Shown here piece after piece: positions 1 through 64,000 of a DNA stretch of 64,000 nucleotides. Where the stretch lies: NCBI GenBank assembly GCA_049320885.1, contig JBMORA010000064.1, positions 96,001-160,000 on the forward strand, written 5' to 3'. The notes under the pieces are model-generated. The model was not told the DNA's origin. It worked only from the letters and a program-made list of their open reading frames with translations, and searched no databases. The translations under genes and the position numbers were made by a program. This DNA comes from Thermodesulfobacteriota bacterium (GTDB taxonomy: Bacteria; Desulfobacterota; Desulfobacteria; Desulfobacterales; SURF-7). Numbering within the stretch: position 1 is the first letter of the stretch; each line of letters opens with the position of its first letter.

Positions 1-135
1 GATCAGCTGCAATCCGGTTTCCGCCGAGATGGCGGAACGCACAATGAAATTTTCATCTTCGAAGAACGCCACCAGATTCACCCGAATGATGTCGTCGTCA
101 TCGAGAATCAAGACTCTCGGCCAGTCCGCGATCAT
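1..135 (-). CDS. Response regulator receiver protein, N-terminal part (runs off window start)
   Basis: Minus strand from ATG at 135 reads MIADWPRVLILDDDDIIRVNLVAFFEDENFIVRSAISAETGLQLI, a REC N-terminus with acidic pocket. ATGA overlap with the upstream kinase stop. Not in the ORF track. Confidence 0.85.
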   Translation of the reverse strand, partial: MIADWPRVLILDDDDIIRVNLVAFFEDENFIVRSAISAETGLQLI

Positions 136-2753
136 GATGAACTCCCGTTTACTGGAAGGGTAATACTGAATTTGGTGCCGATGGATGGCGTTGATGTCAC
201 CGTCATGGTTCCGCGGTGGTTGTTGTTGATGATAAAATAGGCAACCGACAGCCCCAGGCCGGTTCCGACCCCCACTTCCTTGGTGGTGAAAAAAGGTTCG
301 AACACCCGCTTGCGGATATTTTCATCCATGCCGGGGCCATTGTCTTCCACTTCGATCACCGCCGATTTGCCTTCCAGCCGAAGTCGCAGGATGATTTGCG
401 GCTCCTTGCGGGGGTCGTCCTTTTCCATCATCGCCTGGGCGGCATTTTTCAGCAAGTTTAAAATCACCTGCTCGATTTCCGTCGGTATGCATGGCACTTC
501 GGGTAAATTGCTTGAAAATTCCCGAATGATCCGGATATGTCTGAAATCATATCTTTTCTTTAGATCATAATCATGGGCCGCCAGGGCCAGGGTATTGTCC
601 AGCAACGCATCCAGGCGAGTGGGCATGAATTGGGAATGACTCTGCCGGCTGAAATTGAGCATGTTGGCGATGATATTGGCGGCCCGCTGCCCGGCATCGC
701 GGATACCCTCCAAAAACGAAAAAATTTCTCTCTTTTCCAAATACATGCGGATAAATTGCAGTTCCGTGCCACATTCCCGGGCCGCCTGAACATTTTTCTG
801 AAAATCCGTCGACACCCGGCGATTGATATTCTGGACACTCTGCAATATCCCGCCGATGGGGTTGTTGATTTCATGTGCCATGCCTGCCGCCAGCCCGCCC
901 ACGGATATCATCTTTTCCGTCTGAATCATCATTTCTTCAATCCGGACACGGTTGGTGACATCGTCGATCCGCAGCACAGCCCCCTCTACGCCGTTGGTGA
1001 TCAGCGGATATACCATGACGTCGGAATAATGGGTTTCCCCTTCCACCCAGCTCATCAATTTTTCGGCTTTGTAGGGTTTTTTTTCCCTCATGGTTTTGTA
1101 CACTTCTTCCAGCTGGGTGATCAAGCCCGGATACACAACGTTCAAATGTTTTCCCTTGGCCTGTCCGGCGGGAATTCCCGTGGCCCGCTCCGCCTCCACG
1201 TTCCATTCCGTGACGTTCCCCCCCTGATCCACGCCCACCAGCATGGAGGGCATGGAATTGATGATATTGTTCAGATAATTTTTCGTTTTATTCAGATCGC
1301 TTTCCTTAGCGCGCAGATCGACGACACTGGTCCGCAGATGTCGATTGACGTCTTCCAGTTCAATGGATTTCCGGCCGATTTCCGCACTCATTTGGTTGAA
1401 GGCCGAAGAGAGCGCGCCCAACTCGTCATCCGGGGAATGGATATGGACTTTGTAAGTCATATCGCCTTCGGCAATGGACCTTACGCCATTCATCAGGCTC
1501 TGGAGCGGAATCTTCACCACGCGGTGGATCCCGATGTAAATAAGCAGGACGGTGACCAGCACGGCGAAACCCGTCACCATGCCGATCTGAAAGAAAAGAG
1601 TGCGGGTCAATCCGGTCAGTTCGGATATCGGACTCATGGTGACAACCTGTAAATCAGGTCGATCTTCCTCCATCAGCCGAACCGGTTCGGCGCAGTAATA
1701 ATAATCCTTACCTTCCAGCACCAGGTTTTTTTCCCCAGACAATGGCCTACGGCCTTCGATGAGATTCGTGCTGGCGATCAACAATCTGTTTTTCCAAGCG
1801 AGACCGACGTCCACGCCGAGATCGTTCTTCAGCGATTTCATCACCTCGGCATCCAGGATTTTTTCCACAACCACCAGGGCGCAAGGAGCTGTTTGATCCA
1901 TGAAGGTCTCCGGATTTGACACCAGTACGCTCACCGGGAACCAGGTCCGGATGACCGGCAGCCCTTCTTTTAAGATGATTTTGGAACGCGGCGGGTCATG
2001 GGGCGACCAGGAATCCGTCCGAAGGATCGATTCCGGGACATTGTCAACCGCCGTAAACCGGTTATCCTCATAGAATTTTTCCGGGGGCAGGGCATAGACC
2101 GAACTGATATCAAAATAATCCGGACCCGGGAAAACCAGTTTTTCAAGGGCAATGCGGTAGAATCGGGGCGGGGCTGTGCGTCCCTTGTGATGAAACCGGG
2201 TCACCACCAAGGCCTCGCGGTCCAGATGAATCGTCAAGGCCGGACTGGCGTCGGGGACCATATTGAATGGAGAAACCAGGAAGATACGGATGCTGTTCAA
2301 TGCGTTGACGGTCTGCAGGGAAAGAAGCTGTTTGGAAATCTCCATTTGGGCCTGGAAGGCATAAATGACTTCCGAATCTTCGATGGCCCTGCCCAGCAGG
2401 GATGCATCGGTTGAATAATAGGGACTGTAACTGGTCAACCGCTGCAACTGCTGGACGATGATATAATTGGTTTCCATGCTTTGGACCACCTGGATGGATT
2501 GGGAATTGATTTTGACGATCCGGGCGGCGAGCAGGCTGGCCATGCGTTTCAGGTTGTTGTTGGTGACCAGGGAAAGGTTGTTGAAACTGGTGGCGCCGAC
2601 CACCAGCGAGAGCAGGATCGCATAACAGATAAAGATCAGCAGCACCATGAGCAGGATTTTATTGCCGACTCCCAGACGATTCAGCGGTAAGGGGAAATAC
2701 TTGGGAATGATGGTTTGATCGCTCATACCGTCCATCCATTGGCGGCGGGCCAT
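132..2753 (-). CDS. Membrane sensor histidine kinase (periplasmic domain, HAMP, PAS, HisKA, HATPase)
   Basis: Two TM segments, HAMP (DDELGALSSAFNQM), PAS, H-box AGMAHEINNP, N-box NLLKNA, G-boxes DNGPGM and GTGLGL. Confidence 0.95.
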   Translation of the reverse strand: MARRQWMDGMSDQTIIPKYFPLPLNRLGVGNKILLMVLLIFICYAILLSLVVGATSFNNLSLVTNNNLKRMASLLAARIVKINSQSIQVVQSMETNYIIVQQLQRLTSYSPYYSTDASLLGRAIEDSEVIYAFQAQMEISKQLLSLQTVNALNSIRIFLVSPFNMVPDASPALTIHLDREALVVTRFHHKGRTAPPRFYRIALEKLVFPGPDYFDISSVYALPPEKFYEDNRFTAVDNVPESILRTDSWSPHDPPRSKIILKEGLPVIRTWFPVSVLVSNPETFMDQTAPCALVVVEKILDAEVMKSLKNDLGVDVGLAWKNRLLIASTNLIEGRRPLSGEKNLVLEGKDYYYCAEPVRLMEEDRPDLQVVTMSPISELTGLTRTLFFQIGMVTGFAVLVTVLLIYIGIHRVVKIPLQSLMNGVRSIAEGDMTYKVHIHSPDDELGALSSAFNQMSAEIGRKSIELEDVNRHLRTSVVDLRAKESDLNKTKNYLNNIINSMPSMLVGVDQGGNVTEWNVEAERATGIPAGQAKGKHLNVVYPGLITQLEEVYKTMREKKPYKAEKLMSWVEGETHYSDVMVYPLITNGVEGAVLRIDDVTNRVRIEEMMIQTEKMISVGGLAAGMAHEINNPIGGILQSVQNINRRVSTDFQKNVQAARECGTELQFIRMYLEKREIFSFLEGIRDAGQRAANIIANMLNFSRQSHSQFMPTRLDALLDNTLALAAHDYDLKKRYDFRHIRIIREFSSNLPEVPCIPTEIEQVILNLLKNAAQAMMEKDDPRKEPQIILRLRLEGKSAVIEVEDNGPGMDENIRKRVFEPFFTTKEVGVGTGLGLSVAYFIINNNHRGTMTVTSTPSIGTKFSITLPVNGSSS

Positions 2754-2868
2754 CGCCCGTCCTCATGTCTCAGCCGCGTTTGAAGCTCCTGAATCCGGAC
2801 ATCGGCGATATCCGCAGGCGTGTTCAGCGGCCGTATCCGCCCATAACCGGCATCCACCGGATACTGTT

Positions 2869-4614
2869 TTACCGGGAGCGCCATTGTTTGATCAATTCGT
2901 CATAGTCGACGGTTTTCGGTTTGGATTTGGGGCGCGGCGGCTTGGGGGCGCCGGGCTGGTTCAGCCAGTATTCTTCGCTTTTCACCGGATTGAGTTTGGG
3001 CGAATATCTGGCCAGACGCATTTTATCCATGATTCTGTCCTGGCTTTCGGCAATGGTGTTCATGGCTTCCTGGGGTGTCAATTCGCCACTGATGGCCTTG
3101 GCGATATTGGGCCACCAGACAGCGGAAAGAGCCGGATAATGGGGAACATTGAGCCCCGTTCCCGTCCACTTCTTTTCTTCCGGCGATCGATAAAAATCAA
3201 TCAGGCCGCCCCATTTGTCCTTGATCGGATCCAAATGCGTTGAAAAAACCGTCGATTTGCGCACCGGCGTGCCGCCCACCAGGAATTTTTTCAGCGAAAC
3301 CGTTTTGGAAACGCAGAACTGGGCCCACAGCCACGCCATGGCCCTGCGTTGCCCCTGGACATTTTTGGGGATGGTCCAACTGCCGGCGTCCTGGTAGCCC
3401 ACCTTCATGCCCTCATCCCAGTACCTTCCATGGGGCGTCGGCGCCACCCGCCACAGGGGACGGCCCGCTGCATCCACCACCGGGCTTCCGGGACGATGGA
3501 AGTCCTCATGGGACAGCCAGGTGATGTATTGGAAAACAACTTGAGCGATGTCGCCTCGGGCGGCTTTGGGTCCCGCATCCACCCATAACCAGTTTTTGGC
3601 TTCCGGCGGAGCATATTTGTTCAGCCAGAGGATATATTTTTCCAATGCATAGACCGCCGCCGGTCCGTTCAACTCTCCTCCCCGGGACACCGAAGAGCCC
3701 ACCGGTATCCTATTTTCCACCCGGATACCCCATTCATCCACCGGCAAACCATTGGGCAGCCCCTTGTCGCCCACCCCGGCAATGGAAAGCCAGGCATCGG
3801 TGAAGCGCCAGCCAAGGGATGGGGATTTTTTCCCATAGTCCAGGTGACCGTAAACCTTTTTTCCGTCGATCTCCAATCCCGTGAAAAACTCGGCGATATC
3901 CTCATAGGCCGCCCAATTCACCGGCACGCCCAGATCATATCCGTAGCGATTCCTGAACTGCCGTCGAATATCCTCGCGGGTAAACCAGTCATACCGGAAC
4001 CAATAGAGATTCGCAAACTGCTGATCCGGCAGTTGCAGTTGATTGCCGTCATAGTCCTGGCCGAATTCGAGGTTCAGAAAATCGTCCAAATCCAAGTAAG
4101 GATTGGTATAGGGTCTGCCTTCACCCTGCATATATTCCGTCAGATTCAAGATCGCCTGACTACGTAAATGGGTTCCCACCAGGTCGGCATCATTGACATA
4201 AATGTCATAGATGACGCGCCCGGTCTTGATCTGTTCCATGATGCGCTGAACCAGCGATCCCTCGCCGATAATATCATGGATGACGCGGATACCGGTAATT
4301 TCCTCGAATGCCCTGGCAAGTACATCCCTTTCCCAGAAATGGGTTTTAATATCTTCCGCCGTGGAACGGATCACTTTGCCCCGGAAGGGTTCCGCCGCCC
4401 TGGAAAACCAAAGCAGTTCTTCCTGTTGGGCTTTTTGGGAAAGGGCCGACGGCTGGAATTCGTCCACCCATTTCCGAATACGGTTATCCATGGAGGATTC
4501 GTCAGATGAAGCGACATCCGTGAAGAGCGCCATCAGACAGAAAGACAACGAATAGAAAATGAAGGCACTGGAAGCCTGGGATAGACGGTCAGATCTCATC
4601 ATCCCTCCCGCCAT
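2869..4614 (-). CDS. Periplasmic ABC-type substrate-binding protein, GlpV (glycerol-binding)-like
   Basis: Signal peptide. Motifs EFQPSALS, QLPDQQFANLYWFRYDWF, LGWRFTDAWLS, KVGYQDAGSWT, WLWAQF resemble the rhizobial glycerol SBP family. No permease or ATPase genes nearby. Confidence 0.8.
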   Translation of the reverse strand: MAGGMMRSDRLSQASSAFIFYSLSFCLMALFTDVASSDESSMDNRIRKWVDEFQPSALSQKAQQEELLWFSRAAEPFRGKVIRSTAEDIKTHFWERDVLARAFEEITGIRVIHDIIGEGSLVQRIMEQIKTGRVIYDIYVNDADLVGTHLRSQAILNLTEYMQGEGRPYTNPYLDLDDFLNLEFGQDYDGNQLQLPDQQFANLYWFRYDWFTREDIRRQFRNRYGYDLGVPVNWAAYEDIAEFFTGLEIDGKKVYGHLDYGKKSPSLGWRFTDAWLSIAGVGDKGLPNGLPVDEWGIRVENRIPVGSSVSRGGELNGPAAVYALEKYILWLNKYAPPEAKNWLWVDAGPKAARGDIAQVVFQYITWLSHEDFHRPGSPVVDAAGRPLWRVAPTPHGRYWDEGMKVGYQDAGSWTIPKNVQGQRRAMAWLWAQFCVSKTVSLKKFLVGGTPVRKSTVFSTHLDPIKDKWGGLIDFYRSPEEKKWTGTGLNVPHYPALSAVWWPNIAKAISGELTPQEAMNTIAESQDRIMDKMRLARYSPKLNPVKSEEYWLNQPGAPKPPRPKSKPKTVDYDELIKQWRSR

Positions 4615-4888
4615 GACAGGAAAAAAGGGGCCGATATGGAAGAATAACAGGACTTAGATAGAAATATCGTCAATATTTAGCATGTTAACAGAAACCTAGG
4701 GGAATTGCAACCCAAAGAATGGGGTCAGCCGGGGAAGCCGACACCATGAAGGTCGCTGCCGAATCCAGCAGGAGAAGGGGCGGGCGGCAAGAGAGGTGGC
4801 CGGGAGCGGAACCCATTTCCGCGGGCCACACCGGCCCGGATGCATCCTGCCCCTGCCGCTCTGATACAATACCTCGGCGGTGATGTAT

Positions 4889-5179
4889 TCAGTCTATCTG
4901 GATGCGGCTGTTGGTCGTGCCGAACGCATTTTCGCAGCAATCGTCATTTGCCGGATCGTTCTTCCACTGGCCGTCCACCAGAAATTTGTATTCATAAAGC
5001 CCCGGCATCAGCATCACGGTTTTTTTCCATAAACCGCTACTGTCTTTTTTCATGGCATGGGCGGTTTCATTCCACTGGTTGAAATCTCCCACCAGATATA
5101 CTTCGTTGGCATCCTGGGCCTGATAGACAAAATTGACTCGGCGTTTTGGTTCCGGGTTGTTTTTGGTTTTCGCTGCCAT
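4889..5179 (-). CDS. Stand-alone glycogen-binding (CBM48/AMPK-beta-like, isoamylase early-set) domain protein
   Basis: VYLVGDFNQW...GLYEYKFLVDGQW.NDP...NAFGTTNS. Start moved to ATG at 5179 after RBS GGAGGG. Confidence 0.88.
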   Translation of the reverse strand: MAAKTKNNPEPKRRVNFVYQAQDANEVYLVGDFNQWNETAHAMKKDSSGLWKKTVMLMPGLYEYKFLVDGQWKNDPANDDCCENAFGTTNSRIQID

Positions 5180-5309
5180 GTTGTCCCTCCTGTCGCAAAT
5201 CAATCGAGCCGATCCGATATATCGTCCCGGCATTCCGGCAACCTTCTCCCCAACGGGAGGAGGAATCCATGAACCCTCCACCTGACCGGTGCTTCATCGA
5301 TGAAAGCCA

Positions 5310-5325
5310 AGCAAATTGGGTGCCA
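5310..5325 (-). promoter_or_regulatory. Sigma54 -24/-12 promoter for the CBM48 gene
   Basis: Minus strand TGGCACCCAATTTGCT matches the consensus TGGCAC-N5-TTGCW. Confidence 0.8.
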
Positions 5326-5768
5326 GTTTAAAAGATCGTTTGGTGGAAAAAAGAAACCGCAAACGAGGTTCGTGCATTCTGGTTGACCGGTCAGGAAATA
5401 CCAACGCTGCCGCTTGTTTTTACCTCATCCGCGGCATCAATGCACATGCGTGTCGTTGTATATGCCTGTCGCTTTTTTTTACGACTTGTAAAAAATGAAT
5501 GGTGCTGAAGATGGTCCCTTCATAGGGCTTGGATGCGTTTTTGTCAAGGATAATCGCTTCATGGGCGGGAATGCCGGATGCATGTCCGTTGAAAAATGAA
5601 GTGCCCGATGGAAACCGGCCGGCGAAATCAGAAGGACGCATGCGCAATCGGAATTGTGCCCGGCAGCGCCGCATGGTATAAAAAGAAAAGTCCGGCCCGA
5701 AAAACCGGCCGGATATCCGGCAGCGGCGACTCTTTCTTGATCGTGACCCAAGGTGAAAGGAGAAGGCT

Positions 5769-6890
5769 GTGGATTCCATCATTCCCGATTACATTCCACC
5801 TGATTTTTCCATTCCGTCCCTTTCCAGGGCGCCAGCCGTTCGCGTATCCCCGGCCCCCATGGATGGCGTGGCGCCGGATAATTATCATGGAACGTCCAAC
5901 CATCCCGAATATGTTCATCTGGGGCAAGGAAAATGGATGCTGGCCCGGGAAAACCGCATGGACTGCACCATGGTGCTCCGGGGCGAGCGGATTGAAGTGA
6001 TGGAAGCCCGGCGGTTGAAAAAAGGGGATCCGGTGGTGATCGGCAGAAGTGAAAACGGCGAGGAGGGCATCCTGGTATATACTGCCGGTTTCGACCCATC
6101 CGGCGGTTCCGTTGACGATAAATTCTCCTTTCGCACCCGCGGCACAAGGGAAACCCCGTTCTCCAGAAGCTATGACCAATTATATGAAATTCTCCGTCAT
6201 GATCGCCGCAAGGGGTTTATCGTCTGGGTGCTCGGCCCGGCGGTGGCCTTTGACAAGGACAGCCGTGACGCCATGCAGGCGATGATCGAGAACGGCTACT
6301 GCCATGCCTTGCTGGCCGGCAATGCCCTGGCCACCCACGACCTGGAAGCCGCCTGTTTCAACACCGGTCTGGGCCAGAATATTTATACCCAGGCCCTGCA
6401 ACCGCTGGGTCATTACAACCATCTCGATATTCTGAACATGATCAGGCGGGCCGGCTCGATCCGGAAGGCCCTGGACATCCTGAAATTGGAGAACGGCATC
6501 ATCCATGCCTGCGAAAAATACGGGATCCCCTATGTGCTGGCAGGCTCCATCCGGGATGACGGGCCTTTGCCGGAAGTCATCGCCGATGTCTACAAGGCCC
6601 AGGATCAGATGCGGCAGTATGCCCGCAAGGCGACCACGGTCATCACCCTGGCAACCCAGCTTCATTCCATCGCCTTCGGCAACATGACTCCCAGCTATCA
6701 TGTCCGGGAGGACGGTTCCGTCCGCCCGGTTTTCTTTTATATCGTCGATATGACGGAATTCAGCGCTGACAAGTTGGCCAATCGCGGATCGGCCCAGGCC
6801 GTGCCGATCCTCACCAATGTCCAGGATTTCATGATCAACCTGTGGAACAACCTGGCCAAAGCCGGCAGAAAGCAGGGGGACCATGCGTAA
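5769..6890 (+). CDS. Ornithine cyclodeaminase of the TIGR00300/MJ1480 type (ArgZ/AgrE C-terminal, LOR/SDH-conserved region)
   Basis: Motifs APMDGVAPDNYHGTSNHPEY, AGNALATHDLE, LAGSIRDDGPLP, KLANRGS. GTG start with RBS AAGGAG. Overlaps arginase. Confidence 0.75.
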   Translation: MDSIIPDYIPPDFSIPSLSRAPAVRVSPAPMDGVAPDNYHGTSNHPEYVHLGQGKWMLARENRMDCTMVLRGERIEVMEARRLKKGDPVVIGRSENGEEGILVYTAGFDPSGGSVDDKFSFRTRGTRETPFSRSYDQLYEILRHDRRKGFIVWVLGPAVAFDKDSRDAMQAMIENGYCHALLAGNALATHDLEAACFNTGLGQNIYTQALQPLGHYNHLDILNMIRRAGSIRKALDILKLENGIIHACEKYGIPYVLAGSIRDDGPLPEVIADVYKAQDQMRQYARKATTVITLATQLHSIAFGNMTPSYHVREDGSVRPVFFYIVDMTEFSADKLANRGSAQAVPILTNVQDFMINLWNNLAKAGRKQGDHA

Positions 6891-7764
6891 ATGCATTCGG
6901 ATTATCGGCGTTCCCATGGATCTGGGCCAGGCGCAGCGGGGGGTGGATGTGGGGCCGAGCGCCATCCGCTATGCCGGATTGGCGCACCGGTTGGGTCATC
7001 TGGGGTATGAGATCAGCGATGCCGGAAATATCGAGGTGCCGGTGCGCAACGCCCTGCAGCACGACCACCTGGTGCCGGCGATCCACCAGGCCTGCGAGGC
7101 GGCCTACAGCGCTGGCCGAATCGCCGTGGAGGCAGGTTGCCATCCGGTTTTTCTAGGGGGCGACCATGCCATCTCCATCGGAACCGTCGGGGGGGTCACC
7201 CATGGGGAGAAGGCGGGCGTCATCTGGATCGACGCCCATGGCGATTTCAATACCGCGGAAACCTCTTCAACCGGCAATATCCATGGCATGGCCCTGGCGC
7301 ATCTGACGGGTCGGGGCCTGAAGAAACTGGTGGACGTCGGCCGTCCGGGTCCGAAAGTGAGCGACAAGGATATCGCCCTCATCGGTGTCCGCGATCTCGA
7401 TGAAAAGGAACGGGAGATACTCAAGGGCAGCGGGATCCACATTTTCACCATGCGCGATATCGATGAACAGGGGATCAGCCGCATTGCCCACGAGGCGTTG
7501 AAAAGGCTCAAACACCGGAAGCGTATCCATGTCAGCCTGGACATGGACAGCCTGGATCCCATGGAAGCCACCGGTGTCGGCACGCCCGTCCCCGGCGGCC
7601 TGACTTACCGGGAGGCCCATCTGCTCATGGAAATCATCGCCGATTCCCGGCGTCTCTGTTCCCTGGACATCGTGGAGATCAATCCCATCATCGACAGCCG
7701 CAACAAGACGGCCAAAATCGCCGTGGATCTGGCGGTATCCTTGTTCGGCAAAAGCATTCTATAG
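6883..7764 (+). CDS. rocF: Arginase
   Basis: GGDHAIS, DAHGDFN, SSTGNIHGM, SLDMDSLDP, GTPVPGG, VEINP ureohydrolase Mn-binding motifs. Confidence 0.93.
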   Translation: MRKCIRIIGVPMDLGQAQRGVDVGPSAIRYAGLAHRLGHLGYEISDAGNIEVPVRNALQHDHLVPAIHQACEAAYSAGRIAVEAGCHPVFLGGDHAISIGTVGGVTHGEKAGVIWIDAHGDFNTAETSSTGNIHGMALAHLTGRGLKKLVDVGRPGPKVSDKDIALIGVRDLDEKEREILKGSGIHIFTMRDIDEQGISRIAHEALKRLKHRKRIHVSLDMDSLDPMEATGVGTPVPGGLTYREAHLLMEIIADSRRLCSLDIVEINPIIDSRNKTAKIAVDLAVSLFGKSIL

Positions 7765-7909
7765 CTTGGTGCCGGTTGCATCAATCGACCCGGAAATAAC
7801 GGAAAAACTGGATGCCATTGTCGTAACCGCGGAAAGAGCCAAACCCAGGGTGACCTGACGTAAGGGTTCCTGGTAAGGGTGCCGCAGCCGGTTCTTCCTG
7901 TCGGACCGT

Positions 7910-9628
7910 TCAACTCGCTTTGGAAAACGAGCGTTCATACGACCAGTCGTCCCAGACCTTCTCAATGATTTTCATCAACAGCGGTGTGATGATTTCGTCC
8001 GCTTTTTTCCCGTACAACAGATCCAGGTGATTGGCACCCTCGATGACAAAATCGATCAGCTGGCTTTTTTCCGAACTGATCCGTACTTTTTTCAGGTCGC
8101 TGGGGGATGAGAGATGATAGCGTCTTTTTATCCGGTGGGGATAGTACTGGCTGTAACGAAGGTTCTGGGTCGAGGCGAGATGGTCGTTCGTGCCCCAGAA
8201 ATGGAATACGGGTATATCTTCCGGGAACCAGCCGAGGGATTCCGAATAATTCAGCCGGCTCTCGTCCATGCGCTTGAACCCCTTGCCGTCATAGATCGCC
8301 TTCAGGCACTGAAAACCCAGTCCCAGCGGAATGGACTGGGTGGCGGTTTTCAGGTAGCGCTCGACGAAATACTTGTCGTTTTTATGATTTTCAGGGGAAA
8401 TCAGGAAATTCAGTTCGCCGATATTGTGGTTGGAAAGAAAACGGATGATCTGCTTCAGCATGGGCAGTTCCGTCAAGACTTTGGAAATTTCCTGGACCGG
8501 CACCTGCTGGAAACGGAAAATGCGGGACAAATGATTCAGCCACAGGGCCGTGGGGAAAAACAGATGGGATTTTTTTTCGAAAAATTTGGGCGAGCCCAGG
8601 GAAACGATGCCCCGGACCATCTTCAGATACTGGCTGGCTTCCGCGGCCGGGGGCAGGATCTGGTTCAATATTTCCTTCTGGTGGTTGTCGAAGAGTTGAA
8701 TATCGTCCAGGTAGCGGCGCAGGGACCAGTTCAGCACCATATACTCGGAAACCAGTCCGCCCATGCTGTGTCCCACCAGGAAGGTCGGCTTGCCGTAGCT
8801 CCGGCTGTTTAAAAACCGGACCACGGTCGCCAGGTCGAAATCGATCAGGGTGTCGACGGTATACAGGGGGTCGAAACGCCCCTCGTTGACGCCCACGCCT
8901 CTGGGGTCGAAAAGATATACCCAGCAGCCTTTATCCGCCAGATCCTTGGCAAGGGAATAACGGTTGTTGATGTTGAAGCAATTGCTGTTGTTGGCGAATC
9001 CGGGCACCAGAACCACCGCCGGATGGTTGTCGCCGGCCGTCACCGCCTCCATGCTCACCAGGCGGCGAAAGGCGATTTCCTTGCCTTCATCCGTGAAATC
9101 ACGATAATACACCGTTTCATAATCCCCGCGGCCGTTCCGGCTGGCTTCCTCGATCTTGCTTTCGAAGTAGATCGGAACCGAATCGGAGCGCAACGATTCT
9201 TTCAGAATCCGGCGGCGGCGGGCGACGTTGAGAATGGTGGGGATTTGTTTCTTGGGGATATTGAACCGCTTCAGCGATAAATACGCCAGATCCTTTTCGG
9301 AAAGCAGGATGACGTTTTCGGTCAAACGCAGCCTGCCTTTCTCCAGTTCGTCGACGACCACCAGTTTGATCTCATCCCGCTGAATCCGGACTCCGGTGGC
9401 GTTCAGGAACATGTGGTACAACGCCAGGGCCAGCTTGCCCACGGCGTCGGTGCGGATTTCCTCCTGGCTGACGATCAGTTCCTTTGAAACCGGCAAGCCC
9501 ATGTTGATCTGGCCCTTATAGAATTTGCTATAGGCATTGTAGCCGGAATTGATCAACAGCGTCGGTATGTCGTTGACGACGCAGCGGGTGAATGAACCGC
9601 CCAGCTTATTCAACTTCTTGAAAATCAT
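7910..9628 (-). CDS. Alpha/beta-fold serine hydrolase (lipase/esterase-like) with N-terminal extension
   Basis: Oxyanion VLVPGF, nucleophile GHSMGG, candidate Asp GTNDHL and His ANHLDL. ATGA overlap with the upstream reductase. Confidence 0.8.
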   Translation of the reverse strand: MIFKKLNKLGGSFTRCVVNDIPTLLINSGYNAYSKFYKGQINMGLPVSKELIVSQEEIRTDAVGKLALALYHMFLNATGVRIQRDEIKLVVVDELEKGRLRLTENVILLSEKDLAYLSLKRFNIPKKQIPTILNVARRRRILKESLRSDSVPIYFESKIEEASRNGRGDYETVYYRDFTDEGKEIAFRRLVSMEAVTAGDNHPAVVLVPGFANNSNCFNINNRYSLAKDLADKGCWVYLFDPRGVGVNEGRFDPLYTVDTLIDFDLATVVRFLNSRSYGKPTFLVGHSMGGLVSEYMVLNWSLRRYLDDIQLFDNHQKEILNQILPPAAEASQYLKMVRGIVSLGSPKFFEKKSHLFFPTALWLNHLSRIFRFQQVPVQEISKVLTELPMLKQIIRFLSNHNIGELNFLISPENHKNDKYFVERYLKTATQSIPLGLGFQCLKAIYDGKGFKRMDESRLNYSESLGWFPEDIPVFHFWGTNDHLASTQNLRYSQYYPHRIKRRYHLSSPSDLKKVRISSEKSQLIDFVIEGANHLDLLYGKKADEIITPLLMKIIEKVWDDWSYERSFSKAS

Positions 9629-11685
9629 CCCTTCTTCAACTCCTTGACAGCGAGTTTTTTAACGGTGTCAATATCCTCGTCGCTGATGACACCTTCCACC
9701 CCTGAAATTGCAGCAAGCTTCATGCCATGTTTAAGGCCCAAGCGATAAATTTCGCGGACTTTGTCCCATTGGGGCGCGGAGCCCACGGTAAATGTCTCGA
9801 ATCGGCCTTCCAGCGCCAAAATGATGGTTTCAGCCAGGCCGGCGTAAGCCACCTTCGGCGGCAGACCGATATCCTTCATTTCCACTTCTTCACCGGGAAG
9901 AAGAATCTCGCCGCTGCGGATTACCAAAACATCGGGCCTTTTGGCAACATGCTTTTTGGAAAACACCATGGGTCTGGTGATGTCCGTGATGACGCATCCA
10001 GGCTTGACCTGCATGATGTCCAGCACGCGACCCGCCCCGGAGCTGGCCGCCACGATGACATCCATTTCTCCCAGGTATGTATCCGCGCGCGTGGAAATAT
10101 GCAGTTTTACGTCGGGGGCTTCTTCCATGATCGATTCCTGCAGCGCCAGCAGCTTGGCAATATTCCGGCCCACCAGGTATACTTCCTCGAAAGCACGGGC
10201 CAGGAGTCGCGAGCAGATGACGCCCACCGGACCCGTGGCACCGATCACCATGGTTTTGGCGCTGAGGATTTTCTTGCCCTTTTTAATTTTGGCAAGCCCC
10301 ATCCGACGCACCGCCTCCGCCGCGGCCCAAAGCGCGGCGGAGGCGACATAGCTGTTTCCCGTTGTTATGGGTAATGCGGCGTGTTTGGCGACTTCCATGC
10401 TGGAATCTTTCAATTCCCGCGGCATCATCCCGATCCCCATGATCTGGGCGCCCAGCTTTTTGGCGATATTCGCCGCTTGCAGGATGCGCTTTTTTGTAAA
10501 ATCGGGAGGATGGGCCGTCATCTGTTCCGGTGTTTCGCCCAGGGCGATCAGCCAGCCTTCCGCTTCCACACCGGTTGCAGACCGGATGCCCGTTACTTTG
10601 GAATAGACGAAGGGCGGCGAATACGCCATGACTTTTTCCACCACGCCCATTACCCCGGGAGTCATATCGGCCAGGACTTCGATGGGCTTTAGTTTTTTGA
10701 GAAACTCCTGGTTCAGGGGGTGCACGAGGTAGGCAAAGCGGTTGACGCGCTTCGGTTGCCCGGCCGGATAAACGATTCTCGGCTCCATGTTCATTTCCGT
10801 TATGATGTCGAGGAGATCGTCGCCGCTTCGATTTTCCTTGGGAATGTTCAAGGCCGCAATCAACAGCGCTTCCAGAACGCAAACGCCGACTACCTCCTTG
10901 ATCAGGGCAGGGGTGGTGTCGATGATGACATCCACCTCCTTTTCTTTCAGAAATTCCAGCCGGTCGTCATAGGCGGTGGAGGTGATGATGGTTTTCCCTT
11001 TCAGATCGCCGTCGCCCAGCAGTTTCAAATAACCGAAAAAATTGCTGTGAGGCACCACGATGATCTGGGCTTTTTGGGCTGCCTGGCGCAGAAGATATTC
11101 GTTCAGGCTGCGCAGGGGTTTGACATCGGATAATAGTTTCCGGCCGGGGAGCCATTCCATGGCCGGCCGCACCTTGCCGGCATATAGCCGGAATTCTTCC
11201 AGGGAATTGATAAGCCTGGGCAGGGTGTTTTCAATCAACGGGTCGGCGAAGCCCAGATTGACGGTGTATTCCGACATGACCTGGGCGATATTGTAGCTGG
11301 ACATGCCTGAAAAAAAGAGCACCCTGGCATTATTGAAATAATTGTTGCCGAATTTGAACTGGGTATGGCGCAGGGACCATTCATGCCCCACGTCGCGTAA
11401 TGTCTTCCCGGTTGTCACCGGGGTTTCCAGGGTTTTTCCCAACCGTAGGAGCTTTTGGGTCTTCGGGTCCGGACCGGCTTTGCGTCCGACGTTATATGGG
11501 AAGCGGATGCCGCCCAGACCGATGGCGTCGGCCTTCTTGTTCCATTGGAGCATCAGGTCCGAGGCTTGCTCATAATCGCCATCCGTTCCGAAACGCCGGA
11601 TGCAGAATTTTTGATTCATGAAGCGGGTCTCAAATTCGTAATCGTCCCGGCTCGGGCCGAGGCTGATGTCAACGATTTGTTTCAA
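9625..11685 (-). CDS. Acyl-ACP/CoA reductase-like protein (AAR-like C-terminal half plus ~310-aa N-terminal domain), paralogue B, catalytic Cys replaced by Gly
   Basis: SPPFVYSKVTGIRSATG, ITTGNSY, IGATGPVG Rossmann motif, YAGLAET. TTG start at 11685 after RBS GAGGAGG; the longer ORF-track start overlaps the upstream gene. Confidence 0.7.
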   Translation of the reverse strand: MKQIVDISLGPSRDDYEFETRFMNQKFCIRRFGTDGDYEQASDLMLQWNKKADAIGLGGIRFPYNVGRKAGPDPKTQKLLRLGKTLETPVTTGKTLRDVGHEWSLRHTQFKFGNNYFNNARVLFFSGMSSYNIAQVMSEYTVNLGFADPLIENTLPRLINSLEEFRLYAGKVRPAMEWLPGRKLLSDVKPLRSLNEYLLRQAAQKAQIIVVPHSNFFGYLKLLGDGDLKGKTIITSTAYDDRLEFLKEKEVDVIIDTTPALIKEVVGVCVLEALLIAALNIPKENRSGDDLLDIITEMNMEPRIVYPAGQPKRVNRFAYLVHPLNQEFLKKLKPIEVLADMTPGVMGVVEKVMAYSPPFVYSKVTGIRSATGVEAEGWLIALGETPEQMTAHPPDFTKKRILQAANIAKKLGAQIMGIGMMPRELKDSSMEVAKHAALPITTGNSYVASAALWAAAEAVRRMGLAKIKKGKKILSAKTMVIGATGPVGVICSRLLARAFEEVYLVGRNIAKLLALQESIMEEAPDVKLHISTRADTYLGEMDVIVAASSGAGRVLDIMQVKPGCVITDITRPMVFSKKHVAKRPDVLVIRSGEILLPGEEVEMKDIGLPPKVAYAGLAETIILALEGRFETFTVGSAPQWDKVREIYRLGLKHGMKLAAISGVEGVISDEDIDTVKKLAVKELKKG

Positions 11686-11696
11686 GGTGACCTCCT

Positions 11697-13760
11697 CTAG
11701 TTCAGCGCCGCTTTTTTGGCTTCCAGTGCGAGTTTCTTGACCCTGGCGATATCCTCGTCCGTGAACACGCCGTCCACGCCGGATATGGCTGCCAGCTTCA
11801 TGCCGTGTTTCAGACCCAGTTTGTAAATTTCCTTCACTTTTTCCCATTCGATGTCCCGACCGATGGTGAACACCTCGAAGCGTCCTTCCAGGGCCAGGAC
11901 AATGGTTTCGGCCAGGCAGGCATAGGCGACCTTGTGGGGCAGGCCGATGTTTTTCATTTCCGGATTGCCGGGCAATTCAATTTCACCGGATTCGATGACG
12001 AGAACATCCGGACGTTTGGCCACATCTTCCGGCGAAAGATCCAGGGGGCGGGCCACATCGGTGATGACGCATCCGGGTTTGACCTTGGTAATGTCCAGAA
12101 CCGTTTTCCCGGCACCGGAAGTGGCCGTGACAATGACATCCATGTCCGGCAGATAGGTATCCGGCCGTGTGGTGACTTTGATTTTCACTTCCGGGTTTTC
12201 CTGCAAAATTGATTCTTTCAGCGCCATGAGTTTGGCGGTGTTGCGGCCCACCATGTACACTTCGTCGAATGCCGTTGCCAACAGGCGGCAGCAAACCGAT
12301 CCGATGGCCCCGGTGGCGCCCAGCACCATGGATTTCCCCATGATTTTCTTTCCTTTTTCAATCTTGATCAGCCCCATGCGCCTGACGGCGTCCGCGGCGG
12401 CCCAGAGAGCGCCGGAGGCGCTGTAACTGTTGCCCGTCGTGATGGGGATATCGGCTTTCTTGGCCACGGTGACTCCCGCATCGCCGACCACTTTGGTGAA
12501 GGCGCCGAGGCCCATGATCTGGGCGCCCATGCGTTTGGCCATTCTGGCGGCTTGCAGCAGGCGTTTGTAGGTGAACTCCGGACTGTGGGCGAGCATCTGT
12601 TTCGGCGTCCCGCCCACGGTGATCAGCCAGCCTTCCGCTTCCGCGCCGGTGGGGGATTTGATGCCGGTTACCCGGGAATAAACCCACGGTGGCGCGTAGG
12701 CGACCACTTTTTCGACCGCGTCCAGGAAGACCGGTGGGGTAAAGCTGGCCATGAAATCCACGGCTTTGTCCTTTTTCAGGAATTCCTTTGATAAAGGATG
12801 GATAACAAACGCGAAGCGGTTGATGCGTTTCGGGTTGCCCGAGGGATAGACGATCCGCGGATCCATCTTTTGAGCGCTGATGATTTCCAACAGGTCGTCC
12901 GACCGGACCTGGTCCCGGTTTCTTCCCATGGCGGCGATGATCAAGGCTTCCAGTAAATTGGGGGGGACCACCCTTTCCAGGATTTTTGGGGTTGTATCGA
13001 TGATGACATCGACGCCCCTTTCTTTCAGAAAGGAAATTCTGTCATCATAGGCAGTGGAGGTGATGATGGTTTTACCGCCCAATTCCTCAATGGAGGTGTT
13101 TTTCAGGTATTCGTGGAAATCATGATGCGGCACCACGATAATGTTGGCTTTCTGCATCGCTTTTCTAAGAATGAAATCGTTCCAGGATTGAATGGGCACG
13201 ACGGAACCGGTCAGCCGTTTGCTCGGCACCCATTGCAGAATTTCATGAAAACCGTGGGCGTAGGATTCCAGATCCTTGAGGGAGTTGATAAACTTGGGGA
13301 TGCCGTTTTCCAGGATCGGATCCGCAAAGGAAAGGTTGTCGGTGAATTCGGACATGACCTTGGCAATACGGTAACTCACCATGCCGGACAGGAACAGGAC
13401 TTTGGCATTGCTGAAATAGTTGCCGAATTTGTATTCGATATAGCGCAGCGACCATTCGAAGGAAACGTCGCGCAGCCGGTCTCCCATGGTGACCGGTGTC
13501 TGGATTTGAGTTCCCAGCTCTTTCAGCTTGTTGCTGTTTTTTCTTGTCAGATAGCGGGGACCGATACCGTAAGGGCTTCTAACGCCCCCCAGACCGATGG
13601 CGGCCGCCTCCTTATCCCATTTCAGCAACAGGGCGGCGGCTTTTTCCATATCGCCGTCGGTACCCAGCCGTTTGATCAGGAAATCCTGCCCAAGGAATTC
13701 GGTTTCAAACTCATAATTTTTATCGCTCGGCCCTAGGCTGATGCTGACGACCTTTTTCAC
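11697..13760 (-). CDS. Acyl-ACP/CoA reductase-like protein (AAR-like C-terminal half plus ~310-aa N-terminal domain), paralogue A
   Basis: APPWVYSRVTGIKSPTG, GLGAFT, TTGNSY, VLGATGAIGSVCCRLL, DVARP and YACLAET align with cyanobacterial AAR motifs (APPQIV..SATG, ALGGFT, TTGNT, VGATGDIGSAVCRWL, FACFAE). GTG start after RBS AGGAGG. Confidence 0.75.
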   Translation of the reverse strand: MKKVVSISLGPSDKNYEFETEFLGQDFLIKRLGTDGDMEKAAALLLKWDKEAAAIGLGGVRSPYGIGPRYLTRKNSNKLKELGTQIQTPVTMGDRLRDVSFEWSLRYIEYKFGNYFSNAKVLFLSGMVSYRIAKVMSEFTDNLSFADPILENGIPKFINSLKDLESYAHGFHEILQWVPSKRLTGSVVPIQSWNDFILRKAMQKANIIVVPHHDFHEYLKNTSIEELGGKTIITSTAYDDRISFLKERGVDVIIDTTPKILERVVPPNLLEALIIAAMGRNRDQVRSDDLLEIISAQKMDPRIVYPSGNPKRINRFAFVIHPLSKEFLKKDKAVDFMASFTPPVFLDAVEKVVAYAPPWVYSRVTGIKSPTGAEAEGWLITVGGTPKQMLAHSPEFTYKRLLQAARMAKRMGAQIMGLGAFTKVVGDAGVTVAKKADIPITTGNSYSASGALWAAADAVRRMGLIKIEKGKKIMGKSMVLGATGAIGSVCCRLLATAFDEVYMVGRNTAKLMALKESILQENPEVKIKVTTRPDTYLPDMDVIVTATSGAGKTVLDITKVKPGCVITDVARPLDLSPEDVAKRPDVLVIESGEIELPGNPEMKNIGLPHKVAYACLAETIVLALEGRFEVFTIGRDIEWEKVKEIYKLGLKHGMKLAAISGVDGVFTDEDIARVKKLALEAKKAALN

Positions 13761-13809
13761 AGGCTCCTCCTGCAAATATGTTAAGGGTGCGACTTCCGTA
13801 CTTATTGAA

Positions 13810-14055
13810 TCAACAACCTACATCTTCGCCGTCGTTCCCGATGGCATTCACCGGGCAGATATCCATGGCTTCAAGGCAGCAGTCTTCCTCTTCCGCCGAT
13901 GAGGGCTGTTTGTAAAAGAATTCATATCCCTCCTCCAGATTCGAACGGATATTGTCCGCTGCGATTTCGACACACAGGGTGCAATTGATGCAGGAAACGT
14001 CCACATAATACCGCCCCCGGACGTTTTCTTTTATTTTTTTCGTTTTATCCGGCAA
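13810..14055 (-). CDS. Ferredoxin (single [4Fe-4S]/[3Fe-4S] type)
   Basis: CINCTLC...CPVNAI in an 81-aa acidic protein. RBS GAGGGAG. Confidence 0.9.
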   Translation of the reverse strand: MPDKTKKIKENVRGRYYVDVSCINCTLCVEIAADNIRSNLEEGYEFFYKQPSSAEEEDCCLEAMDICPVNAIGNDGEDVGC

Positions 14056-14126
14056 CGCAGTGTCCGTTCTCCCTCATTGCTCCGCCGCTGAAACGGGAAA
14101 TGCGTCATTTTTTCCGAAAAAATGAA

Positions 14127-14318
14127 TCACCGGCGGTTTATCCCGGTGTCCGCGCGATAGCCCAGAAACAACAAGGCGATGAAAGGCAATTCGACCATGA
14201 ATTCGAGCGCAAACCCCAATACAATCAGCAGCAGGATCAGCGGCAGTTTGACGAACGTGAAGTAGGCACGCGAGAGTTTCGCTTTGATGGTCCCATGTAA
14301 TTCAGTTGCCGGCAGCAA
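14127..14318 (-). CDS. Small hydrophobic (membrane/hairpin) protein
   Basis: 63 aa with a ~35-residue hydrophobic stretch containing two prolines. Strong RBS AGAGGAGG before TTG. Fills the gap between WS/DGAT and ferredoxin on the same strand. Confidence 0.6.
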   Translation of the reverse strand: MLPATELHGTIKAKLSRAYFTFVKLPLILLLIVLGFALEFMVELPFIALLFLGYRADTGINRR

Positions 14319-14363
14319 ATCGAAATTCCTCCTCTTTGGATTTTTTCTACTGTTTCCGATTTT

Positions 14364-16025
14364 TCAGCGTATCAGCTCCCGCATGATCTGCGCAACGTCC
14401 TGCAGCTGCACGTCCTCTTCGTGTTGTTGCTGATGGACGCTGCAATAGTCGGAACCGGGCAGCGGCTGCCTGCGACAGGGCTTGCCGCTTTTGGTTTCGG
14501 CTTGACAACGCGCGGGCCCCCGGCTTTTCGGTTTTTCCTTTTTCAAGCTTTTGGCGGCCTTGGCTTCCTGGTATCGATCATGAAGAACCAGCGGTTCGTC
14601 ATAAATTTTTCCGGATTTCACCAAATCCAGCAGGAAATTGAATTCTTCTTCGAATCCCTCCAGGAGCAGTTCCGGATCCGGCATCAATTTTTCATCGGCG
14701 GCGATACCCACCGTGACCTTCCCGTCATAGCTCAAAATACTGATTCCCAAACCGATTTTCCCGGAACGGGGAACCCAGAACATGATGTTGTTGATCTTTT
14801 TCCCGGCGAAATACAGCGGCTGCCTTGGTCCGGGAACATTCGTCATGACGCCCGAGGCCTTGTTTCCGAAAAGCTGGGCCGCCTTGCGGGCCAGGGCGGG
14901 AGGGAGGTAGCCGATGGCGCTGAGCAGGCCGAAATTGATATAGGGATCCGGCGCTTTCTTCAGCTGATCCATGCGTCTTTTGACCTCTTTGAGTCTCAGT
15001 ACCGGGTCTTCCAGGTAAACCGGCAGGGGCAGAAACACCAGACTGAATTTATTGCCCAGCTCGAATTCCGTTCCCGGTTTGCGAATGTTCACCGGGACGG
15101 TGACACGCAGGTCAAGCTCATTGACAGGGGTTTTCCTCGTTTTCAAATAGCGGCGCATGGCCCCGGTGACGGTGGCGATCAGTACATCATTCAGGGTGGC
15201 GGTGCTGATGGCTTTCCCGACGGTTTTTATCTTATCGAGAGGCATCGGTTCCGTCCAGGCGACCTTTTTCCGTACGCCTAATTTGCCCTTGAAGGCGGTA
15301 TCGGGATCCGACGACATGATGGTGTGCTTGGAAAGCACGGAAGCGAAATCGGTCGGGAGACAGCTGGTATTTTTTGCCAATTTTTTTAAATAGTCGGCAT
15401 CCGTCGCGGCCTTTTCGATTTCCCTTATCATCCTGCTGCTGAATTTCCGGCCGGCCCCCGCCGTGTCCTTGACCCTGCGGATCACGGCGTCGACGGACAG
15501 TAGCGGATCTATAGCCGATTTGCCTGATTTTTTTCGGGGTTCGCTTTTCGGCCAGGGCGCATTGGGATCCGTATCGGCGGCTGACAACAGCACATGGATG
15601 AGGGAGATGCCGTCCGCAATGCAATGGTGAATCCGGAAAAACAGAACGCAGCCATTGCCGTAATTTTCGATCAGATGGATCTGCCACAGGGGCTTGTCCG
15701 GATCCAGGGGGCTGATGGTCAGGTTGGCGATCATTTCCTGCAGATCTTTTTTATCCCCCGGCTTCGGCAGGGCAACCCGTTGCAGATGGGATTTCAGATC
15801 GTAATTCTTGTCCGTCTCCCAGAAGGGCAGACCGATGCCCGACTTGGGCCGGACGATGCGCATCTGGAACCGGGGAAAGGAGGCCAGCCGGCTTTCAATG
15901 GTGGCATACAATCGATTGTAATCCAAAAGCGACTCAAATTCCATGAAAGCGGTAATCACCATCAGGTTGGTGGGATCATCCATACAAAGCCAGAAATTAT
16001 CGGCATTGGTCATTCGTTCGGCCAT
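14364..16025 (-). CDS. Wax ester synthase / diacylglycerol acyltransferase (WS/DGAT, AtfA family) with C-terminal C3H zinc-finger-like module
   Basis: Catalytic HHCIADG (HHxxxDG), PLDPDKPLWQIHL, TLNDVL, VPVNIR, GN, TNVPGP, ISILSYDG. Confidence 0.93.
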   Translation of the reverse strand: MAERMTNADNFWLCMDDPTNLMVITAFMEFESLLDYNRLYATIESRLASFPRFQMRIVRPKSGIGLPFWETDKNYDLKSHLQRVALPKPGDKKDLQEMIANLTISPLDPDKPLWQIHLIENYGNGCVLFFRIHHCIADGISLIHVLLSAADTDPNAPWPKSEPRKKSGKSAIDPLLSVDAVIRRVKDTAGAGRKFSSRMIREIEKAATDADYLKKLAKNTSCLPTDFASVLSKHTIMSSDPDTAFKGKLGVRKKVAWTEPMPLDKIKTVGKAISTATLNDVLIATVTGAMRRYLKTRKTPVNELDLRVTVPVNIRKPGTEFELGNKFSLVFLPLPVYLEDPVLRLKEVKRRMDQLKKAPDPYINFGLLSAIGYLPPALARKAAQLFGNKASGVMTNVPGPRQPLYFAGKKINNIMFWVPRSGKIGLGISILSYDGKVTVGIAADEKLMPDPELLLEGFEEEFNFLLDLVKSGKIYDEPLVLHDRYQEAKAAKSLKKEKPKSRGPARCQAETKSGKPCRRQPLPGSDYCSVHQQQHEEDVQLQDVAQIMRELIR

Positions 16026-16227
16026 TTTGACGCTCCTCGATTTAAATTTATTAAGAAATCGAAAAGTTGACTTGTGTTAAAATATCCTATGACGTGAAAA
16101 ATGCAACAGAAAAATACGGAAGCGCCGGGCACCTTGCCATTCAGGACATTTTATCGCCATGGATCGGCTTTCGGAATACGCAGGAAATCTATTGAATGGG
16201 TTTTTACGCAGCCAATGGGAAAAATCC

Positions 16228-16279
16228 GCAAGGGCTCGTCCGGATGCCGGATCAAATCACGGCATGCACGAGCCCTTGC
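16228..16279. terminator. Long stem-loop 3' of the 16340-16813 gene (terminator or mRNA stabiliser)
   Basis: GCAAGGGCTCGT (16228-16239) pairs with ACGAGCCCTTGC (16268-16279), plus inner ATGCCG/CGGCAT. Confidence 0.5.
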
Positions 16280-16339
16280 CGTCCAATGAGACTGCTCGTT
16301 GGGTTGTCGCCTGACCGCCGTTCCGCGGCTATATACGGT

Positions 16340-16813
16340 TCACGCATTCTGTCCCAGGCTGGGTGATATCTGTTCCGGCTCTTTTTCAGCCGGCATTTCG
16401 GGTTTTACCGCGGGTTTGGTTTGGGGTTTCTGGGCCTTGGTCATTTGCCGGGCCTGGATCCGTTCCAGTTCTTCCACTTTTTGGGCCAATTTTTTCAGGC
16501 TGTTGTTCAGTTTTTGGACCTGCTCTTTATTGGCCAGGTTCATTATTTCCAGTACTTTATTGATACGGGTGTCGACCTGGTTGCTGATCCATTTTTTGAT
16601 GTTTTCCGGTTTCAAAGGCGCTTCTTTTTTCTTGCTCGATGCGGCTGTCAATTGGGCGGTCACGGCTTTGGTCACATCCTTGCCGGTGCTGCTGAGAACC
16701 ACCTTGCACTTTTTTTTGCTCTTGATGATGTCGGACAATTGTTCCCTGGTGATGTATTCCTTGTTCAGCGTGTCATACAGTTTCCCGTTGGCGTATTTTT
16801 TGATCAACAGCAT
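16340..16813 (-). CDS. PhaR-type DNA-binding domain fused to a phasin-like C-terminus
   Basis: N-terminal IKKYANGKLYDT...YIT...TGKDVT (PHB-accumulation regulator N-terminal motif). C-terminal MNLANKEQVQKL coiled coil. RBS AAGGAGG. Confidence 0.85.
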   Translation of the reverse strand: MLLIKKYANGKLYDTLNKEYITREQLSDIIKSKKKCKVVLSSTGKDVTKAVTAQLTAASSKKKEAPLKPENIKKWISNQVDTRINKVLEIMNLANKEQVQKLNNSLKKLAQKVEELERIQARQMTKAQKPQTKPAVKPEMPAEKEPEQISPSLGQNA

Positions 16814-17027
16814 GGCTTTCCTCCTTCGATAATGTTGGTAGAAATGCTTTCAAAATATTTCCGTCGCTTCGGATACCGGAAAACCATGCCGACCGGGGCT
16901 CCGGGGCATCAGGGGATGGATTTTCCCACCTGGTTCCCCGCATTGGCAACTCTTTGAAACTGGTTCCGAACCCGATTGAAGATTTTGAAAATACTTCTAC
17001 TGGGTTTGTCTGGGTTTGTGGTCATGG

Positions 17028-17065
17028 TGGCCGTTCCGCCCGGTCTTGCCCAAGCGGAACGGCCA
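17028..17065. terminator. 12-bp stem-loop downstream of the 17138-17812 gene
   Basis: TGGCCGTTCCGC / GCGGAACGGCCA inverted repeat, followed on the + strand by a T-run. Confidence 0.5.
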
Positions 17066-17137
17066 TGGTTTTTTCAGCCGGTGGCTTCGCCGAAAAACGA
17101 AAAAACAACATCACCGGCAAAAGGGAAGGTTTTAAAA

Positions 17138-17812
17138 CTATGCGGCGTATGCGCTCCTGAGCGAATCCACCTTCTCGTTCAATTCTTTCACGCCTCTTGT
17201 AATGCTGTCAATGTCTTTTTTGCTGGGCAGGTTGAGCTGAGCTGGTATGGATTTCATGCGGCTGCTGATTTTTTTTTCTAGCTGCTGTTTTCCGGGGACT
17301 TTTTCGATGGCCTTTTTCCCGCGTTCGATGATGTCCTTTTTTACAATCCGGGCGTCTTTCTCAATACCTTTTAAAACGGATTTATAGTCATCGATCAGGC
17401 TGTCCATTTTTTCACGGGTATCGGCCTTTAGCTCCTCAATGAAATCCTTGCTTTCGTCCATGAGCCGGCTGATGGCTTTGCGGGGATCTTTCCTGGCTTT
17501 TTTCAGAAACATTTTGCCGTCATCCAGCAGGGAGTCGATTTTTTCCCGGGCGTCGTTCTTCACATCCTCGATGAATTCCTTGCCGTCATCCATCAGTCCC
17601 TCGATGGCTTTGACGGGGTCTTTTTTGAGGTCTTCCACGAATTCCTTGCCGTTTTCGATGGGTTTCCGGAAGACTTTTTCGTTGTATCGGTCCAGCTTGT
17701 CCGTCAAGGTGTTTTTGGCTTCCCGAAGGTTGCGGACCACATAATAGCGCGACCCGGCTTTTACCTTGCCCGATGGGGCGGCTTTCCGTTTTGCATTTTT
17801 TGCCTGTGCCAT
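17138..17812 (-). CDS. Phasin/apolipoprotein-like protein with five tandem 22-residue amphipathic repeats
   Basis: 22-aa periodic repeats and C-terminal LNLPSKKDIDSI phasin motif. ATG at 17812 after RBS GGAGG. Confidence 0.8.
   Translation of the reverse strand: MAQAKNAKRKAAPSGKVKAGSRYYVVRNLREAKNTLTDKLDRYNEKVFRKPIENGKEFVEDLKKDPVKAIEGLMDDGKEFIEDVKNDAREKIDSLLDDGKMFLKKARKDPRKAISRLMDESKDFIEELKADTREKMDSLIDDYKSVLKGIEKDARIVKKDIIERGKKAIEKVPGKQQLEKKISSRMKSIPAQLNLPSKKDIDSITRGVKELNEKVDSLRSAYAA
17327..17656 (-). repeat. Five in-frame 66-bp (22-aa) degenerate tandem repeats
   Basis: ENGKEFVEDLKKDPVKAIEGLM / DDGKEFIEDVKNDAREKIDSLL / DDGKMFLKKARKDPRKAISRLM / DESKDFIEELKADTREKMDSLI / DDYKSVLKGIEKDARIVKKDII. 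Confidence 0.85.
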
Positions 17813-17885
17813 TGTTTGCCTCCGTATTGTAATTTGGGGTTGATGTCTTTCGCTCTGGATGCGACGCCGGCGCGGTCGTATCGAA

Positions 17886-17902
17886 ATAACGCACTGCGTC
17901 AT
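17886..17902. promoter_or_regulatory. Palindromic operator candidate 1
   Basis: ATAACGCACTGCGTCAT, located just downstream of the -10 box of the promoter for 17138-17812. Confidence 0.75.
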
Positions 17903-17908
17903 GGCCGT

Positions 17909-17937
17909 AATATGATGCGCTGCGTCATAAATGTCAA
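17909..17937 (-). promoter_or_regulatory. Sigma70 promoter TTGACA-17-CATATT with operator candidate 2 (17912-17928) in the spacer
   Basis: Minus strand TTGACAtttATGACGCAGCGCATCATATT. Confidence 0.75.
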
Positions 17938-18121
17938 GCTTTTTTTAGGGCCGGGCGGTAAATTTTTTATGATGAAAATCCGAAGGGGCCGACCCCGCGG
18001 AAGGAAGAAATCCTTTGTTTCACCCCGGGCTTTCGGCCAAAGCATTTGACAAATACGGGAGGAATTGAAAAAATGCGGCGGTTTGAATATGAATCCAGCA
18101 CTTGCTTACCTGGAGGCCAGC

Positions 18122-18715
18122 ATGCACCATATAAAGAAATACGCCAATCGCAAAATGTATGACACGACGGATAGGAGATATATTTCCATGACCCAGCTTG
18201 CCGAACTGATCAAATCCGGTGAGGAAGTCATGGTGGTGGATAATCGCACGGATGAAGATTTGACCGCTGCGATCGTATCTCAGCTCATCGGCCGGGAGAA
18301 AAAGGGCAAGGATAAAATCGTATCTTCCAAGGTGCTGATGCAGCTTCTACGCAAAGGCGGAGGGACGCTGACCGACTACGCGAAAAAATACGCCTCTCTA
18401 TGGCAGAACGCGCTTACCATGGCGGAGGATGAAATCGACAAGGTCGTCAATCTGCTAGTCAAGGATAAGGAACTTTCCAAATCGGAAGGAAGCCGGTTGA
18501 AGCGGGAAATTCTTGGCTATTCCGACACCCTGAAAAAATGGGTCAGCGACAACGTCGACAGGCGGGTCAATGAGGTGTTCGGGATGATGAACCTGGCGAC
18601 CAAGGACGATATGAGCCATCTGGCGGCCAGGTTGGATCGATTGGAGCGAAAAATCCAGAGAATGGAATCCTCCCAGCCCAAAGGGGGGCGGGACCAGCAG
18701 CGCCATCCGGGTTAG
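18122..18715 (+). CDS. PhaR-type DNA-binding domain fused to a phasin (PhaF/PhaI-like) domain
   Basis: MHHIKKYANRKMYDTTDRRYISM...DNRTDEDLT, then LVKDKELSKSEG...MNLATKDDMSHL. ATG at 18122 after RBS GGAGG. Confidence 0.85.
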   Translation: MHHIKKYANRKMYDTTDRRYISMTQLAELIKSGEEVMVVDNRTDEDLTAAIVSQLIGREKKGKDKIVSSKVLMQLLRKGGGTLTDYAKKYASLWQNALTMAEDEIDKVVNLLVKDKELSKSEGSRLKREILGYSDTLKKWVSDNVDRRVNEVFGMMNLATKDDMSHLAARLDRLERKIQRMESSQPKGGRDQQRHPG

Positions 18716-20379
18716 TGAGAAGGGAAATGCCGGGGAGAAGTTCTCTGCGAACGCTTCAGCCATTGGGAGCAACCGCGATAAATCGTCAGCCGGATTTCTT
18801 TCTGCAGGTCGAGCAGCTTTTCGATGCTGTGTTGGTACAGAATCCAGGCTTCATCCAGGATGGCGCGATGGAACCGGAGGTTGATCAAATCGTCCAGGAA
18901 TAAGGCGGCGCCTTCCCGGAGGAGGTATCCATTCCTGTCGAAGGATGGATCAATATCGGCAAGCACGCCGTTGAGGGTCACCGCCGCTTTTTTATACATC
19001 ATGAGATCGGTGGGGAATATGACCCCCAGATAAGTGAGTTCCTCGAAAAAAAATTCGATGCTGGTAAGGACGCCACGGGCCCCTCCCGAATGATCGGTTA
19101 TAACGGAGTCGATCAACTCCATGACCGGTGATTCCAGTTCGGGATTCTTGGAAATCCCGCCGTTGGTGATGAGATCGGCGGCATGGAAAACCGCCCGGCG
19201 ACCCGCGGACAGGAGGCCGACGGCCAGAAATGCCATCAAAAACCGTTCCCGCCGGGTCAGGCGGCCCATCATGGCCCAGTCATAAAAAATGATTTCCGGC
19301 TGATCACCGTCAAATCGGTAAGCGATGTTGCCGGCATGGGGGTCGCCGTGAAATATGCTGATTTCGCGAAGCTCCTGGATCGGCTTCAGGATGCAGACCC
19401 TTGCAAGGGTCTCGGCCAGCTGTTTTTTCTGCAATGCGGTCAATCCGGCGACATCCGTGATTTTTTTCCCTTCCCGGCGGGTCATGACGGTCATTTCCGG
19501 CGTGGAGCCGGGGAGCGGCTCGGGAATAACGATATGACGCTGGTCCTGATAGTATCGCCGGGCCGCGATCAGGTGGGTCTGTTCGGCCGCCAGATCGATT
19601 TCATTTTCAATCAGACTACGCACCTGGTGGAGTGTGCCTGAAAAATCGAATTGCCGCATTCCCCAGTTTGTTTTCCGTTCGTCCAGGAAGACGGCCAGTT
19701 TTTCCAGCAGCGCCAAGTCGCCGGCGAGGTTCTTGCGGACTCTTGGTTTGACCACTTTCAGAACGGCCGGAATCGGCCTTTTAGAACCTTTTGTGATGAT
19801 GTCCGCCGGTACGACGGCGCAAACACTGGCCTCGGCAAGAATCCGCCGATCCGGAATCACGGTGTTTCCCGGTTTCAATCGGCGCAATTGTTTTGCTATC
19901 ATGGGATGGATCTGCCGATAGACGATTGTTTCCAGATTGTCTTCCAGATCGGTAAGCGTTTGCTTGAATTCGGGATCCAGACCGGGTGTCCGGCAGATGA
20001 CCTGGCCGAGTTTTTGTACGCAGGGCATGTCTTTCACCAGGACGCTCAGTCTGCTTCCCGGATCGGCATGGGGTGGAAGGGCCAGCTGATCGACGATTTT
20101 ATCCGTCAGGCGCGGGACCGGCAGTTCCTGAAGAAGGAAGATCATTGATTCGATGACCACGGGCTGGAACTTGTTGTATTGTTCCGGCAGAAGGCGGCTG
20201 AGACCGGTCCAGAGCACCATGGGACGCACCACCGTTTCGACGGTATGGCTGTCTTTCATTTTTTTCAAAATGGGTGCTATCCTGCTTCGCATCATGGCCC
20301 GGGTCGGCTGGCGTCCCTTGACGGGAGCCGCTGCCATGAATATCCGCAGATACGCTTTCTGGTTCGTGCCGGGATTCAT
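18712..20379 (-). CDS. ABC1/AarF/UbiB-family atypical kinase (divergent)
   Basis: QKLGQ, AEASV, VLKV, ENEIDL, HGDPHAGN, YDWAM (DFG variant). Start at ATG 20379 after RBS AAGGAGG; the ORF-track upstream start lies inside the promoter. Confidence 0.85.
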   Translation of the reverse strand: MNPGTNQKAYLRIFMAAAPVKGRQPTRAMMRSRIAPILKKMKDSHTVETVVRPMVLWTGLSRLLPEQYNKFQPVVIESMIFLLQELPVPRLTDKIVDQLALPPHADPGSRLSVLVKDMPCVQKLGQVICRTPGLDPEFKQTLTDLEDNLETIVYRQIHPMIAKQLRRLKPGNTVIPDRRILAEASVCAVVPADIITKGSKRPIPAVLKVVKPRVRKNLAGDLALLEKLAVFLDERKTNWGMRQFDFSGTLHQVRSLIENEIDLAAEQTHLIAARRYYQDQRHIVIPEPLPGSTPEMTVMTRREGKKITDVAGLTALQKKQLAETLARVCILKPIQELREISIFHGDPHAGNIAYRFDGDQPEIIFYDWAMMGRLTRRERFLMAFLAVGLLSAGRRAVFHAADLITNGGISKNPELESPVMELIDSVITDHSGGARGVLTSIEFFFEELTYLGVIFPTDLMMYKKAAVTLNGVLADIDPSFDRNGYLLREGAALFLDDLINLRFHRAILDEAWILYQHSIEKLLDLQKEIRLTIYRGCSQWLKRSQRTSPRHFPSH

Positions 20380-20434
20380 AGGTCCTCCTTGGCGGCCGGA
20401 ACAATTACCTTGACAGGCGTCTGGTTCCGGGACT

Positions 20435-20463
20435 AAAATAACGCATTGCGTCATGAACGTCAA
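20435..20463 (-). promoter_or_regulatory. Sigma70 promoter TTGACG-17-TATTTT with operator candidate 3 (20438-20454) in the spacer
   Basis: Minus strand TTGACGttcATGACGCAATGCGTTATTTT, same geometry as 17909-17937. Confidence 0.75.
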
Positions 20464-20635
20464 GGCCGATTCGATCCGCGCCGGAGACCAATGGGGAGGG
20501 GATGATCATTCTCTTGTAAGCGATCCGCGCTCCGTGATACTAAAAAAAACGGTCCGGGTCCCTTCGGCCGTATGGGCGGCGGGTGCGTTGGATTTTTTAC
20601 ACAATGGAATCATATAGTTATTGGGAAGAAACTGA

Positions 20636-21292
20636 ATGAACGATTCGATAAACAGTGGAAAACAGGCGGACCGGGACCGGTTTTTTAAATTAAAACGAGC
20701 TCTTCAGGCATTCCAGTCTGCGCGGTTGAGCCGTACGTATAAGGACATCAAGGAAAATCCGGAGTATGCCAAGATCGGAGTTTTTTTCTTCGAAAAACTG
20801 TATGCCCCGGAAGATTTTTCGTTCCGGGATGAGAGTATCCGTAAATTGCACAAACTCCTGAAGGGCAAGATTTACACGGGAATCATATCCGCCGTCAACA
20901 AGGTCATCGAATTGCATGAGCTCACCGACGAACTGGACAACCTTATGGTGGTGGGAATGATCGACCTCGGCGTCGGACCGGATTTGACCATGCAGCAATA
21001 TCAGGAAGTCTATCGCCGGCTGGACAACTATGATCAGCGTCTCTACCAGATACGGCTGAGCACCGATGTCACCCGCACGTTTCATCGCTTGAGCAAGAAA
21101 TGGCTGGTGGCCCTTTCCCTCAATACGGTACGATCCGCCGCTCATCTAATCGGCATGGGTAAAATCCTGGATTTCATTTATGAGGCGTATGAAGGTTTCC
21201 GAGCGATCAAGAATATCGATTTCTTTGTGGAAACGGTGGAGCAGCGGGAAATCGCCTGGCACAATGAGATCTGGTCCGCTGCGAATAAATGA
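20636..21292 (+). CDS. FFLEELY-motif family protein (function unknown)
   Basis: FQSARLSRTYKD...FFFEKLYAPEDFSFRD...ELHELTDELD...GFRAI. Confidence 0.7.
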   Translation: MNDSINSGKQADRDRFFKLKRALQAFQSARLSRTYKDIKENPEYAKIGVFFFEKLYAPEDFSFRDESIRKLHKLLKGKIYTGIISAVNKVIELHELTDELDNLMVVGMIDLGVGPDLTMQQYQEVYRRLDNYDQRLYQIRLSTDVTRTFHRLSKKWLVALSLNTVRSAAHLIGMGKILDFIYEAYEGFRAIKNIDFFVETVEQREIAWHNEIWSAANK

Positions 21293-21403
21293 TCTGACAA
21301 AACAAGGACAATGATGATATAGTAAAAAATACGCTTCCTGTGAAAGCGGGTCCCGGGACCTGGATTCCGATGAACACCACTGCCTTTTTCCTGGAGGTGA
21401 ACA

Positions 21404-22495
21404 ATGCGTCCTGCTGTCATGATCCTTTTCGTCTTGGTTCTGGGCCAACTGGCGGGCTGCGGAGGCGAGGGACCCGCCAATGAAAAAAAGGTCGACCCCG
21501 TCACCTTGAAGATCCATGCCTGGAACGGGTATGTTCTGGAATACCGGGAAGCCTTTCAGCGACACGCGAAAAGCGGGTACGGCCTGGATGTTGACATCGT
21601 CTTTTCGTCCACATCCGGATACGAATCCAATGTCGAAAACATCCGGGGAAGGGCAAAGGCCCATTTGGTTTCCCCGGCCAATGATTTGATCGCGCCTCTC
21701 TTGCGGGAAGGCCTGCTCCTTAGGATCGATCTGAAGAAATTATCCAATTTCAATCAAATCAATCCGGTGGTGCTGGAGACCAGATGCCATGAGGTGGACG
21801 GCCTGCCGTATGCCGTGCCATTCAATTTCGGACCCTATTCAATCGCCTACAATCGGGACAAAATGCCGGCGCCCGCATCCTATAAAGTCCTCTGGGACCG
21901 CCGGTATGCCAAACGTGTCGCCATCCCGGGTGAATACGACACCATCAATATATACATGACGGCGCTTATGCTGGGAATGCCCAAGACAGACCTGTTCGAC
22001 CTGGACGCCGAACAGCTTGCAGCGGTGGAGGACAAGCTGCGGGAGCTATGCCGGTACCAAGTCGGTGAGTATTGGCGGGATAATCTCGATCCGGAAAGCC
22101 GCGAGCGGGTGGATGTGGGAATGGATTGGGGTATCGGTGTGAACCTGATCAATCGCAAATATGAGGGGAACTGGGGCCTTGCCATTCCGGAAGAGGGCGC
22201 CACCGGCTGGATCGATACCTGGGCGATTTCCATCAACGCGACGGACCCGAAAGTGCTGGAAGCGGCGTATATCTGGATCGATTTCATGATCAGTGCGGAG
22301 CGGCAGGCGCAGATGGCGAGAATCACTTCCTACGGTCCCATCAATCCCTATGCGGGCAGGTACCTAACGGCTGAAGAAAAGAAATTGTATTATTTGAATT
22401 ATCCAAATTTCATGAAGAACTTGATATTGTGGCAGCCCTTGAAACCCGATGTCCTGAAAAAATACCAGGAAATCTGGAAACGCGCCAGACAATGA
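21404..22495 (+). CDS. Lipoprotein solute-binding protein, PotD/PotF (polyamine)-like
   Basis: Lipobox LAGC, YAVPFNFG..IAYN, PEEGATGWIDTWAI, AYIWIDFM. Confidence 0.8.
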   Translation: MRPAVMILFVLVLGQLAGCGGEGPANEKKVDPVTLKIHAWNGYVLEYREAFQRHAKSGYGLDVDIVFSSTSGYESNVENIRGRAKAHLVSPANDLIAPLLREGLLLRIDLKKLSNFNQINPVVLETRCHEVDGLPYAVPFNFGPYSIAYNRDKMPAPASYKVLWDRRYAKRVAIPGEYDTINIYMTALMLGMPKTDLFDLDAEQLAAVEDKLRELCRYQVGEYWRDNLDPESRERVDVGMDWGIGVNLINRKYEGNWGLAIPEEGATGWIDTWAISINATDPKVLEAAYIWIDFMISAERQAQMARITSYGPINPYAGRYLTAEEKKLYYLNYPNFMKNLILWQPLKPDVLKKYQEIWKRARQ

Positions 22496-24753
22496 AATCC
22501 AAAACCACCAGCATTTACGGCAGGATTCTAAGCCTGTCCATCGGTTCCGTAATCTTGGTCGTGATGGTAATCACCGGTTTGTATTTATTGATTATCCGGC
22601 AGGTGTTGGAGTCCCATATCAATTCCAGGGTCGGACATCATCTCGCCAGGCTTGCCCAGATCATCGCCGTTCCGCTGATCAATCAGGATTACGTTCAGAT
22701 GGTGAATATCATCGATGAGGAAACCAAGGGCGGTGATATCCGTTTTGTCTGGCTGACCGATGAAAACGGTCGGGTGATTGTTTCCAACGACGAACGACAG
22801 CTGATGGCGCCGATTGCTTCCGCCCATCGCCTCCGGGAAGGTTTCAGTCAGCGGAGACTGGATAATGGCTGGTTTTTGTGTGCTGTTCCGGATTTCGGCA
22901 TCATGAATTCGATCTTGCTGCGGGTCATCCCCTGGACCCTGATGGTTCTGGTCTTCATCATAGCCGCAACCATATTTTTCTTCATCCGGCTGATCAAAAA
23001 CATCACCCTGCCGCTTTCCAGCGCCATCCAGGCTTCCTCGGCCATGGCCGGGGGGAATTTTACCATGGATTTGGCTGATTCGGGGGTGACGGAAATCGAT
23101 ACGCTGAATCGATCCCTGATGGATACCGGCCGGAAGCTTGACGAACTCACCAGCCGCCTCAAGAACGAGAAGGAGGAACTGGAGAAGAGCCGGGAGGAAA
23201 TCCGCAGTCTTTCGGAATTCAGGGAAAGTATTATCGACAATGCCACCGTGTGGCTGAATGTTCTTGACAAGGACGCGCGAGTGATCGTCTGGAACAAGGC
23301 GGCGGAGGAAATCAGCGGGTATGATCGGGAAGAAGTGCTCGGCACCACGGATATATGGCAGTTGCTATATCCGGAGGAGGAATACCGGGAACGGATTTTT
23401 TCAACGGCTTCGGACATCATTCGAAGAGGGGAGGTGGCCGAAGACCTGACGACGGTGATCCGGACCAAATCCGGCGCACGGAAATATATTTCGTGGTATT
23501 CGAAGAATTTGAAATCGGCTGATGGGGTTACGGTGGGATCCATCGCCATGGGTATCGACATTACCGAAAAGAAACGAGCCGAGGATTCCCTGCGTCAAGC
23601 CCAGAAAATGGAAACGGTGGGTGCGTTGGCCGGAGGCATTGCCCATGATTTCAATAATATTCTCATGGGTATCCTCGGCGCCGTATCGTTAATGGAACTT
23701 GAAATGGATCGTCACGCGGTTCCTTCGAAGGAATCCGTCAACAAATATTTGACGACCATGCGAAATGCGGCCGAGAGGGCGAGCGATATCGTCAAGCATC
23801 TGTTGACCCTTTCCAGACGTCAGGAACTCGAGCTTGCCGTCGTTGATTTGAACATGGCTGTCAGGCATATTGCCAAGATCTGCCAAAGCAGCTTTGATAA
23901 AAGTATTACAATCCGCGTTGCCATTGGGGATGAGCCCGCAACGGTCATGGCCGATCTCACCCAGGTGGAACAGCTGCTGCTGAACCTCTGCGTCAACGCC
24001 TCGCATGCCATGACGATTATGCGGCCGGAAGACGAAAAATGGGGCGGTGCCCTTTCCATCACCAGTACGCGTGTCCGGGAGCTGCCATCCTCGTTGGACC
24101 TGGATTTGACGGCTGGAGACTATTGGAAGCTTTCGGTGGAGGATACCGGGGTCGGCATTCCCAAGGACTTGATTCAGAACATCTTCGATCCGTTCTTTAC
24201 GACAAAAGAAAAGGGTGTGGGGACGGGTCTCGGGCTGTCCATGGCCTACAGCATCGTAAGGGCTCACAACGGCTTCATCACGGTATATTCGGAGCCCGGG
24301 CAGGGAAGTGTATTCAATATCTTTCTGCCGGCTGTTCACGAGGAAGTCGCCCAAAATACAGAAATCCGTTCATATGAAATAGCAGGGGGCAGCGGACTCA
24401 TTCTGGTCGTGGACGATGAACATGCCAACCGTGAAATTCTAAAGATGATGCTGGAAGGTTGCGGGTATGAAGTGATCACCGCCGCGGATGGGGAAGAAGG
24501 CGTCCGGCTGTATGCGGAACACATGGATAAAATAAGGGCTGTCATTCTGGATATCGTCATGCCCCGGATGTCCGGAGAGGAGGCCTGTGCCCGCATTCTC
24601 GATATGAATTCACAGGCCAGGGTGATCGTGTCTTCCGGATTCCGTGACGACAGCAGGGTCAATAAGGCGTTGGCCCGGGGAGCGAAGCTTTTCGTACCCA
24701 AACCGTATTCCCTTCAAAGCCTGTCGTCCGCCATCCGGTCCATTCTGGGATAG
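22492..24753 (+). CDS. Hybrid sensor histidine kinase (HAMP-PAS-HisKA-HATPase-REC)
   Basis: AGGIAHDFNN, NLCVNA, DTGVGI, GTGLGL, REC with VVDDE/LDIVMP/KPY. ATGA overlap with the SBP stop. Confidence 0.95.
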   Translation: MKSKTTSIYGRILSLSIGSVILVVMVITGLYLLIIRQVLESHINSRVGHHLARLAQIIAVPLINQDYVQMVNIIDEETKGGDIRFVWLTDENGRVIVSNDERQLMAPIASAHRLREGFSQRRLDNGWFLCAVPDFGIMNSILLRVIPWTLMVLVFIIAATIFFFIRLIKNITLPLSSAIQASSAMAGGNFTMDLADSGVTEIDTLNRSLMDTGRKLDELTSRLKNEKEELEKSREEIRSLSEFRESIIDNATVWLNVLDKDARVIVWNKAAEEISGYDREEVLGTTDIWQLLYPEEEYRERIFSTASDIIRRGEVAEDLTTVIRTKSGARKYISWYSKNLKSADGVTVGSIAMGIDITEKKRAEDSLRQAQKMETVGALAGGIAHDFNNILMGILGAVSLMELEMDRHAVPSKESVNKYLTTMRNAAERASDIVKHLLTLSRRQELELAVVDLNMAVRHIAKICQSSFDKSITIRVAIGDEPATVMADLTQVEQLLLNLCVNASHAMTIMRPEDEKWGGALSITSTRVRELPSSLDLDLTAGDYWKLSVEDTGVGIPKDLIQNIFDPFFTTKEKGVGTGLGLSMAYSIVRAHNGFITVYSEPGQGSVFNIFLPAVHEEVAQNTEIRSYEIAGGSGLILVVDDEHANREILKMMLEGCGYEVITAADGEEGVRLYAEHMDKIRAVILDIVMPRMSGEEACARILDMNSQARVIVSSGFRDDSRVNKALARGAKLFVPKPYSLQSLSSAIRSILG

Positions 24754-24756
24754 ACG

Positions 24757-26451
24757 TCACAAGCCTTTTCTCACAATGGCCACAAGCAGCCAGATGCCCA
24801 TAACGGCCGCGGCCAGAAAGCCGATGATACCAATGAAGGAAATGCCGTAGAAAAGTGGCGGAGTGGCGGAGATGACGATCAGGGCCGATCCGATCAGGAG
24901 GGCGGCGATGATAATGGAAAATGCCAGGCGGTTGCTGATTTTGTGGTAAGCGGCCAGGGTCGTCTCCTGACCTTTGTACTCGACGTTGATCCCGATTTTT
25001 TCATTTTTGATCATCCGGGTGATGTCGAGAATATCCTTGGGCACTTTCTGGAGAAAGTGCCGGAGATCCCCGGCCAGAGTCACCAGATCGAAGGCGATAC
25101 GTTCCGGATAAAACCGGGCGATCTTGACTCTCGCAATAAACGGCGCAGCCTGGCCGACCATATCGAATTGCGGGTCGAGAGCTTTGGCCACTCCTTCCAC
25201 GGTGGCGAGGGCCTTGATCATCAAAAAAATATCCGGCGGAACCCGCAGTCGATGGTGGGAAACCAGCTGCAAAAGCTGCTGCAGCAGCCTGCCGACTTCA
25301 ATGTCTTTGAGGGGCTTGAACAGGTGCCGGCTGATGAAATCCGCCAGTTCCCTCTCAAGGGACCGGATATCCGGCTGGTCCTCCCAATCCGTTATGCGCA
25401 AAATCACTTGGGCGGCTTCGGCGGAGTTCCTGTGAACAATGCTGTCCAGCAGATCGACGAAGTTTTCCCGGGTTTGACGGTCCACGGTTCCGATCATGCC
25501 GAAATCAATCAGGCAAATGATATTCCCTGGCAAGACGAAAATATTCCCGGGGTGCGGGTCGGCATGGAAAAAGCCATTGTGAAACACCTGCTTCAGGGTA
25601 AGATTGGCGCCCCGGGCCGTGATCAGACGGGTATCAAGCCCGGCCGCCTTCAGGTTCGCCACATCGGAAACTTTGATTCCGTTGACGAATTCCATGGTGA
25701 TCACCTGAGACGTGGTCATCTCACGATAGACTTTCGGCACATACACCGTGAGATCCTCGGCGAATTGGCGGGCAAACCGCTCCATGCTGGTGGCTTCCAG
25801 GTTATAGTCGACTTCCTTGCCGAGGGTGCGGGCAAATTCCTCGACGATTTCCGTCGGCCGGTGGAAGGCAAACTCCTGAACGTGGCGTTCCATCAGGCTG
25901 GCGATATACAGCATGATTTCAAGGTCGATTTCGATGGTTTTGCGGATATTCGGGCGCTGCACCTTGATCACTGCTTCGCGGCCGTCGGTCATCCGCACCC
26001 GGTGAACCTGGCCAATGGAAGCGGAGGCAATCGGTTTTTCATCGAAGGCCTCGAATAGTTCCGCAGGCGGCCGGCCCAATTCCTGCTGGATAGTGCTTTT
26101 CACCTGATCGAATGGAAAGGCCGGGACTTCGTCCTGCAGTTTTGACAATTCATTGATGAACTCAATGGGAAACAAGTCCGGCCGGGTGGAAGCGATCTGG
26201 CCGAATTTGATAAAGGTGGGGCCTAGCTCCTCAAATACAATACGAATGCGCTCAGCCCTAGTCATTTTTTCCACGCGCTCTCTTCTTTTGCGCGTGATCA
26301 TCTGCAACCCCAGCTCGATATACTGGTCGATGTGCAGCCGGTTCAACAAATCGTCAAAACCATATTTCAGGAAGATGGTCAGGATCTGACGATACCGGTT
26401 CAGGTGGCGATAGGTGCGCCCGATGGCGGTGATTTTTTGAATGCTCAGCAT
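24757..26451 (-). CDS. ABC1/AarF/UbiB-family atypical kinase with C-terminal TM helices
   Basis: LGPTFIKFGQIASTRPD, ASASIGQVH, VIKVQRP, HADPHPGN, IDFGM. Confidence 0.93.
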   Translation of the reverse strand: MLSIQKITAIGRTYRHLNRYRQILTIFLKYGFDDLLNRLHIDQYIELGLQMITRKRRERVEKMTRAERIRIVFEELGPTFIKFGQIASTRPDLFPIEFINELSKLQDEVPAFPFDQVKSTIQQELGRPPAELFEAFDEKPIASASIGQVHRVRMTDGREAVIKVQRPNIRKTIEIDLEIMLYIASLMERHVQEFAFHRPTEIVEEFARTLGKEVDYNLEATSMERFARQFAEDLTVYVPKVYREMTTSQVITMEFVNGIKVSDVANLKAAGLDTRLITARGANLTLKQVFHNGFFHADPHPGNIFVLPGNIICLIDFGMIGTVDRQTRENFVDLLDSIVHRNSAEAAQVILRITDWEDQPDIRSLERELADFISRHLFKPLKDIEVGRLLQQLLQLVSHHRLRVPPDIFLMIKALATVEGVAKALDPQFDMVGQAAPFIARVKIARFYPERIAFDLVTLAGDLRHFLQKVPKDILDITRMIKNEKIGINVEYKGQETTLAAYHKISNRLAFSIIIAALLIGSALIVISATPPLFYGISFIGIIGFLAAAVMGIWLLVAIVRKGL

Positions 26452-26466
26452 GGAAAGCTTCTTATG

Positions 26467-26790
26467 TCATTCCTTCCGGTTGCCTTTACCTTCAACCAGC
26501 GCTTTGAGGGCCGCGATTTCCGATTTCATCGCCGCAATGTCTTCCGGAGAGGGTACATCCAGCTTTTTAAGGATGTCCCTGACGGATTTTTCGATTCGTT
26601 GCTCCATGTTTTCCCTGGCTTCCTCATACCGTTTCAGCAGTTCGTTGGTGAATTTTTCACCTTCATTTTCGGAAAGTTCTCCTTTTGTGACGAACTCCTT
26701 GGCCCAGTCTTCCACTTCGTCCTTGGTTTTCAAGGCAAAGCCAATGCCCGTCATCATGGTTTTCTTGGCGATATCGAAAAAGTCTGGCAT
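26467..26790 (-). CDS. Phasin-family protein (PHA synthesis regulator phasin-like)
   Basis: MTGIGFALKTKDEVE...VTKGELSENEG...LDVPSPEDIAAM. ATG at 26790 after AAAGGA. Confidence 0.85.
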   Translation of the reverse strand: MPDFFDIAKKTMMTGIGFALKTKDEVEDWAKEFVTKGELSENEGEKFTNELLKRYEEARENMEQRIEKSVRDILKKLDVPSPEDIAAMKSEIAALKALVEGKGNRKE

Positions 26791-26817
26791 CCCTGTTTTT
26801 CCTTTCAGAAACGTCGA

Positions 26818-26894
26818 TTCACCGTGAAGGCGGATGACGCCCCCACGGTGAACGGGAAGTTGACGATTTCCCGGGCTTGCGGGCATGCCCGGGA
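26818..26894. other. Two adjacent stem-loops between the acyl-CoA dehydrogenase and phasin genes
   Basis: TTCACCGTG/CACGGTGAA (26818-26852) and TCCCGGGC/GCCCGGGA (26869-26894). Confidence 0.5.
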
Positions 26895-26910
26895 GGACCT
26901 AAAAAGAAAG

Positions 26911-28752
26911 TCAACCACCGAAAGCCGCTTCGATCATTTCGACGGCTGCACCGTCGGTTTTCAGAATGGCATCCAGTCTGCCCATGGTCACCGGCAGGAC
27001 ATAATGGATGAAAAACCGCGCCGTCTTGATCTGGCCGTCATAGAAGGCGATCTCCTTGTTCTTTTCCGCTTTGGCACGGATGGCTTCCGGATCGGAGGCA
27101 CCGGCCAGCTTTTCCAGTTTCGGCGCGGCGATGGCGGCCCGCCACAGCAGCATCCAGGCCATGGTTAAGTCGCCGAGGGATTCCAGAAACGGGTGCGCGA
27201 AAATATAGGCCTGCTTGATGCTGTCCGACATGGCTGTCTTCCCGAGGTGCATGGCGGTTTCACTGAAACGATTGAAAACCCGGTCCACGGCATCGGCCAG
27301 CCCGGCGGTCATGGGCTGTTCTTTGGCCGCCCCGATGTGCCGGCGGATTTCCCCCAGGTAGTCGAGGAAGGTCTTGCCTTTGTTCATTCCCAGCTTGCGG
27401 CCGAGGAGGTCGATGGCCTGGATGCCGTTGGTGCCTTCATATATCATGAAAATGCGGCAATCCCGCATCAGCTGTTCCACCGGATATTCCTGGATGTATC
27501 CGTAGCCGCCGTAGACCTGAACGGCGTGACTGGTGACCTCCAGGGCCTTATCGGTGATGTACCCTTTCACGATGGGCGTCAGCACGTCGATGAGCCCCAT
27601 CTGTCTGGCGCGTTCCTCCTCATTTTTTGCCGTGGCGGCCAGATCCCAGCATCGGCCGGTATAGTAAATCAGGCTGCGCATTCCTTCCACGTAGGATTTC
27701 ATGATCATCAGCTGACGGCGGACGTCCGCATGATGGATGATGGGGACCGGGCCCATGTCCGGATTGACCAGGTCGCGGCTTTGAATGCGTTCGCGGGCGT
27801 AATTGAGAGCGTACATATATGCCGCCGTGGAAACCGCGAACCCTTCCAGACCGACGAATTGTCGCGCTTCGTTCATCATGGTGAACATGGCGCGCATGCC
27901 TTTGTTTTCTTCACCCAGCAGGGTGCCGATGCACTGCCCTTTTCCGCCAAGGGTCAGGGAGCAGGTGGCATTGCCGTGCAGACCCATTTTTTCCTCGATG
28001 CCGGTGCAGACCACATCGTTGAATTCACCCAGGCTGCCGTCCGGCTGGATCCGATACTTGGGCACCAGAAAGAGGGAGATGCCCCTGGTGCCTTCCGGAG
28101 CGCCTTCGATGCGGGCCAGGACCGGATGAATGATATTCTCCACCATGTCCTGCTCCCCGCCGGAAATGAAGATCTTGGAACCGGTAATGGAATAGGTGCC
28201 GTCCGGATTTTTTTTGGCCGAGGTGGTCAGGGCGCCGACATCGGAGCCAGCCTCGGGCTCGGTGAGCAACATGGTGCCGGACCATTTGCCCGAGTACATA
28301 TTTTTAAGGCAGGCCTTTTTCTGCGCTTCGGTCCCATAGGTTTCAACCAGTTTGGCGGCACCGTGGGAGAGGCTCTGATACAGCATGAAGGCGGCGTTGG
28401 CCCCATGGAAATACTCGTTGGCCGCCAGGGAAACCAGCTTGGGCATTCCCTGCCCTCCCCATTCCGGGTCGTCGGTCATGGCCAGCCATTCTCCTTCATT
28501 ATACAACTTGTACACTTTGTGAAAACATTCGGGCACCGCGACCTTGCCGTTTTCAAAGCGGCACCCCTCATCCCCCGGTTTCTGCGTAGGCAGTATCTCC
28601 TTGATGGCCAGGTTCCTGGCCTCCGTGACGATCAGGTCGATGGTTTTTTTGTCGAACTCGGCGAATTTTTCATTTTTCGCCAGTTCCGCCGCCCCCATCT
28701 GTTCATGTAAAACAAAATCAACATCTCTTCGATCTGCAATCAGCTGTGCCAT
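26911..28752 (-). CDS. Acyl-CoA dehydrogenase (long, FadE5-like)
   Basis: GTMLLTEPEAGSD, ITGSKIFIS, EEKMGLHG, MMNEAR, QVYGGYGY, IYEGTNGIQ. ATG at 28752 after RBS AAGGAG. Confidence 0.95.
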   Translation of the reverse strand: MAQLIADRRDVDFVLHEQMGAAELAKNEKFAEFDKKTIDLIVTEARNLAIKEILPTQKPGDEGCRFENGKVAVPECFHKVYKLYNEGEWLAMTDDPEWGGQGMPKLVSLAANEYFHGANAAFMLYQSLSHGAAKLVETYGTEAQKKACLKNMYSGKWSGTMLLTEPEAGSDVGALTTSAKKNPDGTYSITGSKIFISGGEQDMVENIIHPVLARIEGAPEGTRGISLFLVPKYRIQPDGSLGEFNDVVCTGIEEKMGLHGNATCSLTLGGKGQCIGTLLGEENKGMRAMFTMMNEARQFVGLEGFAVSTAAYMYALNYARERIQSRDLVNPDMGPVPIIHHADVRRQLMIMKSYVEGMRSLIYYTGRCWDLAATAKNEEERARQMGLIDVLTPIVKGYITDKALEVTSHAVQVYGGYGYIQEYPVEQLMRDCRIFMIYEGTNGIQAIDLLGRKLGMNKGKTFLDYLGEIRRHIGAAKEQPMTAGLADAVDRVFNRFSETAMHLGKTAMSDSIKQAYIFAHPFLESLGDLTMAWMLLWRAAIAAPKLEKLAGASDPEAIRAKAEKNKEIAFYDGQIKTARFFIHYVLPVTMGRLDAILKTDGAAVEMIEAAFGG

Positions 28753-28874
28753 GCGTTTTTCTCCTTGCCAGTGTATGTATTGTTTCGCGACGGTTTTCAC
28801 CCCTATCCGAAAGGGCGCAACCGCAGCGGGATTTTGTGCCGGGGAACCATTTCGCGTACTTCGTATTGGAATGT

Positions 28875-28903
28875 GTTGTAAGCTAGTCGGGATTCGATGT
28901 CAA
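28875..28903 (-). promoter_or_regulatory. Sigma70 promoter TTGACA-17-TACAAC for the acyl-CoA dehydrogenase
   Basis: Minus strand TTGACAtcgaatcccgactagctTACAAC. Confidence 0.6.
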
Positions 28904-29077
28904 GGGTCGATGACGAACAGTTTTCTTTTTAATAAATTGATATCATATATAATATTTATAGGTATGGATCAAATCCGGGGCTCTCCGGTTTCCGGTTTCC
29001 GCATGCGGGACCATGGTTTTCCCCGATGATTAGCCATGCCGATGACGCGACGGGTGGGCGGCAGCGGCATTTGTAAC

Positions 29078-29106
29078 TTGACTCAACGGCCTTTCTGGCT
29101 TAGATT
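29078..29106 (+). promoter_or_regulatory. Sigma70 promoter TTGACT-17-TAGATT for the cooC-like operon
   Basis: TTGACTcaacggcctttctggctTAGATT. Confidence 0.6.
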
Positions 29107-29180
29107 GCCATTTGTTATTATTCAGTAATTCAGTATCCGCGACCCCGTTTATGCGGATCATAAGGAAAGGAAGGATGGTA

Positions 29181-29930
29181 ATGCCGTTTTCAATCGCTTT
29201 GGCCGGAAAAGGCGGAACCGGGAAAACAACCGTATGCGGGATGTTGATCAAATATCTTGTGAAAAAAGGCATGACGCCGATTTTGGCCGTTGATGCCGAC
29301 AGCAACGCCAATTTAAATGAGGTCCTTGGTTTGAAGGTGCCCGAGACATTGGGCAACGCCAGGGAGGAAATGAAAAAAGGCAATGTGCCCAGCGGCATGA
29401 CCAAGGACATTTTTATCGAAATGAAACTGGAGCAGGCCGTGGCTGAATCCGACGGGTTCGATCTGGTCGTCATGGGGCAGCCGGAAGGATCGGGTTGCTA
29501 CTGTGCCGCCAATACCCTGCTGATCAATTTTTTGGATCGGCTCCAGGGGAATTATGACTATATTGTAATGGATAACGAAGCGGGTATGGAGCATATCAGC
29601 CGGATGACCACCCGGAACGTGGACATTCTGCTGGTGGTGTCCGACCCCTCCCGGCGCAGCCTGCAAGCGGCGGCACGGATCAACAAGCTGGCGGCCGAAC
29701 TGAATATCGGAGTCGGCAAGAGTTATCTGATCATCAACCAGGCCAAGGAACCCCCTTCCATTCAGGTGAATGAAATGCTGAAAGAAGAGGGATTGGTTCT
29801 GGCCGGGTTGATTCCGGAGGACGATACTGTCTACGATTTCGATTTCAAGGGGCGGCCGACCATCGATATGCCGGAAACCAGCCGGTCGGTGGCCGCGGCT
29901 TTCCGGATATTTGACGGCATTTTTTCCTGA
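29181..29930 (+). CDS. cooC: CooC/AcsF-type nickel-insertion ATPase (CODH/ACS maturation)
   Basis: Deviant Walker A GKGGTGKTT, AVDAD, GCYC metal motif, DNEAGMEH. Confidence 0.88.
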   Translation: MPFSIALAGKGGTGKTTVCGMLIKYLVKKGMTPILAVDADSNANLNEVLGLKVPETLGNAREEMKKGNVPSGMTKDIFIEMKLEQAVAESDGFDLVVMGQPEGSGCYCAANTLLINFLDRLQGNYDYIVMDNEAGMEHISRMTTRNVDILLVVSDPSRRSLQAAARINKLAAELNIGVGKSYLIINQAKEPPSIQVNEMLKEEGLVLAGLIPEDDTVYDFDFKGRPTIDMPETSRSVAAAFRIFDGIFS

Positions 29931-29957
29931 AGACGTCCGGGTGAATCGGGTTTCCAC

Positions 29958-30833
29958 ATGATGTCGATTGACACCACCGCCACCAGCGTGTTGCCGGAAA
30001 AGCCGGATCATCTCGCCCCGCATGACGAGCTGCACATCTACTACATCCAGGGGCGGATCGTCGACGGTCTGCTGCCGAATAATAAAGAGTTTATCGGTAA
30101 CTGGGAAGAAGGGGATTTCTCCTTTCTGTTTTTTTCAACCCCCGCGGATGAGGAGGTTGCCCGTATTGTATCCCGCCAACCGTCTCTAATACTGCTGGAC
30201 TGCTACAGAATGCCGTATGTCCAATGGTTGGGCGAAGAACTTCGTCCCTTTTCCGTCGGCGGTTTCCATATCCTCCCGCCCTGGGAGGAATCCCGCGTTG
30301 CCGGGGCCGGGGATAACCGAAAGATCGTCCTGGACCCCGGAGTCGTTTTCGGGACCGGCACGCATGCCACCACCCATGACTGCCTTGAAGCCCTGCAGCA
30401 ACTGTGCTATAAACAAAAAATTGAAACAGTACTTGATCTCGGTACCGGAACGGGTTTGCTCGCCATCGCTGCCTGCCGTTTGAACTGCCGAAGGGTTTTG
30501 GCCGTGGATTTGAATTTTTTGGCCGCCCGGACAGCCAGGCGAAATGCCGCCTTGAACGGGATGACTGACCGCATTCTGGTGGCCCAGGGACGGGCGGAGG
30601 ATTTTATGGACAGGCCCGCGGATCTTATGATATCGAATATCCACTATGACGTGATGAAGGAACTGATCGGTTCGGCGGGATTTGCACACCACCGATGGTT
30701 CATTCTGTCCGGACTGATGCGCAGCCAGGCGCGGGCCGTTTCCGAGCAGCTGAAAAAACTTCCGGTGACGGTGTTGAAGACATGGGAGCGGGATGGTATT
30801 TGGCATACATTTTTCGGAAAAGGGCTGGGGTGA
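29958..30833 (+). CDS. PrmA-like SAM-dependent methyltransferase
   Basis: LDPGVVFGTGTHATT, VLDLGTGTGLL, ILSG. Confidence 0.8.
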   Translation: MMSIDTTATSVLPEKPDHLAPHDELHIYYIQGRIVDGLLPNNKEFIGNWEEGDFSFLFFSTPADEEVARIVSRQPSLILLDCYRMPYVQWLGEELRPFSVGGFHILPPWEESRVAGAGDNRKIVLDPGVVFGTGTHATTHDCLEALQQLCYKQKIETVLDLGTGTGLLAIAACRLNCRRVLAVDLNFLAARTARRNAALNGMTDRILVAQGRAEDFMDRPADLMISNIHYDVMKELIGSAGFAHHRWFILSGLMRSQARAVSEQLKKLPVTVLKTWERDGIWHTFFGKGLG

Positions 30834-30857
30834 AGTTATCCGTCTGAAAGGGCGCGC

Positions 30858-31697
30858 ATGTACATTAAATGTTGGGGTTCAAGAGGATCGATACCGGTAT
30901 CGGGAAGAGCATTCAACAAATATGGCGGCGATACCACCTGCCTGGAAATCAGGACCCAGAGCGACGACATCATCATCGTTGATGCCGGCACCGGCATCCG
31001 CAGGTTGGGCAATAAATTGATCGATGAAGAGCGCTATGAGTACCACCTGCTGTTCACCCACGCCCATTGGGATCATCTCATGGGCTTTCCCTTTTTCAAA
31101 CCTCTTTTTACCCGAAAAGCGGAAATCAAGACCTACCGCTGTCCCTTTCCCGGGCGATATGTGGAAGACATGATTTCCAAGGTGCTCGCCCCGCCGAATT
31201 TCCCGGTCAAGTATTCGGACCTGAGCGCCAATTTCGCTTATCAATTCGGTTGCCCGGAGACCATTACCATCGGTTCCATGACCGTGATGCCCATACGGCT
31301 GAGCCATCCCAACGGCGGAAGCGGATATAAATTCGTGGAGGGGGATCGCTCCTTCGTTTTTCTGACAGACAACGAGCTGGGGTTCGTGCACCCGGGAGGT
31401 CTCACCTCACAAGAATACCTTGCCCATGCCAGGGGGGTGGATCTCCTGATCCACGACGCCGAATATACGCCGAAAGAGTATCAGACCCAGATCGAATGGG
31501 GGCATTCTTCCTATATCGACGCTCTTGAACTGGCGTTCCGGGCCGGCGTGAAACGACTTGGTCTGTTTCATTTGAACCAGGAACGCACGGACCGCCAAAT
31601 GGATGCGATCGTCCGTACTTGCCAGAAAATCATCCATGAGAGGAACGAAACATTGGAGTGCTTCGCCGTGGCGAGCGACATGGAGTTCTCCCTGTAA
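30858..31697 (+). CDS. Metallo-beta-lactamase-fold hydrolase
   Basis: WGSRGSIP, DAGTG, THAHWDH, HPNG, TDNE, HDAEY, WGHS. Confidence 0.9.
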   Translation: MYIKCWGSRGSIPVSGRAFNKYGGDTTCLEIRTQSDDIIIVDAGTGIRRLGNKLIDEERYEYHLLFTHAHWDHLMGFPFFKPLFTRKAEIKTYRCPFPGRYVEDMISKVLAPPNFPVKYSDLSANFAYQFGCPETITIGSMTVMPIRLSHPNGGSGYKFVEGDRSFVFLTDNELGFVHPGGLTSQEYLAHARGVDLLIHDAEYTPKEYQTQIEWGHSSYIDALELAFRAGVKRLGLFHLNQERTDRQMDAIVRTCQKIIHERNETLECFAVASDMEFSL

Positions 31698-31805
31698 TTG
31701 GTTCATGGCGGACATGGCGGCCTCTTTTCCCGCAAGCAGTGACCCCAGCGGGGGTATCGGCGCTTCGAATTCGGTGTAACCTTATTTCATCAGTGAGCCT
31801 GAGCA

Positions 31806-32555
31806 ATGGAATCCAAGCGGATTGAAATCGTGGCCCGCCGGCTATTGTCAGCGAACTATGTGGCGGCATTGACCGGCGCCGGCATTTCAGTGGAAAGCGG
31901 TATTCCCCCATTTCGCGGCAAAGGCGGATTGTGGGAGAAAATCGATCCCATGAAATACGCCCATATCCGGTCCTTCATGACCGACCCGGCCGATGTGTGG
32001 CAGGTTCTGCTGCGGGAAATGAAAACGGTGCTCGAGAAGGCCGAGCCCAACGATGGTCATCGGGGGCTGGCCCGCCTGGAGGCCATGGGGTTGCTGAAAA
32101 CCGTGATCACCCAGAATGTCGATGGGTTGCACCAACGCGCGGGCAATTCTGATGTGATTGAATTTCATGGGAATTTTGCTGATTATTATTGCCTGGATTG
32201 CGGTCTCCGCAAACATTTCGGCGATATCGACCTCACGACGCTGCCGCCAAGATGTGTATGCGGAGGAATCATCCGACCGGATTGCGTGTTTTTCGGCGAG
32301 GAAATCCCCCGGGCATTGTTGCAGCGCTCACAGGAAATCGCATCCCGATGCGACCTCATGCTGGTGATCGGCACATCCGCACTGGTCCAGCCCGCGGCTT
32401 TCATGCCGGTCATCGCCAGGGACCACGGCGCCGCCGTGATTGAAATCAATCCCGATCCCACCCCGTTAACCGGGACGATCAGCGACATGCTGATTCAGGG
32501 CAAAGCCGGGGCATCGCTGAACGCCATCATCGAGGTATTGGAACGGATGCGCTGA
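31806..32555 (+). CDS. cobB: NAD-dependent protein deacylase (sirtuin)
   Basis: GAGISVESGIP, QNVDGLH, HG, CLDC..CVC zinc site, GTS, IN. Confidence 0.92.
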   Translation: MESKRIEIVARRLLSANYVAALTGAGISVESGIPPFRGKGGLWEKIDPMKYAHIRSFMTDPADVWQVLLREMKTVLEKAEPNDGHRGLARLEAMGLLKTVITQNVDGLHQRAGNSDVIEFHGNFADYYCLDCGLRKHFGDIDLTTLPPRCVCGGIIRPDCVFFGEEIPRALLQRSQEIASRCDLMLVIGTSALVQPAAFMPVIARDHGAAVIEINPDPTPLTGTISDMLIQGKAGASLNAIIEVLERMR

Positions 32556-32626
32556 TTCTCCGGAAACCGCCTCGGTCAACCCTGCGGTTTGTCGATTACC
32601 GTATGTTCAGGAAAAAGGATGATACC

Positions 32627-34177
32627 ATGGAAGCGGAACGCCACGGCTGGGTGTGGACCCTGCGCCTTGAAAGACCCAGTCTGCGGGATAATACGGCCGA
32701 TGCGGATCGGTTGCTTCTGAAGCTTAAAAAACTGCTGCGGGTGGAATCCATCGGGGTTGATCTTGCCTTGCTGCGCGAGCTTCCAGCGATTCTGCGCCGC
32801 TGGGATTACCACGTCCGCTGTGTCGTTTTCAAGGACGGCGGGCAATGGCGGCTGGTTGGGGTACTCGGAGGAAACGAGGAAACCGTGCCGTTGGGACTGG
32901 CGGTCGACTTGGGAACCACACGGGTGGTGGTCCGTCTGGTGGAGCTGGAGAAGGGGGAGGCCGTCGAGGAGACCTCCTTCGACAACCCCCAGATTGCCAT
33001 AGGGCCTGATGTCCTCGCGCGAATCCATTTCGCCGGTCAGTCGGCGGAAAATCGGCGGCAGCTCCGGGAACTCATCATTGACGGATTGAACCGCGGCATC
33101 CAGCGCCTGTGCCCGGCGGGACGCGCATCATCGGACAATATCTTCCTGGTGGCGGTGGCGGGGAACACCGTCATGACCCACCTGTTCCTGGAACTCGACA
33201 CCCACTGGCTTATCCGTGAGCCGTATATCCCCGTGGTGAACGCGCCGGCTGACATTACGGCCTCACAATTGGGCCTGTGGACTAATCCCCGCGCCCGGAT
33301 GTTGATTTTTCCCAATGTCGGGAGTTATTTCGGCGGAGACCTGATCTCCGGGATCCTTTTTGCCGGCCTCCACGAAAACGATGAAACCGCCATTCTGGTG
33401 GATGTGGGCACCAATGCGGAAGTCGTCCTCGGCAACCGCCATTGGCTGATGGCCTGCGCCGGCGCCGCCGGTCCGGCCCTGGAAGGCGGGGTGACAAGAA
33501 TGGGAATGATGGCCGGACCCGGGGTTATCGATCAGGTGACCATCGACCGGCGGACCCGCGAGTTACATGTGCACACCATTGGGGAGCAGCCGCCCCGAGG
33601 TATCTGCGGTTCGGGACTCATTGATCTGGCGGCCCAGCTGTTTCTGTCCGGGATTATCGATATCCGGGGAAAATTTCAACCGGAGCAGGCGCCGGGGCGG
33701 ATCGTGGAAAAGGATGGATTGCGGCATCTCATTGTCGTACCGGCCGGGAGTTCCGCTACCGGAGAGCCGTTGACCATCAGCCAGGCGGACCTGGACAGTC
33801 TGGTGCGCTCCAAGGCCGCCATGTATACCATCCTGGAAACCATCACCACGGCCGTGGGCGTCACCTTCCGGGAACTTGCCCGGTTTTATGTGGCCGGCAC
33901 TTTCGGCGCCTATATCCGGCCTTCCTCGGCCATCGCCATCGGCATGCTGCCGGATTTGCCCCCGGAAACCTATCAAACCCTGGGTAACAGTTCTCTGGCA
34001 GGTGCCGCCATGGTTCTTGCCCGGCCGGACAGGGTCGACGAAATCAGCCGGATTCGGGATCGGATCACCTACCTGGAGCTGAACGTGAATCAGGACCTGA
34101 TGAACCGGTTCAGCGCCGCCAAGTTCTTTCCCCACACGGATGCGCAACGGTTTCCCACGGTGCGGGTCTGGGAATGA
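32627..34177 (+). CDS. ASKHA-family corrinoid reductive activase (RACo/AcsV-like) without N-terminal [2Fe-2S] domain
   Basis: DLGTT, NPQ..GPDVLARI, AGNTVM, DVGTNAE, AAGPALEG, GICGSG, AGTFG, LGNSSLAGA. No ferredoxin Cys motif at the N-terminus. Confidence 0.88.
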   Translation: MEAERHGWVWTLRLERPSLRDNTADADRLLLKLKKLLRVESIGVDLALLRELPAILRRWDYHVRCVVFKDGGQWRLVGVLGGNEETVPLGLAVDLGTTRVVVRLVELEKGEAVEETSFDNPQIAIGPDVLARIHFAGQSAENRRQLRELIIDGLNRGIQRLCPAGRASSDNIFLVAVAGNTVMTHLFLELDTHWLIREPYIPVVNAPADITASQLGLWTNPRARMLIFPNVGSYFGGDLISGILFAGLHENDETAILVDVGTNAEVVLGNRHWLMACAGAAGPALEGGVTRMGMMAGPGVIDQVTIDRRTRELHVHTIGEQPPRGICGSGLIDLAAQLFLSGIIDIRGKFQPEQAPGRIVEKDGLRHLIVVPAGSSATGEPLTISQADLDSLVRSKAAMYTILETITTAVGVTFRELARFYVAGTFGAYIRPSSAIAIGMLPDLPPETYQTLGNSSLAGAAMVLARPDRVDEISRIRDRITYLELNVNQDLMNRFSAAKFFPHTDAQRFPTVRVWE

Positions 34178-34234
34178 GCCGGATGGTGTTCACGAATCCG
34201 CGTAAAACGCAATCCCCGGGCCTTACCTTAGCGT

Positions 34235-34263
34235 TTGACTTACGATCGTGAAAATATTATTCT
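34235..34263 (+). promoter_or_regulatory. Sigma70 promoter TTGACT-17-TATTCT
   Basis: TTGACTtacgatcgtgaaaatatTATTCT upstream of the lipoprotein gene. Confidence 0.65.
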
Positions 34264-34317
34264 GGCACCGCCTTGACCCAAAAGACCGCATCCTACAAAA
34301 CGACAAAGGAGAATGGA

Positions 34318-34947
34318 ATGAAATCAATCGGGAAACTCTTTATAGCGGCCCTTTCCGGCTGGATGTTTTTCACCATTTGCGGCTGCACTGTCTATCCCAA
34401 ACCGCGCCTGGATAACGGGTACTATAAAAATTTCGAATATGAATTCAAATTCAGACTCCCTGGTGGCTGGGTGGCGCACAATTATATTACGGATGAGATT
34501 GCCGAGGGTGTCGCCGCCGAATTCGCCGAAAATTTCGTTTTCATGCTGACCAATCCGGAAACCGAGGGGATGATCCTGATTACGGCCGAAAAGTCCGAAT
34601 TCGACATCGTCTCCATCGGCTATAACAAGGAGTCCCTGAAGGAAAAAATATTGGCCAAAATTTCGGAGTGGGAAGCCCAGCTTGCGGAAAGGTATGCATT
34701 TGAGAACTATACCTATCAGCTGTACCCGGTTGAAATCGCCGAGGGGTATGGACCGACGCTGATCTATAGTGAAACGGCCAACAGCCTGAAGGGCGACAAT
34801 TATGCCCGGGCATATTTGTTGAACCGGTGCAGCAAGGAAGGCACCTGCAGCCTGCAGGTCACCCTGATTTCCAAGGATGCAGGATATGATTATAATTTCA
34901 AGGTATTTACCGATATAGTCAACTCCCTGATCAAGGTATATAAGTAG
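34318..34947 (+). CDS. Hypothetical lipoprotein
   Basis: MKSIGK...FFTICGC signal/lipobox. RBS AAGGAG. Confidence 0.7.
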   Translation: MKSIGKLFIAALSGWMFFTICGCTVYPKPRLDNGYYKNFEYEFKFRLPGGWVAHNYITDEIAEGVAAEFAENFVFMLTNPETEGMILITAEKSEFDIVSIGYNKESLKEKILAKISEWEAQLAERYAFENYTYQLYPVEIAEGYGPTLIYSETANSLKGDNYARAYLLNRCSKEGTCSLQVTLISKDAGYDYNFKVFTDIVNSLIKVYK

Positions 34948-35003
34948 AGCGTTTGGGCGGAAGATCATGATCAGGGTCGGAAACGGTATCGAAAGGCGGC
35001 CGC

Positions 35004-36563
35004 ATGCCCGAAGAACTGACCATCAAGGTCGACCCTGAATTCATCGATGACCGGGAACATCTCAACACCTTGATCCGGCAAGCATTGCCGGCTTCCATTC
35101 GTGGGGTCGACGGTTTCAGGATCGTCAAACGTTCCATTGACGCCCGATCCAGAAACCCCGCTTATATCCTGAAAATCGCCTTGGCGTCCCCGGACGAGTC
35201 GGATTCCGGGAGGGATATGCACGTATCCCGTTTTCGTCCGGTGAGTGCCAATAAAACCGTTCTGATCGTCGGCGCGGGTCCTGCCGGCTATTTTGCCGCC
35301 TTGAAACTCATTGAACATGGTCTGAAACCGGTGATTCTGGAGCGGGGTGCGGATGTGGTCGCCCGCCGAAAAGCTATCGCCGGCATTCATCGGCACGGGA
35401 TTGTTTCCCCGGACTCGAATTACTGTTTCGGCGAAGGCGGGGCCGGTGCTTATTCCGACGGTAAGCTTTACACCCGTTCCACCAAGCGCGGAGATACGGC
35501 GGATGTTATCCGTCTACTAGTGGCCCACGGCGCCCGGGAAGATCTTCTCGTGGATGCGCATCCCCATATCGGTTCCAACAGGCTGCCGCGGATCATCCGG
35601 GAAATCCGGAATACGATTCTGTCCTGCGGAGGGGAAATCCACTTCCAGACCCGCGTGGATGATTTTATTCCCGGGGACGGGCGGATACGGGGGGTACGGG
35701 TGGATGGCGGCGGAGAATATCAGGGCGAGGCCGTCATTTTGGCCTGCGGCCATTCCGCACGGGATTTGTTTGCCGTATTCCCCAAAAACAAGTGGCTCAT
35801 CGAGCCCAAACCTTTCGCTGCCGGGCTGCGTGTCGAGCATCCCCAGGCGCTGATCGATCAGATTCGCTATCATCAGCGGCCCCGTCATCCCAACCTGCCG
35901 CCGGCGTCCTATCGGATCGCCGCCCAGATCGAGGACCGGGGAGTCTATTCTTTCTGCATGTGTCCGGGTGGTGTCATTATTCCCGCCGCCACGGCGCCGG
36001 GAGAAATGGTGATCAACGGCATGAGCTTTTCAGATCGCGGCGGACCCCATGCCAATGCCGGTATCGTGGTGGAAATACGCCTGGAAGATCTCCTGCCCGG
36101 TGGTTTCACGGGCCCCTTTATGGCCCTCGACTTCCAGAAAAAACTGGAACAGGCCGCTTTTCAAGCCGGCGGCGGGGACCAGAATGCTCCTGCCCAGCGG
36201 CTGACCGATTTTGTGGAGGGCCGTTTTTCCGATACGCTGCCGGTTTCTTCCTATCGACCGGGGATTCGTTCGGCACCCTTGCACAACCTGCTGCCGCCGG
36301 ACATGAGCCGACGTCTGCGGCAGGCCTTTATCGTTTTCGGGAAAAAAATGAAGGGATATTATACCCGGGAAGCGATTGTCGTGGGAGTGGAGTCCCGGAC
36401 CAGTTCTCCGGTGCGTATTCCCCGGGATGTCCACAGCCTGGCTCACCCCCAGGTGGCCAATCTCTACCCTTGCGGGGAAGGCGCCGGCCATGCCGGCGGC
36501 ATTGTTTCCGCCGCCATGGACGGTCAGCAGGCGGCCCGGCGGATTGCAGCCGTTCTGGCATGA
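35004..36563 (+). CDS. FAD-dependent oxidoreductase (uncharacterised flavoprotein family)
   Basis: IVGAGPAG, FGEGGAGAYSDGKL, HPHIGSN, SFCMCPGG, YPCGEGAG. Confidence 0.88.
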   Translation: MPEELTIKVDPEFIDDREHLNTLIRQALPASIRGVDGFRIVKRSIDARSRNPAYILKIALASPDESDSGRDMHVSRFRPVSANKTVLIVGAGPAGYFAALKLIEHGLKPVILERGADVVARRKAIAGIHRHGIVSPDSNYCFGEGGAGAYSDGKLYTRSTKRGDTADVIRLLVAHGAREDLLVDAHPHIGSNRLPRIIREIRNTILSCGGEIHFQTRVDDFIPGDGRIRGVRVDGGGEYQGEAVILACGHSARDLFAVFPKNKWLIEPKPFAAGLRVEHPQALIDQIRYHQRPRHPNLPPASYRIAAQIEDRGVYSFCMCPGGVIIPAATAPGEMVINGMSFSDRGGPHANAGIVVEIRLEDLLPGGFTGPFMALDFQKKLEQAAFQAGGGDQNAPAQRLTDFVEGRFSDTLPVSSYRPGIRSAPLHNLLPPDMSRRLRQAFIVFGKKMKGYYTREAIVVGVESRTSSPVRIPRDVHSLAHPQVANLYPCGEGAGHAGGIVSAAMDGQQAARRIAAVLA

Positions 36564-36647
36564 CCCGGTCGGTCGGGACGTGCTTATCCGCCGGGAGGTG
36601 CCGGTTGAGGCCCGGTTTCAAAAAAGGTCTTCGGGCGGTGTCCGTAA

Positions 36648-38336
36648 TTAAGGGTATATGCCTTCCTTTTCGTGGGTCAGATCGCCTTCCAAGCGTTCAC
36701 TGAGGTAGTCTGCCAGATAAATGCCGGCCATGGAATAAGGCAGCAGAACTTCATTGGCGCCGCGGCGTTTCAGGGTTTCGATCTGGGACGATTGGTCCGC
36801 GGTGGCGATGATGGTCGCTTCCGGCGCCATGGATCTGCACATGGTGACCAGCTGCAGATTGCTGGTGCCTTTGAGCAGTACATCCGGAATGCTCGAGATA
36901 ATCACCCGCGCCTTGTTGATATGGAGATGTTCCAAGGTATCCAACTGGCTGATATCGGCGAAAACGCCTTTGACATTCATGGCCTTCAATTCCTTCAGCA
37001 CTTCCAAATTATAGTCCAGTACAATGATGTGCGGCAGAAAATGGGGATATTTCTCGGAAACCGTTTGTAAGAAGGACATGGCGCCCCGGTGGCAGCCTAA
37101 AATGAATATGGTCTGCTCTGGCTCAATATCCAGCCCTGTTTTTTCCAGGCCGCCCGGTCTCCGGAAGGCGATTTCCAGTAGTTTGTGAAAAGCCCGGTAA
37201 ATCTGATGATTGAATTTGATGAAATAGGAGGAACTGATGGAGGTCAGGGCCATGGTGTAAATCAACACCGCCAGCAAATCCGAAGGAATGTGGCCCAGCC
37301 CCACACCGATGGAGGCCACCACGAGGGAAAATTCGCTTAATTGGGAAATATTCAGGCTGGTGATGAATCCCGTCCGGAAGCTTCCCCCGGAGAGGAGCAG
37401 GATGGGGATGACACCGATAAAGCGTGAAACAATAATGAAAAAGGAGATCCCAAGGGTTTGCAGAATCAGCATGGGTTGCGGTGTGATGATTTTCATTCCC
37501 AGGGAAACAAAGAACAGGATCAGAAAAGAATCCCGCAGAGGCAGGGTCTTGGCGGTGACATGCACCCTGTATGGAAAGAGGGAGATGGATATTCCCGCAA
37601 TCAGGGCGCCCATTTCTTTCGACACCTCCAGGTAACCGGCCAGACCCGCCATGAATGCGCACCAACCCAGGGAAATGGAAATGACCAGTTCGGGAGATTT
37701 GGAAACCGATTTGAAGATGTATTTCAAGACATATTTGCTGACGGCAATGCCGACGAACACCAAGGCAACGCTTTTTAAAATCGCCATTCCGATGATGCCG
37801 GGTTGCAGGTTGTTCAGGTTGGGCTGAAAGGCCAGGATGAAGATGACCCATAAATCCTGGATCACCAATATGCCGACGGAGGTCCTGCCCGTCAAGGTCT
37901 CGATTTCAAATTTGTCGTTCAGGGATTTGACGGCGATGGCGGTGCTGCTGAGGGCGCAGAGCAGCGCCAGATAGATTACGGCCATATTGCCACCGGGCGG
38001 GGAGGAGAATCCGCCGGCATAAAACACCATCACACCGACTGCCGCGCAGATGGGAAATTGGCCGACCCCGGTGGCCAGAATTTGGGGGCCGGATTGGATG
38101 ATGGCCTTCAAATCCAACTCCATGCCGATCACAAAGAGCAGGAGGATCAGGCCGATTTCCGAAATGACCGCGATGTTTTCCGTGCTGGTGATCAGTTGCG
38201 GTCCGATTTCCGGTCCCAAAATAATGCCTGCGATAAGATAGCCGACGATGATCGGTTGCCGCAGGGAGTGGGTGATGATGCCGATGACGGTCGCAACCGT
38301 CATCGCCATGCCGATATCGATAATGAGCCCATGCAT
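36648..38336 (-). CDS. CPA2 cation:proton antiporter (Kef-like) with C-terminal TrkA-N/KTN domain
   Basis: Multiple TM helices, GYLIAGIILGP, LSSTAI, QD, SEFS, soluble C-terminal KTN region. Confidence 0.9.
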   Translation of the reverse strand: MHGLIIDIGMAMTVATVIGIITHSLRQPIIVGYLIAGIILGPEIGPQLITSTENIAVISEIGLILLLFVIGMELDLKAIIQSGPQILATGVGQFPICAAVGVMVFYAGGFSSPPGGNMAVIYLALLCALSSTAIAVKSLNDKFEIETLTGRTSVGILVIQDLWVIFILAFQPNLNNLQPGIIGMAILKSVALVFVGIAVSKYVLKYIFKSVSKSPELVISISLGWCAFMAGLAGYLEVSKEMGALIAGISISLFPYRVHVTAKTLPLRDSFLILFFVSLGMKIITPQPMLILQTLGISFFIIVSRFIGVIPILLLSGGSFRTGFITSLNISQLSEFSLVVASIGVGLGHIPSDLLAVLIYTMALTSISSSYFIKFNHQIYRAFHKLLEIAFRRPGGLEKTGLDIEPEQTIFILGCHRGAMSFLQTVSEKYPHFLPHIIVLDYNLEVLKELKAMNVKGVFADISQLDTLEHLHINKARVIISSIPDVLLKGTSNLQLVTMCRSMAPEATIIATADQSSQIETLKRRGANEVLLPYSMAGIYLADYLSERLEGDLTHEKEGIYP

Positions 38337-38398
38337 TGCAAATGGTCCTTTACGCAAGCAAGGGGGAAGGGCCTCCCCTTACGTATGTTCTACCCGCG

Positions 38399-38908
38399 TC
38401 AATCCATGGAGCAGTCCTCGTCGGAACCGCAATCGCAGCCGCAATCGCAGCCGCAACCATGATTTTCCTGGGTGGGTGTATCACTGATGCCCACAATCTG
38501 TATGTCGAAAGTGAGGGATTCACCGGCCAGCGGGTGGTTCAGGTCCACGATCACTCGCTGGTCATCCACCTGAGCGATGCGGGCCGGAATTTCGTGGCCG
38601 TCCGGACTGGTCAGGGCGACGGTTTCGCCTACCTCCGGCGTTATCTCCGGTGGAATCTCGGAGCGGTCAAACGTGTGCAGATATTCTTCATTTTTATGGC
38701 CGTATGCCTCCTCCGGCGCAAGTGTGAACCGTTTTTTTTCATTCAGGGACATGCCCATGAGGGCGGCTTCGAATCCTTTGATCAAGTGGCCGGCGCCGAT
38801 TTCCACTTCCAGGGGATGACGGCCGCGGCTGCTGTCAAATATGTCTCCATTTTGGAGGGTTCCGGTATAATCCACACTGACGAACAGGCCTTTTTCGACT
38901 TTTTGCAT
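38399..38908 (-). CDS. slyD: FKBP-type peptidyl-prolyl isomerase, SlyD-like
   Basis: VDYTG, LIKGFEAAL, PEEAYG, VDLNHPLAG, Cys-rich tail. Confidence 0.9.
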   Translation of the reverse strand: MQKVEKGLFVSVDYTGTLQNGDIFDSSRGRHPLEVEIGAGHLIKGFEAALMGMSLNEKKRFTLAPEEAYGHKNEEYLHTFDRSEIPPEITPEVGETVALTSPDGHEIPARIAQVDDQRVIVDLNHPLAGESLTFDIQIVGISDTPTQENHGCGCDCGCDCGSDEDCSMD

Positions 38909-38982
38909 TTACATCTCCTTTTGATTAAGTAAAATAGACGTACAATACGCGTTTCATCAGACAGGTCAAGGGGAGATTTTTT

Positions 38983-40143
38983 GTGGCGATCCATTTTGAA
39001 TTTTCGACGGCGGCCCGCATCTTGTTCGGCCGGGGAAAGATCCACATGGTGGCCCGGCTGGCGCAATCATTGGGTCAGCGGCCCTTGCTCGTGACCGGCA
39101 GAGATGGTCGCCGTGCGACCGATATACGCAACGAATTGAAAAACATAAATATTGTGCCGGAGTGCCATGCCGTCACTGGGGAGCCGACCATTGAGACCGT
39201 CGTTCAGGGCGCACAGATCGCCATAAGCAAACGCTGTGATCTGGTCATCGGGATCGGAGGCGGCAGCGTCATTGATGCCGCCAAGGCGATTGCGGCGCTG
39301 ATACGCAACCGCGATGATGTGATGAATTATCTGGAGGTCATCGGTCTTGGAAAGCCGCTTACCCGGGAACCGGTGCCGGTGATCGCTGTTCCGACCACGG
39401 CCGGAACCGGGGCTGAAGTCACCGCCAATGCGGTCCTGAGCGCAAAAAGCCATCGGATTAAAGTCAGTCTGCGGCATCCGGGGATGCTGCCGGCAGCCGC
39501 CGTCGTCGATCCGGAATTGACGGTTTCCATGCCGCCCCATATCACGGCAGGCACCGGCATGGACGCCTTGGTTCAGGTTCTGGAACCCTATGTTTCCCGT
39601 TATGCGAATCCGCTGACCGACAGCCTATGCAGGGAGGCGCTGAGAAGGGTGTCCCGCTCCTTCCGCAAAGCCTGGGCGCAGGGCGCTGATGTGGATGCGC
39701 GAGAGGATATGTCGCTGGTCAGCCTGTTCGGAGGGCTGGCCCTGGCCAATGCCAAACTGGGGGCCGTACATGGATTCGCCGCCGCTGTCGGGGGTATGTT
39801 TGACGCGCCTCACGGGTTGATCTGCGCGCGGCTTTTGCCGTTTGTGATGGCCATGAACATCAAGGCCCTGAGGGAAAGAGGGCCGGCGGATGGAATGAAC
39901 CGATATGAGACGGCAAGCCGGCTGTTGACCGGTGAGCCGGATGCACCCGCGGAGAGCGGGATCGAATGGGTTGCAGGCCTTTGTGATGATATGAAGATTC
40001 CGGAATTGTCCCGGTACGGCGTCACGCCGGACCATTTCACGGAGGTGGTCGTCCGCGCACAGCGGACCAGCAGCATCAAGGGCAATCCGGTGGAGCTGAC
40101 TACGGAAGAGCTGGCGGAAGTCTTGCGGCTGGCGGTTGGGTGA
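38983..40143 (+). CDS. Iron-containing alcohol dehydrogenase
   Basis: GGGSVIDAAKA, VPTTAGTGAE, GMDAL, LGAVHG, PHG. Confidence 0.92.
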   Translation: MAIHFEFSTAARILFGRGKIHMVARLAQSLGQRPLLVTGRDGRRATDIRNELKNINIVPECHAVTGEPTIETVVQGAQIAISKRCDLVIGIGGGSVIDAAKAIAALIRNRDDVMNYLEVIGLGKPLTREPVPVIAVPTTAGTGAEVTANAVLSAKSHRIKVSLRHPGMLPAAAVVDPELTVSMPPHITAGTGMDALVQVLEPYVSRYANPLTDSLCREALRRVSRSFRKAWAQGADVDAREDMSLVSLFGGLALANAKLGAVHGFAAAVGGMFDAPHGLICARLLPFVMAMNIKALRERGPADGMNRYETASRLLTGEPDAPAESGIEWVAGLCDDMKIPELSRYGVTPDHFTEVVVRAQRTSSIKGNPVELTTEELAEVLRLAVG

Positions 40144-40234
40144 AATCGCTGCGGGCGGTGATAACCTAGGCGGCCCGTTTTTCCCCCTGCTGCCTTTGGC
40201 CGTTACGCGGGAACAAAGCGATCCGCGCGGAAGA

Positions 40235-41944
40235 TTATTTGCAGATATCGTTCTCGGGCCGGGGGCCCAGTATTTTTTCCAGAATGATCTTGCTGATCAT
40301 ATACGTCGGTTTTATTCCTTCCAGGCCCATGCTTCCGGACGATAACGTCTGCCCGCTCACCAGCGGATTGTCGGAGGCGTAGTATGCATAGCGGGTCTTC
40401 ACATCCGGGGCGATGTGTCCGCGAATGATGGCGGATGTGATCGCGCGCTGGTAATGACCGCCTTCCATTTCCAAACCCACCGCTTTCCAGCTCGATCCCT
40501 GGAAGCGGGTCAGTAAATCGCGGTTTTGCAGCGAAGTACCGAAAACGGTGATGATCGGCCCGACATAGACATCGGCCCCTTCCTCGAAGTCTTCCTTTTT
40601 CATATCATTGTCGACCATGTAATTATGGGCCGTGCCTTCAAAGACATGGGCGGTGGCGAGCATGATGTCCCCTTTTTTGCCGGGCAGGATCCCGGCCTTG
40701 CCCATGATCGAGATGGAGCGTGTATCAAAGACGATTTGCAGATCACCCGTATTGTCCGGTTCCAGGAGTTCGTCCATGGCTTCAAACGCCTGTTCGCCGA
40801 AAGCGTAGTCCATCACCAGAAGCAGGGGTTGTTCCTTTTTGATATAGGCCTTGTCAATTTTCAGGTCCGGATGAAACATCACAGCCGATAGATGGGCGGT
40901 ATCGATCAATTGGCAATCGATATGCGTTCCGGACGTGTCGGGCAATTCATGGAACCCATGCCCGGTGGCGAATGTTTTGACAGCCTGGTGTTTATCGCGC
41001 ATTTTAATGATGAAATCGTAAAGGTCGGTTTCCGATTTTTTCTTGGCGGCCGGTGCCAGGGAACCGTAAGCATACAGCGTGTTGACAATGCTGTGCAGAT
41101 TGGCGCTGATGATGTGCAGCGGTCGATTCCGCAGACCCAGTTCGTGGATTTTCATTTTGATGTCGTGGGCCCATTTTTCGCTGTACCGTTGGGTTCCGAT
41201 CAGGTCTTTCAGGGCGGGGGTGAAGGAAATGAGCAATTGATTGTCTTTGTCCTGCTTCTCCGCTTCCACGCGTTTGCCCAGATCGTAAATGATATGGAAC
41301 AGTACATTGATATTTTTTTCGTTGTCGCTATATTTTTCAAGAAAATCATATGTTTCTTTGGTTTCATGGAAGGTTCGGCCCAACAGGATGCTCAGGTTCC
41401 AGATGGCCTTGTCCAACTGGTCGCCGCTCAGTTTCGATTCCTGGGCTATAATTTTATCCAGTTCCTTCCATTCGCGGGTGGGATTCCCTTCCCGGTCTTT
41501 CATCTGATTAAAAATTTTGTTGGCTTCAATATCCAGGAAGGTGACATGGGTGAGAATGTCATAAATTTCACTTAGTCCCCTGGTGATGACAAAGCAAATT
41601 TCTTTTTCGTTGACCCGGTAGGAAGTTCTTCGCCTTTTGGGGGGCATGACTTTTTCAAATGAGGTGTCCTCCAGTTCTTCCTGGGCGGTCACAATAATGC
41701 GGTTGCATTTTTCGATTCCCCTGGGCAGCCGTTCAATCACATATTCCAGCCCCTTCAATTCGATAATTCGCGGGCTGTTCATGGAGCCGTAAATTTCCGG
41801 GCTGAGCATCCGAAGCCCTTCGGCCAGGGTTTGTCCGGAACGGCCGGAGGGTTTGTAATATCCTCTCAGGGCCAGGGCGTCCATGGTCGTTTTGATGATT
41901 TTGATGGCGATTCTGGCTTTTTGCGATTGGGTCAATGGCTGCAT
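40235..41944 (-). CDS. Conserved hypothetical protein (DUF6909-like) with nucleoside-phosphorylase-like C-terminus
   Basis: RGYYKPSG, PEIYGS, LPRGIE, HIISANLHS, MDYAFGEQA, MGKAG, GLEMEG, YYASDNPL. Confidence 0.65.
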   Translation of the reverse strand: MQPLTQSQKARIAIKIIKTTMDALALRGYYKPSGRSGQTLAEGLRMLSPEIYGSMNSPRIIELKGLEYVIERLPRGIEKCNRIIVTAQEELEDTSFEKVMPPKRRRTSYRVNEKEICFVITRGLSEIYDILTHVTFLDIEANKIFNQMKDREGNPTREWKELDKIIAQESKLSGDQLDKAIWNLSILLGRTFHETKETYDFLEKYSDNEKNINVLFHIIYDLGKRVEAEKQDKDNQLLISFTPALKDLIGTQRYSEKWAHDIKMKIHELGLRNRPLHIISANLHSIVNTLYAYGSLAPAAKKKSETDLYDFIIKMRDKHQAVKTFATGHGFHELPDTSGTHIDCQLIDTAHLSAVMFHPDLKIDKAYIKKEQPLLLVMDYAFGEQAFEAMDELLEPDNTGDLQIVFDTRSISIMGKAGILPGKKGDIMLATAHVFEGTAHNYMVDNDMKKEDFEEGADVYVGPIITVFGTSLQNRDLLTRFQGSSWKAVGLEMEGGHYQRAITSAIIRGHIAPDVKTRYAYYASDNPLVSGQTLSSGSMGLEGIKPTYMISKIILEKILGPRPENDICK

Positions 41945-41980
41945 GGGCTCTCCGATTCGGATAGTCGACAAAGAAAGGGT

Positions 41981-42847
41981 TCAACAGGCCAGGGTTTTCA
42001 AGTATTGCCGCAATTGGGGGCCGATATCCGGACGGTCCAGGGAGAACGCCAGATTGGCCATCTGAAACCCGGCTTTATCACCGCAATCGAAACGCGTTCC
42101 CTTGAAGCGATATCCAAAAATGGGCTGTTTCTCCAACAGAATGGCCATGGCGTCGGTCAGTTGGATTTCGCCGCCGGCGCCGACTTTTTTTCTGCCGAGG
42201 ATGTTGAATATTTCGGGTGTAAGGATATAACGACCGATGATAGCCGTATTGGATGGCGCTACCTCCGGTCTGGGTTTTTCCACCAGACCGCGAACGCGGA
42301 TCAGTTCGTTGCCGATTTCCTCCATGTCCAGGATACCGTATTTTACGGTTTCCTTGGGGTCGACTTCGATGACGGCCACCACCGAAGCCCGTTGGTCTTC
42401 ATACGCCTGGACCATCTGGGCCAAAACCGGAACATCCGATTGGATCAGGTCATCGGCCAGCAGAACGGCAAACGGCTCGTTGCCGACAACATTTCGGGCG
42501 CACCAGATGGCGTGTCCCAGCCCAAGCGGCTCACTTTGCCGGGTGTAGATGATGGTTCCGGCTTCCGGCATGGTGGCATGCAGGGCTTGCAGCAGATCGT
42601 TCTTGGAGCGCTCCCGGAGCGCCATCTCCAGTTCGCAGGAGTGATCGAAATGGTCTTCCAGGGCTTCTTTGTTGCGACCGGTGACGAAAATGATCTGCTC
42701 AATGCCGGATTGGAAGGCTTCTTCCACGGCATATTGAATCAAGGGTTTGTCGACAATCGGAAGCATTTCCTTCGGCATGGCCTTTGTGGCGGGCAGAAAG
42801 CGGGTGCCGAGACCGGCGACGGGGAACACGGCTTTGCGTACTTTCAT
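41981..42847 (-). CDS. galU: UTP-glucose-1-phosphate uridylyltransferase
   Basis: KAVFPVAGLGTRFLPATKAMPKEMLP, VEKP, GEIQLTDA. Confidence 0.97.
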   Translation of the reverse strand: MKVRKAVFPVAGLGTRFLPATKAMPKEMLPIVDKPLIQYAVEEAFQSGIEQIIFVTGRNKEALEDHFDHSCELEMALRERSKNDLLQALHATMPEAGTIIYTRQSEPLGLGHAIWCARNVVGNEPFAVLLADDLIQSDVPVLAQMVQAYEDQRASVVAVIEVDPKETVKYGILDMEEIGNELIRVRGLVEKPRPEVAPSNTAIIGRYILTPEIFNILGRKKVGAGGEIQLTDAMAILLEKQPIFGYRFKGTRFDCGDKAGFQMANLAFSLDRPDIGPQLRQYLKTLAC

Positions 42848-42885
42848 CTGAAAACTCCTCCGTTGGATGATCAATAATACTGGAA

Positions 42886-42914
42886 ACTATAGGAGAAAGG
42901 CTTCGCCATGTCAA
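42886..42914 (-). promoter_or_regulatory. Sigma70 promoter TTGACA-17-TATAGT for galU
   Basis: Minus strand TTGACAtggcgaagcctttctccTATAGT. Confidence 0.75.
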
Positions 42915-43007
42915 TGAAAGATCGGGAAGAATTAATGGTTGCATTGTGTCCGGCGGCATTGTAGTTTTTATGGGACATATCAACTGAAAACCATGAGGCG
43001 GATCAAC

Positions 43008-44033
43008 ATGAAACCTTCTTATCGAAATGTGCTGGTGACCGGTGCGGCCGGATTTATCGGATTTCACCTTTGCAGGCGCCTGTTGAGCGAGGGCTGTCGG
43101 GTTGCCGGTGTCGATAATATGAATGATTATTACGACGTGCGCTTGAAGGAGGCCCGGCTGGGGATCCTGACCGCCCAACCGGATTTCTCCTTTCACAAGG
43201 TGGATCTGGCTGACGGGAAGCAGATGACTTCCATTTTTGCCTGTGGGGATTTTGATGTGGTGGTCAATCTGGCGGCCCAGGCCGGTGTGCGCTATTCCCT
43301 GGTGAACCCCCAGGCGTATGTGGACTCCAACCTGGTGGGGTTTGTCAATGTTCTGGAATGCTGCCGGCATCACCAGGTGGGACATTTCGTCTTCGCATCC
43401 TCCAGTTCCGTTTACGGTGCCAACACCAAAATGCCCTTTTCCATTCATCATAATGTGGACCACCCCGTATCCCTGTATGCGGCCAGTAAAAAAGCCAATG
43501 AATTGATGGCACATACCTACAGTCACCTGTTCGGCCTGCCATGCACCGGCCTCCGTTTTTTTACGGTTTACGGCCCATGGGGCCGTCCGGACATGGCGCT
43601 GTTTCTGTTCACCAAGGCCATTTTGGAAAACAAGCCGATCAAGGTGTTCAATCATGGAAAAATGAAGCGTGATTTTACCTATATTGACGATATTATAGAA
43701 GGACTGGTGCGGGTCATGACCAGGAAGGCCGCGCCCGATCCGGGATGGCGGGGTGACGATCCGGATCCGGGAACCTCCTACGCACCGTATAAAATCTACA
43801 ATATCGGCAACAACCAGCCGGTGGAACTCACCCGTTTCATCGCCGCCCTGGAGAATGCATTGGGATGTGTTGCCCAGAAGGAATATCACGACATTCAACC
43901 CGGTGACGTGCCGGCGACCTATGCCGATGTGGCGGATCTGATCGCGGATGTGGGTTTTAAACCAGCCACGCCCATTGAGGAGGGAATCAACCGATTCGTG
44001 GAATGGTATCGCGGGTTTTATCGGCAGGGCTGA
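43008..44033 (+). CDS. NAD-dependent epimerase (UDP-glucuronate 4-epimerase-like)
   Basis: [38 protein letters not shown]. Confidence 0.93.
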
Positions 44034-44058
44034 CAGCCGGACCGATCCCGGGTTCACA

Positions 44059-44901
44059 TCAGGCGTATTTTTCCAGTGCGTCTTCCAATTCGATTTCCAA
44101 CCGTGCAAGATCGATATCGGAGAGTCCCAGAAGATTGGCTTCGGCCGTTGCCGAAAGAATCAGGGAGGAGGAGTCGATGAGGCCGACACCGATTTTGTTG
44201 GCGGCTTTGTTTGCCAGGCGGACAATGGCCAGCAGAAAATTGTTCTGATCAAAATCTTCCTGATGATGATCCCTGGCGACATCGCAGTATTTTTCAGGCA
44301 GATTCCAGCTTTTCATCAGCGAATACCCTTGTTCCGGGTGGAGCGTCTCCAGAACCTCGTTCAGCAGCGCCTGGGTTGGGTCGAAGTCGATCAGGTTTTT
44401 GGACCGGATTCTTTCAATCACGGTGAGAATGAACAGTTTGCCGACATCATGAAGCAGACCGGCGAAGAAAGCCTCATTTTCAAGGGCCTCAAAACGGCAT
44501 TGTCTGGCCAGCCATTGAGAGCCCATGGCGGTGGCCTGGGAATGCCGGAACAGGGTCGTCATGATGGTATTGATGAATCGATCGTTGGACACGAACAGTT
44601 CCTTCTGGCTGACGACCATGACGATCCGGGCGACCTCCCGGATCCCCAGCCGGATGATGGCCTCCTTGACGGTCGAGACTTTTTGCAGTCCGCGGAAAAA
44701 AGCGGAGTTGGCCTGGCGCAGGATTTGTCCTGTCAACGCCTGGTCTCTTACGATGATGTTTTCGATCAGGCCGGTATCCGGATCATCCCGGCCGAGTTCC
44801 TGATGGACCCGCAAGGCGGTTTCATTGAAAACCGGAAGGCGGGTTTCATCCGCCGCCAGTTGTTCGTTGACGATTTCGGTGAAAGATTTTTCCGTTTTCA
44901 T
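44059..44901 (-). CDS. HDOD domain protein
   Basis: LPVF, DQALTGQILRQANS, AIIRLG, AGLLHDVGK, WNLP. Confidence 0.9.
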   Translation of the reverse strand: MKTEKSFTEIVNEQLAADETRLPVFNETALRVHQELGRDDPDTGLIENIIVRDQALTGQILRQANSAFFRGLQKVSTVKEAIIRLGIREVARIVMVVSQKELFVSNDRFINTIMTTLFRHSQATAMGSQWLARQCRFEALENEAFFAGLLHDVGKLFILTVIERIRSKNLIDFDPTQALLNEVLETLHPEQGYSLMKSWNLPEKYCDVARDHHQEDFDQNNFLLAIVRLANKAANKIGVGLIDSSSLILSATAEANLLGLSDIDLARLEIELEDALEKYA

Positions 44902-44923
44902 GTGCGGCAGTCTCCAGGAAGGA

Positions 44924-46858
44924 TCATATACCTTCCAAACGGCGAAGGGTTGACAGGGGCCGCGGTTTTAGAAGTTTCGGCAGGCACCTGAGTACTTCCT
45001 CGATGGTGGTGATGCCGTCCGCCGCCTTGACGATCCCGTCCTCGAACAGCGTCACAAGCCCCGTGGACTCGATACTGATTTTGCGGATTTCATGGCTGGT
45101 CTTCCGCTCCAGAATCGCATTCCGCACCGGTTCCTCCAGAATCAGCAACTCAAAAACACCCGTCCGGCCTAAATATCCGGTATGTTTGCACTGGCTGCAT
45201 CCCTTGCCCCTTTTGAAATTGGCACCCAATAATTCCGTCGGACCGTATCCCAGAAACTGGATTTCCTTTGTGGTGGGAGTATATTCCATCGCACAGGAGG
45301 AGCAGATCCGTCGCAGAAGGCGTTGGGCAACGACACAAACCACGGTGGAGGAAATCAAAAACGCTTCGATGTCCATATTCAGCAACCGGATCAGGCCGCC
45401 GATACTGTCCTCGGTATGAAACGTCGTCAGAACTTTGTGACCGGTCAATGCCGCATGGACTGCGACCTCCGCGGAATAATTGTCCCGAATCTCGCCGATG
45501 ACGATCACGTCCGGGTCTTGACGGACGATGTGTCGGAGAGTCTCCTCGAAGGTCAGGTTGATTTTGGGATTGATGGAACACTGGGCGATGCCGTCAATGA
45601 TATATTCCACCGGTTCCTCGGCGGTTATAATGCTGATCTGGGGTGTGTTAATGTGGTTGATGCAGCTGTAAACCGTGGAAGTCTTTCCGGCGCCGGTGGG
45701 GCCGGTGATGATCAAAACACCGCTGGGACTCAGGAGCGCTTCATCCCGGAAACGCTCCAGCATGCGCGGAAGCATGCCGATCTGGTCGATATGCATGAGC
45801 TGGCCCTTCCGGTTCAAGAGCCGCATGACGATTTTTTCACCATATACCGTTACGTATACGGAAACCCGTAAATCCAGTTGCCCGCCGGCATGGTCGAAAA
45901 AGATCCGTCCGCCCTGATGGCGCCGCTTTTCGGCGATGTCCGCCTGGCACATCACCTTGATCCGACTGGCAAGGGCCGGTGAGATATCCGGGGGATAGTC
46001 CTTGTAATGTTGGAGTACGCCATCCTGACGGAAACGAATTCTGAGCCGGTCCTGCATGGGTTCGATGTGAATGTCGCTCACCCGGTTTTCCAGCGCTGAG
46101 ATGATGATGGCGTTCACAAGGCCGGCAATGGAGTCCTCATCCAGGTCGATGCTTCTTCTGGCTTTGGCTCCCCGTTTGATTTTTTCAATGGTGCTGGTGA
46201 TTTCACTTCTCAGGGCAAAAGCCGGAATGATCTTTCGGCCGAAGATTCCCCTTGCCCCGTCCAGATCCTTTTGATCCAGCGGATCGGCGAAAGCCACCAA
46301 AACATTTTCGGCTTCCTTACGGATGGGAATAAAATGATGGTTTTCATAAAATTTGGTCGGCGCGCTGGCGAAGAGTTGACGATCGATGTCGGTGAATTCA
46401 AGTTCGATGTATGGAAATCCCAGCTGAAGCGACAATATCTCCACCAGTTTTTTTTCATCGATAAATCCATGACTGACCAGGATTTCACCGAGTTTTTTCG
46501 ATTTGTCTTCCAGTTGGTGGGCAAAGGCCGCCTGGAGATCGGCCTCGGCAATATATCCGAGTTCCAGAAGCAGACTGCCTATTTTCAAGGAAACCCGATT
46601 GGCGCGCAGGGCTTCCCGAACGCGTTCGTCCGTTATATATTTCAGTTCTTTCAGGATATCCAGCAACGGTTTCGGTGTGGGCAGCTTTTTCCGGATTCGT
46701 TCGGCGTATTCGATCTGCTTCCTGGTCAGGTAACTGGATTTAAGCAATATGGAAATTATTTCACCATATTGCGATAAAAACAACTCTGTTTCCGCAAGCT
46801 GTGGGTTGGTGTCGGAGGCGGATTCCGTCATTTTTACATGATCCTGGGTTGGTTTCAT
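44924..46858 (-). CDS. GspE/PilB-family secretion/pilus ATPase with MshEN-like N-terminus
   Basis: SDIHIEP, GPTGAGKT, RQDPDVIVIGEIRD, LTGH, CSSC/CSQC zinc motif, GRTG. Confidence 0.92.
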   Translation of the reverse strand: MKPTQDHVKMTESASDTNPQLAETELFLSQYGEIISILLKSSYLTRKQIEYAERIRKKLPTPKPLLDILKELKYITDERVREALRANRVSLKIGSLLLELGYIAEADLQAAFAHQLEDKSKKLGEILVSHGFIDEKKLVEILSLQLGFPYIELEFTDIDRQLFASAPTKFYENHHFIPIRKEAENVLVAFADPLDQKDLDGARGIFGRKIIPAFALRSEITSTIEKIKRGAKARRSIDLDEDSIAGLVNAIIISALENRVSDIHIEPMQDRLRIRFRQDGVLQHYKDYPPDISPALASRIKVMCQADIAEKRRHQGGRIFFDHAGGQLDLRVSVYVTVYGEKIVMRLLNRKGQLMHIDQIGMLPRMLERFRDEALLSPSGVLIITGPTGAGKTSTVYSCINHINTPQISIITAEEPVEYIIDGIAQCSINPKINLTFEETLRHIVRQDPDVIVIGEIRDNYSAEVAVHAALTGHKVLTTFHTEDSIGGLIRLLNMDIEAFLISSTVVCVVAQRLLRRICSSCAMEYTPTTKEIQFLGYGPTELLGANFKRGKGCSQCKHTGYLGRTGVFELLILEEPVRNAILERKTSHEIRKISIESTGLVTLFEDGIVKAADGITTIEEVLRCLPKLLKPRPLSTLRRLEGI

Positions 46859-47123
46859 GGGAAAAAACGACCGTATTTTCCTGTCGTCTGTCTGAAAAGC
46901 CGGGAAAAAATGCTTGTCCGGGCATGATGCCGGTTCATCGCTGCCGATGGATGGCAGGTATTATACCGAAGCGCGGGTATGGTGTCAAATTTGCTTCAAT
47001 GCAAATGATCCGTTCATGGGTCAATGCAGGCGGCTTGTCAGCCGGAGAGGGTTTGTGCTACGGATAGGGATGACCCGTTCGAGGAATGATGGAAATTTCG
47101 GAAAACCGGACGATGGTGAAACG

Positions 47124-48632
47124 ATGAATGCTTGGCACACGGAACGATATGACCTGTGCGTGATCGGTTGCGGACCCGGCGGTTTTGCAGCCGCCATGCG
47201 TGCTCTTGACTTCGGGAAATCCGTATGCATCCTCGAGGCGGGAGAAATCGGAGGCGCAGGTGTCCGATGGGGCGCGCTGGCGTCCAAAACCATGTGGGAG
47301 CTGTCAAAGGATTATGCCGTTGCCGCGAAAATGGACCGGGGGTATTGTACGACGGCCCTGCGGGTTGATTTTGAGTCCATGCGATCCACGGTTATTCAGG
47401 CAGTGGAAGAAAGACAATCCCAGATGCTGACCCAGCTTGACCGGTTTTCCCCCCATCGTTGGAAGGGGGGCGGCTCCTTGACATTGAAGCGAGGGCATGG
47501 ACGCTTTTTGTCCCGGAAGATCCTGGGGGTCATTTCGGAGACAGGCCGGGAGGAAAGGGTTGCCGCCGATTTTTTTGTGATTGCAACCGGCTCCAGGCCT
47601 CGCCAGATCGATGGCATCCAGACGGATCAGGAACGCGTTCTCGATTCGGACGGAATCCTGAATCTGAAGACATTCCCCAAACGCTTGATGATCATCGGCG
47701 CCGGCATCATCGGTTGTGAGTATGCGACGATTTTTGCGAATTTCGGTCAAACCGCCGTTTCCCTGGTCGATCACATGGACCGGGTGATTCCATATGAGGA
47801 CGATGACGTCAGTGATTTTGTGCGGACAAGCCTGACCCGGGACGGCGTCAGGATCCATCATTCCTCCAGGTTGCGGGAGGTCATCCGGCACGATTCGCAT
47901 TTACAGGCAGTATTGGAATGCTCGGACGGCCGGAGGGAGCGGTTTGACACGGATGCGTTGCTGATCGCCATCGGCCGCCGGCCACAGGTCGAGCAGTTGG
48001 GGCTGGAACAGGCCGGGATTATAGAAAAAAAATCGAGCCATCTCTTAACCGATGTGAATTGCCGGTTGACCGATTCCATTTATGCGGTGGGCGATGTGAA
48101 CCATCATCCGGCGCTGATCAATATCGCGGAAGGGGAAGGGCGGCTGGCTGTCGAGCATATGTTCGGGAAAAATCCCCGGCCCCTCAACTATCGAAACATG
48201 TCGACCGTCATGTTTTTTCATCCGGCCGTGGCTTCCGTGGGATTGAGTGAGCGGGCCTGCCGCAGACAGAATATCGCCTATCGTGCGGCTTATCATGACA
48301 ATCATCTGCTTTCACGCGCCATTGCCATGAGAACCGTGCGCGGATTTGCCAAGATCATCGTCAGTGACGACGCCAGGCAGACAATCCTGGGAATGCGGGC
48401 GGCGGGTCCGCAGGTTTCCAGCATGATCATGGCGGTTGCATTGCTGATGGATCAGAATATCGGCATTCGGGACATGCTGAAAACAGTCTATCCGCATCCG
48501 ACCATATCCGAAGGAATTCAGGAATGTCTGCGACTGTTGTTGGGGGAGTCCGTTTACAAGCCCGAGGCGTTTCCGGAGTATCTGAAATTATGGTCCTGGC
48601 ATCCCGGGGAACCGGCATCAGCATCCCCATGA
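47124..48632 (+). CDS. Pyridine nucleotide-disulfide oxidoreductase homologue (Lpd/SthA-like) lacking redox cysteines
   Basis: IGCGPGG, ATGSRP, IGAGIIG, YAVGD, HPTISE. The CxxxxC site reads GGAGVRWGALASK. Confidence 0.85.
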   Translation: MNAWHTERYDLCVIGCGPGGFAAAMRALDFGKSVCILEAGEIGGAGVRWGALASKTMWELSKDYAVAAKMDRGYCTTALRVDFESMRSTVIQAVEERQSQMLTQLDRFSPHRWKGGGSLTLKRGHGRFLSRKILGVISETGREERVAADFFVIATGSRPRQIDGIQTDQERVLDSDGILNLKTFPKRLMIIGAGIIGCEYATIFANFGQTAVSLVDHMDRVIPYEDDDVSDFVRTSLTRDGVRIHHSSRLREVIRHDSHLQAVLECSDGRRERFDTDALLIAIGRRPQVEQLGLEQAGIIEKKSSHLLTDVNCRLTDSIYAVGDVNHHPALINIAEGEGRLAVEHMFGKNPRPLNYRNMSTVMFFHPAVASVGLSERACRRQNIAYRAAYHDNHLLSRAIAMRTVRGFAKIIVSDDARQTILGMRAAGPQVSSMIMAVALLMDQNIGIRDMLKTVYPHPTISEGIQECLRLLLGESVYKPEAFPEYLKLWSWHPGEPASASP

Positions 48633-48645
48633 GCAATCCAATGTG

Positions 48646-49203
48646 TCACCAAAAAAAATGCAACAGCCAATCCAGGGTTTGGCGGGTTCGATATTTCAAG
48701 CCAAGATAAGACCATTGGTCCGGGAAGGCCAGGGGAGCGAATTCCACCTCCAAGTCGAAACGATAAACACCGTTCTCAAATTGTTTGTCCACAATCCGGA
48801 AAGGATATCGGACAACGCCTTCATAATTCATCCGAACCCGGTCATCGGCAAGCGCATTGTATAAGGTTCCGCTTGCGGAAACGGACTTCAGACCCCGGGC
48901 CCACAGGATCCGCGCAACGGCATCGTGTCCGGCGGCGGCGGTGATATCCTGGCCGGCCCCCGGAGCCGCAACGCCGACTGCCCGGATGCGTTGGAAGCCT
49001 TCCATGCGGTATTCCGTTTCCGTCGGCTGCAATTCCAATTGCGATTCAACGATCATGCCGTTCCGGGATACCATGCTGAATCGTCCGAAATATAAAGACG
49101 TCTGGTCGGCTTCCGCCAGGGTGAGGGTCGGAATCACGGCGCGAATGGAAATCAGCAGCAACAATTCCGCCAGAATATGTGTAGTGAATGAGCGCATTTC
49201 CAT
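48646..49203 (-). CDS. Exported hypothetical protein, possibly FlgT N-terminal-domain-like
   Basis: Hydrophobic N-terminus. RAVGVA...HDAV...SVSAS...DDRVRMNYEGVVR...IVDKQFENGVY pattern. Confidence 0.5.
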   Translation of the reverse strand: MEMRSFTTHILAELLLLISIRAVIPTLTLAEADQTSLYFGRFSMVSRNGMIVESQLELQPTETEYRMEGFQRIRAVGVAAPGAGQDITAAAGHDAVARILWARGLKSVSASGTLYNALADDRVRMNYEGVVRYPFRIVDKQFENGVYRFDLEVEFAPLAFPDQWSYLGLKYRTRQTLDWLLHFFW

Positions 49204-49247
49204 GGGATGTAGATCGGTTCTGTTTCATCGGCCAATGCCCATGGAAC

Positions 49248-49263
49248 AGCAATGATTGTGCCA
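49248..49263 (-). promoter_or_regulatory. Sigma54 -24/-12 promoter
   Basis: Minus strand TGGCACAATCATTGCT, ~45 bp upstream of ATG 49203. Confidence 0.8.
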
Positions 49264-49436
49264 GCCAATTTAATCATATAAATCCAGATTGTTATTGTCG
49301 AGAGACACCAAAAATGGGAAAAAAATGCCGGAAAAAGCTGCCGCTGGGGAAGGTGGGCTGAAGAATAAAGATTTACCGCCTTGTTGCCGATCAAGTGATA
49401 GGACCGTCCCCAATCAGGCTTAACAGGAGAATGGAT

Positions 49437-49934
49437 ATGAACCAGTATCGGCATGCCGGGAGAATATGGAAATTGTCAGGAATCATGGTGGCCATTTTGG
49501 CAGCGGCTTTCATCGGATGTATCGGCAGGAATCAGGTGTTGAAATATGAAAGCACCGTCAATCGTTCGGAAAATATTGTTCCCGGTATAGAACCCGAGGA
49601 GTCGGACCGGAAAATTCTCATTCTGGTGAGGGGCAAGGGGATCGAGCCGGAGAAGGGAACCCCCATGCAGAAAAAATTTCTTGCCGAGCGCGCAGCGGTT
49701 CTGGATGGGTACCGTAAACTGGCGGAGCGCCTTGGAGGGCTTGTTTTGAACGCCCAAACCTATGGCGGGAGTAATGCCCTTTCCATGGATGAAGTGATGG
49801 TGGAAACCCGGGCTTTCATGCGCGGTGCCCAGATCGGCGCCGTGACCTATCACGAGGGTTTTGCCACGGTTGATGTCAAGGTTTATATCACTCCCCGGCA
49901 GGCCATGTTTTTTGATCAGAAAAAATATTTATAG
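49437..49934 (+). CDS. LPP20/FlgP-like lipoprotein
   Basis: Lipobox FIGC, then VRGKG...LAERAAVLDGYRKLAERLGG...RAFMRGAQI. Confidence 0.75.
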   Translation: MNQYRHAGRIWKLSGIMVAILAAAFIGCIGRNQVLKYESTVNRSENIVPGIEPEESDRKILILVRGKGIEPEKGTPMQKKFLAERAAVLDGYRKLAERLGGLVLNAQTYGGSNALSMDEVMVETRAFMRGAQIGAVTYHEGFATVDVKVYITPRQAMFFDQKKYL

Positions 49935-49965
49935 GGTAATTTCCATCAGGGTTCAACCGGGAATG

Positions 49966-50002
49966 AAAAAAGGCCTCGATCCATCAGGATCGAGGCCTTT
50001 TT
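49966..50002. terminator. Bidirectional rho-independent terminator
   Basis: AAAAAAGGCCTCGATCC-ATCA-GGATCGAGGCCTTTTT between the convergent lipoprotein and tRNA genes. Confidence 0.9.
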
Positions 50003-50009
50003 GATTCGT

Positions 50010-50095
50010 TGGTGCCGAAGCCGGGACTTGAACCCGGACGGATTGCTCCACTACCCCCTCAAGATAGCGTGTCTACCAAATTCCACCACTTCGGC
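50010..50095 (-). tRNA. tRNA-Leu(GAG)
   Basis: GCCGAAGTGGTGGAATTTGGTAGACACGCTATCTTGAGGGGGTAGTGGAGCAATCCGTCCGGGTTCAAGTCCCGGCTTCGGCACCA: 86 nt, long variable arm, encoded CCA, downstream of secG. Confidence 0.97.
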
Positions 50096-50117
50096 ATGTC
50101 GGCAGAGATCCTGCAGA

Positions 50118-50489
50118 TTATTCCGTTTTTTCCGGCGCTGTTTCGGCAGCGGGAGCCGGCAAAGGCTCTGCCGCCGGCTGCGGCATATCAGCGGTTTCCG
50201 GTTTCGCGGCGGACTCTTCAATCGGCACCTTTGTTTCCTTCATGATGGATGAGGGCGTCCGATTGGTGGAGATGTAGGCCAGCATCAGACATGTGGCCAT
50301 AAAGACTACGGCGACAACCGTGGTGGCCTTGTTTAAGAAGGTCATGGCCCCGGAAGCTCCGAAAAGGGTCTGGCTGCCGGAACCACCGAAGGACGCACCC
50401 ATGTCGGCCCCCTTGCCGGTCTGAAGCAGAACAATCAGAATCAATGCCAGGCATACGAAAACATGAACGATGACAATTAACACAGTCAT
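50118..50489 (-). CDS. secG: Preprotein translocase subunit SecG
   Basis: LIVLLQTGKGADMGASFGG..QTLFG, two TM helices. Confidence 0.96.
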   Translation of the reverse strand: MTVLIVIVHVFVCLALILIVLLQTGKGADMGASFGGSGSQTLFGASGAMTFLNKATTVVAVVFMATCLMLAYISTNRTPSSIMKETKVPIEESAAKPETADMPQPAAEPLPAPAAETAPEKTE

Positions 50490-50507
50490 GATGGTTTACA
50501 CTTTTTT

Positions 50508-51269
50508 TTAGTAATGAACAATTTTGCTGAAAACATCCGGATCCAGGCTGGCGCCACCCACCAATCCGCCGTCGATGTCCGGCATGCCCATCAGATCGGC
50601 GATATTGTCCGGCTTGACGCTTCCACCATAAAGGATCCGGACGGTTGATGCCAGTTCCGGCCCAAAATCCTTTTCGATCAAGGAACGTATAAAACAATGA
50701 GCTTCCTGAGCCTGATCCTTGGAGGCTGTCCTGCCTGTTCCGATGGCCCAGACCGGCTCATATGCGATCAGCAACGATCCCAGATCATCCAAAGAAAACC
50801 CTTCTAACCCCTTTCGCACCTGTTTGTCAAGTACGGAAAATGTTGAACCCGTATCCCTTTCCTTTTCCGTTTCACCGATGCAAAATATCGGAATCAGACT
50901 GGTTTTGACTGCGGCCCGAATTTTGTTGTTGACGGATTCATCGGTTTCACCAAAATACTGCCTTCTTTCGGAATGGCCGATAATGACGTGGGTGCAACCT
51001 GCTGAAATCAGCATTTTCCCTGATATTTCGCCCGTGAAGGCCCCTTCTTCCCGCCAATGGAGATTTTGGGCGCCCAGACGGATGCGGCTGCCTTTGAGTT
51101 GTTCCGATACGGCGGCGAGGGCAGTATAGGTCGGTGCGATCATCACCTCGCGATCCGTGACATCACGGACCAGGCGGGCCAGTTTGGCTGCCGCTTCCGT
51201 TGCTTCCTGGCAGGTTTTATACATTTTCCAATTACCGGCGATGAATGGTATTCGACTTTTCATGGGCAT
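50508..51269 (-). CDS. tpiA: Triosephosphate isomerase
   Basis: AGNWKM, GHSERR, AYEPVWAIGTG, YGGSV, LVGGASL. Confidence 0.98.
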   Translation of the reverse strand: MPMKSRIPFIAGNWKMYKTCQEATEAAAKLARLVRDVTDREVMIAPTYTALAAVSEQLKGSRIRLGAQNLHWREEGAFTGEISGKMLISAGCTHVIIGHSERRQYFGETDESVNNKIRAAVKTSLIPIFCIGETEKERDTGSTFSVLDKQVRKGLEGFSLDDLGSLLIAYEPVWAIGTGRTASKDQAQEAHCFIRSLIEKDFGPELASTVRILYGGSVKPDNIADLMGMPDIDGGLVGGASLDPDVFSKIVHY

Positions 51270-51282
51270 AAGTTCCTTATTT

Positions 51283-52287
51283 TTATAACTGGCTGCCGAT
51301 CATGGCCGCCAGATCCACCATCCGGGTGGAATAACCGGCTTCGTTGTCATACCAGGATAGAACCTTGACCATGTTATCGATCACATACGTGATTGGCCCG
51401 TCCACAATGGAAGACAGGGGGCAACCATTGAAATCCGACGACACCAAGGGCAACTCGCTGAATCCGAGAATGCCGGAAAGAGAGGTCATAGCGGCTTCTT
51501 TCAAGGCGCCGTTGATGTCGGATACGGTCAACCCGTTTTTGCCTACAGTGGCCACCAGATCGACGATGGAGACATTGGGTGTCGGCACCCGGATCGCCAG
51601 GCCGTTCAATTTGCCTTTCAGTTCCGGCAGCACCAGGGCAACGGCTTTGGCGGCGCCGGTGGTCGTCGGGATCATGGACAAGGAAGCGGCTCTAGCCCTG
51701 CGAAGGTCTTTATGGGGGAAATCAAGCAGGCGCTGATCTCCGGTATAGGAATGGATTGTGGTCATCAATCCTTTTTCAAGACCGAAATTTTCCAGCAGCA
51801 CTTTGGCAACCGGTGCCAGACAGTTGGTTGTGCAGGAAGCGTTGGAAATGATGTTGTGGGCTTTGGGATTGTACTGATTCGAATTGACACCCATGACGAT
51901 GGTGATGTCCGGGTCGGAAGCCGGAGCGGAAATGATTACCTTGCGGGCTCCAGCGGCGAGGTGCTTGGACGCCTGTTCCCGGCTGCTGAAAATACCAGTG
52001 CACTCGGCGGCTATATCCACACCGAATTCACTCCATTTGAGACTGGCGGGATCCTTGATGGAGGTGACGGCGATGGAGCGGCCATCCACCTCAATGGTAT
52101 CTTCCTTGGCAACGACGGTGTTTTCGATTTTCCCGTGCACGGAGTCGTATGCCAGAAGGTGAGCCATGGTTGCCGGATCAGTCAGGTCATTGATGGCCAC
52201 CACTTCAACTTTCGGATTTTTTAATGCCGCCCGGAAAACGAGCCTCCCGATTCTTCCAAAACCGTTGATTCCGATTTTAACGCTCAT
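51283..52287 (-). CDS. gap: Type I glyceraldehyde-3-phosphate dehydrogenase
   Basis: GINGFGRIGR, SNASCTTNCL, WYDNE. Confidence 0.98.
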   Translation of the reverse strand: MSVKIGINGFGRIGRLVFRAALKNPKVEVVAINDLTDPATMAHLLAYDSVHGKIENTVVAKEDTIEVDGRSIAVTSIKDPASLKWSEFGVDIAAECTGIFSSREQASKHLAAGARKVIISAPASDPDITIVMGVNSNQYNPKAHNIISNASCTTNCLAPVAKVLLENFGLEKGLMTTIHSYTGDQRLLDFPHKDLRRARAASLSMIPTTTGAAKAVALVLPELKGKLNGLAIRVPTPNVSIVDLVATVGKNGLTVSDINGALKEAAMTSLSGILGFSELPLVSSDFNGCPLSSIVDGPITYVIDNMVKVLSWYDNEAGYSTRMVDLAAMIGSQL

Positions 52288-52765
52288 TGTGTTCCTCCTT
52301 CAGGTTTTTTATCATCATGAGAGCATCCTCATGTGTATCGGAATAATAATTGGGGCGCCTCCCGATCAGCCGAAACCCCAGCCGTTGATAAAGATGGATG
52401 GCCGGGGAATTGGAGGCGCGAACCTCCAGAAACGCATTCTCAGCGCCTTCCGCCACCGCCCTGATCAGGCACTGATGTAACAGATAAGTAGCGGCTCCTC
52501 GGCGTTGCCAGCCTTCGGCCACACCCAGCCGCAACAATTGAATCTCTTCCACCATCAGGCGCAACGCGGCGTATGCGATGAGCGGTTGCCCGTCGGTGTC
52601 GTGCCGACAACACCGCATGATATAGGAACGGGCGGTTTCACAAACCAACTCATGTTCATAGGATTGCCGCAACCACGGACTGGGGAACAAGCGTTGTTCG
52701 ATGGCGACAACCTCATCGATATCATTTGCGGTCATGGGAGCCAAAATCCAGGCCGGCAATGTCAA
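52277..52765 (-). CDS. rimI: Ribosomal-protein-alanine N-acetyltransferase
   Basis: FPSPW, QRRGAA, LEVRASN, LYQRLGF, RPNYY, EDA. Confidence 0.88.
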   Translation of the reverse strand: MTLPAWILAPMTANDIDEVVAIEQRLFPSPWLRQSYEHELVCETARSYIMRCCRHDTDGQPLIAYAALRLMVEEIQLLRLGVAEGWQRRGAATYLLHQCLIRAVAEGAENAFLEVRASNSPAIHLYQRLGFRLIGRRPNYYSDTHEDALMMIKNLKEEHNER

Positions 52766-53175
52766 CTCCGTTTGTTTCCCCTTAAAATGCTGCTGGCGAG
52801 GGAAATGCTTTTTTTACCGGTTTCCTCCAACGTTTTTGCGAGCGCGGATAAGTCTTGTTCGCCCCGCGAATTGATCGCTTTTAATAATATCGGCAAGTTG
52901 ACTCCTGACAAGACTTCGATGCGGCCTTCCTCGAGAAAGGAATAACTCAGGTTAGAGGGGGTGCCGCCAAACATGTCCGTCAGAATGACCACCCCCCTGT
53001 GCCCATCCACCTGTTTAATGCCTTTGGCTATCTTATCGTGCAATTTATCGGCATTTTCATTCAGGTCGATGGACAGGGGCAGGACTGCTTCCGGTCTACT
53101 TCCCAGAACGAATGCCGCTGCTTCGATAAGGGCCTCACCAAGTTGGCTATGGGTAACCACCAGAATTCCAATCAT
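52762..53175 (-). CDS. PTS EIIA component, mannose/fructose family
   Basis: MIGILVVTH, LTDMFGGTPSN, GVNLP. Confidence 0.93.
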   Translation of the reverse strand: MIGILVVTHSQLGEALIEAAAFVLGSRPEAVLPLSIDLNENADKLHDKIAKGIKQVDGHRGVVILTDMFGGTPSNLSYSFLEEGRIEVLSGVNLPILLKAINSRGEQDLSALAKTLEETGKKSISLASSILRGNKRS

Positions 53176-53248
53176 AATATCCTCAGGTTTCTACGGCCGG
53201 GGAGCAGAAATCCGGCGAAGATATCTTTTATTGGTTTTACCAACAAAT

Positions 53249-54112
53249 TTAATTGTCAATATCACGGTGGATCAGTTCCACCTGTTTGCCTAGATCGCGA
53301 AGATGCTCGTGGACGATTTTTGCAATGGCAACACTGCGATGCCTTCCACCGGTGCATCCAAAGGCGATGGTCAAATATGCTTTGCCTTCCTTTTCATACA
53401 ATGGAATCAAATAGTCAAGCAAATCCAAATATTTTTTTAAAAATAAGCGGGTTTCCTCCCGGCAAAGAACAAAGTTCTTGACTGCATCGGTTTCTCCATC
53501 GAGCGGTTTTAATTCCGGCGTGAAATATGGATTGGCCAGAAAGCGGACATCGATTATTAAATCAAAATGTTGAGGAGTTCCATATTTGAAGCCGAAGGAC
53601 ATGACCTGGATGCGCATGCTCGTTCCGTGCGTTTTTTCACGAGCAAACTTGAGAATCGCTGATTTCAATTCATGGACATTGTTCTTGGAAGTATCGATGA
53701 TCGTTCCGGCAATCCGGCGCAAGTCTTCCAGTTGGCGTTTTTCCGTTCGGATGGCATCCAGGATTCCTTTACTGGGGGCGAGTGGATGTTGTCGTCTGGT
53801 TTGACTGTAGCGCCGCATCAGAACATCCTCGTCGGCTTCCAAAAACAGGATATCCAGACGGTATCCTTTCTCTGAAAGTTTCGAGAAAATATCCGGATAT
53901 TTGGAGATGAAATCTTTTTCTCGAAGGTCCATGCCGAAAACGAGGCCGGCAATATCCGAGGACTGGTCAAAGGGGAGTTCTAAAAATTTGGGGAGCAGGG
54001 CCACGGGCATGTTATCAACGCAATAAAAACCCGCATCTTCAAATGCCGCTATTGCCGTGCTTTTTCCGGACCCTGAAAGGCCTGTGATGATAATGATTCC
54101 GGTATGATTCAC
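53249..54112 (-). CDS. rapZ: RNase adapter RapZ (YvcJ family P-loop protein)
   Basis: TGLSGSGKS, CVDN, SFGFKYG, DVRFLANP, GCTGGRHRSV. Start (GTG 54112) uncertain. Confidence 0.95.
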   Translation of the reverse strand: MNHTGIIIITGLSGSGKSTAIAAFEDAGFYCVDNMPVALLPKFLELPFDQSSDIAGLVFGMDLREKDFISKYPDIFSKLSEKGYRLDILFLEADEDVLMRRYSQTRRQHPLAPSKGILDAIRTEKRQLEDLRRIAGTIIDTSKNNVHELKSAILKFAREKTHGTSMRIQVMSFGFKYGTPQHFDLIIDVRFLANPYFTPELKPLDGETDAVKNFVLCREETRLFLKKYLDLLDYLIPLYEKEGKAYLTIAFGCTGGRHRSVAIAKIVHEHLRDLGKQVELIHRDIDN

Positions 54113-54175
54113 AAAAGACCTGCCGCGAGATTCCGTTATTTCCCATTCCCGTGAGGGATGCTGATGATGCTGCAT

Positions 54176-54218
54176 AAAAGACGGCCGCTCCCACGGTTAC
54201 GGGAGCGGCTTGCCGTCT
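54176..54218 (-). terminator. Stem-loop/terminator after ptsN
   Basis: GCCGCTCCC/GGGAGCGGC stem with outer AGACGG/CCGTCT and a T-run on the minus strand. Confidence 0.55.
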
Positions 54219-54235
54219 GTTTATGCTTCAATGAA

Positions 54236-54694
54236 TTAAAATTCCTCGTCATCTTCCCTGATAACGCTGATTACCTCTTCCTTTCCGGCTGCATTCATCA
54301 GCCGTTCCTTGATGGCGTCGTTCTTCAGCAACCGGGAAATCCGGGCAAGCAATTTCAGATGCAGACCGGTTGAGTTTTCAGGTGTGAAAAGCAGAAAGAA
54401 AAGATGGGTCGGCCGACCGTCCATGGATTCGAAGTTGGCCCCTTTGCGACTTAAACCAAAGCCCAGGATCAATTCCTCCAGGTTTTTCAATTTGCCGTGG
54501 GGGATACCGATGCCGCCATCAATACCGGTGCTGCCCAGACGTTCTCTTTCCATGAGAACCCGGACGAGGGTCTGGTGGTCTATCCCGGTGATGTCGACCA
54601 CAGGAGTCGCCAGCTCTTCCAGCACCCCTTTTTTATCCGTGGCTTTCAGATCCGTCAGTATTGCTTCGTTATGGAGCACATCAAGGATTTTCAT
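54236..54694 (-). CDS. ptsN: PTS EIIA(Ntr)
   Basis: RERLGSTGI..GIGIPH, HLKLLARISR. Confidence 0.92.
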   Translation of the reverse strand: MKILDVLHNEAILTDLKATDKKGVLEELATPVVDITGIDHQTLVRVLMERERLGSTGIDGGIGIPHGKLKNLEELILGFGLSRKGANFESMDGRPTHLFFLLFTPENSTGLHLKLLARISRLLKNDAIKERLMNAAGKEEVISVIREDDEEF

Positions 54695-54708
54695 GTATTA
54701 CAACCTCA

Positions 54709-55254
54709 TCAGCTGCCGCTCGGCTGAATCAAGCCGAAGTCCCCGTCCTTGCGACGATACAGAACGTTGACTCTCTCCGTCTGGGAATTGGTAAATACAA
54801 AGAATTGGTCATCTATCAGATTCAGCTGCATGACAGCTTCCTCGATATCCATTGGCTTATACTCGATATTTTGTATCCGAACCCTTGGTGATTCTTTATC
54901 AACCGGATAGGCCATGCTGTCGAAAGCCATCCCTTTGGTTTTTCCTTTTGATTTTTTGGCGTCGGCCCTGCCTTTACGAATCTTCTGCTTGTTTTTCTTG
55001 AGTTGGGCCTCGAGTTTGTCAATCACCATGTCGATGGAGGAATACATATCATTGGTTTCTTCCTTCCCGTTGATATTCAAGCGATCACCAACCAGATTGA
55101 CTTCGGCGATATGCCGGAATTTTTCCACGGACAGCACCACGCTGGCCTCCGCCGGATTGTCCAGCAGTTTGTCAAAACGGTCCAGTTTGTCTTGAATGAA
55201 GGATCGGAGATGATCGGAGGGGTCTATGTTTTTGAAGGTCACGGATGTTTGCAT
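54709..55254 (-). CDS. hpf: Ribosome hibernation promoting factor (long HPF)
   Basis: DMYSSID, KPMDIEEAVMQL, VLYRRKDG. Confidence 0.93.
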   Translation of the reverse strand: MQTSVTFKNIDPSDHLRSFIQDKLDRFDKLLDNPAEASVVLSVEKFRHIAEVNLVGDRLNINGKEETNDMYSSIDMVIDKLEAQLKKNKQKIRKGRADAKKSKGKTKGMAFDSMAYPVDKESPRVRIQNIEYKPMDIEEAVMQLNLIDDQFFVFTNSQTERVNVLYRRKDGDFGLIQPSGS

Positions 55255-55268
55255 AGTGAAGCACCTCC

Positions 55269-56705
55269 TTAAAATTGTTTGCGTTTATTGGACGATAACA
55301 AACCCAACATCTCCCTGTATTTGGCCACCGTTCGGCGAGCGATGTCGATGTTGGACTCTTTCAGCATACTGGCAATTTTGTCGTCACTGTATGGTTTTTT
55401 GGTGTCCTCGCTTTCAATGATTTTTCGTATTTTTTCCTGCACGCTGGTTGACGCCAGCGCCTCACCGTGAATGCGATTGATGGAACTGTTGAAAAAATAT
55501 TTGAGTTCAAAGATACCTTGGGGAGTATAAGCGTATTTGTTGGTGGTTACGCGACTGATGGTGGATTCATGCATGCCGATATCCTGGGCTACATCCCGCA
55601 GTACCATCGGCTTTAAATAAGCGATTCCCTTGTCGAAAAATCCTTTCTGGAAGCGCAGGATGCTTTCCATGACTTTGTAGATCGTTTTTTGACGTTGGTG
55701 AATACTGCGGATCAACCATGCTGCCGAGCGCATTTTATCCTGCAAATAGTCCTTGGTGTCGCCGCTGATTTTTTCCCCCCTGTTTACGGCTTTTTTATAG
55801 TAAGGATTGATACGCAACTTGGGCATTCCGTCATCATTCAGAACAATGACATAGTCCTCCTCGAATTTGTATACATAAATATCCGGGCTGATATATTGCG
55901 GTTCCTCCGTGGAATATGACCGGCCCGGTTTCGGCTCCAGCATTTTGATCACATTAACGGCGGCGATGACTTCCTTGATGGAGATTTTCAAGGCCCGGCA
56001 GATGGCTTTGTAGTTTTTATTCTCCAGGTTTTTAATATGGTGTTGAATGATGTCCGATACAATGGTGTCGGCCAGTCCCAGTTGAGCGGCCTGAATCAGA
56101 AGGCATTCACTCAGGTTTCGGGCGCATACGCCGATGGGATCGAAGGTCTGCAGCTGGGTCAGCACTTTTTCCACTTGTTCAATGGGGCTGCCGCTCAGGG
56201 TGGCGATTTCTTCCAGGGGTATCTCCAGATACCCGTCCTGATTGAGATTGCCGATAATCATGCTCCCAATGTATTCTTCCTCCTTGGTCGGCAGGGTCAT
56301 TAACAATTGCCACAACAGATGGTCATTGAGGGATTTTTTGCTGGAAATGAAGGTTTCATAAGCCGGAGCGTCTTTATGCTCGATTTCATAATGATTGCGA
56401 CCAAGGGAATTGTATTCATCCAAATAATTGCTCCAGTCCACATCGGTCTGGATATTTTCGTCAATCCTGACTTCCTTGATCTGTTCTCCCGTATCCGGAG
56501 CGGGCATTTCCGGTGCCGCGTCGGGGCTTTCATCGCCGATGGTTTCCTGCACTTCATCCAGAGCAGGATTGCTTTCAAGCTCCTGACTGACCATGTCCAT
56601 CAATTCCAGTCTGGATAGCTGAAGCAGTTTGATCGCCATCTGCAGCTGGGGGGTCATGATCAGCTGTTGGGTGAGTTTCAGCTGTTGTCTGAGTTCAAAA
56701 GCCAT
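55269..56705 (-). CDS. rpoN: RNA polymerase sigma-54 factor
   Basis: MTPQLQMAIKLLQL, HESTISRV, RpoN box ARRTVAKYRE. Confidence 0.98.
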   Translation of the reverse strand: MAFELRQQLKLTQQLIMTPQLQMAIKLLQLSRLELMDMVSQELESNPALDEVQETIGDESPDAAPEMPAPDTGEQIKEVRIDENIQTDVDWSNYLDEYNSLGRNHYEIEHKDAPAYETFISSKKSLNDHLLWQLLMTLPTKEEEYIGSMIIGNLNQDGYLEIPLEEIATLSGSPIEQVEKVLTQLQTFDPIGVCARNLSECLLIQAAQLGLADTIVSDIIQHHIKNLENKNYKAICRALKISIKEVIAAVNVIKMLEPKPGRSYSTEEPQYISPDIYVYKFEEDYVIVLNDDGMPKLRINPYYKKAVNRGEKISGDTKDYLQDKMRSAAWLIRSIHQRQKTIYKVMESILRFQKGFFDKGIAYLKPMVLRDVAQDIGMHESTISRVTTNKYAYTPQGIFELKYFFNSSINRIHGEALASTSVQEKIRKIIESEDTKKPYSDDKIASMLKESNIDIARRTVAKYREMLGLLSSNKRKQF

Positions 56706-56706
56706 T

Positions 56707-57444
56707 TTATAAACTAAATTCCTCTCCGAGATAGAACTGCCGCGCGATTTTACTTTCGGCGATCTTTTCCGGCGGTCCGGATTCAATGACGTTGCCGTTG
56801 TTCATGATGTAGGCCGTACTGCAAACTCCAAGGGTTTCACGGACATTGTGGTCAGAAATGAGTACCCCGATGCCGCGGCCCGTTAAATGCTGAATAATAT
56901 GGCGAATATCGATAATGGCCAACGGATCGACACCGGCAAAAGGCTCATCCAGGAGAATGAACGAAGGCTCGGTGGCCAGAACACGTGAAATTTCAAGCCG
57001 CCTTCTTTCTCCGCCCGATAGCAGTCGGGCCTTGCGGTCCGACAAGCGTTTGATGCCAAGTTCATCCAGCAGGCTATTCGTCCTGTTTTCCCGAACCGTT
57101 TCGGGTAACGGGAGGTTCTCAAGAATTAACATGATATTTTCTTTGACGGTCAGTTTTTTAAAAACCGAAACCTCTTGGGGTAAATACCCCAGCCCTTTTC
57201 GAGCCCTTTGATACATGGGCATGTTGGTGATATCCGCTCCATCCAAAAGCACCCGGCCGCTGTCGGCTTTGATCATACCGATGGCCATGTAGAATGTCGT
57301 TGTTTTCCCGGCCCCGTTCGGACCGAGCAACCCGACGACTTCGCTGCTCTTTACCTCCAGGCTGACGGAATCCACGACCCGTTTGCCGTGGTAGGTTTTG
57401 ACGAGGTTTTCCAATCGAAGGACGGGCATTGCTGTTGCGGTCAC
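56707..57444 (-). CDS. lptB: LPS export ABC ATPase
   Basis: GPNGAGKTT, YLPQE, LSGGERRRLEI, LDEPFAGVDP, DHNVRETL. Confidence 0.96.
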   Translation of the reverse strand: MTATAMPVLRLENLVKTYHGKRVVDSVSLEVKSSEVVGLLGPNGAGKTTTFYMAIGMIKADSGRVLLDGADITNMPMYQRARKGLGYLPQEVSVFKKLTVKENIMLILENLPLPETVRENRTNSLLDELGIKRLSDRKARLLSGGERRRLEISRVLATEPSFILLDEPFAGVDPLAIIDIRHIIQHLTGRGIGVLISDHNVRETLGVCSTAYIMNNGNVIESGPPEKIAESKIARQFYLGEEFSL

Positions 57445-57986
57445 TTCATCCCGTTTTTACCGCCACCAAACGTGGCTTCCGCTTGCGCTTTTTCACTTCC
57501 AACGACATCCATCTTCCCATTGGCCCTGTTGATCATGATTTTTTCCCCTTTGATGGAGTCGTTTCCGCTACGGATTTCGACTTGTTCACCGGTCAGAACA
57601 AACATGCTGTCATTGGCACTATATACCGCCTGATCCGCGACTGCAACCCTGTTATCGATATGGATGCGAACTCCCCCGATGGCGATTATCTTACGGACGG
57701 CCTGTTCCTGCATTCCCTCCGTTCCTTCCGCCGCCAGGTTTTTTTCATAGTGCACGGTCAATCGATCCGCCTGGATGACCATATCCCCCTGGGAAGCCTT
57801 GACATCGCCGTTGAATTCCGCCGTCATGTTCTGGGTGTCGATCGTCAGCGTGTTGGAACGAATATGTATCTTGTCGGATACTCGGCCGTCGGCTTCGGTG
57901 GCGCCGGCCCAAAACGGGTTCACGCTGGATGAAAAGGAATACAGAACGAATGTGAACAGAAAAATGGCCGGAAACAGTCTATTCAT
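57441..57986 (-). CDS. lptA: LPS transport periplasmic protein LptA
   Basis: Signal peptide, OstA-like beta-jellyroll (FNGDVKASQG..IQAD), position between lptC and lptB. Confidence 0.88.
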   Translation of the reverse strand: MNRLFPAIFLFTFVLYSFSSSVNPFWAGATEADGRVSDKIHIRSNTLTIDTQNMTAEFNGDVKASQGDMVIQADRLTVHYEKNLAAEGTEGMQEQAVRKIIAIGGVRIHIDNRVAVADQAVYSANDSMFVLTGEQVEIRSGNDSIKGEKIMINRANGKMDVVGSEKAQAEATFGGGKNGMK

Positions 57987-58554
57987 GTTGCCCAACTCCC
58001 AGGAGGCCTTCGACATTTCCCTTCAGAACAATCTGATTCGCGTTCACATCAACCAACATGCCGTCCGCTTTGAAATGCATCCAGCCGCTTGAAATTTCAA
58101 CGGGTGTTACTGCTGTGATTATACGACTTTTATGCTGGTATTGCAACTTTTCGGTACGGAGTTCATAGCGGTTTTCGCGTATGACGACATCCCCTATTAC
58201 TTCAAAATCATTATCATTCAATTGCAAATATCCCTGTTTGGCGGTCAAGGATAACCGTCTGTCATCCCGCAAATAAAACGAGACAGCGGGTCCTTCCAGC
58301 TCGGCTGTTTTTCCGCTATCCGAAAGCGTTGCGGATCTGGCGTCCAGTTGCCACTCCTCCACGCCATTACGCGTGGCTATTTGTCGCAGGTTGCGGATTG
58401 TCATGGAGGCCTTTTCGTCAATGGCGGAAAGTAGTTGAACAGGGGGGGCGGATAGATATCGATGCCCGATGAAGATGGAAAATACAAGCCCGCACAGCAG
58501 AATGGAGATACCGCCCAGAATCCAGCGAGCCCGTTTTGAAACCAATGACTGCAT
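57979..58554 (-). CDS. lptC: LPS export periplasmic protein LptC
   Basis: Single N-terminal TM helix, WQLDARSA, LRTEKLQY, synteny. Confidence 0.85.
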   Translation of the reverse strand: MQSLVSKRARWILGGISILLCGLVFSIFIGHRYLSAPPVQLLSAIDEKASMTIRNLRQIATRNGVEEWQLDARSATLSDSGKTAELEGPAVSFYLRDDRRLSLTAKQGYLQLNDNDFEVIGDVVIRENRYELRTEKLQYQHKSRIITAVTPVEISSGWMHFKADGMLVDVNANQIVLKGNVEGLLGVGQHE

Positions 58555-58557
58555 TTT

Positions 58558-59082
58558 TTAAACCAGAAATGACTCGCAAAGGGAATTCCACATGCCTTTG
58601 GCAACCAGAATTGCTTCACAGACTTCCCGCACCGCACCCTTCCCTCCGGAGGCCCGGGTGGTCATATGCGCATGTTCACGGACAAGTTCATGGCCGTCGC
58701 CAACAGCGACGGCCAGACCCACTTTTTTCATGATCGGAAGGTCCGGAAGATCATCGCCGACAAAGGCAATGCGACTTTCAGAAACTCCGGTCAGCTCCAT
58801 GATCCGGGGGAGCAGAGCGGCTTTATCCTTCACGCCGTCAAACAGGAGGGCGATGCCAAGATCATCACATCGGTGGCGCAGGGCCATGGAGGATCTGCCG
58901 GTGACAATTCCGACTTGAACGCCGGATTTCATCAGCAGGCGGATTCCGAAACCATCCTTTACGTTGAAGGTTTTTGTTTCGTTTTTGGCATCATCATATA
59001 CAATACTGCCGTCCGTCAGTACGCCGTCCACATCCAGTAGTACCAATTCAATTGATTTCAGCTTTTCATCCGTCAGGTCCAT
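58558..59082 (-). CDS. kdsC: KDO-8-phosphate phosphatase
   Basis: LDVDGVLTDG, GDDLPD, GGKGAVRE. Confidence 0.95.
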   Translation of the reverse strand: MDLTDEKLKSIELVLLDVDGVLTDGSIVYDDAKNETKTFNVKDGFGIRLLMKSGVQVGIVTGRSSMALRHRCDDLGIALLFDGVKDKAALLPRIMELTGVSESRIAFVGDDLPDLPIMKKVGLAVAVGDGHELVREHAHMTTRASGGKGAVREVCEAILVAKGMWNSLCESFLV

Positions 59083-59924
59083 AATGGTTCTCTTCCTGCT
59101 GCTATCCGGATGGATTTTAATGTGACGAGCAGGTTGCCGACATCGCTGAGTCTTATGGAATTGGGGCCATCGCAGAGAGCCTTATCCGGATCCGGATGGA
59201 CTTCCATGAAAATCCCGTCCGCTCCTGCCGCGACAGCGGCTTTGGCCAGAAGCGGCGCGAATTTTCGTTGACCACCCGAGCTGGCGCCTTCACCGCCCGG
59301 TAACTGGACACTGTGGGTGGCGTCAAAGATAACGGGAAAACCTGTTTTTTCCTGCATGATACCGATGCCGCGAAAGTCCACCACCAGATTGTTGTATCCG
59401 AACATGCTTCCCCGTTCTGTGAAAACGAGCTGTCTGTTTCCGGTGGACGTGATTTTTTCTGCGATATTAACAACATCCCAGGGAGCCAAAAACTGTCCCT
59501 TTTTGATGTTCAGCGGTTTGCCGGATTTCGCAGCCGTAAGCACAAAATCCGTCTGGCGGCAGAGAAAAGCCGGTATCTGGAGTATATCCAGAACTTCCAT
59601 CGCAGGTTTGATCTGGTCAACTGTATGAATATCGGAGAGAATTGGAATAGCCAACTCAGACTTGATGTGTCGCAGGATTTGAAGACCTTTTTCTATTCCG
59701 GGACCGCGATAGGAATGGATGGAGGTCCGGTTGGCTTTGTCATAGGATGCTTTAAAAATAAAGGGAATATTCAATTCGTCAGTGAGATCTTTCAATCTCG
59801 CCGCGATTTCATAGGTGATTTCCGGAGTCTCGATCACGCATGGGCCGGCAATCAAAACGAGAGGTTTGCCGTGACCGATGGCAACATTGCCGATTGTTAC
59901 GGAAGCGGGCATATGGTTTTCCAT
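59073..59924 (-). CDS. kdsA: KDO-8-phosphate synthase
   Basis: IAGPCVIE, KASYDKANRTS, QIPAFLCRQT, KKGQF, DATHSVQ. Exact start uncertain (59924 or 59912). Confidence 0.97.
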   Translation of the reverse strand: MENHMPASVTIGNVAIGHGKPLVLIAGPCVIETPEITYEIAARLKDLTDELNIPFIFKASYDKANRTSIHSYRGPGIEKGLQILRHIKSELAIPILSDIHTVDQIKPAMEVLDILQIPAFLCRQTDFVLTAAKSGKPLNIKKGQFLAPWDVVNIAEKITSTGNRQLVFTERGSMFGYNNLVVDFRGIGIMQEKTGFPVIFDATHSVQLPGGEGASSGGQRKFAPLLAKAAVAAGADGIFMEVHPDPDKALCDGPNSIRLSDVGNLLVTLKSIRIAAGREPLWT

Positions 59925-60009
59925 AATTGAGTGCAACCTCTTTGATTATCGTTACATGTTCGGTTTGGTGCAGGTTTTGCGTCCTTTATCATCCGAAAAT
60001 GACTGGTCA

Positions 60010-60038
60010 GGTGTAATGCGGCGGCTGTGAAAAGTCAA
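60010..60038 (-). promoter_or_regulatory. Possible sigma70 promoter TTGACT-17-TACACC for the kdsA operon
   Basis: Minus strand TTGACTtttcacagccgccgcatTACACC. Confidence 0.45.
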
Positions 60039-60112
60039 GGAGTGAAAACTTTGCCTTGATTACACTCATATAAGCTGGTATTGTCCCCCACGATTGTTCG
60101 GCAACCACGGAA

Positions 60113-61504
60113 ATGAAGAGGAACCGGTTGAAACAAAAGGGAAAATTAAGTAAATTCCGTATTTGGGCAGTGGGTGTGGTCGGACTGCTGCTTGTTTCTC
60201 CGCCAGCATGGTTTTTCGTGGAGCGCATGGAAGGCGGGGGGCCCGTGGTAACCCTTGATTGCGCTTCTTCCTATATTAGTGCTGCAGGTGAATATTCCGG
60301 TACCGTATCGGATACCGGCAGAGGGGTTCGCAGACTTCTGATCCAATTGCGACAGGCAGGACGGGAAATCGATCTGTTGAATACGGTTTACCCCGGAGGG
60401 GAATGGTTCCAGGAAGGGGGAACAGCACAGGCGGCTTTCCGTTTCAGGATTGACCTTGAGAAAAACGGGCTTGCCGATGGGCCGGCTTTAATCCGGTTGA
60501 CAGCCTGGGATCATTCCTGGCGTGACTGGGGAAAAGGAAACAGGGCGGATATTGAAAGGCGGATGGTGATCGATACAAAACCGCCCCGGCTGGAAGTCAT
60601 CAGCCGACAGCACAACATTAACCAGGGCGGAGCTGGTCTGGCCGTTTACCGGGTTTCCGAATCCGACACCCGGAACGGTGTCATGGTTGGAGACCATTTT
60701 TTCCCGGGTTACAGCGGGTCTTTCACGGATCCACTTGTTTATTTGGCCTTTTTCGCACTGGATCATCTCCAGGGGCCGGATACAGACATGTTTGTGACGG
60801 CTTCGGATCCGGCCGGTAACAGCGGCAGAGCCGTTTTGCCCCATTATATAAGGAAAAAAAAATTTCGACAGGACACCATCCAGTTGTCGGATGGTTTCTT
60901 GCAGCAGAAGATGCCGGAGTTCAACTCGGCGGCGGAGGTAAGCCGGCAGGAATCCGGTTTGGATAAATTTTTAGCGGTCAACCGTGTGTTACGGGAAAAG
61001 AACGAAAAAGAGCTGACGGCTCTGGCATCCAAGACGGATCCCGTCGTCCGCTGGGACGGGGTGTTTCAGCGTCTGCCGCGTTCGGCTCCCCGGGCCGGTT
61101 TTGCCGATCTCCGCAGTTATGAATACCAGGGAAAGATTGTCGATCGTCAATACCATATGGGACTTGACCTGGCCTCGTTGGCGAATTCTCCCATACCGGC
61201 CGGCAATGCCGGCAAGGTGGTTTTTGCCGGAGTTGTCGGAATCTATGGCAACACCGTCGTGCTGGATCATGGCTGTGGGGTTTTCAGCCTGTATTCCCAT
61301 TTAAGCCAAATGGATGTTACGGAGGGTGATTTGGTGAACAAAGGTCATCCCCTTGGTAAAACAGGAACCACAGGTCTGGCCGGTGGGGATCATCTACATT
61401 ACGCCATGCTGGTGAATACGACTTTTGTCAATCCTATCGAATGGTGGGACGAGTCCTGGATTACAAACAATATTACAAGTAAAATCGAGGAAGCCCAGCC
61501 ATAA
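60113..61504 (+). CDS. M23-family metallopeptidase
   Basis: N-terminal TM helix, HMGLD, YGN, YSHL, TGLAGGDHLH. Confidence 0.92.
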   Translation: MKRNRLKQKGKLSKFRIWAVGVVGLLLVSPPAWFFVERMEGGGPVVTLDCASSYISAAGEYSGTVSDTGRGVRRLLIQLRQAGREIDLLNTVYPGGEWFQEGGTAQAAFRFRIDLEKNGLADGPALIRLTAWDHSWRDWGKGNRADIERRMVIDTKPPRLEVISRQHNINQGGAGLAVYRVSESDTRNGVMVGDHFFPGYSGSFTDPLVYLAFFALDHLQGPDTDMFVTASDPAGNSGRAVLPHYIRKKKFRQDTIQLSDGFLQQKMPEFNSAAEVSRQESGLDKFLAVNRVLREKNEKELTALASKTDPVVRWDGVFQRLPRSAPRAGFADLRSYEYQGKIVDRQYHMGLDLASLANSPIPAGNAGKVVFAGVVGIYGNTVVLDHGCGVFSLYSHLSQMDVTEGDLVNKGHPLGKTGTTGLAGGDHLHYAMLVNTTFVNPIEWWDESWITNNITSKIEEAQP

Positions 61505-61552
61505 GCAGGTGGGCTTTTCCGATAACCCGGATACAAGGAGTGACGGCGGCCG

Positions 61553-62719
61553 ATGGGCAGACAAAACGTCAGCAAAACCTATGAGCAAATAAACGCAAAA
61601 ATTCGTTCCGGGAAGGCGGTGGTTGTCACAGCGGAAGAGATTATCGGTATTGTCAGAGAACATGGAGCCGAGGAAGCCGCCCGTCAAGTGGATGTGGTAA
61701 CCACCGGAACTTTCGCCCCCATGTGTTCGTCCGGGGCCTTTATCAATTTCGGTCACAGTGAACCCGGCATCAAGGCCTCAAAAGTATGGCTGAACAACGT
61801 ACCGGCCTATGGCGGGTTGGCGGCGGTTGATTGCTATATAGGCGCCACCGAGCCTTGCGAGGATGACCCGTTGAACAAGAAATGGCCGGGTGAATTCAAC
61901 TACGGGGGCGGCCATGTCATTCAGGACCTGGTGGCCGGCAAGCCGGTTCATCTGAAGGCTACCGCATACGGGACGTCTTGTTATCCGAATCGTTATGTGG
62001 AAAAGGAAATCCGATTGGCATCCCTCCCCTCCGCTACGCTTTGCAATCCGCGCAATGGATACCAGAATTATAACTGCGCGATCAATATGACCAAAAAAAC
62101 CATTTATACGTATATGGGCACCCTGAAGCCCATGGCTGGCAATGCGAATTACTGTTCCGCGGGCCAACTCAGCCCCTTGCTCAATGATCCTTACTATAAG
62201 ACCATCGGCCTTGGAACCCGGATTTTTCTGGGAGGGGGACAGGGGTATGTGACCTGGCAGGGAACGCAGCATAATCCAGGCGTACCCCGCACGGAGAAAG
62301 GGATCCCCGTCAAGGCGGCCGGTACCCTATGGGTGATGGGTGACCTGAAACAGATGAAACCTGAATGGCTGATGGGGGTGAGTATCCAGGGCTATGGGGT
62401 TTCGTTGGCAGTGGGTCTTGGTATCCCGATCCCAATTCTGAATGCGGAAATGGCTGCCTATACGGCAATAAGCGATGAGGATATTTACACCCAAGTAGTT
62501 GATTATGGACTTGATTATCCTAACGGCATATCCCGTAGCCATGGCCAGGTAAGCTATGCCCAGTTGAAAAGCGGTCAGATCACCATCGATGGCAAAGTGA
62601 TTCCCACAGTGCCTTTATCCAGTATCGTTAAGGCGCGGGAGATCGCAGCAATCCTGAAACGCTGGATAACGGCAGGGGAATTCCTGCTGGGGGAACCGCA
62701 ATTCACTCTGCCGGTGTAA
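61553..62719 (+). CDS. DUF39 homocysteine biosynthesis protein (aspartate-semialdehyde sulfurtransferase, MA1821-like)
   Basis: INAKIRSGKAVVVTAEE, VDVVTTGTFAPMCSSG, YGGGHVI, NPRNGYQNY, GTQH. Confidence 0.85.
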   Translation: MGRQNVSKTYEQINAKIRSGKAVVVTAEEIIGIVREHGAEEAARQVDVVTTGTFAPMCSSGAFINFGHSEPGIKASKVWLNNVPAYGGLAAVDCYIGATEPCEDDPLNKKWPGEFNYGGGHVIQDLVAGKPVHLKATAYGTSCYPNRYVEKEIRLASLPSATLCNPRNGYQNYNCAINMTKKTIYTYMGTLKPMAGNANYCSAGQLSPLLNDPYYKTIGLGTRIFLGGGQGYVTWQGTQHNPGVPRTEKGIPVKAAGTLWVMGDLKQMKPEWLMGVSIQGYGVSLAVGLGIPIPILNAEMAAYTAISDEDIYTQVVDYGLDYPNGISRSHGQVSYAQLKSGQITIDGKVIPTVPLSSIVKAREIAAILKRWITAGEFLLGEPQFTLPV

Positions 62720-62801
62720 GATGCCGCCGTCCGTCCGGGACAGGCAGGGAAAAAATGGCTTAATCGGCTTTTCCGGGAAGCATGAAAGGTGATATACTGA
62801 A

Positions 62802-63449
62802 TTGAAATTAAAAGAGAAAAATGAGAAAACCATTCGACCGCCGAAGAGCCGCCTGCGGGAAAATATCGAGGCGATTCTGGTGGCGGTCATACTGGCCATG
62901 ATCATCCGGACTTTTATTGTTCAGGCTTTCAAGATTCCGTCCGGTTCAATGAAAAACACCCTGTTGATTGGTGATCACATTCTGGTCAATAAGTTTATTT
63001 ATGGTGTCAAGATTCCGTTTTGGGGGGTCACCCTGATCCCTGTTGCCACGCCTCAGAGGGGAGATATCGTTGTTTTTGAATATCCCCGGGATCCGTCCAA
63101 GGATTTTATCAAACGGGTCGTCGGTGTGGCCGGGGATGTCGTTTCCATCCGGGACAAGAAGGTGTTTGTTAACGGAGCCCCTCTGGAAGACGGAGCCTAT
63201 GCCATCCACAGCGATGACCAGCTCCGGGTGGAGAGGGATTTTCTTGAGCCAGTGAAGATTCCACCCAACAGCCTTTTTGTGATGGGCGATAATCGCGACA
63301 ACAGCCATGACAGCCGTTTTTGGGGTTTTGTGGAGCTTTCGGAAGTGAAGGGCAAGGCATTCATCATCTATTGGTCCTGGAACAGCGATAACCAGGATTC
63401 AATTCTGCACTATGTACGTTGGGGTCGTATCGGGCATCTTTTGAAGTAA
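62802..63449 (+). CDS. lepB: Signal peptidase I
   Basis: [36 protein letters not shown]. Confidence 0.96.
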
Positions 63450-63463
63450 ATCAGCAGGTGAGC

Positions 63464-64000
63464 ATGGGATTTACACAGAAGCATATTCTGGGAATGGAAT
63501 TTCTGACGGCAGCGGAAATCGGTTTGATTCTGGATACCGCCGACAGCATGAAGGAAATTTCGGAGCGTCCGATCAAAAAAGTGCCAACCTTGCGCGGAAA
63601 GACCATCATTCATTTTTTTTATGAACCCAGTACGCGGACAAGGTTGTCTTTTGATATTGCCGCCAAGCGTCTGAGCGCGGACAGTATCTCTCTTACGGCC
63701 GGCGGCAGCAGCATGGTCAAAGGCGAAACATTGATCGACACAGCCAAAAATCTGGCGGCCATGAAACCGGATATTCTGGTGCTACGCCATTCCTCTTCCG
63801 GAGCCCCGGACTTGGTTGCAAGACATGTGACCGCATCCGTGATCAACGCCGGCGATGGTATGCACGAGCACCCCTCCCAGGCGTTGCTGGATTTGATGAC
63901 AGTAAGGGAGGCCAAGGGGGGGCTATCCGGGCTGAAGATCGCCATCGTCGGGGACATTGCGCACAGCCGGGTGGCCAGATCCGATATTATCGGCTTTACC
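63464..64000 (+). CDS. pyrB: Aspartate carbamoyltransferase catalytic subunit (partial, runs off window end)
   Basis: From ATG 63464: [10 protein letters not shown]...[21 protein letters not shown]...KGETLIDT...[17 protein letters not shown]...[13 protein letters not shown]. Not in the ORF track. Confidence 0.95.

Follow-up and report, generated by a model that had tools for sequence, protein, structure and literature searches.

Among the closest described systems, storage bodies are represented by the PhaR-PhaP circuit of PHA granules, whose mechanism serves here as a point of comparison, and by the exchangeable apolipoproteins and actinobacterial lipid-droplet coat proteins. On the enzymatic side, the figures that Grossi et al. 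2025 (PMC11948995) give for bacteria with WS/DGAT are 1% with FarA, 31% with AcrB and 26% with FcrA; by these figures, many WS/DGAT bacteria are thus without a known fatty-acyl reductase. An engineered combination of AAR, alcohol dehydrogenase (ADH) and WS/DGAT in Synechococcus yields wax-ester lipid bodies (PMC3594298). For Deltaproteobacteria, Galvan et al. 2023 (PMC10351704) state that accumulation of wax esters or TAG was so far unreported.

Here we analyse a gene cluster in a window (the whole stretch of DNA under study) of 64,000 nucleotides. Its core, positions 7910-21292, probably makes wax esters, stores them in protein-coated droplets and breaks them down. We found no description of this gene set in the main texts searched, most of them from outside subscription journals; the supplements of PMC11948995 and PMC10351704 may include Desulfobacterales WS/DGAT genes.

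Layout of the cluster

The host genome is a dsrA-positive relative within Desulfobacterales. All the genes listed in the sequence-only reading are found in the window, and family profiles and motifs confirm them. Six genes form a co-oriented run on the minus strand, here in the order of their reading:

14364..16025, minus strand: WS/DGAT, 553 aa; HHCIADG at residue 133; TIGR02946 393.9 bits (cut-off 309.95)
14127..14318, minus strand: 63-aa accessory protein with one hydrophobic segment; TTG start behind GAGGAGG
13810..14055, minus strand: single-cluster ferredoxin; PF13370 (Fer4_13), E 3e-15
11697..13760, minus strand: reductase 1, 687 aa; Cys-less AAR-fold N-half and AAR/PigE-type C-half with Cys615
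9625..11685, minus strand: reductase 2, 686 aa, a paralog about 61% identical to reductase 1; Gly616, Rossmann motif kept
7910..9628, minus strand: serine hydrolase, GHSMG; Ser288-Asp482-His534 triad

From WS/DGAT to the hydrolase, the intergenic gaps measure 45, 71, 49, 11 and -4 bp. Together with the regulatory genes described below, the run belongs to a conserved core (7910-21292) that is a system of its own, apart from the PHA genes of the same genome; the region 21404-28752 lies mostly outside it. The lipid-droplet module proposed earlier is partly supported: a conserved core apart from the PHA genes is kept, several of its flanking genes are not.

Enzymes of the minus-strand run

By the curated cut-off and its motif, the acyltransferase is assigned to the TIGR02946 family, from which wax-ester/TAG synthesis is predicted. 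The HHxxxDG motif is kept in 46/46 aligned homologs; a CCCH zinc-finger-like tail at the C-terminus (residues 507-531) has all four ligands in 42 of the 46. The ferredoxin, whose four cysteines are invariant (65/65 homologs), may link wax-ester droplets to the disposal of reducing power. The 63-aa hydrophobic protein is present in 8 of 80 related loci.

Each reductase consists of two AAR folds. The C-half of reductase 1 aligns to PigE (E 1.9e-28) and to the AAR structure 6jzq (E 2.7e-14), which brings Cys615 onto AAR Cys294 and PigE Cys296 (residues from the account in PMC8341465). The catalytic cysteine is conserved in 80/80 reductase 1-type copies, and glycine occupies its position in 48/48 reductase 2-type copies. 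A sequence-profile search of the PDB gave no match for the N-half; its likeness to AAR came from the fold search alone, where AAR is the top match (Z 14.3) of the reductase 1 model (pLDDT 90.5). The N-half of reductase 2 is conserved to the same degree as that of reductase 1, its C-half less so. Both AAR-like reductases noticed earlier are thus present, but only one of them, reductase 1, appears from its sequence able to use AAR cysteine chemistry, since reductase 2 has Gly616 at the catalytic position. We predict that reductase 1 reduces an acyl thioester to the aldehyde. Reductase 2 most probably acts as a partner subunit without catalysis of its own; alternatively, it could reduce the aldehyde directly, without cysteine.

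Both proteins fall far under the cut-off of the cyanobacterial AAR equivalog TIGR04058 (77.4 and 46.6 bits against 449.7). The PigE/TamH cut-off is not reached either (185 of 850), and the PLP aminotransferase fusion of PigE/TamH is absent: the match spans only positions 1-360 of the 837 in the profile. ADO (PF11266) was not found in any of the five genomes searched, including that of the window; the Synechococcus control was positive. The window genome also has a third reductase copy, whose nearby genes gave no lipid-gene match.

The Ser-Asp-His triad of the hydrolase is invariant in 22/22 aligned homologs. Compared with the PDB, its profile has among its best matches a gastric lipase at E 7.2e-9 and, at E 1e-6, lysosomal acid lipase; esterases are nearly level (E 5e-8). 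The enzyme is predicted to mobilise the stored ester. A Ser-type PhaC identity was considered and rejected, as the hydrolase does not match the genome's class III PhaC significantly (E 0.037).

Coat protein, PhaR proteins and operator-like palindromes

Upstream of the run lie two PhaR genes, a phasin gene and three palindromes:

16340..16813, minus strand: PhaR1, PHB_acc_N with a phasin-like C-terminus; PF07879 55.1 bits (cut-off 25)
17138..17812, minus strand: Phasin1, predicted droplet coat; PF05597 31.5 bits; 22-residue repeats and a phasin-like tail
17886..17902, no strand: operator-like palindrome 1, ATRAYGCANTGCRTYAT; PWM 28.5, second best of the genome
17912..17928, no strand: operator-like palindrome 2; PWM 22.9, third best of the genome
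18122..18715, plus strand: PhaR2 (long PhaR), PHB_acc_N with a phasin-like C-terminus; PF07879 73.5 bits (cut-off 25)
20438..20454, no strand: operator-like palindrome 3; PWM 29.3, best of the genome

Four window proteins match the phasin family PF05597, as read earlier, but only two exceed its 28.8-bit cut-off (31.5 and 32.5, against 19.3 and 23.5). The PhaR DNA-binding domain that had been ascribed to two of them is borne out, with PHB_acc_N at 55 and 74 bits; both PhaR proteins stay under the TIGR01848 equivalog cut-off of 109.45 (46.8 and 71.2). Phasin1 contains about five 22-residue amphipathic repeats, with a self-match peak at lag 22 and a fraction of windows of high hydrophobic moment of 0.38, against 0.03 in 200 shuffles. 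Its matches to ApoLp-III (E 0.002) and Apolipoprotein (E 0.006) in Pfam are weak.

The three top PWM sites of the 17-bp palindrome in the genome all fall within the cluster. Palindrome 2 sits between the -35 and -10 elements of the predicted phasin promoter (promoter-like site 17937-17909, minus strand) and palindrome 1 just downstream of it; palindrome 3 overlaps divergent promoter-like sites of ABC1 kinase a (20463-20435, minus) and FFLEELY (20410-20439, plus). A fourth match (C34, score 22.2) is taken as chance because it lies inside a coding frame. Among related loci, 45 of 47 have a candidate operator in the 300 bp preceding Phasin1; upstream of WS/DGAT the count is only 20/53 and upstream of reductase 1 it is 2/77. 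In the window neither of these two enzyme genes has one. Long PhaR is the predicted repressor and droplet sensor.

The remaining genes vary in how they relate to the system:

18712..20379, minus strand: ABC1 kinase a; PF03109 84.9 bits, kinase motifs intact
20636..21292, plus strand: FFLEELY protein, all-helical; NF047641 172 bits (cut-off 55)
24757..26451, minus strand: ABC1 kinase b, a neighbour, not system-specific
26467..26790, minus strand: small phasin-like gene, a neighbour
26911..28752, minus strand: acyl-CoA dehydrogenase, matches of only 25-26%; no conserved member

FFLEELY occurs in 24 of 151 genomes, every one with long PhaR, and in 33/80 reductase loci. Its model (pLDDT 85.6) was compared as a possible ADO/ferritin-like partner; the best fold match reached only Z 6.1, among unrelated helical proteins. 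ABC1 kinase a, found in 4/80 loci and 2 further long-PhaR loci, is predicted to be an optional member under the operator. The neighbourhood survey upheld WS/DGAT, the reductases and long PhaR as conserved, but removed other genes that had been counted in: orthologs of ABC1 kinase b are near-universal across Desulfobacterales (114/151 genomes; 18/80 loci), the phasin at 26467 and the acyl-CoA dehydrogenase recur in 2/80 loci each, and the SBP and histidine kinase in 1/80 and 6/80.

Distribution in Desulfobacterales

In a sample of 151 genomes of Desulfobacterales, 26 have both reductase and WS/DGAT, 3 the reductase only, 1 WS/DGAT only and 121 neither, figures that overstate the association because related genomes are not independent. 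Conserved co-occurrence in related genomes, named beforehand as a check on the module, is thus found in 26/151. The WS/DGAT total (27/151) comes from a family search, used because the single-protein search (26/151) missed one divergent gene. Long PhaR is present in 26/27 WS/DGAT genomes and 28/29 reductase-positive genomes; it also occurs in 17 genomes with neither gene.

We further compared 80 reductase loci, many of them cut by contig ends. Gene order varies between lineages, and the neighbours include ferredoxin beside the reductase (64), reductase 2 (50), WS/DGAT (49), lipase (48, 2 of them distant), Phasin1 (45), Fe-ADH (43), long PhaR (41) and PhaR1 (31). In another 80 loci, which a search with a Rhodoferax-named homolog retrieved from metagenomes, the reductase stands mostly alone: Fe-ADH adjoins in 19 and WS/DGAT in 5, and none has the palindrome.

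Described alcohol-forming reductases are mostly absent among the genomes searched. Thirty chosen genomes gave HMGR/FcrA in 5, a strong NAD_binding_4 match in 8 and either in 10; AcrB exceeded its cut-off in 0/5 genomes searched.

Proposed pathway and alternatives

Drawing on family knowledge, we infer the chemistry of each cluster enzyme as follows. Reductase 1 would turn long-chain acyl-CoA or acyl-ACP into the aldehyde, which an alcohol dehydrogenase would reduce to the fatty alcohol; WS/DGAT would join this alcohol to a second acyl-CoA, giving the wax ester. In relatives the second reduction would most simply fall to the clustered Fe-ADH-SCP2 protein; in the window genome, where the Fe-ADH-SCP2 ortholog is missing (best match 35-38%), another ADH or reductase 2 would have to take it over. 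The droplet coat would be Phasin1, release of the stored wax ester would be the task of the lipase, and long PhaR would repress the coat gene until droplets titrate it away.

Several observations run against this reading. Besides the missing Fe-ADH-SCP2 ortholog and the third reductase copy away from any lipid-gene match, they are the 17 genomes where long PhaR occurs without WS/DGAT and reductase, the metagenome loci mostly without WS/DGAT and the rarity of the palindrome upstream of enzyme genes. The alcohol could instead be supplied by a NAD_binding_4-SCP2 protein that the window genome encodes, and Acr1-type short-chain reductases may be another source.

It is unlikely that the cluster stores TAG or a mixed neutral lipid, with WS/DGAT working chiefly as a DGAT and the two reductases serving another product. 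WS/DGAT enzymes are described as bifunctional (PMC11948995), patatin is found in 28/80 loci and, outside the order, the reductase often occurs without WS/DGAT; however, GPAT, AGPAT and phosphatidate phosphatase were not found among 29 neighbour proteins scanned, a part of the neighbour families, and WS/DGAT shares one tightly spaced run with the reductase and co-occurs with it in 26/27 genomes.

A mainly catabolic cluster is distinctly unlikely. Lipase, Fe-ADH and a reversed reductase (aldehyde to acyl-CoA) would then break down wax esters or long-chain alcohols from the environment, with WS/DGAT buffering toxic intermediates. The frequency of Fe-ADH and ferredoxin in the 80 loci would fit such a role, as would acyl-CoA ligase (13/80), aldehyde:ferredoxin oxidoreductase (8/80) and the 4 AOR-family genes of the window genome. 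Yet coat-like phasins and a PhaR-type circuit suit an intracellular inclusion, and the characterised relatives AAR and PigE act reductively in the accounts given by PMC8341465 and 10.1101/2024.10.28.620694.

The sequence-only reading had described the system as lacking a PHA synthase. This holds for the window, where GxCxGG is found in no ORF of at least 100 aa and none of the 57 ORFs scanned matches PhaC or thiolase families, but not for the genome: the genome-wide phaC profile search which that reading had called for finds a class I phaC (758.6 bits) and a class III phaEC (432 bits) on other contigs. No TIGR01829 match to PhaB exceeds the cut-off in the genome. At the class I locus lie a separate short PhaR gene, phasin-like genes, what we take to be a MaoC/PhaJ-like gene and, between its phaR and phaP-like genes, a different palindrome.

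We consider it very unlikely that the PhaR and phasin genes of the cluster serve the granules of these synthases and stand beside WS/DGAT through general clustering of storage genes. In favour, besides the two phaC loci, 30/46 long-PhaR genomes have a phaC match, and in L096 about 3.5 kb separate a class I phaC from a long PhaR with the palindrome. Against this, such genes are present at the class I locus itself, a genome-wide PWM scan shows the cluster palindrome at neither phaC locus, and 16/46 long-PhaR genomes are without a phaC match at 1e-25. It is short PhaR that occurs with phaC (both in 59 genomes, phaC only in 5, short PhaR only in 3), and 34 phaC genomes are without long PhaR. Seven reductase-positive genomes were first counted as phaC-free. 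G053 was dropped for a GYCMGG PhaC-like frame and G103 because a contig end truncates a phaE there, next to a short phaR; in the five kept (G010, G067, G068, G123 and G139, 93-99% complete), no credible phaC was found. PHA could be a further ligand of the coat proteins, because this genome has two PhaCs and phaC matches occur in 22/29 reductase-positive genomes (42/122 in the others).

Alkyl-ether membrane lipids are known from some Desulfobacterales. That the reductase feeds fatty aldehyde or alcohol into them, with WS/DGAT as overflow, is highly improbable: some FARs supply ether-lipid synthesis (PMC11948995), and the lone third copy and the 3 reductase-only genomes indicate use without WS/DGAT nearby, but PlsC-like and alkylglycerone-phosphate synthase families were not found among the neighbour proteins scanned, and the distribution of the reductase tracks WS/DGAT.

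Comparison with known systems

With the bacterial wax-ester pathway (PMC11948995) the cluster shares a WS/DGAT over the TIGR02946 cut-off, the HHxxxDG motif and a fatty-acyl reductase candidate that tracks WS/DGAT across genomes. It differs in its host, a dsrA-positive sulfate reducer, and in a reductase of AAR fold, which is none of the FarA, AcrB, Acr1 or FcrA types described there; it is a testable candidate for WS/DGAT bacteria without a known fatty-acyl reductase. Reductase 1 shares fold, TTGN, Rossmann motif and catalytic cysteine with cyanobacterial AAR (6jzq) and the N-terminal thioester reductase of PigE (PMC8341465). In contrast to these, the cluster reductases are double in length, with a second, Cys-less AAR fold fused in front, and the system keeps a conserved paralog in which the Cys is replaced by Gly; ADO was not found, and an aminotransferase fusion is absent. 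The cluster would be a natural counterpart of the AAR, ADH and WS/DGAT route, until now only engineered.

The gastric and lysosomal acid lipases (PDB 1hlg, 6v7n) have the same Ser-Asp-His triad and are the best solved-structure match to the hydrolase family, with esterases close behind; the alignment is significant only over about residues 176-326, and some 170 aa at the N-terminus are without match. The cluster is present in 29/151 sampled genomes, roughly one in five, of Desulfobacterales, an order common in sediments, and would therefore be a further, anaerobic source of wax esters there.

Phasin1 resembles exchangeable apolipoproteins and actinobacterial droplet coat proteins in its amphipathic repeats; with no significant homology, the likeness is physicochemical, and lipid binding is predicted. 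Like the PhaR-PhaP circuit, the cluster combines a PHB_acc_N domain with palindromes on a predicted phasin promoter. Unlike there, the C-terminus of its PhaR proteins is phasin-like, with no PHB_acc (PF05233) match, its palindrome is unlike that of the genome's PHA locus, and long PhaR follows WS/DGAT more than phaC. More tentatively, with a confidence somewhat short of even, we propose that the tandem AAR represents a fifth class of wax-ester reductase with a Cys-less partner, served by a dedicated PhaR sensor and operator that parallel the PHA circuit, in strict anaerobes. If so, the PhaR-phasin sensing logic has been reused for a second type of storage body in the same cell.

A conserved cluster in a sulfate reducer

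A profile search of the 98% complete host genome returns dsrA at 627 bits (cut-off 392.85), so that gene content marks the organism as a sulfate reducer, for which we infer an anaerobic lifestyle. The nearest reductase relatives, among the best matches listed, are Desulfobacterales records (top match 95% identity). The window contains a conserved cluster whose most likely function, as predicted from its genes, is the synthesis and storage of wax esters. The sequence-only reading had drawn a lipid-droplet module over 7910..28752: the cluster is real, but narrower (7910-21292). Every gene it named is present, and its closely packed run from 16025 to 7910, with gaps of 71 bp or less, is borne out (45, 71, 49, 11 and -4 bp after correction to likely start codons). 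The remainder of the scanned window holds housekeeping, transport and signalling genes; at 40235-41971 a DUF6909 protein adjoins a nucleotidyltransferase gene.

Genes of the cluster and its flank, with their occurrence at the best 80 of 152 confirmed reductase loci, many of which stop at contig edges.
7910-9628, minus strand: hydrolase (lipase), 48/80, 2 of these distant
9625-11685, minus strand: reductase 2 (second reductase), 50/80
11697-13760, minus strand: reductase 1
Between reductase 1 and WS/DGAT, minus strand: ferredoxin, 64/80
Between ferredoxin and WS/DGAT, minus strand: small hydrophobic protein, 8/80
14364-16025, minus strand: WS/DGAT, 49/80
16340-16813: PhaR1, 31/80
17138-17812: Phasin1, 45/80
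18122-18715: long PhaR, 41/80
18712-20379: ABC1a, 4/80
20636-21292: FFLEELY protein, 33/80
21404-24753 (outside the cluster, as are the following): solute-binding protein (SBP), 1/80, and histidine kinase, 6/80
24757-26451: ABC1b, 18/80
26467-26790: second phasin, 2/80
26911-28752: acyl-CoA dehydrogenase, 2/80

Ferredoxin is the most constant neighbour of the reductase at these best 80 of 152 loci, where two genes absent from the window's cluster also recur, Fe-ADH (43/80) and patatin (28/80). Fe-ADH is mostly of about 613 aa, carries an SCP2 domain in the scanned representative and adjoins FFLEELY in both same-genus relatives examined; the host genome has no ortholog. The window has two pairs of SBP and histidine kinase (132-4614 and 21404-24753), the latter occupying the place of the Fe-ADH-SCP2 gene in same-genus relatives. 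The segment 24757-26790 consists of a small phasin-like gene and the ABC1b kinase, of which most Desulfobacterales have one copy (114 of 151 genomes), with or without phaC or WS/DGAT. The cluster is also found in two records (L010 and L056) whose titles name the Olavius algarvensis Delta 4 and Delta 3 symbionts; proteomes already available for such symbionts might reveal its expression.

Four predicted AAR folds, one catalytic cysteine

The C-half of reductase 1 aligns with PigE (E 1.9e-28) and with the cyanobacterial acyl-ACP reductase AAR (E 2.7e-14), its Cys615 matching AAR Cys294. AAR and PigE form an acyl-cysteine intermediate that NAD(P)H reduces to aldehyde (PMC8341465, 10.1101/2024.10.28.620694). 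Across 128 of 136 family members, those of 600-900 aa, the catalytic position is Cys in 80/80 first-type and Gly in 48/48 second-type reductases, the latter keeping the Rossmann motif. Conserved columns number 66 in the N-half of either type, and 145 in the C-half of the second type versus 208 in the first.

The N-half of reductase 1 contains no Cys. Its predicted structure (pLDDT 90.5) matches AAR best (Z 14.3, rmsd 4.3, 248 aligned residues, 12% identity), followed by the AAR-like TAD (Z 12.1), against a background of about 9.7. Because this Cys-less half folds like AAR and reductase 2 has Gly, the operon encodes four predicted AAR folds, one alone with the catalytic Cys. The N-half also occurs by itself, in proteins of about 300 aa (P0013-P0150) with mostly Asn at the Cys-like motif position; their annotation as "putative quinate 5-dehydrogenase" is probably wrong. 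A third, Cys-containing tandem-AAR reductase lies on contig C2 of the host (L085:9391-11721), with no cluster gene matched nearby, among what we take to be heme-biosynthesis-like and housekeeping genes.

Proposed pathway

Reductase 1 would convert acyl-CoA or acyl-ACP to aldehyde; Fe-ADH, another ADH or reductase 2 would yield the alcohol, and WS/DGAT the wax ester. Phasin1 would coat the droplet, the long PhaR set the coat supply and the lipase release the stored ester. This scheme of synthesis, coated storage, release and control is one we hold to be rather probable.

Phasin1 has some five 22-residue repeats, and its high-hydrophobic-moment windows amount to 38%; 200 shuffled sequences give 3%, and not one (0/200) reaches the observed value. 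The hydrolase triad Ser288-Asp482-His534 is invariant among aligned homologs, and the family profile finds its best PDB match in gastric lipase (E 7.2e-9), closely followed by esterases and lysosomal acid lipase. At its C-terminus WS/DGAT bears a CCCH zinc-finger-like tail (residues 507-531, a weak HGG_STG match) kept in 42/46 homologs; at three loci (L061, L062, L066) a similar short segment is separate from the WS/DGAT gene. The host's second WS/DGAT, of 785 aa (contig C7, L003:2977-5334), has a C-terminal alpha/beta hydrolase fused to it, and long WS/DGAT frames likewise occur in two other genomes (G131, G053).

Other sources of alcohol were sought in 30 selected genomes, 27 with WS/DGAT and 3 with the reductase but no WS/DGAT: HMGR/FcrA is present in 5, a strong NAD_binding_4 match (E below 1e-30) in 8, either in 10. 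In 5 genomes searched, neither AcrB above cut-off nor ADO was found; Acr1-type enzymes, outside the reach of these searches, may occur in cluster-bearing genomes. The host has one NAD_binding_4-SCP2 fusion (contig C1, L111:1483-3021), before a hydrolase gene and after a presumably radical-SAM-like one; fatty alcohol might come from this fusion protein instead.

A palindrome at coat and regulator genes

The palindrome ATRAYGCANTGCRTYAT occurs in the window at 17886, 17912 and 20438, overlapping sigma70-like predicted promoters of Phasin1, ABC1a and FFLEELY. Since its seed was taken from the window, this first detection is not independent. A matrix built from 111 sites in other genomes, position not being used in training, ranks the three above all others in 5.6 Mb (29.3, 28.5 and 22.9; maxima of ten column-shuffled matrices, 14.0-24.8). 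Within 300 bp upstream, the palindrome precedes Phasin1 at 45/47 loci, long PhaR at 27/60, WS/DGAT at 20/53, FFLEELY at 9/36 and reductase 1 at 2/77.

At both phaC loci of the genome the cluster palindrome scores below zero. The class I locus on contig C9 has another palindrome, between its short phaR and phaP-like genes, with the GCANTGC core in common. This arrangement would fit two parallel predicted repressor circuits.

PHA synthase genes and distribution

PHA is known in sulfate reducers. The module had been described as lacking a PHA synthase; this stands for the window, whose ORFs of at least 100 aa have no GxCxGG motif, but not for the genome, which encodes a class I phaC on C9 (758.6 bits) and a class III phaEC on contig C50 (432 bits), both above cut-off. 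The C9 locus also holds a DUF3141 protein, the short PhaR, a presumed MaoC-like gene and small, presumably phasin-like ones. It must then be asked which system the PhaR and phasin genes of the window serve, PHA or that of the WS/DGAT genes.

Among 151 genomes of the order, the reductase occurs in 29, WS/DGAT in 27, FFLEELY in 24 and a phaC-like match (E up to 1e-25) in 64. From lists compiled by hand, the long PhaR class (E up to 1e-40; 3 genomes with split long-type matches left out) comprises 46 genomes, and the short class (N-terminal match only, E 1e-18 to 5e-11) 62.

Co-occurrence in the 151 genomes; counts include kin genomes and are statistically non-independent.
Reductase and WS/DGAT: both 26, reductase only 3, WS/DGAT only 1, neither 121
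Long PhaR and WS/DGAT: both 26, WS/DGAT only 1, long PhaR only 20
Short PhaR and phaC: both 59, phaC only 5, short PhaR only 3
Long PhaR and phaC: both 30, phaC only 34, long PhaR only 16

The sole WS/DGAT genome without reductase (G064), where long PhaR and ABC1a adjoin WS/DGAT, has no phaC match. That the product is TAG instead of wax esters we regard as unlikely, and that the cluster is catabolic as quite unlikely. A service to PHA granules is very unlikely. Five genomes (G010, G067, G068, G123, G139) carry reductase, WS/DGAT, long PhaR and FFLEELY together, none with a credible phaC match. Two counts go against the wax-ester reading: 17/151 genomes have long PhaR but neither reductase nor WS/DGAT, and phaC is commoner in reductase genomes (22/29 versus 42/122 others). 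At most such stand-alone long PhaR loci examined (L087-L101) the palindrome lies upstream, and some adjoin ABC1b. Supply of ether lipids is highly improbable.

The reductase is present in 4/300 other genomes of a phylum-wide sample, and outside the order its tie to WS/DGAT is looser. Among 80 metagenome loci retrieved with a Rhodoferax-named reductase homolog, Fe-ADH adjoins in 19, WS/DGAT in 5, and the palindrome occurs in none; 4 of 5 more distant genomes tested have WS/DGAT somewhere.

Comparison with known systems

We found no description of this gene set in the literature searched, a search of incomplete coverage with supplements outside its scope. Accumulation of wax esters or TAG was unreported in Deltaproteobacteria according to one source (PMC10351704), and a 2026 preprint includes Desulfobacterota in its list of genomes carrying TAG genes, a listing not accompanied by experiments (10.64898/2026.07.24.740503). 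All parts of the cluster are members of known families, and the three-enzyme route proposed above gave wax-ester bodies when it was engineered in Synechococcus (PMC3594298).
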